A stretch of DNA of 35,710 nucleotides. Source: Octopus bimaculoides. Lineage: Eukaryota. The stretch spans positions 16,221,364 to 16,257,073 of the forward strand of contig NC_069000.1 in NCBI RefSeq assembly GCF_001194135.2. The letters are read 5' to 3'. Positions 1 through 35,710 of this stretch are shown here, piece by piece. The translations under genes and the position numbers were made by a program. A model generated the notes under the pieces. It was not told where the DNA came from, made no database searches, and worked only from the letters and a program-made list of their open reading frames with translations. Every line of letters starts with the position of its first letter. The first letter of the stretch is position 1.

Positions 1-300
1 GGTTCTCAAAACCTGAAAGAAAAAGGCTGATTAGAAGACTACAGATTCAAACCATCAATGGAATTGTAAAGATATGTAAAACTTTCCAAAAATTTAGCAC
101 ATAAATACATATGCATGCATCTAGACATAAAAACGCATCCATAAAACAAACATACAAATCTGCGCATACACTAACACCAAATACTGCACACACACATATG
201 CACAAATACCTAGATGATGTTGATAAAAGTTCCAATGAAGGAGTCTTGAATCTATGTTAGAGTCCGGCTCTTTCTCTATGGACAAGAAATACAGAAATGA
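1..300 (+). mobile_element. 3' end of a degenerate non-LTR retrotransposon-like repeat, paralogous to 28230-28530
   Basis: ggttctcaaaacctgaaagaaaaaggctgatt and gaaggagtcttgaatctatgttagagtccggct align with 28230-28530. Family not assignable. Confidence 0.5.
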
Positions 301-494
301 AACTGATTGATAACATACATACATACATACATACATATATGACATCCTTTAGAGGCAGCGATAATTTTAATAAACCAAGAATGTATGTATATGAATTACC
401 CGAGAAAGCTTTTGCAAAATTACCTGGCAACACCAGATGCCAGACACGGAGGTCTTCTCTCGAGCTGATCTGCCAAGCAATTGCATACTTCTGA

Positions 495-645
495 GGAGAG
501 CGCAAGACAGATGAACAAACCATTTTTTTTAATGCCTGACACGCTTCTCCACAAGAGACTGTTTTACAGTGAACTGTTGGAAGGTAAGCACACGCAAGGT
601 GGACAGAAAATGCGCTTCAAGGACACTTTTGAGATCAACCCCGAT
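495..645 (+). mobile_element. RTE-clade LINE ORF2 C-terminal fragment
   Basis: Translates KRLFYSELLEGKHTQGGQKMRFKDT, the typical RTE post-RT motif (K-L-YGEL-G-R-GGQ-KR-KD-L). Confidence 0.7.
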
Positions 646-659
646 ACTTCGGAAACGCA

Positions 660-1520
660 TGGTAGGAAAATCATGTACAGTCGGTTTGCAACAGATACGA
701 ACGTCAAGACAGATATTGAAGACCGGTGGTAATGGATACGGAGGAGTGACCTGAAGATAGAGGCAGAAGCGCTTATATGCGCACCGCAAGAACAAGGACG
801 GAGTATGTGAAGTGCAGAATTGACAACACAGGTGAGTGCGACAAATGCAGAATGTGTTTGCTGAGGGGTGAAACGGTGTGAGGGCTGGTACATTGTTAGC
901 GAATGTCCGAAATTGGCACAAAACGATTACAAAAGACGATATAACAATATAGCAAGAATGTATCATTGGGAGCCCTGTGGAAATGCCGGCCGACAAAAAG
1001 ATAGAGATGATATGACGAAATCCCTGAGGGAGTTATCGAGAATGTAGACTACAAAATCCTGTAGGATGCAATGGTTCAGTGTGACCATTTGATCAGACAT
1101 CGGAAAGCTGACATTGTTGTGGTGAGGAAAAAAGAAACAGTCTTGCATGATAATCAACTTAGCATATCCCGGTAGCAACAGGGTGAAAGACAAATAGGAA
1201 AAACTCAACAGTTATGACGATTTGAAGTGGGAAATACGCAAGTTATGGGGAAGAAGAGAGTGGACATGATGCCAGTAATAACTTGCGCGTTTGGATGTAT
1301 CAACACACAACTACCAACATGGCCCAAAAAGATTGGTACAAATGTAAAGATAGAACACCAACAAAATTCATCATTGTTTGGAAATGTAATAGTACTCCAC
1401 AGGATTCTTGAAGCATGATCAGTAAAGTGTCACCGTAGTCTACTGGCTGTGGAAATCTGACACTTTCCATCATACCTAGCAAAATAGGCAGAGAGTTTTA
1501 TTCAAACAATAATAATAATT
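660..1520 (+). mobile_element. Degenerate R4/Dong-like non-LTR retrotransposon 3' end (zinc knuckle plus restriction-like endonuclease)
   Basis: Frameshifted translation gives WIRRSDLKIEAEALICAPQEQ, IVSECPKLAQNDYKRRYNNIARMYHWE, VIENVDYKIL*DAMVQCDHLIRHRKADIVVV, DLKWEIRKLWG and VDMMPVITCAFG..HRILEA* (stop at 1418). An (AAT)n tail follows near 1508-1519. Confidence 0.75.
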
Positions 1521-3179
1521 ACAAATGGCATTGTCAATGAAAATTGCCACAATTGGCCCAGACACCTACCTGTAAAACTCCGAGGACTGGATGTAAAAAC
1601 GTCTCAAAACATGAAAACAAGAAAGCATCATACTCAGTAACAAAATAGGAAAAGGAATATCTAAGTGAATTTCGAATACAACGAATTCATTTTTCGTTAC
1701 CTGAAGTCAATTTCAGAGTGGTCGTACACTGTAAGCACGTAGCAAATACATTCCTTTAACTCTACAAGAAGGTATTATGTTGCTATCTTTGAACGTACCA
1801 ATCATACTGCTCTCCGAAAAAATAGCTCCCTTTGATATTGAATAAAATAAACTTGCAGAGAAGTTTCAACGTTCTCCTTCAATTTTCTTACACCATTTAT
1901 GTGGCTATTTCTGACAAGAAATTTCGCTTTCATGTAAAACAACTATATTTTGTAGTCATTATCTGTAATCTACTTCCAAAACACTTCTATTTTGCATCGT
2001 TTCTCTCTAAATTGAAAAAAACTTTATTTTTTTCAGCTTACTGCCTGATTCAGCGAATCTTTCAAGTAACAGCCAACTCACGTTTTTCCCGGAAATAAAA
2101 TATTTGACGCTACTCTATACATTGAGTGCTTTCNNNNNNNNNNTTTCCCGGAAATAAAATATTTGACGCTACTCTATACATTGAGTGCTTTCTCCAGTTA
2201 CGGCTCGGTGTTTTCTGATGCTGAAAACATTATATGAATGTGTGTGATTGTATGTGTGCAATATATATATGTACATACGTGCCCATGCATATGCATCTAA
2301 ATAGATATAATAAAACAAATTTTCACCTATAAGTACATAGTCTCTATCTTTTTTCCAACTAGAATCTACTTTTCCCAAATTAAGGAAAACATATATAGGA
2401 ATGACACTCTCTTTTACATTGATAGGGGTGGTGTAGCAAAACTAGAAAGTTATAGGAAAATGTCGCTTAAATTCTTCGCAAAGTTTGTTCTATCAGTCAC
2501 AATGGAAACCAATTAAAGATCAGTTCCTTTTCTACATGTACCAGGCTGAAATGTTAAGATTATATGCACCTTACCATAAACCAAACGAGAATCTTAAGAA
2601 CGTTAAAATATTCTCAAATCATCCCTCTGCCATTATAACCTCTATAGTTAATAGCGTTTTGCATAGAATGTCGAAATTGTCTGCGACCATTGAAGTCTTC
2701 GTGTCGAATTCAGGTTATTATAAGAAAGCATTGGATAGAGTGAGAGCTACAAAATATAGTTACATCCAAATTAGTGAATTAGTGTACAATCCATCTTGCA
2801 TGAACTCATGAACTCTACAGTATGACCATCATAATTGTAATGTCCCACAATTGGTAGACAAAAGTAGTAGGTCTTGATGGGGAATTAATGAGGATATAAT
2901 AAACAGTAAGTATGGTTGGAGAAATAGGGTTATAAATGATATGCGATACTATAAGAGACATACTAGCGGAACCGGATACTTTGGCTATAAGTAATACCGA
3001 GAGAGGGAAAAGAATGGAAATGGAGAGATAGTAAGACATGACAGGGAACGAAAAAGTTTAGGTAACAGAAAGACATCAAACAGGTATTATATAAAGACAA
3101 CCTTAGATAGTGTTGTAAATTATAATAAAATGAAAAACAAATGTTGCTGTATTAGTAAAGACACAACGCCTTACAGAAT

Positions 3180-4990
3180 TTTTCTTTGCTTCGATAAAAG
3201 AAAACTCAGAGGCTAATGATGAAGAATCAGTACCACATGTCCCTTGTGAGGAAGCAGTCGCACTCCCAAGTACATCTGCAGAAAGCAGGAAGAGCATATC
3301 ACCTCAAAATATTGATGACGAAGAACCATCATCTCCTACTGTCATGGATAGTAAAACGGCATTATGGGATCCAGACCCAGCCATGTGGTTTTCTGCCAGA
3401 GAAAAGTATGTATCTATGTTCTTTCAGACAAAATCAACCATATGTTAAAATAAAAATGACTCCGGTTCTTACTTAGAATTTCGACGCCATTATCAATCAG
3501 GTGAAGATAAACTGGTTGGGCACTACCGTTATTATAAAAATTCAATGTTTTATATAATTCATGAAAATGGTGAGCAGCTTTTAAGAAAGTGGCTCCTACA
3601 CAGCTGATTGAAAGGTGCAGTTTATTGCTTTTACTGCACCTTGATGTCAAGCCAACGTGACAAATTTTCCAACGAGGATAGCTTTAACGATTAGAAAAAA
3701 AGCAAAGGAGAAAATGAAAACAAATGAACAAAGTCAAGGCCAGAGAGATTCTGTGTTGAAGTTCAACCTCTTATGTAGGGAATTTTCTCATGTTAACAAG
3801 GAGTTGGAAAAACAAATCCAAGAAAGCAAGAAATATTGGACTGAAGTATTGCGCCGAGTTGTGGATGTGACAATATTTCTAGCTGAGAGAGGTCTGGCAT
3901 TTAGAGGTAGTAAAGAGATAATAGGCTCTAAACATAATGGGAATTTTCTAGGAATTATGAAACTTATAGCACAATTTGATCCATTTCTAATGGGCGATTT
4001 GAAAATATTTGGCAATCCTGGAAGTGGTAAGTAGCCATACTTGACACCTACCATCTACGAAGAAATTGTTCTGTTGATGGCAAAATATGTCAAGAATTAT
4101 ATTGTTGCAGAACTTAAATCTGTCAAGTATTTCTCAGTTTCTGTAGATTCAACACCAAAATGGGCTCATGTTGACCAACTAACAGTTATTGTGCGTTATG
4201 TATTTCTGGTAAGTCAATAGAAAGGTTTTTAACTTTCCTGCAAACTGCTTCCCACAAAGCGGAAATACTGGCAGCATCTTTCTTAGAATTCCTAAAAAAA
4301 GAGGGTATAAATTTTGAAGACCGCAGGGGACAGTCCTATGACGACGCCAGTAATATGTCCGGTCATTATACAGGAATGCAAGCCAGGCTCAAAGAAAAGA
4401 ATCCGGCTGTAGTTTTCATTCCCTGTGCTGCTCATTCGTTGAATCTTGTTGGACAAGCTGCTGCTTCTTGCTGTGTTGAAGCTGTTAACTGTTTTGGTTT
4501 CATACAAACGTTATATACCTCTTTTTCTGCGTCAACGCACAGAGGGGCAAATTTAATGAAATCGTTGGAAGACAATAAAAGAGAGCTAACTTTGAAGTCC
4601 TTGTCAGAAACACATTGGTCAGCAAGATCTGATGCTACTGAAGCCACCGTTGATGGATACAGTTCCAAAATGCACTCAAAGATATTGAAGATGATCTTGA
4701 GCATACACCTGAAGCAAGATATGAAGCTCAGACATTGGCAGACAAAATGGATAGTCTTGAAATTGCTCTGATGGCTAACGTTCGGCATATAGTTCTTGTA
4801 CGGTTTAACAGTACAAGTAAAGATTTTCAAGGAGTTGAAGTTGGTTTGAATAAAGTGATTGATCTTATGTTTTTTTTTGTGGGAAAAGCTTTCTGAAATC
4901 GCTTCGAGATAGGTATGAAGAATTGGAACTGGATGCCGGGAGCATGTGTGGAAACACAGAGTATAAAGTAACAATAGGTAGACCAACGAG
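3180..4990 (+). mobile_element. Decayed hAT-superfamily transposase (DUF4371/ZMYM1-like group)
   Basis: Motifs WDPDPAMW, RKWLLHS..VYCFYC (TTF-type zinc finger), FLAERGLAFRGS..NGNFLG, YFSVSVDSTP..DQLTVIVRYV, RGQSYDDASNMSG, CAAHSLNL (CxxH) and LSETHWSAR. Multiple stops and frameshifts; TIRs not located. Confidence 0.9.
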
Positions 4991-5099
4991 GGTCAGCAGT
5001 AAAGTGCGCGGTTGATAAATGGCTGATGGAAATGACGGCACTCATTGTTGGCTATGCATTTGCCAGAGTGAGCTTCATTGAAATATGTTACAACAAAAT

Positions 5100-5400
5100 C
5101 CAGCTGTGAAAAGACGAACTGAGAACTCTCAAGAAGCTTTACAAAGGATCCAATGAAGGGGAACACCAACCCACTAAACAGAGCTATGAAACATTCTGAG
5201 AAAGAAGTTGATAGCATGTCACTGAGCACAGTGTGATAGAATTCGAAGAGAAAGTAACCAATGAACGTACCGTTTTCAGTCCCAACCTCTACCGCTGCAC
5301 CATTAAGTTACTTGGTGATATGTGTAGCAGCAACCCCGAATGCTCGGTACCGGAAGTAAATGCCTTTCTTCTTAACTATTTAGGTGACCTTGCAATAAAA
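5100..5400 (+). mobile_element. Hero/NeSL-like non-LTR retrotransposon fragment, paralogous to 30835-31100
   Basis: Both copies read roughly LRT(L/F)KK.YK.S.EEE ... ERTVF.PNL..T.KLLGDMCSSNPECS, resembling the pre-RT region of Hero-type elements as I recall them. Confidence 0.45.
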
Positions 5401-5634
5401 AAGGAACGGTGACAGTATATATAAACCTGAAGGCTCTCAGCTCCCCGCAATAAAGATCAAGCTTGGACAAGATATAATTCTGATGACCCTACTCCACCAC
5501 CACCACCACCACCACCACCACCACCATCCACACCGATTCATTTTGTCATTAACCAACCGAGTTGGAACAAATCTTAGGAAGTTGTTAATGCAGCAAGGTC
5601 AGCCTCTACAGTCAGGGCCCAGAGGATTCTAGGG

Positions 5635-6167
5635 TTGAAAAATCAATTAGAAAAAATACCAATCAACTATAGTAAAAAAAAAAATGTTTTTACCGTTTCT
5701 CACTTTTCTCCTTTTCTCTCTTTCTCTTTCTCCTTTTCTCTCTTTCTCTTTCTCCTTTTCTCTCTTTCTCTTTCTCCTTCTCTTCTCTCTTGGCGTCTTT
5801 TATGTCCTTTCATTCTAACACTTCCCTGTCAATCTTCTTTACTCACTTTCTCACTTTCACTTCCATTTTTCGTTCTCTCTTTCTTAATCACAATACTTCC
5901 CCTCACTCGTTCTGTCAATATATTGAAATTCATACTCTTCCTTTCCCCCTCTTTGCTTCTGTGTGTGTGTGTGTGTGTGTGTGTGTTTGTTTGTGTTTGT
6001 GTGTGCATCGTGCGGTCTTTACTTTCTATTAGACTGTTTGCTATATGTTCTACCTGCCATTTCAAAGCAACAGAGAACGAGCGAGCAAGCGAGAGAAAGA
6101 GAGAGAGGGGGGTGAGGGAGAGACACAAACAGAAACAGAGAGAGATGGAGAAAGACAGAGAAAAAGA

Positions 6168-6202
<35 letters not shown>

Positions 6203-6350
6203 AAGTAACAGAAAGATTGAACACTATCAACCTCGCTCACTTCAAATTTCACTCTCCCTCTCATTCACGCTTACATATACATATATATATTGTACTCTTG
6301 CTCTCCATTTTTGTTGTGTTTGACCATTTCGACTAAACATTTTGATTCAG
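5635..6350 (+). promoter_or_regulatory. Conserved upstream block of gene 1 (putative promoter or non-coding first exon/intron)
   Basis: Blocks aaaataccaa..tagtaaaaaa..ttttaccgtttctc and ttcttaatcacaatacttc recur at about 18440-18740 and 31270-31590. They are followed by CT-rich and (GT)n tracts, and by a GA tract where not in a gap. Confidence 0.45.
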
Positions 6351-6434
6351 ACACATCTTTTCGTAATATTTCTGGTTGCTGGAAGCCGACGATCATTTCT
6401 CTTTCTGCTTTATACTTCTCTATAAAGATCAGCG

Positions 6435-6483
6435 ATGCTGTTAGCTATGATGATACTGATGATGGCTTCTTACAGTTCGGCCT
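6435..6483 (+). CDS. Gene 1 signal-peptide exon (MLLAMMILMMASYSSA)
   Basis: ATG at 6435 with an in-frame TAA upstream (6423-6425); phase-1 donor T|GTAAGT. Same-length paralogs at 19652-19700 and 32097-32145. Confidence 0.85.
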
Positions 6484-7612
6484 GTAAGTTAATACTAGGA
6501 AAAATAACATTTTCTTCAGTTACAACATTGAATCTTCCTGTGCTAGTTAGATAACATACTTTGATCGGGGTGGCGTGAGTATGTGTGCATGTCTATTATG
6601 TTGTTTGCAAGTAGTAACTGAAACGAGAAAATATGTGCAGAGTAAACATAGAGTCAATTACAGTTGCGTTTTTTTTCTTTCTAATACTTCATATTGTTTT
6701 CGTCGAAGAAGCGTTTAACGCATATCCATTACACACGAAAAATAGTTTTTTTTTTACTTCATATTTCAACTGATTCTTCATTTAAAGCCATTGTCGCGTG
6801 ACAGTGTTCTAAAGTTTTGCATACATGCATACATACATACATACATACATACATACATACATACATACATACATACATACAGAGGCGGAAATAATTCTAA
6901 CCGTATGGCGTTTCATTTGTATTTGTCTAGTTGTTCAAATATATATCAATGGCTACTGTCTTGGCTTACTATTGTCTGAGCCCTTTCAATCTAACCTCCA
7001 CAAAAATCATGTTCGTGTTACATCATAGCTATTTCATCTCAACTGGTCTTTCCTTAACATCATGCCAAGACACAAAAGGGAAATGAAAGATCTCATAACA
7101 CACAAACGTTTCCTGAACGAATGAATATCTTCCAAAAATTCCAAATAAATCATTTACACTCGAATGTATCTCTGCAAACAATAACTCTTTACTGAAAATG
7201 CATGATGCCCATAGAACGGTTATAATATGAAACATCATGAAACGTCTTTTGCAGGTGGTGCTGTTAAGCTAGTCATATCGTGTGCTAATTCTGCCCGAAA
7301 AATATTTTAAAGTTATAGGACAATAAAGTATTTAGATAAAGATAGTCACGGCTGGTTCATAGAGTTACCCAGGATTTCGCGTCCATACAGAACATGGCTT
7401 TACATAAGTATCGGCAGACCCTAATAGCCGGTGACTATGGTTTGACGAGANNNNNNNNNNACATAAGTATCGGCAGACCCTAATAGCCGGTGACTATGGT
7501 TTGACGAGACGTATCTAAATCCAAGCATTTTATAGATGCGAAAACCTGGGTCACCCTATGAAACGGCCATCAACATCTTTATCTAAATGCACGCAAACAC
7601 ACAGACACACAG

Positions 7613-7669
<57 letters not shown>

Positions 7670-7741
7670 CACATACATGCACACACACACACACACATTT
7701 CAGTATGTATGCATGCATACATGTATGTATGTATTTATATA

Positions 7742-7772
<31 letters not shown>

Positions 7773-7859
7773 ATTTGCGTATACGTATGTATGTATCTAT
7801 GTATAAATACATGAATATAAATATGTATACGTACATGCTTGCAATATGATGTTTGCTCC

Positions 7860-8020
7860 ATCTTCACAGATGATTGCTGTATTGCCATCACTTTCAGCAG
7901 ATGATATGAGGAATGAGGTCACCATAAAAAACATCGGTAAATTATTGGATTATACTGATAAACACTTGTATAATACGAATACCGTTACCTCAGTCTCCGT
8001 GATTAGTACCATATCACAGG
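7860..8020 (-). mobile_element. Degenerate RTE-like LINE fragment
   Basis: Minus strand reads L*YGTNHGD*GNGIRIIQVFISIIQ, resembling the RTE motif LLYG.ETW..IR.IQVFIN. Confidence 0.4.
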
Positions 8021-8289
8021 CCAAAGCCAGATGACCAATTAGTACGTGAATATGAAATGCAGAATCGAGCAGATTAACAAAAGTGAATTGCTTGATAAGT
8101 GCGTTGGAGTAAGAAAGGTGTGACAGATAATGAGATAGGGAACTTGTTTGACATAGAGTATCATTTCAGCACAGGAAAGGTGGATAAAGGTAACAGGATA
8201 CCGCAAAAAACTGACGGAAGAATGCATGTTAGAATGTAAGTTATGGGAGAAAGCATAACAGAACTTCAAACACAGTAAAATGCCTAGCC

Positions 8290-8470
8290 ACAAGGTCCCC
8301 TGCCACCTCTTAAAGAGAGGTTCAACATCTTGAGGTCATTCTTCACCACTTCATATCACGTCTTCCTGGATTTCTTTCTTCCATAGGCACTTTCCATAGT
8401 AATCTTTATACAACTGTCTTCATTAATCTGCATCCCATGGCCATACCTGCTCAATCGTCTATCCTGTTTA
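8290..8470 (-). mobile_element. RTE-like LINE 3' fragment
   Basis: Minus strand reads RRLSRYGHGMQINEDSCIK..RKT*YEVVKNDLKMLNL, matching RRLRW.GHV.RM..RPRKTW...V..DL. Confidence 0.65.
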
Positions 8471-8832
8471 CCACGTGATTCCTTTTATGTTCAGTTTTTT
8501 TTTCTCTCTCAGCGCATTTGTACTTTGTCGTACATGCACACTGCAGTTGCTCATCCATCAGAGTACGCTACTTTTATATCTTTCGATTCTTCTGCATCCA
8601 CAAATTTCACTTCTTCGTAGCATTGCTACTTGTACAGAGGCATTATACAATCTATCTTTCAGTCTAGAAATGATGCCTTTTGTTACCAACAGCGAAAACC
8701 ATTTATTCACCATGAATAACTTGTCGTATCTTTTATATGTATGTGAGTTAGTGGAAAAAATCTGGAGCTCAATTTGTGTGTAGTTGAGGTCTCTTTCGTT
8801 ATTTTGAACTTGTATGTGTGTACGTACAAGTA

Positions 8833-8869
<37 letters not shown>

Positions 8870-9119
8870 NNNNNNNNNNNNNNNNNNNNNNNNNNNNNNN
8901 NNNNNNNNNNNNNNNNNNNNNNNNNNNNNNNNNNNNNNNNNNNNNNNNNNNNNNNNNNNNNNNGTGTGTGTGTGTGTGTGTGTGTACAATAGTACATATA
9001 ACAAAAAAATGAAAACCTACAAGAATTTATTAGTGGATAATGTAATCATATATGTAATACATATTTAAATGAACACCCGTCATTTTTATTGGTTTACATT
9101 TTCTTCTCTTTCTTCTCCT

Positions 9120-9192
9120 CATCTTTCTTCTTCTTCTTCTTCTTCTTCTTCTTCTTCTTCTTCTTCTTCTTCTTCTTCTTCTTCTTCTTCTT
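9120..9192 (+). repeat. (CTT)n microsatellite upstream of the gene 1 Ig1 acceptor
   Basis: Direct reading; equivalent tracts lie at about 21565-21610 and 34195-34500. Confidence 0.9.
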
Positions 9193-9258
9193 CTACAACT
9201 ATTTTTACATTTATTTGATAAAAACTATCTCTTTATTGTTGTTTTTTTTTCTATACAG

Positions 9259-9582
9259 ATGTGAGGATTGAAAACATCTACCCTTCCAAAATTATTAATT
9301 TGGGAGACAATTCTGGAATAATTATAGAATGTCAATATAATGTGAGAAATTTTAAGAACCTCCTTCTCATGAAAAGCTACAGCAAAGTCGTTTTCAAAAT
9401 TGATTATGACAAGGAAAAGGATATCTATGCGAAAACAATCCGGAAGGATGGTTTCGACTGTACTTCGATTAATAGTAATGAAGGGCAGATTATTTGCTGG
9501 AAATTGAATCCCACTTGCGAGGATGCGACAACCTATACATGTAGTTCAGCTACCGAATTTTCAAAACCTAAGACTTTAAAAG
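9259..9582 (+). CDS. Gene 1 Ig-like domain 1 exon (atypical V/I-set, 5 Cys)
   Basis: TACAG|AT acceptor and G|GTCAGT donor; 324 nt, phase 1-1, no stops. IIECQY (B strand) and EDATTYTC (DxxxYxC, F strand). Same length in all three paralogs. Confidence 0.92.
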
Positions 9583-10039
9583 GTCAGTTTTAGTAGTCCA
9601 TATTTTTTTTAAAATTTATTCAGCTCCGTTGACATTAATTTTATTTCTATTGCATGTTAATCACACCAATGCTAATTTTCATAATGTTGTTAAAATATAT
9701 TACATTTCTATTCTTTGTTAAATTAATTTTTATAACACCTTGGTCATGCAAAGTAGGTTTCATCTCAGTCGAAGTGAATTTATAGTATTTGTTAGACATG
9801 TCTCAACAATCCTCCTTTGAACTTTAAACACATCATATCACTTTCATACCAGTTGCTGCAGATTGTCTGCCTTTCGTTACTATGGTGTATTATTACATAC
9901 ATATTATTACTAACATACAGAGTGCATTGGAAACACTTTCTTGAGAGAATCAATAGCTCAGTTTTTACAACACATACTCTCATCCCTGCCTTGCTGTACT
10001 CAATAGCGAGTCCATTCAGAGATCATGAATGTTGGGTAA

Positions 10040-10430
10040 TGATTGAAAGAATATGATCGTGAATAAAAGTCGCCGAAATCAGGTTACTCCGAAGGTTGTA
10101 TGAAGTAACGTTTCTCGACAGGGTGCGTAGTTAACCGATCAGGGAGTCTCTCCAAATATCTCGCAGTGTGAGATCACAGCACCAGTGCTATAGACATATG
10201 ATTAGACTGTCGTAGGAAAGAATCATTAGATGGATTCTTCAAGCCGAGCCAAACGGCAAGAGATCTTGGATTATATAAAAATAATCTTAGTTAGACACGA
10301 TTGGGGATCCAACTGGAAAACCTAATGAGGGATACAATGGGGGAGGTGACTACTGACTCAACCCCCACGGCCCTTCCAGGAATAGTGGACGGAAAAAATA
10401 GGTGGATGGAGTCATGATAACAAAACAGGG
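10040..10430 (+). mobile_element. RTE-like LINE 3' end
   Basis: Reads RIKVAEIRLLRRLYEVTFLDRVRS..IRESL..YRHMIRLS.ERIIRWILQAEPNGKR, typical of RTE C-termini. Confidence 0.65.
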
Positions 10431-10749
10431 TTCTTGACCACTTACCTATGTTGAACGAGTATATACGAGTGTGTCAGTATGTATGTATATAAGTATGTGT
10501 GTATGTAAATGTATGCATGTCTACATGTATATATATTTGTGCGTCTGTGTGTAAATATATATGTATCTGTGTGTATATATATATATATATATATNNNNNN
10601 NNNNNNNNNNNNNNNNNNNNNNNNNNNNNNNNNNNNNNNNNNNNNNNNNNNNNNNNNNNNNNNNNNNNNNNNNNNNNNNNNNNNNNNNNNNTATATACAC
10701 ATTTACTTGACTCCATACAGCCTTAGCACTGCCTTTACTAAAAAGTTAA

Positions 10750-11580
10750 ATAGTTGAACACTTCTAAGCACCAGTTCACAAGGTCCAGTAATAAGAATAG
10801 TTGGTGTGTTGTTAAACGTTTAGTTGTGTATGAAGATTGTAGTTTATATTAGTGAAATCGCCTGATCTGTTATTGTGAGACCCTTTTTTCGAGGATTTAC
10901 ATATTTTGAATTGTTTCCTTTTCAGTAAAATCTTACATAAAGAGTCTGGACCTTCTTACCTCGCCCGTTTACGTGAACAAGTTAGCAATCTTCAGATGTA
11001 CAGCATATATCGGTGCACCCTATGGTATTACTGACTTAGTATGGTTTGAACGAAAGCACAATGACACAAATATACGTGTGAAAAAAGTAAACGTTCAATC
11101 ACATGGCAAGTGTTTAGTTCCAGTAGTGTCAATTTATAATTATACTGTAAAAGAGGGGGACGTTGATGAAACAGAAATCTCGTGTTTTGTGAACGGTGCA
11201 TCAATGACTAAATTACTCATCAACAAAACAGGTAGATGATTTTTTTTATCTTCCTTAACGCTTTAACATATTTTTGTCCTTTCACGTCTTATTCAGCGCT
11301 AATGCGGCTTCTCCTGAAACAATATTTCTGGTTCAATTATACCTTCCAATGGATTTGTACATCCACCCACGGTTACATTGACAAGTATATTTATCCTTGA
11401 TAGTTGAACACTTCTAAGCACCAGTTCACAAGGTCCAGTAATAAGAATAGTTGGTGTGTTGTTAAACGTTTAGTTGTGTATGAAGATTGTAGTTTATATT
11501 AGTGAAATCGCCTGATCTGTTATTGTGAGACCCTTTTTTCGAGGATTTACATATTTTGAATTGTTTCCTTTTCAGTAAAA
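10750..11580 (+). repeat. Exact 181-bp direct repeat (10750-10930 = 11400-11580) bracketing the gene 1 Ig2 exon
   Basis: Base-by-base identical; includes the polypyrimidine tract, AG and first 5 exon bases of the Ig2 acceptor. Confidence 0.95.
10926..11231 (+). CDS. Gene 1 Ig-like domain 2 exon (C2/I-like, 3 Cys)
   Basis: TTTCAG|TA acceptor and G|GTAGAT donor; 306 nt, phase 1-1. Motifs IFRCTAYIG, DLVWFE and EISC; sequons NDT, NYT, NKT. Paralog at 23804-24106. Confidence 0.92.
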
Positions 11581-12335
11581 CCAAGTTTATATATTTGCAT
11601 TTCACGATTCTGGATACATTTAGTTGAGATAAGAAGCTGCTTCCTGTAAGAGCCCTGCATCCACAAATACATTCCATATTCCATGATCTGAATAACATCT
11701 TACTTATGGCGGAAATTGTAGTGGAAAAGTCGCGTACAAGCACGGAAAAGCGAACTTTCTTATAGATACATACACACATATGCACGAGCGCAGTACTCAC
11801 AAACGTACGCATGTACACAAGCACTCATATATGCACATACTCACGTACGTACGCATGTACACATGCACGCATATATGAACGTACTCACGTACGTACTCAC
11901 GCATGCATGCACACGTGTTTAGTTAAAATTGGTTCCAGCAATTTGACAAAAGGAAAATACTTCATAAGAGTGCTTCAGTTTATCTGACTGACATAATTTA
12001 ATACTAGTACATATTTCAGAGTTGAAGAGCTAGTGGTAGGAAAATGTATTGCGTGGCAAAGAAATAAACAAAGACATCTATAAAGAAAAATTTTCAATAC
12101 CAGTATAAAAGATTTATATTTAAAAAGTAACAAAATTTATAGACTGAATTTCTGTTCAAGATCCAATTTTGATCATAGCTTTCGATTGTACCTCTTGTCA
12201 TACATATACACATTTTGCTTTGATTTCACTTTCCAATTGGCTGGGAAAAGAGCTGCTTTGAAAACTAAGATAAAAACTTAAATGTTATATTTCCATATAT
12301 TATTTTGTTTAAAATTTTTTAATTGTTATTTATAG

Positions 12336-12374
12336 AAATTGAAGAGGAACGACGCGGAGAAACAAATACTATAG
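12336..12374 (+). CDS. Gene 1 stalk micro-exon a (E)IEEERRGETNTI
   Basis: TATAG|AA acceptor and G|GTATCT donor; 39 nt, phase 1-1. Same length as 14209-14247 and 25225-25263. Confidence 0.72.
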   Translation, partial: KLKRNDAEKQIL

Positions 12375-12580
12375 GTATCTTTTATCCTTTCACTTTTGCT
12401 TCCTTCAGTTATTATACTGTGGCCTTGCTGGAGCACTGTCATAGATGGTTTTCGTCGAACAAATCGACAGCAGTACTTATTGTATCGTTCTCTATTGCTG
12501 AACTGATAAACTGCTGGCGCGTAAACAAATCAACACTGGTTCTTCAGTGGTGGTCGGGAACACACACTGGGACACACTCA
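12375..12580 (-). mobile_element. Old antisense tRNA-SINE 3' part directly after the micro-exon donor (also 14248-14450 and 25264-25470)
   Basis: actgtggccttgctggagcac..tcgaacaaatcgacagcagtacttatt aligns with the young SINE at 22718-22880. Confidence 0.7.
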
Positions 12581-13896
12581 CAAATACACACATACATACA
12601 TGCACACATAGAGACACAGCTTTATAAGTGAAAATGCCATCGCTGTTGACTTTGCCTTCTATCCTTTCACGACGATGAAATAAGTACCAGTTGAATACTG
12701 GCGGCGATGTAATGATGCGCGCGCGCGCACACACGCACACACAGAGACACACACACACACGTACACACACATACAGAAAAACACACCTACCACACACGCA
12801 CATACATTCACACATGTACACACACATACGCACACATGCACACACACATTCACACATGTACACACGCATACACACACATGCACACACACATTCACACATG
12901 TACACACACATACACACACAGCGACTTTTACTCTATACTGGAATATTTAAAGTCATAAATCCGTTTAATATATACAAGCAGATGTCGACTTCAGTGTAAT
13001 TCGAACTTATAATGTAACCAATACATATTCTGCATCCCGAAGGAGTTTTTATGTGGTAAATAGCAGCTAAATCTCCCTCATACCTATTCTATTGTCATAA
13101 AAAAGGAAGTTACATTGGACTATGAAGTCTTACATATAAAATATGAAGAAAAAACACTAATGAAATATCTCTCTAATTATATCTTTCCATTAAAAAATAT
13201 GTATGATTCTGGTTAATATAATTCAAACCATGTCTGAGACAGGTTGGTTACGGAAGGAAAGTCTTCGATCATAGATTAATGTTATCACGAATGATCTTAA
13301 GATCAACAACATAATTCCACTGGCTCCAGCAATTTGACTAAAAAGAAAAAAATACTTTATGAGAACGCTTCAGTTTATCTGAAATAATTAAATACTAGTT
13401 CACATTTCAGAATTGAGGAGCTAGAAGTAGGAAAATATATTGCGTGGCAAGTAAACACCGAAATAAACAAGAACACCGTCTACAAAGAAAATTTTTCCAA
13501 TACAAGTATTAAAGATTTATATTAAACAAAGTAACAAAAATTATAGATTGAATTTCAGTTCAAGATCCAATTTTGATCATAACTTTCGATTGGACCACTT
13601 CTCATATATATATATATATATATATATANNNNNNNNNNNNNNNNNNNNNNNNNNNNNNNNNNNNNNNNNNNNNNNNNNNNNNNNNNNNNNNNNNNNNNNN
13701 NNNNNNNNNNNNNNNNNNNNNNNNNNNNNNNNNNNNNNNNNNNNNNNNNNNNNNNNNNNNNNNNNNNNNNNNNNNNNNNNNNNNNNNNNNNNNNNNNNNN
13801 NNNNNNNNNNNNNNNNNNCACATTTTGCTTTGATTTCGCATTCTAATTTGGAAAATAAAAGTGCTTTGAAATCTAAGATAAAATCTTAAATAATAT

Positions 13897-14149
13897 AGGA
13901 GAGTATTGTAGTTGTAATTCGCTTGAAGAATTGTGTATTGTTTGTAAAGAATAAAAAGTTTACAATGGTACAACAATGCACTATAAAACAAAAAATGGAC
14001 TATATACCTGTTGTAATTTGGTTGTCTATAGTCCGATGATATTTCGGAATTACAATTCCTTCTTCAGATCTTCTTAGCCGGAGTCTCTGCTATAAATGTT
14101 TTTTGTTTTATAGTGCATTGTTGTACCATTCTAAACTTTTTATTCTTTA
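13897..14149. mobile_element. Penelope-like insertion with a 52-bp inverted repeat and an internal hammerhead motif, flanked by a 12-bp direct repeat
   Basis: cttaaataatat at 13885-13896 and 14150-14161; inverted repeat 13944-13995 / 14099-14150 (51/52 identical). Absent from the paralogous intron before micro-exon a. Confidence 0.65.
14035..14070 (-). ncRNA. Candidate minimal type I hammerhead ribozyme
   Basis: Minus strand GAU-CUGAAGA-A-GGAAU-UGUA-AUUCC-GAAAUAUC-AUC has both core boxes, a 5-bp stem II, a palindromic AUAU stem III and a UC cleavage site. Stem I is only 3 bp. Confidence 0.6.
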
Positions 14150-14208
14150 CTTAAATAATATGTTTCCGTATATCATATTGCATTTGATCTTTTAATTGTT
14201 ATTTCTAG

Positions 14209-14247
14209 GAAGTGAACAGAAAGAACTCGTAGAAATTGATAATGCAG
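14209..14247 (+). CDS. Gene 1 stalk micro-exon b (G)SEQKELVEIDNA
   Basis: TTCTAG|GA acceptor and G|GTATCT donor; 39 nt, phase 1-1. The flanking intron is a duplicate of that around micro-exon a. Confidence 0.75.
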
Positions 14248-14551
14248 GTATCTTTTATACTTTCACTTTCGCTTCTTTCAATTATTGAACTGTGATTTTA
14301 CTGGACCAATGTCATAAATGGTTTTCGTCGAACAAATCGACAGCAGTACTTATTGTATCGTTCTGTATTGACGAACTGATAAGTTGCGGGTACGTAAACA
14401 AACCAACACTGGTTCTCCAGCGGTGGCCGAGAACAAATACTAGGACACATTCACATATACACACACAGACACAAATACGCAAACAGAAACACACACACGC
14501 AGACACAAATACGCACACAGATACACACACACATATATATATGTATATATG

Positions 14552-14606
<55 letters not shown>

Positions 14607-16071
14607 ACAGGACGTCACCAATAGTAAACAACGTGAAATCTCCCCTATCCTTCTCTAATTCTCCTTTTCTTCCCTTTATTTTCTATCTGTCCGTCTCTCT
14701 CTCTCTTTCGCTTTTACTCTCTCTCTCGATTCTCACACGTGACCATCGTCCATCTTTCTTTTTCTCCCGTGACCATCTTTCTTTTGCTCCACAACGTCCT
14801 AAGAACGCCGAGAAAAAATATTTCTCTCAGCGTTCGCTATTTTCCCCTCTTTCTGGTCTAACGACCCTCCTTGTTTTTTTTTTTCGTTCGGTTTCCTTGT
14901 ATGTCTCCACTGTCCTGTTTTTGTTCCCAACTTTGACCCTCCATAAATCCAAAATTTTATTTTGGTATTTATGCGAGCAATTATCGTTCAATGCTCGAAA
15001 CAAGGAGTAGATAAACAGTCGACAACTTGTCCTGTTTTCCATTTTTTCTTCCGTTGTTTACGTATTTAACTCATTTGTTTTCGTATTTTATGTTGTTTAC
15101 TGTNNNNNNNNNNNNNNNNNNNNNNNNNNNNNNNNNNNNNNNNNNNNNNNNNNNNNNNNNNNNNNNNNNNNNNNNNNNNNNNNNNNNNNNNNNNNNNNNN
15201 NNNNNNNNNNNNNNNNNNNNNNNNNNNNNNNNNNNNNNNNNNNNNNNNNNNNNNNNNNNNNNNNNNNNNNNNNNNNNNNNNNNNNNNNNNNNNNNNNNNN
15301 NNNNNNNNNNNNNNNNNNNNNNNNNNNNNNNNNNNNNNNNNNNNNNNNNNNNNNNNNNNNNNNNNNNNNNNNNNNNNNNNNNNNNNNNNNNNNNNNNNNN
15401 NNNNNNNNNNNNNNNNNNNNNNNNNNNNNNNNNNNNNNNNNNNNNNNNNNNNNNNNNNNNNNNNNNNNNNNNNNNNNNNNNNNNNNNNNNNNNNNNNNNN
15501 NNNNNNNNNNNNNNNNNNNNNNNNNNNNNNNNNNNNNNNNNNNNNNNNNNNNNNNNNNNNNNNNNNNNNNNNNNNNNNNNNNNNNNNNNNNNNNNNNNNN
15601 NNNNNNNNNNNNNNNNNNNNNNNNNNNNNNNNNNNNNNNNNNNNNNNNNNNNNNNNNNNNNNNNNNNNNNNNNNNNNNNNNNNNNNNNNNNNNNNNNNNN
15701 NNNNNNNNNNNNNNNNNNNNNNNNNNNNNNNNNNNNNNNNNNNNNNNNNNNNNNNNNNNNNNNNNNNNNNNNNNNNNNNNNNNNNNNNNNNNNNNNNNNN
15801 NNNNNNNNNNNNNNNNNNNNNNNNNNNNNNNNNNNNNNNNNNNNNNNNNNNNNNNNNNNNNNNNNNNNNNNNNNNNNNNNNNNNNNNNNNNNNNNNNNNN
15901 NNNNNNNNNNNNNNNNNNNNNNNNNNNNNNNNNNNNNNNNNNNNNNNNNNNNNNNNNNNNNNNNNNNNNNNNNNNNNNNNNNNNNNNNNNNNNNNNNNNN
16001 NNNNNNNNNNNNNNNNNNNNNNNNNNNNNNNNNNNNNNNNNNNNNNNNNNNNNNNNNNNNNNNNNNNNNNN

Positions 16072-16109
<38 letters not shown>

Positions 16110-16605
16110 TATTACATTATTATCTAAATGGACGCCACGCATCCATTTCCAAGTAAGTTTTCCTATATTAGGTACCTCTGGCAAAAGATGTTGCGTGATT
16201 GGTGAGATTGAAAGTACTGAAGACATACACTAACTTCTTCGACCAAATCCTCACTGACTTTTCAAATTCCAGTTCGAATAGAGCGTCGAGAGGGAAGTGC
16301 TTCCTCTCAGTAAAATCGTTTGACCGTGGATGTATGAAGCAAGACTAGCCCGAGTGAATTTTCCTAAACAAAGCTGGGACCTCTAGTTTCAGAAGTACGA
16401 AGAAGAGAGAAGCACTTACATCTGTATTCCTGGTGAACAGGGGACTCGGAATTATTTGGTTACTGTGGGGTTATTTGGTTGCCCCTGGGTGTCGTTTCCT
16501 TTTTAACTGGTAACTTCGTTTTTCTCATTTGCTTCTGATTGTTTATTTATTGTTGACACGTGTTTATGTAAATCCCTGATATCCTTGATTATTTTTTCTG
16601 AAGCA

Positions 16606-16770
16606 GGCGAGCTGGTAAAATCGTGAGCATTCCATAAAAATGTTTAGCGGCATTTTGTCAGGCTTTACTTTTTGAGTTCAAATGCCACCGAAGTTGACTT
16701 TGCCTCCATTCTTTTGGGGTTCATAAAATAAGTACTAGTTGAATACTTGTATCGATGTAATCGATCTCCC
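16606..16770 (+). mobile_element. Degenerate tRNA-derived SINE (family A)
   Basis: ggcgagctggtaaaatcg..gagttcaaatgccaccgaagttgactttgcc matches the copy at 17922-18151. Confidence 0.8.
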
Positions 16771-16829
16771 ATAATTTCTAGCCTTGTACCAAAATTAGAA
16801 TGAAACATGTTTTGCTTTCTCTGTTACAG

Positions 16830-16909
16830 ATAAATTATGTGATGCAAACATTATTACTAAGATTTTAACATTTGCGACAATACTCTTTGTTATTGGCAAT
16901 CTTCTTTAA
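16830..16909 (+). CDS. Gene 1 terminal exon, GPI-signal-like tail (D)KLCDANIITKILTFATILFVIGNLL*
   Basis: GTTACAG|AT acceptor, in phase with the micro-exon; hydrophobic run reaching the stop codon. Conserved paralog at 27122-27198. Confidence 0.85.
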
Positions 16910-17404
16910 GATTCTCGAAAAATACCACAGCAAAACCAACCTGGTTAGTATTATATGTTTCATTTTCTTTTCTTTGATGTTTTTTAATTCATCGTTAAGG
17001 TCACCATCCTTCTCTAATGTTTAGATTACCATTCATCGAGCAAAAACATTCGAGTACGAAACATCCCCTCTTTTTACGGACGTCGATCATCTTAGTAAGT
17101 TCTTCTTTACTTCATTCAGTTATTCGACAGCGATCATACCTGGCCACGACCTTGAACAGTCGAACAAATAGATCTTACTACATATTTTTAAGTCTGGTAA
17201 TTATTCGATCGGTCACTATAACTGAACCTCTAAGTTATGGGGCAGTGTACAAGCAACGCTGGTTGTGAAGTACTGGCTGGAGTCAAATACATATATATCT
17301 GCATGCATACATACATACATACATACATACATACATACAAAATGTTTTTGCAACAACTTTTAACCACCTAGTGTCGAAGCGCATCCCGTAGAAAACGAAC
17401 CTGT

Positions 17405-18450
17405 CATTGTAGTAACCGACCGAAATACATTGTACAAACCGATCGAAACTTCGAAGAAAACGACCTAGACGTCGTAGAAACTGTCCGACGCATCGTTGAA
17501 ACCGAACGATACATGATAGAAACCGACCCAGACATCATAGAAACCGATAGAGACATCGTAGAAATCGAGCAAGACATAAGACAAACCGACTGAGATTTCG
17601 TAGAAACCGACCAAGATACCAGAGAATCTGTCTCAAACATCGTAGAAACTGACCGACATCATTGAAATACCGGGGCATCGTACAAACCAACCGATACATC
17701 GTAGAAACCTTCCAGACATAGTCAAAACCGAACAAGACATGGTAGGAAGCGACTCATACTTCGTAAAATCCGAATGAGACATCGTGGACGACCAAGGCAT
17801 CATAGAAATCGAACAAGACATCGTGGAAACCGACCCAGACATTGTACAAACCTCACGGACACAGGAAAATCGAACCTAGACATTGTGTAAACCAACCCAG
17901 ACATCGTAGAAACTGACCCAGGCGTCGAACTGGCAGAAACGTTAGTACGCCGGACGAAATGCTTAGTGGTATTTCGTCTGTCTTTACGTTCTGAGTTCGA
18001 ATTCCACCGAGGTCGACTTTGCCGTTCATCCTTTTGGGGTCGATAAATTAAGTACCAATTACGCACTGGGGTCGATGTAATCGATATAATCCGTTTGCCT
18101 GTCCTTGTTTGTCTCCTCTGTGTTTAGCCCCTTGTGGGCAATAAAGAAATAAGAAACTGACCCAGACAACGTGGCATCGGAACCAGACGTCGTAAAAAGC
18201 AACCCAGAAATCTTAGAAAGCTACCCAGACATCGCAAAAATCGACGCAGACATCAAAGAAACCGACAGAGACATTACAGAAACCAACCGAGATATCGTAA
18301 AAAAAAAAAACGACCGAGACATCGTAGAAACAGACGGAGAAATCATAGAAACCGACCAAGACTTCGTTGAAACCGACCGAGTCATCGTAGAAATCCAACC
18401 CGACATCTTAGAATCGTTTCATCACACAGTAGAAACCAACCGAAAATTAC
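17405..18450. repeat. Degenerate 21-bp minisatellite (consensus about gacatcgtagaaaccgaccca)
   Basis: Many imperfect units at about 21-bp spacing on both sides of the SINE at 17922-18151. Confidence 0.9.
17922..18151 (+). mobile_element. Full-length tRNA-derived SINE (family A) with a 14-bp TSD
   Basis: A-box-like aactggcagaa, B-box-like gagttcgaattcc and an A-rich 3' end. agaaactgacccag at 17908-17921 and 18152-18165. Confidence 0.92.
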
Positions 18451-18750
18451 CAACCAATTATAGTAAAAAAGAAAATGTTTTACCGTTTCTCTCTCATTTT
18501 CTTTCTCTCTCACTTTCTCTCTTTCTTTTCCTCTCTATTTCTCCCTTTCTGCCTCTCTCCCTCTCCCTTTTGTTGGCGTCTTTTATACTCTTTCGCTCTA
18601 GCACTTCTTCATCTACCTTTCTCTCTTTCACTTCATTTTACCTTTTCCCTCTCTCTTTCCTCTCCCGCGTTCTTAGTCGCCGTCGTTTTCTTAATCACAA
18701 CACTTCCCCTCATTCTTTATCTTCCTTTCCCCTCTTTACTTCTACGTAGT

Positions 18751-18782
<32 letters not shown>

Positions 18783-19582
18783 TGCGTGNNNNNNNNNNNN
18801 NNNNNNNNNNNNNNNNNNNNNNNNNNNNNNNNNNNNNNNNNNNNNNNNNNNNNNNNNNNNNNNNNNNNNNNNNNNNNNNNNNNNNNNNNNNNNNNNNNNN
18901 NNNNNNNNNNNNNNNNNNNNNNNNNNNNNNNNNNNNNNNNNNNNNNNNNNNNNNNNNNNNNNNNNNNNNNNNNNNNNNNNNNNNNNNNNNNNNNNNNNNN
19001 NNNNNNNNNNNNNNNNNNNNNNNNNNNNNNNNNNNNNNNNNNNNNNNNNNNNNNNNNNNNNNNNNNNNNNNNNNNNNNNNNNNNNNNNNNNNNNNNNNNN
19101 NNNNNNNNNNNNNNNNNNNNNNNNNNNNNNNNNNNNNNNNNNNNNNNNNNNNNNNNNNNNNNNNNNNNNNNNNNNNNNNNNNNNNNNNNNNNNNNNNNNN
19201 NNNNNNNNNNNNNNNNNNNNNNNNNNNNNNNNNNNNNNNNNNNNNNNNNNNNNNNNNNNNNNNNNNNNNNNNNNNNNNNNNNNNNNNNNNNNNNNNNNNN
19301 NNNNNNNNNNNNNNNNNNNNNNNNNNNNNNNNNNNNNNNNNNNNNNNNNNNNNNNNNNNNNNNNNNNNNNNNNNNNNNNNNNNNNNNNNNNNNNNNNNNN
19401 NNNNNNNNNNNNNNNNNNNNNNNNNNNNNNNNNNNNNNNNNNNNNNNNNNNNNNNNNNNNNNNNNNNNNNNNNNNNATATATATATATATATACATGCAT
19501 GTATGTTGTACTTTTACTCTCTGCCTTTGCTGTGTTCGACCATTTCGACTAAACTTCTTTGATTCAGACGTATCTTTTTGTA

Positions 19583-19700
19583 ATGTTTCTGGTTGCTGGA
19601 AGCCTACGATCGTTTCTCGTTCTGCTTTATACTCGTCTTTCAAGATCATCGAAGTTGTTAGCTGTGATGATACTGACAATGGCTTCATACACTTCGACTA
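19583..19700 (+). CDS. Gene 2 leader exon (MFLVAGSLRSFLVLLYTRLSRSSKLLAVMILTMASYTST)
   Basis: Paralog of the signal exon with an A|GTAAGT donor. The homologous ATG is AAG (19652-19654); an in-frame upstream ATG lies at 19583. The start site is uncertain (ATG at 19667 is an alternative). Confidence 0.65.
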
Positions 19701-20021
19701 GTAAGTTCAGATTACGAAAAACGGTATTTTCTTCAGTTATAGCATTAAACCATTTCCTCTTAGATTCCATACTTTTATCGTCGCAAGACGCACTATATAT
19801 CCATACACATACGCGCGCACACACAATCACACATACGTATATACATTCATACAAACATACACCTATATACAAATATATATATAATATATAACTTATATAA
19901 TATATATATATACATATATATACATATGCACACATGTATAATACATCCATATCTATTCTTCTAGCACATTAGCAGTCCACTTAGTGGCCTCCTTTATATA
20001 TACTCATATATATTTTTATAT

Positions 20022-20070
<49 letters not shown>

Positions 20071-20080
20071 NNNNNNNNNN

Positions 20081-20117
<37 letters not shown>

Positions 20118-20134
20118 TATGTGGGTGGCGTGCA

Positions 20135-20173
<39 letters not shown>

Positions 20174-20409
20174 ATGAATTATAACGTTGCTTGAAAGTAT
20201 TGATTCAAACAAGAAACAAAATGTGCTGTCACTATGTATAGAAGAGTAAATATAGAATCATTACAGTTGACACATTTTTTTCCAATACTTCATATTGTTT
20301 TCGTCGAAGAAGCGTCCATTACTCACGAAGAATGTTTTTTGACTTTATATATTAACTGATTTAAGGCCAGTGTTGCGTGACATAGTGTTCTAAAATTGTG
20401 TATACTGAA

Positions 20410-20577
20410 CCCTTACCAACCACATAGCTCCGGGTTCAGTCCCACTGCTTGGCACCTTGGGCAAATGTCTTCTACTATNNNNNNNNNNACCGATGGTGGT
20501 GTGTTTACGTCCCCGAAACTTAACGGTTCAGTATAAAGACCGATAGAATAAGTACTAGGCTTACAAAGAATAAATCT
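20410..20577 (+). mobile_element. Partial tRNA-derived SINE (family B) spanning a gap
   Basis: gggttcagtcccactgcttggcaccttgggc and gaccgatagaataagtactaggc match the reverse complement of 22718-23093. Confidence 0.85.
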
Positions 20578-21685
20578 TGTATTGTCCCGAATACATTGCT
20601 TCTATACCAAATTACATATAATACGCATTCCTGGAACTGATATGTAAACATTAAAGGTTTGAAGGTACGCAGTACTTCTTTATGCAAACACAATATGTAT
20701 GAAGTATATTAAATATTTTTTTTTATATAAGTCACTACCACGTTCTGCTGCGACAGCAGTGCTTCTTACATTATGTTTGTTAAGGTTGTTTCTACAGATA
20801 TCCTATTGAAACTATAGCCAGCATTGATTTTAACTACAATGTTTCGTATCGAGACGTCTCAGATCCCATTGCTTGTTTACATCTGATGTCCCGATACGAA
20901 ACGTCGTAGCAAAAATCTGTGCTGGCTGTAAGTTCTCTAGATTATCTGTAGAAACAACCTTAACAAAAATGATATTTGAGTTACTTGAAGAAATCTACCG
21001 CTCAATTTGTTGTTTTTTTTTTTTGGCGNNNNNNNNNNNNNNNNNNNNNNNNNNNNNNNNNNNNNNNNNNNNNNNNNNNNNNNNNNNNNNNNNNNNNNNN
21101 NNNNNNNNNNNNNNNNNNNNNNNNNNNNNNNNNNNNNNNNNNNNNNNNNNNNNNNNNNNNNNNNNNNNNNNNNNNNNNNNNNNNNNNNNNNNNNNNNNNN
21201 NNNNNNNNNNNNNNNNNNNNNNNNNNNNNNNNNNNNNNNNNNNNNNNNNNNNNNNNNNNNNNNNNNNNNNNNNNNNNNNNNNNNNNNNNNNNNNNNNNNN
21301 NNNNNNNNNNNNNNNNNNNNNNNNNNNNNNNNNNNNNNNNNNNNNNNNNNNNNNNNNNNNNNNNNNNNNNNNNNNNNNNNNNNNNNNNNNAGCGTGTGTG
21401 TATGTATGTGTGTGTGTGTGGCTTGGTTAGTGAGAAAAAAAAGAATAAACAGAAAACGTAGTGTCGTTACCCTATAAATGACGGCAGTATTACACATGTA
21501 ACAATAAATATTAAAAGCTAACTACAAAAAAGTATTTTATTGCTCCTCTTTTTCCTCCTTCTCATCTTTCTTCTTCTTCTTCTTCTTCTTCGTCTTCTTC
21601 TTCTTCTTCCAAGTTCTATAACTTCACTTATATATTTTTGTGACATCTATCGCTGATTTATGTTTTTTTTCTTCTTTCTATATAG

Positions 21686-22009
21686 TTGTTGAGATTGTAG
21701 ATATATCACCTTCTAGTGTCATTAATTTTAGACAAACTACTGCAATAGTTATAACATGTCGATATAATGTGAAAAATCTTAGTGAGTTTCGTCTGACGCA
21801 AAACTTCAGCGAAGTCGTTGTCAAAATTGAATATAACAAGGCTGAAAACGTTTATAAGGAAACAATCCAGAGGAATGGTTTCAACTGTGGTCCTATTCAT
21901 GGTGATAAAGGTGACATTATCTGCTGGAAATTAAATCCCAATTGCGAGGATGCGACATCCTATACATGTAGTTCAGCTAAGGAATCTTCAAAGCCTAAGA
22001 TTTTAAAAG
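21686..22009 (+). CDS. Gene 2 Ig-like domain 1 exon
   Basis: TATAG|TT acceptor and G|GTAAGT donor; 324 nt. VITCRY, GFNCG, IICWKLNPNCEDATSYTC. Confidence 0.92.
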
Positions 22010-22088
22010 GTAAGTTTTTACAGTCCTTATTTTTTCGAAAAATTATTCAGCTCCATTGTCATTAATTTTATTTCTATTGCATGTTTCT

Positions 22089-22330
22089 TATATCTTTATT
22101 TCCCACAAGGGGCTAAACATAGAGGGGACAAACAAGGACAGACAAACGGATTAAGTCGATTATATCGACCCCAGTGCGTAACTGGTACTTAATTTATCGA
22201 CCCCGAAAGGATGAAAGGCAAAGTCGACCTCGTCGGAATTTGAACTCAGAACGTAACGGCAGACGAAATACCGCTAAGCATTTCACCTGGCGTGCTAATG
22301 TTTCTGCCAGCTCGCCGCCTTAACTTAAAG
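22089..22330 (-). mobile_element. Full-length SINE (family A), antisense in gene 2 intron, 17-bp TSD
   Basis: Reverse complement of the 17922-18151 family. ttctattgcaYgtttct at 22072-22088 and 22331-22347; the gene 3 intron shows the empty site. Confidence 0.9.
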
Positions 22331-22717
22331 TTCTATTGCACGTTTCTATTGCACGATCGAACACAGATTTACAGCCTTTGATACGTTTAATTAGCATTGC
22401 AGGAGTTGCATTCTCAGTAAGTTCAACATTTCTTTAGCCATTTTGTTAAAACAGTGTGAGATTGTTTTGGTGTAACATTTCAGATATAATCACACCAATG
22501 ATCATTTCCATAATGTTGTTAACATATCTCACATTTCTATTCTTACTGTTTGCTAAATCAATATTCATAATACCTTGGTCTTGCAAAGCATGTTTCATCT
22601 CAGTTGATATGAATTTATAGTATTTGTCGGACTCGTCTCATCAATCCTCTTGCTTGTCATTCTAGCACACCTTAACATAGTCATCTAAGTTGCTACAGAT
22701 TGTCTCTCTTTTGTCAC

Positions 22718-23093
22718 TACTCTCTTTACTCTTTTACTTGTTTCAGTCATTTGACTGCGGCCATGCTGGAGCACCGCCTTTAGTCGAGCAAATCGACCCC
22801 AGGACTTATTCTTTGTAAACCTAGCACTTATTCTATCGGTCTCTTTTGCCGAACCGCTAAGTTACGGGGACATAAACACTAGGGGGGAAAACACTGACAC
22901 ACAAACACACATATATATACATACATATATACGATGGGCTTCTTTCAGTTTCCGTCTACCAAATCCACTCACAAGGCTTTGGTCGGCCCGAGGCTATAGT
23001 AGAAGACACTTGCCCAAGGTGCCACGCAGTGGGAATGAACGCGGAACCATGTGGTTGGTAAGCAAGCTACTTACCACATATCCACTCCTGCGT
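22718..23093 (-). mobile_element. Full-length tRNA-derived SINE (family B)
   Basis: The minus strand begins gcaggagtggatatgtggtaag (A-box-like), has gcgttcattcccac (B-box-like) and ends in gagtaaagagagtag repeats. Confidence 0.9.
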
Positions 23094-23304
23094 CTACTTA
23101 TTCATTTTCAATTGAATATATTTTTGTTTGCTTAAAAATTGGAATTTTGGAAACAAAAAGTTGTTTCTTTTACAACCGCGATTTCTGTTTTTGTTTACGT
23201 GAAATTATATTAAAAGAATTCAAGAGATTTGGCTGTTACATCTAGCATTTGGAGAAACCTTCTAGGCTCAACTTCACGCGCTGGTTGAAAATCATATAAA
23301 AGAA

Positions 23305-23625
23305 TATCTGGGGTCGATATATTCGACTAAAATATCTTCGAGGCAGTACCCCAACATGGCCGCAGTCTACTGGTTTAACAAGTACAAAGGAAAATAAAAC
23401 ACGAAATATATCACAGAGGTGGTTTTGACCAAGCTTAAAAAAATTCTGGGTTTCATACAGTCGTCTAACAATTTTTCAAGGTGGTCCCCTAACATGGTCG
23501 CAGTCTAATAACTGCAACAAGTAAGAAGGAAAACGAATTTCTGCGGTCGATACGCACAACTAAAAATTATTCAAGGTGCTGCCCCAGCATGGCTACAGTC
23601 TAATGACTGAGACAAAGAAAAGCGA
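23305..23625 (+). repeat. Three head-to-tail decayed copies of the SINE-B 3' module
   Basis: ggtcgat..cgact..catggYYRcagtct..acaagta recurs at about 23310, 23450 and 23540. Confidence 0.6.
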
Positions 23626-23803
23626 GGGAAAAAAACGAGAAATAACCGAAAAATATAACCAATGTTCATTTTCACACTTCAACTATAGGGATTTTGACTG
23701 AGGGGATTTTGTTGGACAGGGTTTTGTCCTAGGTGGGGGGTTGTCCTAGCGGGGTTTGATCTTACACTCCCAATTTACATATTTCTATTCGTTTTCTTTT
23801 CAG

Positions 23804-24106
23804 TGAAACCTTACATGCATAGTCTGAGAGTTGTTAACCCACCAATTAAAGCGAACAAGATATCGATCTTCAGATGTACAGCATATGTCGGTTCACCTTT
23901 TGGTAATACTGACTTTGTATGGCTTGAAAAAAGACATCGTGGTATAAATATACATGTGAATCAAGTATATATTCTACAACGTGACACGTGTTCAATTCCA
24001 GCAGTGTCACTTTATAATTACACTGTAAAAGAGAGAGACATTGGCAGTACAAGCATCTCATGTCTTGTCGAAGATGTATCAATCACTAAAATACTCGACC
24101 CAGCAG
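23804..24106 (+). CDS. Gene 2 Ig-like domain 2 exon
   Basis: TTTCAG|TG acceptor and G|GTAAAG donor; 303 nt. IFRCTAYVG, DFVWLE, DTC, YNYTVKE, SISC. Confidence 0.92.
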
Positions 24107-24968
24107 GTAAAGAAGTTTGTTTTTTTTTGTTGTTGTGTTACCCTCGTTATCGCTTTAACATATTCTTGTTCTTTTACATCTATTAAGCACTGATGCCGCA
24201 TCTCCTGAAACGATATTTCTGGTTAAATTATACCTTTCAATGAGTTTGTACATCCACGAACGGTTACCTTGACAAGTATATTTATCCTTGACACGTATAT
24301 CATTACGATCAACCAAGTTTAGGTATTTGCCTTTTACGATTATAGATAGATTTAGCTGACATAAAAAGCTGCTACCTGTAAGAGCCCTGCACTACCAAAT
24401 GCACTTCATATACCATGGACTGAATAAAATGCTCCTGAACGCGGGAATTGTAGTGGAAAGGTCCCATACAAGTACGGAAAAGCGGACTTACCCTTTATAA
24501 ATACATACATACACCACTCGCACACGTATGCACGTATATACACACACACACACACACACATACACAACGACTTTCACTAAAACTCGCAACATAAACAATT
24601 CAACCGGTTCCCGCAAATTGAGAAAATGAGAATACTTCACGAGAATGCTTCAGTTTGTCTGACTGACATACAATAGGTACTATAGCTCATATTCCACAGT
24701 TGATGAACTAGCGGCAGGAAAATATAACGTGGCAAATAAACACAAAAATAAATAAATATGACTTCTACAAAGAAAAACTTTCCAATACAAGTCTTAAAGA
24801 TTTATATAAAACAAAGCAAAAAAAAAATATTGATTGAATTTCAGTTGAGGATCGAATTTTGATCATACTTTTCGATTGTAGCCATGGTCATATATATACA
24901 CATTTTGATTTGATTCCGCTTTCCAATTTGGAAAAAGATCCTTGAAAACTAAGATCGAACATTAAATA

Positions 24969-25174
24969 CAGTAATCCTTCGCCATATCGCGTTACACCTA
25001 TCGCGCACTCAGTACATCCTGTATTATTCTGGCTAATATTTGTCAATTTATATCGAGGCTCCTCAGTATATCGCAAGTTTCTGCGGTCGATAGGTATTTT
25101 AATTTTTTTTAGATTTTAATTATTTCCGTGGGAGGTTCTGGAACGTAACACTCATGATAGACGAGGGATTACTG
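24969..25174. mobile_element. 206-bp Tc1/mariner-superfamily (pogo/Tigger-type) MITE
   Basis: TA|cagtaatccttcg ... cgagggattactg|TA terminal inverted repeats with a TA duplication. Absent at the paralogous gene 1 sites. Confidence 0.85.
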
Positions 25175-25224
25175 TATTATGTTTCTATTTACCATTTTGT
25201 TTTCTTTTTTTTTTTTATCTCCAG

Positions 25225-25263
25225 GAAATGATTGGAATCATTTCGGACAAACAGATAATGCAG
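25225..25263 (+). CDS. Gene 2 stalk micro-exon (G)NDWNHFGQTDNA
   Basis: CTCCAG|GA acceptor and G|GTATTT donor; 39 nt, phase 1-1. Confidence 0.78.
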
Positions 25264-25546
25264 GTATTTTTTATCTTTTAACACTTTCTGCTTTCATTTA
25301 TTGGACTGTGGCTGTGCTAGGTCATATTCTTAAATGGTTTTCGTCGAACAAATTGACACCAGAACTTATTGTATCGTTCTCTATTGCCGAACAGATAAGT
25401 TACGGGTACGGAAACAAACCAATATTGGTTCTCAATTGGTGGTGGGGAAGAAATACTAAGACACATACAGATGTGCATACATACATACATACATACATAC
25501 ATGCATACATACATACATATATACATACATACACACGCTCTCTCTT

Positions 25547-25582
<36 letters not shown>

Positions 25583-26199
25583 GCACACACACACACACAT
25601 ACACACATAACACAGACGTATACACAGAGTGCAGTGAATATATTATCGTCTAAATTATACAAAAATGAAAATAACACTGACATCTCATTTTAACAGAGGT
25701 TACCTCTTCCCAGTTCTTGTCTATTAAAATTACATAAAAATATCTTGAAATACTAAAGAGTAAATTTATTCTACACCTCTTTAGTATCGTTATAATCCGG
25801 CTAATTGCTGACGTCATTTGAACTTTTTCATCTCTATTATTGTCTCACACCACACAGTTTCTCGACACAGCCATCACCATTCACAAATGTAATCATTAAA
25901 TCAGCCCCCTCTTGGACGCTAGTCTTCCAACTACGTACCAACTTTCATGTATACCATGATAGTTGACCAACGTCTCTGCAACATTCGACAGGCGATATGA
26001 AGGAGTGATTTCCAGGCAATTAAAAATTTCAGGAGCTGCCATTTTCATTCCAATTTTTCCAAATCGTGCAGCCTCATTGCAGTGATGAAACGACTCTGAG
26101 AGTTCAGAAGTTTGAATGGTTGTTCAAATGATTAGTTATGCCATCGATTAGTTGATTGGTTAATGGATTAACTAGTTCACTAAGAATAAAAATAAGTGA

Positions 26200-27050
26200 A
26201 ATATCCAGGTGTTTACAGACGCAAAAATTAACGAAAGGAACGCATTGGACTTAGGGATTGGTAACTGAATATATAGGCCCATGCCATCCAGTAGCGACTT
26301 GAGGAGCTGGATAGAGAGGCCTGTTAAATTGCTCAGGGGTTGGTTTGGTCTAATCTTCCAGATAGACAAGAACTGGGAAGATGTAACCTCATGTAATTTC
26401 GCTTGCCTGTCGTGCCTTGCTCCACTTCATGGCTGACAACAGTAAAAAGCTTGCTGTTTAGCTTTCTGTGGAGGGAACGTGTTCCGCTTTTCACATGGTA
26501 TGTTTAATAGTTATATACACTGCATAGAGTACAGCGCATGCTGTGACTAACTATGCGCTGATATGCACTGAGGATACGACAGCTCGAGCATTTGTTTGAC
26601 AGTGAGCAATTATGGATGCCGTTTGCTAGATTTCCAAAGCATGTCTCTTTGATAGTTTTACTGTCTTGGATCAAGCCTAGACCGAGGCAGGGTGCCTGGC
26701 TTCTACTGCGTCATCGGGCGCTCACAGCCCTCTATTAGCCGGGTAATGTGGTATATGTGTTGAAGCAAGATATTCTATGGAAAATTAGTGTTTAGTCAAA
26801 GCGACAAAGGCCTCAAGGAAACTCAGGGTGCCGATAAAGACCAACTGGCTTTTCATTCTCAAATGTCTTTCGAGCTAGGTTCCATGGATAATCTATAGAA
26901 ATCTCTTGCCTAGCAGCAGTGCAAAAGAATATCATTGGCGAATACTGCCAACCGCGATTGTCCTAGATGCTCACTGTGTGATGAAACTGTTCTGCATGCA
27001 CTCGCACAATGCTTGAGCATCGATGATTTTTGGAGTAATACTAGGGTCGA
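26200..27050 (+). mobile_element. Degenerate L1/Tx1-like LINE ORF2 fragment in the last intron of gene 2
   Basis: QIDKNWEDV, a FLWRERVP-like motif, and DCPRCSLCDETVLHALAQC..W (zf-RVT-like CCHC). Confidence 0.65.
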
Positions 27051-27121
27051 TACTGGAATCGATTTTCTCCCCACCCACTAATATTTCTGGTCTTACACCA
27101 AACTTTTTCTGTTTATTGCAG

Positions 27122-27198
27122 ATAAATTGTGTGAAGCAAATATTACTAAACTTTTAGCACTTGCTGCACTCCTGCTTTTCCTTGGCAAACATCGTTAA
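27122..27198 (+). CDS. Gene 2 terminal exon (D)KLCEANITKLLALAALLLFLGKHR*
   Basis: TTGCAG|AT acceptor, in phase. Paralog of 16830-16909; the downstream UTR also aligns. Confidence 0.85.
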
Positions 27199-27904
27199 GG
27201 ATTTCGAGGAAAAAACAAAACAGAACAGAAACAACCTGGTTAGCTTTATATGTTTCATTTTCCTTTCCGTAATTTTGTTATCCTTGTATAAAATATGATT
27301 GATTTTGTTTGTTCTCACTGCCTTCCTTTTTCTTTTAATCTCATCGTTGACGTCATCATCTTTCTTTAATGTTTAGATTAGCATTCACCAAGCAAAAGCA
27401 TTTGATCAATGAGACGAAGATCATCTCAACTGGTTCTCTTTTACTTATTTCATGCAATGGACTGCGGCCATGCTTGGTCACCACCTTGAAATGTCGAACA
27501 AATAAATCGCACTACTTATTTCAAGTCTGGTACTTATTCTATCGCCCACTTTTGCCAAACCGCTATGTTATGGGGACGTATACAAGAAACACGTGTTGTC
27601 ATGCGCTGACTGGAGTCACACACGTACATACATACATACATACATACATACATACATACATACATACATACATGCATGCATGCTCATCTACCTACTTAGC
27701 TACCTACCTACCTACCTACATACATACATACATACATACATACATGCATGCATGCTCATCTACCTACTTAGCTACCTACTTACCCACCTACCTACCTACC
27801 TACCTACCTACCTACCTACCTACCTACATACATACATACATACATACATACATACATGCGTACATACAAACATACATAAAGCTAATGATCTGGGAAAAGG
27901 AGAA

Positions 27905-28075
27905 GGAGGCGAGCTGGTAAAATCGTTAGAACACCGAACAAAAAGCTTAGCAGTATTTCGTCCACCGCCGAGGCTGACTTTGCCTTTCATCCTCTCGGGG
28001 TCGACTAAATAAGCACCAGTTGTGTACTGGCCCCTTCCCCCTAAATTTCAGGTCTTGTACCTATAATAGAACAGA
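27905..28075 (+). mobile_element. Degenerate SINE (family A)
   Basis: ggcgagctggtaaaatcgttag..gactttgcctttcatcctctcggggtcgact. Confidence 0.8.
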
Positions 28076-28084
28076 TCTATGAAA

Positions 28085-28530
28085 AGGAAAATACTGTGAA
28101 AAGGAGACCTATTGAAAAATCTTCAGTTGCTCTATCCCGGTTGCAAGGTTAGGTTTATGCCTGTAATTATCAGGGCAATGGGATATGTAACACACTACCT
28201 AAATTATCACTCTTCAGGAATTAGGCTTCTCAAAATCAGAAAGGAGAAAGCTGATTCAAAGTCTACGAATCCAATCATGTCTAGATATGCAAGAATATGC
28301 ATGAGAAGTCGTACATAAAACAAAACATACAAATCTGCACCTATACATACATGCATACATACATACATACATACATACATACATACATACATACATACAT
28401 ACATACGTACGTACGTACGTACGTACATACATGCATACAAAAATACCCTGTCGTTGATGTAGAGATTCCAAAGAAGGAGTCTTGGATCTAGATTAGAAAC
28501 CGGCTTTTTCTTTATTGGCAAGAAATCTTA
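28085..28530 (+). mobile_element. 3' end of a degenerate non-LTR element, paralogous to 1-300
   Basis: Reads LQLLYPGCKVRFMPVIIRAMGYV..GFSKSERRKLIQ, resembling the C-terminus of restriction-like-endonuclease LINEs. Confidence 0.5.
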
Positions 28531-28563
28531 AAATAATATTGAATAATGACATATATATACATA

Positions 28564-29452
28564 CGTGGTCTGTCCAATAAGTATCGGGGCTGTTGCCATA
28601 GTAACAAAGCTAAACCACGCAGAGTGAAGCTGCTTGATTCACCTTGAACTCCGCTTTGCATGCGCACTAAGTTTTACCGTTCTAGCTCATTTGTCCTGTG
28701 TACAGTAGTGGTTCGAAGAAAGGTGTATAGCGTGTGATCGTCGCATTGCCCATGATAGAGAAAGTTGAGCAGAGAATCTGCATCAAATTTTGCCAAAATC
28801 TTGGCGATACTTGCCCAGAGGCCTATGCAAAGTTTTCAAAAGATTTTCATCGTTCTCGATACAGTCAAGAAGATCTTGTGCAACTGAAACCCGAGTGTCA
28901 TTTTGGTCAGCTGTAAACAGTTCTGGCAAAACCTTGGCAGACACGCGTCTCATACCCAAATCTTCTGTGATAATGAACTGAACTGAACCGTAACTAGTCT
29001 GCACATCCTCTGAAACCCACGGATGGTGATTCGACGATTTCCCCTTACAGCTGCACGCACATCTGCGATGTTTTTCTTAGTTCTGCTAGTTTCGGGTCTC
29101 TCAGATCGTTCGTCAATATCGACATATTTTCGGCCATCTTGGAAACGTCTGAACCACTCGGACACTTGTCTATGGCTCATAAACTCCTCTATATACACTT
29201 TTTTGCAACTTAGCGTAGGCCTCTGAGCATGTATCGCTATTACAACTTTATCTGTCATGGTCAATGCGACGATCACACGCTACACGCCTTCCTTCCAAGC
29301 ACTGCTTTAAACAGCGGAAGTCAGCTAGAACATTAAAACTTATTGTGTATGCACAGCAGAGTTCAAGGTCAATCTTAGCCAAGTGGCTTGACTTTGTGTG
29401 TTGTAGCTTCGTTACTATGGAAACAGTCCGGATAAGTATTGATCAGACCTCG
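28564..29452. mobile_element. Non-autonomous mariner derivative with TA TSD and two inverted 5' ends
   Basis: TA|cgtggtctgtccaataagtatcggggctgttgccatagtaac versus gttactatggaaacagtccggataagtattgatcagacctcg|TA. Minus-strand transposase: VSEWFRRFQDGR..DERSERP..NRRITIR and LGMRRVSAKVLP. Confidence 0.92.
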
Positions 29453-30511
29453 TACATACATATATAGTATCTTTCTACATTGGCAACGGTTTCTTTTTCA
29501 TAGGATATTGTCTGATGAACCCCTTCAGCGAAACTTCCAAGTCACAGTTAAGTCACATTTTCCTGGAAATAAATATTCAACACCACACTATGTATTGAGT
29601 GCTTTCTCTATTTACTGCTCGTTGAATTCTGATATTGAAAACATATATAAATGTGTGTGTGTATGTGTGAACACGTATGTGTACCTATGCTCTCGTACAC
29701 ATGCTTCTAAATAGATATAACAAAACAAATTTTCACCTGGAAGTACATAGAGTCTATCTTGTTTTCCCAACTAGAATCTGCTTTCTACAAGGAAGGATAA
29801 GTATATATAAGAACGACACACACTTTTCTATTGATAGGTGTAGTGTAGCGATACTAGAAAGGTATAGGAAAATGTTTAAATTCTTTGGAAATTTTGGTCT
29901 ATCAATCCCAATGGGAACAGATTGCAGATCAGCTAATTTTCTAGATCTATCAGCCTGAAATACAGGATTATATGCACTTCACCATAATCCAAACGAGACT
30001 CTTAGGAATGTGAACACTTTCTCACACCATCCCTGTGCAATTATAAACACTACTAGCAGAGATACCCGGCGTTGCTTGGGATTAAAATGGCATAGTTGTT
30101 TTTTTAAATATATATAAATTACTTTTATATATAAATTATTGCTTGTTGTGTTCAGAGGAGTCAGCTTCGGCACAGGCAGTTAATGCAGATCTCATCAATA
30201 CCTTATGATAGAGCAGAAGTTGTTGACATGGAAAACGTGTTATGCAAGACTGCTTTACTGAAGCTAATGAAACATGTGAAAACTAAACCATAAACGGAGT
30301 TAGTTGACTCCATTCTTTAATGCTCTTATGTTATGTGTGCGTGGGATGTGTTTGTATATGTATTCATGTATATAATGTGTCTGTATGTAAGTATGCATAT
30401 ATATATATATATATATANNNNNNNNNNNNNNNNNNNNNNNNNNNNNNNNNNNNNNNNNNNNNNNNNNNNNNNNNNNNNNNNNNNNTTACCTGTAATTTGG
30501 GATTTTGTCCC

Positions 30512-30562
<51 letters not shown>

Positions 30563-30834
30563 CATGTATGTATGTATGTATGTATGTATGCACGTATGTA
30601 TGTATGTATGTATGTATGTGTGTATGTATGAATATATATTGTGCTTGTATACCCCAAATAATGCATTGTAGCTCAATTGTTTGAACATGGTGTACGCAAG
30701 ATCGGACGGTCAACAGGAAAGGGGAATGCTGGTAGATGGCTGAGTGTAATGACATTTGTCAGATTCAGCCTCGATAGCTCATTCAGCAACAATAGCTCAT
30801 ACAGATAACTCTGCTCGGTTACCGAATACAACTG

Positions 30835-31100
30835 TGGCAGGAAAGAAGCTGAGAACTTTCAAGAAGCAGTACAAAGCATCCAGTGAAGAGGAACAGTAAC
30901 CTGCTAAGCAGAGTTAGGAAACATTCTGAGGAAGAAACTGATAACTTGTCGCTAAGCACAATGTCATAGAATTCGAAGACAAAGGAGCCAAAGAACGTAC
31001 AGTGTTCATTCCCAACCTGTTCTGCTTCACCAGTAAGTTACTTGGAGATATGTGTAGCAGCAATCCTGAATGCTCACCGGGTCGGTTAGACACCACTTTT
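30835..31100 (+). mobile_element. Hero/NeSL-like non-LTR fragment (paralog of 5100-5400)
   Basis: KLRTFKKQYKASSEEE..LGNILRKKL..ERTVFIPNLFCFTSKLLG across frameshifts. Confidence 0.5.
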
Positions 31101-31594
31101 TCCCAACTGCCTGGGTGACCCTGCGGGAGCCTGGACAAGATATAACCCTAATAAACCTATCACCTCTCCCTTCCCTAACAACTCACTTTGACGTGAATCA
31201 ACTGAGTTGGAGAAAATACCGGGAAGTTAAGGCAGTCTCCCCATTGAGGGGAGTGCCGTATCGAGTGCCGTATTGGAAAATCAATTAGGAAAAATACCAA
31301 CTAACTGTATTAAAAAAAAAAGAAACTGTTTTTACCGTTTCTCTCCCTCTTCCTCTTTCCCTCTGCCTCTATCTTTTTCTCTCTTTCCCATGGAGTTTTT
31401 TTTATACTCTTTCATTCTAACATTTATTTGTCTTCTTATCTCCCTTTCTCACTTTCACTTTTATATTTCTGTCGTCGCTTTCCTCACACGCGTTCTTGGT
31501 GGCCGTTTTTTTCTTAATCACAATACTTCTTACTCATTCGCTTATTATATTGATACTCACTGTCGTCCTTTTCTCTCTTTGTTTGTATATGTGT

Positions 31595-31636
<42 letters not shown>

Positions 31637-31700
31637 TTGTGTGTGTGTGTGTGTGTGTGTTTGTGTGTGTGTGTGCGTGTGTGTGTGTGTNNNNNNNNNN

Positions 31701-31744
<44 letters not shown>

Positions 31745-32096
31745 GTTTTTACTTTGTCAAACTGTTTTCTATGTGTTCTACATGACTTCTCGAAGCACAA
31801 AATAAGTAACAGAGAGAAAGAAAGAAAGAAAGAAAGAAAAAAGAGAGAGAGAAGGGGAGAGAGAGCGAGAGAAGCAAACTATCAGATGAGATAATCTCAG
31901 CTTCAGTCAAACTTCAAGCTTCACTCCTCTCTCATTCACACTTACATATATGGCGCTTTCCTTTCCATTTTTGTTGTGTTTTATCATTTCGACTACACTT
32001 TGTATTAGACACATCTTTTCGTAATATTTATGGTGTCTGGGAGCCGACGATCATTTCTAATTCTTCCTTATACTGGTCTCTCTCTCAAGAACAACG

Positions 32097-32145
32097 ATGT
32101 TGTTAGCTATGATGATACTGATGATGGCTTCTGACACTTTCGCCA
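32097..32145 (+). CDS. Gene 3 signal-peptide exon (MLLAMMILMMASDTFA)
   Basis: ATG at 32097; phase-1 donor A|GTAAGT; the first 12 residues are identical to gene 1. Confidence 0.88.
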
Positions 32146-32308
32146 GTAAGTTTAAACTAAGAAAAATATTATTTTCTTCAGTTTCAACGCTGTATCTGCC
32201 TGTTTTCAATTTAATGCTTTGATCGTCGCAAGACGCACTATATAAGTGCCTACATACATACATACATACATACATACATACAACCATACATACACACCTA
32301 CATACATA

Positions 32309-32359
<51 letters not shown>

Positions 32360-32475
32360 TATACATGTATATCTATATAACTTTTACATCTACATTATAT
32401 AAATATATATAGCACGCATGCATCTACATATATATAATATATATAAATACATATATATTTATATATGTATGTATG

Positions 32476-32708
32476 TTATTTCTTTACTACCCACAGGGGG
32501 CTACACACAGAGGGGACAAACAAGGACAGACAAACGGATTAAGTCGATTACATCGACCCCAGTGCGTAACTGGTACTTATTTAATCGACCTCGAAAGGAT
32601 GAAAGGCAAAGTCGACCTCGGCGGAATTTGAACTCAGAACGTAGCGGCAGACGAAATGCCGCTAAGCATTTCGCCCGGCGCGCTAACGTTTCTACCAGCT
32701 CGCCGCCT
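32476..32708 (-). mobile_element. Full-length SINE (family A)
   Basis: Reverse complement of the 17922-18151 family, ending in ccagctcgccgcc. Confidence 0.92.
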
Positions 32709-33003
32709 TGTATGTATGTATGTATGTATGTATGTATGTAGGTAGGTAGGTAGGTAGGTAGGTAGGTATGTACGTACGTGCGTAGCATGTGTGAGCGTGC
32801 ATGCGTTTTATGTTGTTTGCAGGTATTCAAACAAGAAACAAAATGTGCAGTCACTATTTGTATAAGAGTAAATTTAGAATCATCACAGTTTTTCTAATAG
32901 TTCGTAATGTTTTCGTCGAAGAGGCGTTCATCGCATATCCATTACACATTATATATTATCTGATATTCATCGTTTTAGACCATTGTTGCGTGACATACAT
33001 ACA

Positions 33004-33058
<55 letters not shown>

Positions 33059-33372
33059 TGGCTGCGTCTCATGTTTCCGAGCTTGCAATCCAGTTCATTT
33101 TCCTGGGTGTTTGAAGCGCAGATGGCTCTGTAATCCAAGGGTTGCATGAAACATACGGGGACATTGTGGACAAGGGATAGAAGGAGCTGGTTTGGGAAGG
33201 AGAAAGCGCTGCTTTCTCTCCCGTCTCTTGAGTTCAGCTCTTGCGACTCGGGCTTTCTTGAAGTCCGCAGAACCTATTTTGATGGTGTGTCTCCAGAGGG
33301 GTCTGTTTGCCGAGATATCTTCCCAATGTGCAGGGTCGATGCTGGTGCTTTTCAGGGTTGGCAAGAAACCTT
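33004..33372 (-). mobile_element. 5'-truncated RTE (BovB-like) LINE 3' end with an (ACT)n tail
   Basis: Minus strand IDPAHWEDISANRPLWR..CPQCPRMFHATLGLQSHLRFKH* (C2H2 finger), stop at 33095, short UTR, then an (ACT)n tail at 33004-33058. Confidence 0.85.
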
Positions 33373-33374
33373 GA

Positions 33375-33790
33375 GGTTTCTTCCATACCGACAACATGAC
33401 CCACAAGAATGGAAGGATTTTCATAACCATTATGTGATAACACAGATTTGAAGCTAACCTTACTCGAGTCTATAAACATCCTCCATTCATTAGCCACATG
33501 CACATGTCCTAGTTTTTGCATGGGTGCATTAATATCAGTACAGACACAAGCATTATTTTCTTGCTTGAAAAAAGCAGATAAGCCTTCATGGCGAGAACGG
33601 AAAATGGAAATTTTCGTACCTTGTTGTAGGAGATTCCGTTGTTGTAGTTTGGATGCCAAAACTTCTGCCCTCTCCTTTGACAATGCTAGGTCTCTTGCTA
33701 AATCGTTCAAAACTTCTTGATTAAACTAGCCTGGCTCATTTTTTTCTTAGAATCAACTACGTACTCTTCATCGTGTGACGTGTCAAAATT
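33375..33790 (-). mobile_element. DNA transposase fragment, probably Chapaev-3-like (CMC)
   Basis: LNDLARDLALSKERAEVLASKL..EWRMFIDSSKVSFKSVLSHNG matches a widespread DDE transposase motif set. The superfamily assignment is from memory. Confidence 0.6.
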
Positions 33791-33879
33791 TTCAAGTGAA
33801 GCATGTGAGACAGGGAACTGGGATAGGGTTCTCGAAGTCACCTATGCACACATACACACACATTAACTCTATCTTTTCT

Positions 33880-33918
33880 TTCTCCTCCTCAACTTTGCTC
33901 TTCGTTTTCTCCTTTATT

Positions 33919-33962
<44 letters not shown>

Positions 33963-34500
33963 TTTTTCTCTCTCTCTTCTGCTTCGTCTTCTTTTACTTT
34001 TCCTTTTCATTTTATTTCTTCTCTTCTCATCCTCCTTCCTCCTTTTTCTTTTTTTTCTCTTCTCATTGTTTCTCCCTTTTCTCTTACTCTCCCTTTTCTT
34101 TTTCCTCCTCGTCTTTAGTGTTCGTTTTCTTTTTTTCTTTCTTTCTATTTTCCCCTTCTCCTGCTCTCCTCCCGCTCCCTTCCTCCTCCTCCAGCTCCCC
34201 TCTTCTTCTTCTTCTTCTTCTTCTTCTTCTTCCTGCTCCCCTCTTCTTCTTCTTCTTCTTCTTCTTCTTCTTCTTCTTCTTCCTCCTCTTCCTGCTCCCC
34301 TCTTCTTCTTCTTCCTCTTCCTGCTCCCCTCTTCTTCTTCTTCTTCTTCTTCTTCTTCTTCTTCTTTTTCTTCTTCTTCCTCCTCTTCCTGCTCCCTTCT
34401 TCTTCTTCTTCCTCCTCTTCCTGCTCCCCTCTTCTTCTTCTTCTTCTTCTTCTTCTTCTTCTTCTTCTTCTTCTTCTTCTTCTTCTTCTTCTTCTTCTCA
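33880..34500 (+). repeat. Pyrimidine-rich compound tract: (CTTT)n, (CTT)n and a cctgctcccct minisatellite
   Basis: Direct reading; almost no purines on the + strand. Confidence 0.9.
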
Positions 34501-34565
34501 GTTGTCCTATAAATATTTCTATATTTGTTTTNNNNNNNNNNTTTTTTTTTTTTTTTTGTATACAG

Positions 34566-34889
34566 TTTTTGAGATTGTGCATATGTCACCTCCTGATATT
34601 ATTGATTATGGATACACTTCTACATTAGTAATAATATGTCGGTATAATGTGAAACATTTTGATGAGTTTCTTCTCATGCAAAACGACAACCATGCCGTTC
34701 TCAGACTTAAATATTACTCGCATGAAAATTACTTTTATAAAGATATCCAGCGGGATGGTTTCGACTGCACTCCAATTAAAGGTTATAAAGGGCAGATTAC
34801 CTGTTGGAAATTTAATCCCACATGCAAGGATGCGGCAAACTATACATGTAGGTCGGCTACCGAAACTTCAAAACCGAAGACTTTAAAAG
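34566..34889 (+). CDS. Gene 3 Ig-like domain 1 exon (rest of gene outside the window)
   Basis: TACAG|TT acceptor and G|GTCAGT donor; 324 nt. IICRY, GFDCT, ITCWKFNPTCKDAANYTC. Confidence 0.92.
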
Positions 34890-35413
34890 GTCAGTTTTAC
34901 CACTCTTTTCTTTTTTTTCGCTTGTTCATCTCAGTTGTCATTAATTTTATTTCTGTTGCGTGTTTCTACTGCACTATTGAACACAGATTTATAGCCTTTG
35001 ATATGTGCAATATTTCCTTTTGGTTTTGAATTTTCTGTTGTAATGAACGTACTCTACGCACTGTGTATAGAAATGGTTTGTGCAATTTTTTTGTAGGGTG
35101 AGATAGACTTAAGGATAGTTGATGCAATAAGAAAAGAAATATTAACTAAAATTAATGATATAAATAACTCTTTACATAAACAGTCACATTCAATCAATTC
35201 AGTACCAGTGATTCTTATAGAAATTATTCTCAACACTAAGGCTGTAATTTCAATTAACACAAGCATAATAACACATATTTATCTCATAAATTTTCATGCA
35301 GCAGCCTTCCAATGTTTATTTATTTAAAGACCTTTCTCTGGCCCTACGTAGCTACCGGTCGGTTTGAGCTAGGAAAGAACTGTTGCCATAGCCCCTGCAG
35401 CATTTTGCACTTT

Positions 35414-35458
<45 letters not shown>

Positions 35459-35710
35459 GTTTAACGTCCGCTTTCCATGTTAGCATGGGTTGGACGATTT
35501 GACTGAGGACTGGTGAAACCGGATGGCAACACCAGGCTCCAATCTAAATTTGGCAGAGTTTCTACAGCTGGATACCCTTCCTAACGCCAACCATTCAGAG
35601 AGTGTAGTGGGTGCTTTTACGTGTCACCCGCACGAAAACGGCCACGCTCGAAATGGTGTCTTTTATGTGCCACCCGCACAAGAGCCAGTCCAGGGGCACT
35701 GGCAACGATC
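35414..35710 (-). mobile_element. 3' end of a retroposon with an (ATG)n tail
   Basis: (TCA)n run followed by cgtttaacgtccgctttccatg..ggttggacg; resembles a common octopus repeat 3' end as I recall it. Confidence 0.65.

Follow-up and report, generated by a model that had tools for sequence, protein, structure and literature searches.

The window, a 35.7-kb stretch of Octopus bimaculoides chromosome CM046620.1 (~16.22-16.26 Mb) analysed here as a whole, carries three paralogous genes arranged head to tail on the forward strand. Matched phase-1 exons had been proposed for them in the first-pass annotation, and this arrangement was borne out: all 13 exons have an open frame, every junction has AG acceptor/GT donor sites, all frames and splice sites are intact, and the internal exons of all three genes are of phase 1-1. 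The exons are the following.

6435..6483, + strand: gene 1 exon 1, start codon and 16-aa leader (signal) peptide MLLAMMILMMASYSSA, followed by a GT donor
9259..9582, + strand: gene 1 exon 2, V-type Ig domain (D1), 324 nt, phase 1-1
10926..11231, + strand: gene 1 exon 3, second Ig domain (D2), 306 nt, phase 1-1
12336..12374, + strand: gene 1 exon 4, 39-nt stalk mini-exon, copy a
14209..14247, + strand: gene 1 exon 5, 39-nt stalk mini-exon, copy b, whose D-N-A end is a candidate GPI omega site
16830..16909, + strand: gene 1 exon 6, DKLCDAN spacer, 19-aa hydrophobic tail and stop, a GPI-signal-like propeptide
19583..19700, + strand: gene 2 exon 1, with an upstream ATG that places 23 extra residues ahead of the leader
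21686..22009, + strand: gene 2 exon 2, V-type Ig domain (D1)
23804..24106, + strand: gene 2 exon 3, second Ig domain (D2)
25225..25263, + strand: gene 2 exon 4, single 39-nt stalk mini-exon with D-N-A end
27122..27198, + strand: gene 2 exon 5, GPI-signal-like tail and stop
32097..32145, + strand: gene 3 exon 1, leader peptide
34566..34889, + strand: gene 3 exon 2, V-type Ig domain; the remaining exons lie outside the window

Joining the six exons of gene 1 yields 837 nt, corresponding to 278 amino acids and a terminal stop, free of internal stops as previously claimed, and both length and stop match the annotated gene. The five-exon join of gene 2 (861 nt, 286 aa, stop present) was also reproduced; it corresponds to NCBI LOC106880715 isoform X1, and its translation is identical to the NCBI XP protein P0003. 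The first two exons of gene 3 form an open frame that continues past the window end, and the annotated 265-aa gene begins at the ATG that had been assigned to it. In the public annotation, the 278-aa and 286-aa genes stop at the same codons as our gene 1 and gene 2 models, and the latter also shares its start ATG with gene 2. NCBI places genes 1 and 2 in one locus; annotated isoform X6 skips the gene 1 Ig2 exon (10926..11231), and gene 1 minus this exon is identical to annotated isoform P0002. By inspection, the gene 1 leader, which is conserved in paralogs, carries the small residues S and A at positions -3 and -1. The counterpart of its ATG is lost in gene 2 (Lys), and the 23-aa N-terminal extension of gene 2 may impair the signal peptide.

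Comparison of the Ig exons with family proteins by tblastn gave E-values of 1e-10 to 1e-80 (~1e-65 to 1e-80 for each gene's own product), which excludes chance resemblance. Since the exon models match existing gene models, the genes are uncharacterised rather than unannotated. The description of the family as hidden by splicing was therefore not upheld, NCBI and UniProt having already modelled the genes as 'uncharacterized' or 'Ig-like domain-containing'. The database entries for the window genes or their neighbours are LOC106880715 (X1, X6), LOC106880707/09/13 and UniProt A0A0L8FXF0, and our literature search found no paper that mentions any of them.

The window contains 13 N-runs, all of which are in introns or spacers (0/13 in or touching an exon). 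The gap nearest an exon (34532-34541) is 24 nt ahead of the gene 3 Ig1 acceptor, and no reading frame of the three genes spans a gap. Gene 2 exons 2-5 lie on a single gap-free piece (21391-30417), and the order Ig1-Ig2-stalk-tail is thus established without any scaffold join. The six exons of gene 1 are distributed over five separate pieces, so that their order rests on scaffolding; an extra symmetric exon could be hidden in gap 13629-13818 or 15104-16071. The flanks of the mini-exon at 12336-12374 are similar to those of 14209-14247 and 25225-25263.

The predicted structures show a V-type Ig domain followed by a second Ig domain. A full-length AlphaFold (AF2) model displayed pLDDT values of ~90 across both domains, and a Foldseek search with it returned 861 PDB matches at E<=1e-3, topped by Fab chains and butyrophilin ectodomains. 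The model of D1 alone, calculated for gene 2 (pLDDT 94.5), was closest to antibody V domains and nanobodies, with TM values of 0.6-0.7; the fold of gene 1 D1 is assigned via this paralog. Among 17 family members, C64 of D1 is present in >=90%, and C134, D128 and Y132 of D1, as well as C172, W187 and C234 of D2, are invariant. Cysteines of the B and F strands, the motif D-x-x-x-Y-x-C, the Trp of D2 and the extra cysteines are all invariant or present in >=90% of these members, and the family cysteine pattern comprises five residues in D1 and three in D2 (eight kept in total); D1 has no obvious C-strand Trp. The exon organisation is also that of the IgSF, with domain exons of 324 nt and 303/306 nt in phase 1-1 and a separate leader exon. 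By contrast, Pfam Ig HMMs (V-set, I-set, Ig_2, Ig_3, C2-set) gave no match at E<=10 for the window proteins and, among the 17 members, only marginal values in a few (E 0.017-0.06), none reaching threshold; a PDB profile search gave marginal Ig matches (E about 1e-3). The family is too divergent for current Ig sequence models, and its assignment to the IgSF consequently rests on predicted structure and motifs, with fold, cysteine/motif pattern and exon phase pointing to membership and curated HMMs giving no significant match.

At their C-termini, the window genes encode ...D-N-A, then DKLCDAN, then IITKILTFATILFVIGNLL and a stop. The D/N-N-A motif is common to these genes and their close paralogs, whose tails all stop 2-4 residues past the hydrophobic stretch, with no cytoplasmic part. 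Judged by inspection, the terminal hydrophobic stretch, polar spacer and small omega/omega+2 residues of a GPI signal are present, and the last exon looks like such a signal. More distant members carry textbook tails (SGSG...SKWVLVVNLILLLL..ISR; SGSG, a spacer and a Leu-rich tail) behind Thr-rich stalks. Most family members keep a membrane-anchor exon, and two have a true TM segment and cytoplasmic tail. The layout put forward in the first-pass annotation (signal peptide, two Ig domains, GPI-type tail) was thereby recovered, in that leader, two Ig folds and tail are all seen; we infer GPI anchoring from the sequence of the tail, and a tail-anchored single-pass TM protein with a cytoplasmic stub of 2-4 residues is a possible alternative.

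Three further terminal exons were identified:

17025..17095, + strand: alternative terminal exon used in UniProt A0A0L8FXF0, non-hydrophobic, not conserved in the other units
29504..29599, + strand: conserved alternative terminal exon 3' of gene 2, GYCLMNPFSETSK...*
2037..2099, + strand: alternative terminal exon of the paralog 5' of gene 1, AYCLIQRIFQVTANSRFSRK*; its other exons precede the window

The exon at 29504..29599 has homologs in the C-terminus of paralog isoform P0014 and in 2037-2099; the latter shares 71% identity with the C-terminal end of LOC106880707 isoform X2. We saw no annotated gene 2 product that uses 29504..29599. This soluble-type exon is kept as DNA with an open frame in two window units and is used by annotated paralog isoforms; lacking a hydrophobic tail, it would give a soluble form.

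The three-gene family proposed initially consists of real tandem paralogs, but three was an undercount: the array holds at least 8 paralogs over ~125 kb and extends past both window ends. The annotated array genes encode 278, 286, 265, 263, 223, 242, 239 and 263 aa, all on the + strand, up to a MORN gene, and more clusters lie on the same chromosome (at 43.39 Mb and LOC128250265-7). A profile search of 1.84 billion protein representatives retrieved 45 relatives; the 22 for which the source was checked come from octopods (three Octopus species and Argonauta), with the exception of one bivalve protein, a weak, generic Ig match. In searches of the protein library, none of the known conserved families yielded a one-to-one ortholog, and gene 1 shares no more than 52% identity with any match from another species. 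These results support the suggested lineage-specific expansion, with a range narrower than the cephalopods: among the sources looked up, and bar the weak bivalve match, it is Octopoda, the absence from squid, cuttlefish and Nautilus depending on the representation of their proteomes in the libraries searched. The family is thus octopod-restricted so far, and has grown by local duplication.

The mean pairwise dN/dS, calculated by NG86, which ignores transition bias and AT-rich codon usage, was 0.98 for Ig1 (bootstrap 0.69-1.30) and 1.28 for Ig2 (bootstrap 0.96-1.78); by bootstrap neither is significantly above 1, and the whole-domain value for Ig1 is indistinguishable from 1. Genes 1 and 2 share 75% identity in exons and 81% in non-coding DNA, a comparison limited to BLAST-alignable and hence conserved non-coding DNA, while indel columns amount to 1.5 per 100 nt in exons and 10.4 per 100 nt in non-coding DNA. 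Variable positions showed no enrichment in loops over strands, indicating that there is no CDR-like pattern.

Two other explanations of the array were considered. The 13 gaps and the split of gene 1 over five pieces could suggest one gene assembled repeatedly from haplotypes or mis-scaffolded contigs. The copies, however, differ by ~25% in nucleotides and ~50% in amino acids, far above allelic variation, gene 2 exons 2-5 are contiguous on a gap-free 9-kb piece, and similar multi-copy sets exist in the independent O. sinensis and O. vulgaris assemblies; the probability of such an artefact is negligible. Almost as improbable is that the array is decaying DNA, whose duplicates drift neutrally (dN/dS about 1) with no present function. 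An Ig1 value statistically the same as 1 is what decay would produce, and introns and spacers are full of transposon fragments and microsatellites, but all splice sites are intact and indels are ~7-fold rarer in exons than in flanking DNA. Furthermore, neutral simulation on the observed tree left all ORFs open in 0/2000 replicates; the full set of five D1 cysteines survived in 0/2000, and that of the three D2 cysteines in 1/2000. The invariant residues show normal silent divergence (dS 0.28-0.39) with zero replacement.

Taken together, dN/dS values of about 1.0-1.3, exons diverging beyond alignable introns, and maintenance of ORFs and eight cysteines suggest diversifying recognition receptors, and we consider it probable that this octopod IgSF tandem family constitutes a set of diversified surface and soluble recognition molecules. 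Each product would be a glycosylated two-Ig ectodomain of about 230 residues, most likely tethered to the outer cell surface through a GPI anchor attached at the conserved D/N-N-A with which the stalk exon closes. Use of the alternative last exon without hydrophobic tail would generate a secreted form, and in-frame skipping of the Ig2 exon a one-domain form. The family expands via local duplication; over most of D1 and D2, amino-acid replacements accumulate at least as fast as silent changes, and the eight cysteines and a few framework residues are fixed. The outcome would be a diversified surface or soluble binding set with ligand-facing surfaces driven to change, of the kind seen in immune-type recognition or other arms races.

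As to what is recognised, a dN/dS of about 1 or higher would suit immune-type or arms-race recognition better than conserved neural wiring. A tentative and more specific proposal is that the family is an octopod invention of germline-encoded V-domain receptors, surface-bound and soluble, that recognise pathogens or non-self on haemocytes or barrier epithelia. If true, the array would be to cephalopods what FREPs are to snails, VCBPs to amphioxus or butyrophilin/SLAM-type receptors to vertebrates, with diversity generated by tandem birth-and-death and positive selection, by exon skipping and variable stalk mini-exons, and by a GPI/soluble switch. Drosophila Dprs/DIPs and the expanded octopus protocadherins are thought to act as wiring codes, and the octopus proteins could instead form a combinatorial code of two-Ig GPI proteins labelling neurons, or sucker or skin cells. 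Leader, two Ig domains and GPI-type tail fit such a role, the TM and cytoplasmic tail of some members could signal, and tandem arrangement recalls cephalopod protocadherin genes, which form clusters (PMC9068888). We nevertheless regard a neuronal or adhesion code as unlikely, given that no sequence-level or fold-specific Dpr/DIP link was found, that dN/dS is about 1-1.3 and that best cross-species identity is only about 50%. Molecules of neural wiring usually evolve under purifying selection and have orthologs that can be recognised in related species. Somewhat less likely still is another fast-evolving extracellular role, in gamete or mate recognition or as secreted binding proteins of mucus, salivary gland or sucker epithelium. 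The conserved soluble-isoform exon would suit it, and high dN/dS with lineage-restricted tandem expansion, as seen here, is typical of reproductive and secretory proteins; against it, there is no specific pointer to such a role and most members retain the membrane-anchor exon. Within the favoured reading, the window genes are candidates, as yet unstudied, for a receptor set that serves recognition, possibly of an immune type.

Known two-Ig and V-domain families provide a frame for comparison. The first-pass annotation had invoked the Drosophila Dprs, and signal peptide, two Ig domains, C-terminal hydrophobic/GPI-type end and multi-gene organisation are indeed shared. The likeness stops at layout: Dpr/DIP chains were absent from the PDB profile search at E<=1 and from the top 50 fold matches. 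With no such match, and with the significant homologs looked up being octopod (bar the weak bivalve Ig), membership of the Dpr family was rejected. Dprs are conserved across insects, unlike the octopus family, which is without close orthologs even between Octopus species. The best two-domain superposition (IgV + IgC) was obtained with butyrophilin/B7 proteins (BTN3A1-3, bovine butyrophilin; target-normalised TM-score 0.56-0.58), which are likewise tandem, fast-evolving and immune-modulatory families and are 12-15% identical to the octopus proteins. Membership was rejected, as butyrophilins possess a TM segment and, in most cases, a B30.2 domain inside the cell, and the window genes have neither.

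Gastropod FREPs and amphioxus VCBPs carry V-type Ig domains and are lineage-restricted, tandemly expanded and rapidly diversifying in animals without antibodies; both are secreted and lectin-like, FREPs with a C-terminal fibrinogen domain and VCBPs with a chitin-binding domain. The octopus genes appear to have a GPI-like tail instead, without a fibrinogen or chitin-binding exon or domain, and we rejected FREP membership on the grounds that no member has a fibrinogen domain and the CDS ends after stalk and tail. The vertebrate CD2/SLAM family members CD48 and CD58 are small glycoproteins of the cell surface in which a V-type Ig domain at the N-terminus is followed by a second Ig domain; they carry a GPI anchor (CD58 exists in alternative GPI and TM forms), are encoded in a tandem, quickly evolving gene cluster and act in immune cell-cell recognition. 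They have no detectable sequence relationship to the octopus family and are absent from its top fold matches. Any likeness is convergent architecture within the IgSF, the octopus family having its own pattern of five D1 and three D2 cysteines.

The exon joins proposed in the first-pass annotation were all recovered: gene 1 (6435-16909) yields an 837-nt reading frame for 278 aa and gene 2 (19583-27198) an 861-nt frame for 286 aa, each with a stop codon at its end, while the first 373 nt of gene 3 (32097 onward) are open and all internal exons are of phase 1-1. Every exon of the three genes is preceded by a pyrimidine tract and AG and followed by GT. None of the 13 N-runs in the window lies in or touches an exon, all being intronic or intergenic, and therefore no reading frame crosses a gap. 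Exons 2-5 of gene 2 sit on a single gap-free piece (21391-30417), so that the order Ig1, Ig2, mini-exon and tail is proven without any scaffold join. The six exons of gene 1 are spread over five assembly pieces, and their order thus depends on scaffolding together with collinearity with gene 2; since every internal exon is symmetric, an additional gene 1 exon may be hidden in the gaps at 13629-13818 or 15104-16071. In gene 3, the gap at 34532-34541 stops 24 nt short of the Ig1 acceptor, and the pyrimidine tract and AG beyond it are intact; locus L001 reads N past the window end, so the exons that follow Ig1 are absent from it.

The genes had been described as hidden by splicing, which does not hold, since NCBI and UniProt already model them, though without names. 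The window sequence is identical to ~16.22-16.26 Mb of chromosome CM046620.1 in Octopus bimaculoides assembly GCA_001194135.2. In the public annotation, genes of 278 and 286 aa share the stop codons of genes 1 and 2, and the starts of the 286-aa gene and of a 265-aa gene coincide with the ATGs of genes 2 and 3, respectively. The gene 2 translation is identical to NCBI 'uncharacterized protein LOC106880715 isoform X1', gene 1 minus its Ig2 exon corresponds to 'isoform X6' of the same locus, and exons 1-5 of gene 1 joined to an exon at 17025-17095 give UniProt A0A0L8FXF0, an 'Ig-like domain-containing protein'. A single NCBI locus, LOC106880715, thus takes in both genes over 6435-27198, gene 1 as isoform X6 and gene 2 as isoform X1; this lumping may stem from read-through or chimeric transcript evidence, or may be a merging artefact. 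Literature searches of ~8.3 million papers by topic and by locus or accession identifiers returned no description of the family, and a term search of the paper on the O. bimaculoides chromosome assembly gave none either. What is new here is therefore not the existence of the genes, but their characterisation in terms of fold, anchor type, isoform logic, array extent, taxonomic range and mode of evolution.

Sequence searches gave little indication of the fold. The three window proteins had no Pfam match at E<=10, no match among 17 family members passed the threshold (Ig_2, C2-set, V-set and Ig_3 hits were marginal), and a PDB sequence search returned no match; a PDB profile search gave marginal (E ~1e-3), generic Ig hits to Fab light chains, Fc-gamma-RII, CD22 and CEA. 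Modelled together with 8 relatives, the gene 2 protein is predicted to form two all-beta domains (pLDDT ~90) flanked by low-confidence helices at the N-terminus (leader) and C-terminus (tail). Foldseek matched this model to 861 PDB chains at E<=1e-3, led by Fab V-C chains and butyrophilin IgV-IgC ectodomains (TM 0.56-0.58). When the N-terminal domain (D1) was modelled alone from 18 sequences (pLDDT 94.5), its best fold matches were antibody V domains and nanobodies (TM 0.6-0.7, identity 9-15%), and we therefore assign D1, on its predicted structure, to the V type.

When 17 members are aligned, the Ig hallmarks appear as C64...D128-x-x-x-Y132-x-C134 in D1 and C172, W187 and C234 in the second domain (D2), together with a family-specific signature, G-F-x-C107, C119-W-K, C126 and C210; D1 carries five cysteines and D2 three. 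The classical gene plan of the immunoglobulin superfamily (IgSF) is a leader exon followed by one domain per phase-1 exon, and the window genes follow it. The two Ig domains proposed earlier are thus supported by confident predicted folds, cysteine motifs and exon plan, and the proteins belong to the IgSF by these three measures, a membership that current HMMs do not show. The family thereby exposes a blind spot of profile libraries, Pfam being silent on proteins whose predicted structures are confident Ig folds.

The last exon codes for DKLC(D/E)AN and a hydrophobic stretch of 17-19 residues and nothing else, the protein stopping 0-4 residues further on. The last residues of the mini-exon before it are D-N-A (one paralog has N-N-A), an ending that the window genes and their close paralogs share in their stalks. 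By inspection, these residues read as a candidate GPI signal, with D or N as omega, A as omega+2, a 7-residue spacer and the hydrophobic tail, in which case the final exon would encode exactly the cleaved propeptide. The alternative is a transmembrane (TM) anchor without a cytoplasmic tail. In the wider family, one O. vulgaris and one Argonauta member carry a true TM helix, followed by a cytoplasmic tail of 39-120 residues. Distant members on the same chromosome display textbook tails (SGSG...SKWVLVVNLILLLL..ISR), some of them behind Thr-rich mucin-like stalks. Of the GPI-type layout put forward in the first-pass annotation, the hydrophobic tail is present as described, and GPI is the anchor suggested by sequence inspection; the tails of the wider family support a probable surface location. 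A GPI-type tail exon also lies at 23097-23174 of locus L003, downstream of the gene for LOC106880713 isoform X2 (P0005), a 223-aa model that ends right after Ig2 and probably has a longer, anchored counterpart.

In two units of the array, a conserved alternative terminal exon, termed 'YC', follows the GPI-type exon at a distance of ~2.3 kb:

2037-2099, 'YC' exon of the paralog upstream of gene 1, coding for AYCLIQRIFQVTANSRFSRK followed by a stop
29504-29599, 'YC' exon 2.3 kb past the gene 2 tail exon, coding for GYCLMNPFSETSK... up to a stop

Both copies have an AG acceptor, are open in phase 1 and encode an 'xYC...' peptide with no hydrophobic tail, matching the non-hydrophobic C-termini of annotated paralog isoforms (P0007 and P0014). 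Their use would yield putative soluble isoforms. The gene 1 copy may lie inside the gap at 18789-19476. Unlike the 'YC' exon, the alternative exon at 17025-17095 of the UniProt model (P0001) is not conserved in other units, and annotated isoform X6, a putative isoform taken from a gene model, skips the Ig2 exon. The 39-nt stalk mini-exon is present in two copies in gene 1 (12336-12374 and 14209-14247) and in one copy in gene 2 (25225-25263); the downstream intron flanks of the gene 1 copies are ~86% identical and the exons only 64%, and the doubling is an internal duplication. We note that exon 1 of gene 2 (19583-19700) has Lys in place of Met at the ATG homologous to the gene 1 start, and that gene 2 begins at an in-frame ATG 69 nt upstream, gaining 23 residues from sequence that is 5'UTR-like in gene 1.

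Downstream of the window, called genes of 263, 223, 242, 239 and 263 aa follow on the forward strand as far as an oppositely oriented MORN-repeat gene. The array thus comprises at least 8 called genes over ~125 kb, with at least 1 further gene upstream, and the chromosome carries more clusters of the family, one at 43.39 Mb and others around LOC128250265-7. A profile HMM search of all 1.84 billion representative proteins gave 45 matches at E<=1e-3. For 22 of these the source was seen, and 21 come from O. bimaculoides, O. sinensis, O. vulgaris or Argonauta hians, the exception being a bivalve Ig protein that matches weakly and in part (E 3e-5); a word-indexed homolog search with a wider alignment found 4 proteins and no further taxa. 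A lineage-specific expansion, as suggested initially, is therefore upheld insofar as the library covers squid, cuttlefish and Nautilus proteomes. The best cross-species identities (52% for gene 1, ~48% for gene 2) are no higher than those to neighbours in the same array, and no known conserved family thus stands in a one-to-one relation to them, a relation named at the outset as speaking against such an expansion.

The mode of evolution was analyzed on six Ig1 and five Ig2 exons of the array. Pairwise Nei-Gojobori dN/dS averaged 0.99 for Ig1 (range 0.80-1.26) and 1.32 for Ig2 (range 0.87-1.68), with unsaturated dS (0.24-0.55), and the ratios of mean dN to mean dS, with codon bootstrap intervals, were 0.98 (0.69-1.30) and 1.28 (0.96-1.78), so that dN > dS was not significant for either exon. 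These values are far above those of ordinary purifying selection. In Ig1 18 columns and in Ig2 15 are invariant; their silent divergence is normal (dS 0.28-0.39), but they show no replacement. Since the average reaches about 1 or more despite clear constraint on some sites, we infer that the remaining sites exceed 1 on average. Drifting pseudogenes are ruled out by HKY simulation along the observed NJ tree, in which neither the full set of open reading frames nor the five D1 cysteines survived in any of 2000 replicates. An assembly artefact is rejected on the gap check and on the distance between genes 1 and 2. Their exons are 75.2% identical (JC K 0.30) and thus more distant than their alignable non-coding DNA (81.2%, K 0.22), and hold ~7-fold fewer indel columns per 100 nt (1.5 versus 10.4). 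Variable residues are not concentrated in CDR-like loops, strands and loops being alike (Mann-Whitney p 0.65 and 0.70). By inspection of the alignment, variation is greatest over the first two-thirds of D1, and the C-terminal part of the domain is conserved (C-W-K...C-E-D-A-x-x-Y-x-C...S-K-P-K).

The family consists of uncharacterised, lineage-specific, tandemly expanded IgSF proteins, probably surface receptors, already present as anonymous gene models. We propose that small glycosylated V+Ig ectodomains would be shown on the outer leaflet, probably via GPI, alongside soluble variants, as a germline-diversified repertoire whose surfaces change fast. Membership in the Dpr, butyrophilin/B7, CD2/SLAM or FREP families was considered and set aside, as Pfam, PDB profile and fold searches gave no specific sequence link; the extras that define some of these groups, such as the butyrophilin B30.2 domain and TM segment or the FREP fibrinogen domain, are lacking in the window family. 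The nearest molecules in architecture and behaviour are GPI-linked V-C2 proteins (CD48, CD58) and butyrophilin-type ectodomains.

Of the original interpretation, an expansion for immune or neural recognition, the structure and the lineage restriction stand. As to the role, fast surface change is typical of recognition arms races, as in immune-type receptors, self/non-self systems and reproductive proteins, and is not what conserved wiring labels of neurons typically show; an immune-type or other arms-race function therefore appears preferable to a Dpr-like neural code. Neuronal expression, if true, would make the family a candidate cell-identity code beside the protocadherin expansion. To our knowledge, cephalopods, for all their large brains and long-lived tissues, lack an antibody system, and hardly any of their recognition receptors have been identified. 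The family offers a concrete candidate set for immune-type recognition, being taxonomically restricted, V-domain-bearing and tandem, and changing as fast as neutral sequence or faster while its cysteine scaffold stays fixed.

Scans of the window for Rfam families and tRNAs gave no hits. Its spacers and introns hold the following repeats and transposon-like sequences:

3657-4771, forward strand, decayed hAT-type transposase-like sequence in two ORFs (DUF4371, E 1e-4, below the Pfam cut-off), in the spacer upstream of gene 1
17387-17918 and 18223-18393, 21-nt minisatellite (~26 copies, 63% matches) and 90-nt repeat, in the gene 1-gene 2 spacer
28950-29276, reverse strand, mariner/Mos1 transposase N-terminal HTH-like fragment (HTH_48, E 3e-4, below the cut-off), in the gene 2-gene 3 spacer
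33095-33710, reverse strand, a pair of overlapping ORFs (111 and 158 aa) with a transposon-like look, in gene 3 intron 1
8830-8869, 15060-15103, 18750-18788, 31599-31741 and 34201-34498, examples of microsatellites flanking assembly gaps

Neither ORF at 33095-33710 has a Pfam match, and one contains a C2H2-like CPQCPRMFH motif. A 192-aa ORF at 18171-18749 mostly reads through the 90-nt repeat and simple sequence. Microsatellites (TA, CA/GT, TACA, TCT) flank many of the assembly gaps, as expected at short-read assembly breaks, and the one at 34201-34498 is a long TCT/CTT tract just upstream of the gene 3 Ig1 exon.

Follow-up and report, generated by a model that had tools for sequence, protein, structure and literature searches.

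A tandem array of octopus two-domain immunoglobulin-like genes, probably under two selective regimes, with a recognition role suggested

Three immunoglobulin-like (Ig) exons of equal length lie in tandem in a 35,710-nucleotide stretch of Octopus bimaculoides DNA (CM046620.1:16221364-16257073, here called the window), and they raise the question of what makes one part of the encoded domain so much more variable among the copies than the rest. Over the 26,128 nt overlaid on the public assembly, the window showed 0 mismatches. It holds three same-orientation paralogues (g1, g2, and g3) with a period of about 12.5 kb (12 to 13 kb apart), and the Ig1 sequences are their first-domain exons, within an array of at least eight genes at about 16.22 to 16.34 Mb of chromosome CM046620.1. 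A counterpart array is present in O. sinensis, and a related gene model in O. vulgaris extends over 144 kb. The array sequence takes in the 3' exons of g4 and leaves out gene 0, upstream of the window, and positions 16258561 to 16277464, which contain the remainder of g3 and most of g4.

The encoded proteins, of about 220 to 290 aa, consist of a signal peptide, a V-like Ig1, an Ig2, a stalk of 13 to 26 aa, and a hydrophobic C-terminus. The features found in the window were as follows.

6435..6483, + strand: gene 1, coding portion of exon 1; signal peptide MLLAMMILMMASYSSA and one base of a codon shared with the next exon (from tblastn of A0A0L8FXF0 against the window, with a GT donor)
9259..9582, + strand: gene 1 Ig1 exon, V-like, 324 nt, phase 1-1; AG/GT, 100% match to A0A0L8FXF0
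10926..11231, + strand: gene 1 Ig2 exon, 306 nt
12336..12374, + strand: gene 1 stalk exon A, 39 nt
14209..14247, + strand: gene 1 stalk exon B, 39 nt; the stalk region is segmentally duplicated, and this exon lies in the duplicate
16830..16909, + strand: gene 1 final coding exon, encoding DKLCDANIITKILTFATILFVIGNLL and a stop, with a hydrophobic C-terminus (tblastn; isoform XP_014786281.1)
19583..19700, + strand: gene 2 exon 1, coding part from the annotated start; 100% match to XP_014786277.1
21686..22009, + strand: gene 2 Ig1 exon, 324 nt, phase 1-1
23804..24106, + strand: gene 2 Ig2 exon, 303 nt
25225..25263, + strand: gene 2 stalk exon, 39 nt
27122..27198, + strand: gene 2 final coding exon, encoding DKLCEANITKLLALAALLLFLGKHR and a stop
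32097..32145, + strand: gene 3 exon 1, coding part, MLLAMMILMMASDTFA
34566..34889, + strand: gene 3 Ig1 exon, 324 nt, phase 1-1; the remainder of gene 3 lies past the window end

At 324 nt and phase 1-1, each Ig1 exon supplies 107 whole codons, and all three are stop-free, with AG before and GT after. The g1 protein is 100% identical to A0A0L8FXF0 and the g2 protein to XP_014786277.1; both genes have RefSeq models and isoforms. An ATG inside exon 1 of g2, at 19667, lines up with the g1 and g3 signal peptides. RefSeq files g1 and g2 under a single locus name, and a layout of the protocadherin or UGT1 type, with variable first exons and shared 3' exons, was considered on account of this lumping; it was rejected because every unit carries its own 3' exons, g1 and g2 having separate Ig2, stalk, and C-terminal exons. 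By inspection, the tails ending in DKLCEANITKLLALAALLLFLGKHR and ANIITKILTFATILFVIGNLL are compatible with a GPI signal and also with a transmembrane segment followed by a tail of three residues, and the hydrophobic C-terminus of g1 would be a membrane tether of one or the other kind. True transmembrane segments with cytoplasmic tails are present in distant family members.

The region is gap-rich, and a scan program found 13 N runs in it. None lies inside the Ig1 exons of g1, g2, or g3, and the gaps named by the program are all intronic or intergenic; the nearest to an Ig1 exon, at 34532-34541, is 25 nt upstream of the g3 acceptor within a poly-T tract. Gap continuity therefore has no effect on the Ig1 comparison. 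An exact repeat of 181 bp adjoins one of the gaps.

Searches for relatives were conducted at the protein level. A word-indexed search with a 43-sequence family alignment returned 7 matches and missed members of the query itself, probably owing to low-complexity words, and an exhaustive HMMER search was used instead, which yielded 46 cluster representatives. Those relatives whose species were looked up were all from Octopus or Argonauta and all named “uncharacterized,” so that the family appears, within that set, to be octopod-only. No Pfam family matched g1 to g3 even at E <= 10; among the 43 relatives there were a few weak ig, Ig_3, or V-set matches (best, 2.4e-5), and the family profile gave marginal matches to PDB sequences (E about 0.003), all of them to the Ig superfamily (IgSF). 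Literature searches by locus names and topic found no paper on these loci or this family.

AlphaFold2 run with the three window sequences alone gave an unusable model (pLDDT 44.6), which was superseded by a run with the 43-sequence alignment (pLDDT 95.7, pTM 0.84). The latter model is all-beta, with 9 + 7 strands, nine of them in Ig1, and was predicted to adopt an Ig-like beta-sandwich fold. Foldseek returned 389 PDB matches at E <= 1e-3, all IgSF among the matches listed, and the top matches were all two-domain IgSF ectodomains (CD4 D1D2, BTN3A, VCAM-1, and Fab chains). In Ig1, Cys24 falls in predicted strand B and D88-A-x-x-Y92-x-C94 (“D.[AG].Y.C”) in strand F, the signature of the core disulfide of the superfamily; the strand B Cys and the strand F motif are conserved in 94 to 100% of the 43 family members. 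In one O. sinensis member, position 94 is Phe. Between C (33-38) and D (65-67), two further strands are predicted, at 42-50 and 55-61 (C' and C''), and these are a V-set trait. The invariant V-set Trp of strand C was not found in Ig1, where strand C has F34 (83%) and L36 (80% conserved); the sole Ig1 Trp is W80 in strand E, adjoining Cys79.

From the sequence of the window, it had originally been predicted that Ig1 combines a hypervariable N-terminal half with a conserved scaffold. The counts behind this prediction were reproduced: ungapped pairwise identities, put at about 49 to 52%, were 52.3, 48.6, and 52.3%; invariant positions numbered 11/59 in residues 1 to 59 versus 27/48 in residues 60 to 107 (Fisher p = 9e-5); and the length (324 nt, gap-free) and five Cys residues (24, 67, 79, 86, and 94) are fixed in g1 to g3. 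The first 60 nt of g2 and g3 do differ at 17 positions, with 13 at codon positions 1 and 2, but with a binomial P(>=13 | 17, 2/3) of 0.28, this indicates no synonymous bias and equally no excess. A max-chi-square scan of the trio over all breakpoints, with 5000 column permutations, confirmed the heterogeneity (p < 2e-4) and placed the best breakpoint after residue 74, not 59, with 16/74 positions invariant before it versus 22/33 after it.

Pairwise rates were estimated by NG86, LWL85, and ML. Nonsynonymous differences set the two halves apart in 3/3 pairs (Fisher p = 7e-6 to 0.011), with dN of 0.39 to 0.56 in the N half versus 0.15 to 0.21 in the C half at equal dS, and whole-exon omega was about 1. 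The downstream intron and other alignable noncoding blocks served as the neutral yardstick, the upstream intron being unfit because of a (TTC)n microsatellite. Nucleotide divergence (JC) was 0.38 to 0.52 in the N half, 0.18 to 0.24 in the C half, and 0.31 to 0.49 in the flanking intron, while indels numbered 0 in the Ig1 exons versus 2 to 5 gap events per 110 to 160 nt of flanking intron. Across the 43-sequence family alignment, the halves differed weakly in column entropy (2.34 versus 2.00, p = 0.14), and the ortholog pair g7/Os12 showed no asymmetry (dN 0.23 versus 0.21).

Diversifying selection, one of the two causes originally proposed, was partly supported by codon comparisons. In the trio alone, Ig1 was indistinguishable from neutrality: the N-half pN/pS was 0.92 to 1.54 (Fisher P for pN > pS, 0.16 to 0.73, not significant), and the M1a/M2a LRT was 3.2 (p = 0.20). 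With nine Ig1 exons, comprising the array and its O. sinensis counterpart, selection was detectable in codon models that were self-implemented, checked by null simulation only, and applied to 8 to 9 mostly paralogous sequences (M1a/M2a 2dlnL = 37.8, p = 6e-9; M7/M8 38.4, p = 5e-9; M8a/M8 p = 3e-10). In 40 null simulations, the LRT reached at most 5.2. The M1a/M2a result was robust to codon frequencies and topology, and the six O. bimaculoides genes alone gave p = 1e-6. A nine-sequence partition model with omega of 1.40 in the N half and 0.80 in the C half outperformed a single omega (p = 1e-6), and constraining the N half to omega = 1 was rejected (p = 0.014). The selected class was not confined to the N half, however: 15 sites in the N half and 5 in the C half fell in the class of omega > 1 at P > 0.8, and when gamma rate variation among sites was modeled, the expected numbers were 12.0/60 versus 6.3/49, a mild N-half enrichment. 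Ig2 evolves at least as fast as Ig1 (omega = 1.49; M1a/M2a p = 8e-9, or 0.004 with gamma). Since selected sites also lie outside the N half and Ig2 is at least as fast, these sequences would be better described as having a conserved Ig1 C-terminal block, strongest at 75-107, amid a fast-evolving ectodomain than as having a hypervariable N half.

The same estimates bear on a rival explanation, relaxed constraint without adaptive diversification, in which the Ig1 N half, with its loops and edge strands C' and C'', would accept nearly any substitution and drift neutrally after duplication, as would Ig2, leaving constraint only on the part of the Ig1 core that bears the disulfides. Consistent with this, pairwise N-half pN/pS (0.9 to 1.5) is never significantly above 1, the N half has diverged about as much as the flanking intron, the M1a/M2a test is not significant in the trio, and the ortholog pair g3/Os6 has a pairwise omega of 0.67 to 0.76, below 1. 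Moreover, about two thirds of the site-model signal was lost once site-to-site rate variation was allowed, the Ig1 LRT falling from 37.8 to 13.5 (p = 0.001). Against it, a class with omega of about 4 in 17% of sites was still preferred under the gamma model (p = 0.001 for Ig1 and 0.004 for Ig2), neutrality of the N half was rejected in the partition model, and no null simulation approached the observed LRT. Because the N half contains invariant sites and yet averages an omega of about 1 or more, omega must exceed 1 at other N-half sites. We regard relaxed constraint alone as unlikely; it is the strongest of the alternatives.

The other cause originally proposed, gene conversion homogenizing the 3' half of Ig1, here taken as repeated conversion between copies in the array that spares the 5' half, was largely refuted by the sequence comparisons and is very improbable. 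Copies in tandem, in the same orientation, and 12 to 13 kb apart are suited to it, and C-half nucleotide divergence is about half that of the N half. Synonymous divergence, however, is alike in the two halves (NG86 dS of 0.25 to 0.40 in the N half versus 0.22 to 0.40 in the C half; Fisher p = 0.28 to 0.79), ML puts the C-half synonymous rate at 0.76 times the N-half rate (p = 0.22), and the intron directly 3' of the Ig1 exon has diverged like other noncoding DNA. Neither PHI (p = 0.94 with nine sequences, p = 0.10 with six) nor a Sawyer-type longest-run test (global p >= 0.6) detected conversion, and NJ trees of the N half and C half gave the same sister pairs, including cross-species ortholog pairs. 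Since synonymous divergence is uniform along the Ig1 exon, the contrast between the halves arises in the protein and is not a product of gene conversion.

That the copies are pseudogenes or misassembled duplicates whose pattern lacks biological meaning is scarcely credible: the N runs, the 181-bp repeat beside a gap, and an overall omega of about 1 could be read this way, but the three Ig1 exons are intact, equal in length, canonically spliced, free of stop codons, and indel-free while their flanking introns carry indels, the gene structures are complete and represented in RefSeq by models and isoforms, AlphaFold modeled the fold with confidence, and copies diverged by 24 to 28% at the nucleotide level are not assembly duplicates.

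Subject to the caveats on the codon models, the comparisons show two selective regimes acting on one Ig fold. The locus is a tandem octopus two-Ig array, probably with these two regimes, and it would encode a membrane-tethered recognition molecule. On these estimates, purifying selection keeps residues 60-107 at an omega of about 0.5 to 0.8, most of all in strands E, F, and G (75-107); this part contains all but one of the five Cys, together with the motif GF.C...CWK.NP.C.DA..Y.C...SSKPK.LK, and would be needed for folding, for disulfide bonding, or for contact with a partner common to the family. In strands A to C'' (residues 1-59) and throughout Ig2, change is as fast as neutral or faster (omega 1.2 to 1.5), with a minority site class at an omega of about 3.5 to 4. 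The conserved length, splice sites, and Cys mark these as working genes that evolve by birth-and-death duplication. On the predicted strand pattern, the strongest selected sites appear to occupy the BC, CC', and C'C'' loops, alternate residues 55/57/59 of C'', and the DE and FG loops, and this strand periodicity is the basis on which they may cluster on one face. Together, these features suggest a ligand-contacting surface on both domains that is diversifying among paralogues and species, with immune, gamete, or cell-cell recognition as possible roles.

Several known systems offer comparisons. Vertebrate V-C IgSF genes, such as butyrophilin BTN3A, CD4, SIRP, and the CD2/SLAM type, share with the octopus genes a tandem arrangement and fast-evolving ectodomains. 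The predicted Ig1 + Ig2 fold superposes best on BTN3A (TM 0.56) and CD4 D1D2 (best E-value), and Ig1 has C' and C'' strands, as vertebrate V domains do. The structural likeness is that of the shared Ig fold, at 10 to 18% sequence identity; the octopus Ig1 has five Cys (three extra) and lacks the strand-C Trp, and most members have no cytoplasmic signaling tail, only a hydrophobic C-terminus. Among invertebrates, FREPs (Biomphalaria) and VCBPs (amphioxus and Ciona) are diversified multigene families of secreted or surface proteins with 1 to 2 N-terminal Ig domains and a presumed role in immune recognition. The octopus array resembles them in being invertebrate, multigene, and Ig-bearing, the diversity observed in it being that among gene copies and species. 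Unlike them, the octopus proteins have no fibrinogen or chitin-binding domain and end in a stalk and hydrophobic tail; membership in the FREPs was considered and rejected, as no C-terminal fibrinogen domain was found in the full proteins (275 to 286 aa, no Pfam domain). In the Hydractinia Alr complex, tandem genes encode surface proteins with a few Ig-like domains whose membrane-distal part is the most variable. The likeness to the octopus array is one of outline, by description only, and the two differ in the kind of variation: alleles of one species for Alr, divergence among paralogues and between species as measured in octopus.

Known lineage-specific expansions in cephalopods include protocadherins, zinc fingers, GPCRs, and the like, and to our knowledge no diversified Ig-type recognition family has been described in these animals. 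Tentatively, the array may represent such a family, octopod-specific and previously undescribed, as a cephalopod counterpart of FREPs, VCBPs, NITRs, or Alr. If so, an arms race or self/partner discrimination would drive the ectodomain surface, in pathogen binding, allorecognition, or gamete recognition, and members may be highly polymorphic within species. If relaxed constraint is instead correct, this would be a young, loosely constrained lineage-specific gene family. The conserved block of Ig1 (strands E to G, with the three extra Cys) is a clean case of a conserved subdomain inside a fast-evolving protein and hints that the copies have in common a structural role or the binding of a partner. 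Surface proteins that are octopod-restricted, tandemly encoded, V-like plus C-like, and at or above an omega of 1 over nearly the whole ectodomain hence make a concrete candidate for recognition, immune or otherwise, in animals from which few such molecules are known.

A locus from assembly GCA_001194135.2 could be overlaid on the window with 0 mismatches over 26,128 nt, which placed the window at CM046620.1:16221364-16257073. The DNA was 37% G+C, with abundant microsatellites and 13 runs of N, and self-comparison showed that a unit of ~12.5 kb is repeated in tandem on the + strand. Searching proteins with the Ig1-Ig2 translation of g2, the second of the three tandem paralogues g1 to g3, identified XP_014786277.1 ("uncharacterized protein LOC106880715 isoform X1," Octopus bimaculoides; 100% identity) as g2 and A0A0L8FXF0 ("Ig-like domain-containing protein") as g1. 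Mapping of two proteins onto the window gave 5 to 6 exons per gene, with g3 truncated by the window end.

Exons of g1 to g3
g1 6435-6483, g2 19583-19700, g3 32097-32145; + strand; exon 1, signal peptide
g1 9259-9582, g2 21686-22009, g3 34566-34889; + strand; Ig1 exon
g1 10926-11231, g2 23804-24106; + strand; Ig2 exon
g1 12336-12374 and 14209-14247, g2 25225-25263; + strand; stalk exons, 39 nt each, one or two per gene
g1 16830-16909, g2 27122-27198; + strand; last exon, hydrophobic C terminus

The two stalk exons of g1 lie in a segmentally duplicated region (11930-12618 versus 13321-14493), while g2 has one. Where the signal peptides of g1 and g3 begin with ATG, g2 has AAG, and its annotated upstream ATG gives a 39-residue leader (19583-19700); in g1 the frame matching that start is blocked by a stop codon. 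RefSeq lists the products of g1 and g2 as isoforms X1, X2, X3, and X6 of the single gene LOC106880715 despite the full exon set in each unit, and XP_014786281.1 is a g1 isoform in which the Ig2 exon is skipped.

The DNA of the closest relatives showed that the window opens an array comprising at least 8 genes, all in one orientation (CM046620.1, ~16.22-16.34 Mb), whose downstream members include LOC106880713, LOC106880714, and LOC106880708; O. sinensis carries a counterpart array on CM016876.1. LOC106880713 (g5) has an in-frame TAA exactly at the position of the Ig2 splice donor of the other genes (L002 18672-18974), which would yield an anchorless product. No Ig2 exon was found for LOC106880714 (g6) in L005 10001-20958, and its gene model joins Ig1 straight to the hydrophobic tail.

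Outside the exons, a 181-bp direct repeat with 100% identical copies flanks the g1 Ig2 exon (10750-10930 and 11400-11580), each copy including the acceptor ...TTTTCAG and initial exon bases. Situated directly downstream of an assembly gap (10595-10691), it probably arose in assembly and is not biological. In all three genes, the Ig1 acceptor is immediately preceded by a long (TTC)n/(CTT)n microsatellite (about 9100-9200, 21560-21612, and about 33950-34530); it yields spurious long ORFs rich in S/L/F and makes the upstream intron unusable as a neutral yardstick. A low-complexity element and a degenerate tandem repeat recur 5' of exon 1 in every unit; the repeat has a coding-like "DRDIVETD" periodicity at 17389-18437 (ORF 18171-18749), and blocks related to it lie at 5635-6003 and 31273-31633. 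Intergenic transposon debris at 3657-4031 (+) and 28953-29276 (-) gave one weak DUF4371 (hAT-type) match and one weak Mos1 HTH_48 match, both under Pfam cut-offs.

When 1.84 billion representatives were searched exhaustively with HMMER, 46 relatives were found. All those whose source was looked up were "uncharacterized" proteins from O. bimaculoides, O. sinensis, O. vulgaris, or Argonauta hians; some had a true transmembrane segment and cytoplasmic tail, others a hydrophobic C terminus only. The genes are members of a tandem, octopod-restricted family encoding two-Ig surface proteins. In neighbour-joining trees, g1 and g2 formed a pair, g3 and g7 each grouped with a different O. sinensis gene (64% and 61% amino acid identity, respectively), and the same pairs were recovered from residues 1 to 59 of Ig1 (N half) and from residues 60 to 107 (C half).

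An AlphaFold2 model built from a 43-sequence family alignment was confident (pLDDT 95.7) and contained two domains; the structures matching it best were V+C ectodomains, among them CD4 D1D2, BTN3A, VCAM-1, and Fab chains.

Ig1 strands assigned from the AlphaFold2 prediction (Ig1 residues)
2-7, strand A
19-27, strand B
33-38, strand C
42-50, strand C'
55-61, strand C''
65-67, strand D
74-82, strand E
86-88, short turn/helix
91-96, strand F
about 100-108, strand G

The original prediction had described a hypervariable Ig1 N half on a conserved scaffold, and its figures were reproduced: pairwise identities within the trio of 48.6 to 52.3%, invariant positions numbering 11/59 in the N half versus 27/48 in the C half, and Cys at 24, 67, 79, 86, and 94 in all three. 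The asymmetry did not depend on the cut point (P < 2e-4, max-chi-square scan of all breakpoints with permutation). The sharpest boundary fell after residue 74 (invariant 16/74 versus 22/33), so the conserved block consists mainly of strands E, F, and G. Across 43 family members, absolutely conserved residues were concentrated in the C half (F65, C67, C79, K81, C86, D88, Y92, C94, and S101), yet mean column entropy differed only weakly (N half 2.34 versus C half 2.00, P = 0.14; Ig2, 2.29). In the O. sinensis ortholog of g3, Phe replaces the canonical strand-F Cys94 (L001 9893-10213, CM016876.1); the five Cys are thus not fixed family-wide. In g1 and g2, Ig1 contributes five of the eight Cys and Ig2 the other three, so that neither domain can pair all of its own; a disulfide between the domains, or a dimer held by disulfides, is possible.

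Within the trio, whole-exon pairwise dN/dS was ~1. By NG86, dN was 0.39 to 0.56 in the N half versus 0.15 to 0.21 in the C half, and dS was 0.25 to 0.40 versus 0.22 to 0.40. Nonsynonymous change was unequal between the halves (Fisher P = 7e-6 to 0.011 across pairs) and synonymous change did not differ significantly (P = 0.28 to 0.79). For g1 to g3 alone, N-half pN/pS (0.92 to 1.54) was never significantly >1, and the site-model test was not significant (P = 0.20). Over their first 60 nt, g2 and g3 differ at 17 sites, 13 of which are at codon positions 1 and 2; as first noted, this shows no synonymous bias, but 13/17 fits the neutral expectation.

Goldman-Yang-type maximum likelihood codon models, in an implementation written for this analysis, were then fitted to nine Ig1 exons. 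The M0 omega was 1.10. A two-partition model (omega 1.40 for the N half, 0.80 for the C half) was better than a single omega (P = 1e-6), and omega = 1 was rejected for the N half (P = 0.014); the C/N synonymous-rate ratio of 0.76 was not significant. M2a improved on M1a (2ΔlnL = 37.8; omega 3.5 in 30% of sites), as did M8 on M7 (38.4) and on M8a (38.4). The result was robust to equal codon frequencies, an alternative topology, and restriction to six O. bimaculoides genes, and 40 null simulations under the fitted M1a gave a maximum LRT of 5.2. An important caveat is that gamma rate variation among sites (four classes) greatly improved the null: the LRT was then only 13.5 (P = 0.001), with 17% of sites at omega ~4.1. 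For Ig2, omega between g1 and g2 was 1.4 to 1.6, and eight exons gave an M0 omega of 1.49, M1a/M2a P = 8e-9, and, with gamma, P = 0.004 with omega ~2 in two thirds of sites; Ig2 is no conserved scaffold. A site class with omega >1 is statistically supported, though model-sensitive, in both domains. Positive selection on Ig1 is moderately supported; the proposed diversifying selection gained ground with nine exons and did not reach significance with g1 to g3 alone. The ortholog pairs were heterogeneous: g3 and its O. sinensis relative Os6 had omega 0.7 to 0.8 with the N/C contrast present, and g7 and Os12 had omega 1.3 with the contrast absent (dN 0.23 versus 0.21). Relaxed constraint alone, which sits well with the trio results and poorly with the rejection of omega = 1, is the main rival and appears rather improbable.

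Gene conversion homogenising the 3' half of the Ig1 exon, the other explanation first offered for its conservation, is unlikely. Divergence in the adjoining downstream intron (JC 0.31 to 0.49) was like that of the N half (0.38 to 0.52), with 2 to 3 gap events per 110 nt versus 0 in the Ig1 exons, and neither a PHI test nor a Sawyer-type run test detected recombination in the nine Ig1 exons. Unequal nonsynonymous and equal synonymous change, beside a diverged, indel-bearing intron, indicate that the contrast arises from protein-level selection rather than DNA homogenisation. An artefact is also unlikely. The Ig1 exons are N-free, of 324 nt each, phase 1-1, with AG/GT borders, and the flagged gaps are all intronic or intergenic and leave their comparison unaffected. 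The exons are intact and of conserved length, with uniform synonymous divergence, and at the protein level a constrained E-F-G block stands against a fast-evolving remainder.

Under M2a, the N-half sites with P(omega>1) > 0.8 were 7, 16, 23, 29, 32, 35, 40, 42, 43, 50, 51, 52, 55, 57, and 59; those of the C half were 71, 73, 76, 91, and 98. Together they mapped to the BC, CC', C'C'', DE, and FG loops and to alternate C'' residues, which presumably face outward. With gamma, sites 40, 51, 55, 71, 91, and 98 were firm and 76 was weaker (P = 0.71); expected numbers of selected sites were 12.0/60 and 6.3/49 for the N and C halves, a real but modest N-half enrichment.

By fold the family belongs to the Ig superfamily, and Ig1 is V-like, differing from a V domain in lacking the strand-C Trp and having three extra Cys; the family is too divergent to be reached by Pfam. 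FREPs were ruled out by the absence of a fibrinogen domain, VCBPs by that of a chitin-binding domain, and a shared-constant-exon cluster, for g1 and g2, by the complete exons of each unit. A literature search found no paper on the family. In organisation and evolutionary mode, the family resembles the fast-evolving IgSF receptors that vertebrates encode in tandem, as well as families with variable Ig domains in other invertebrates. The fast-evolving surface may be a ligand-contacting surface under diversifying selection, and the conserved Ig1 block may be needed for folding and disulfide formation or for a partner shared by the proteins. As candidate recognition receptors, they could function in immunity, between gametes, or in contacts between cells.
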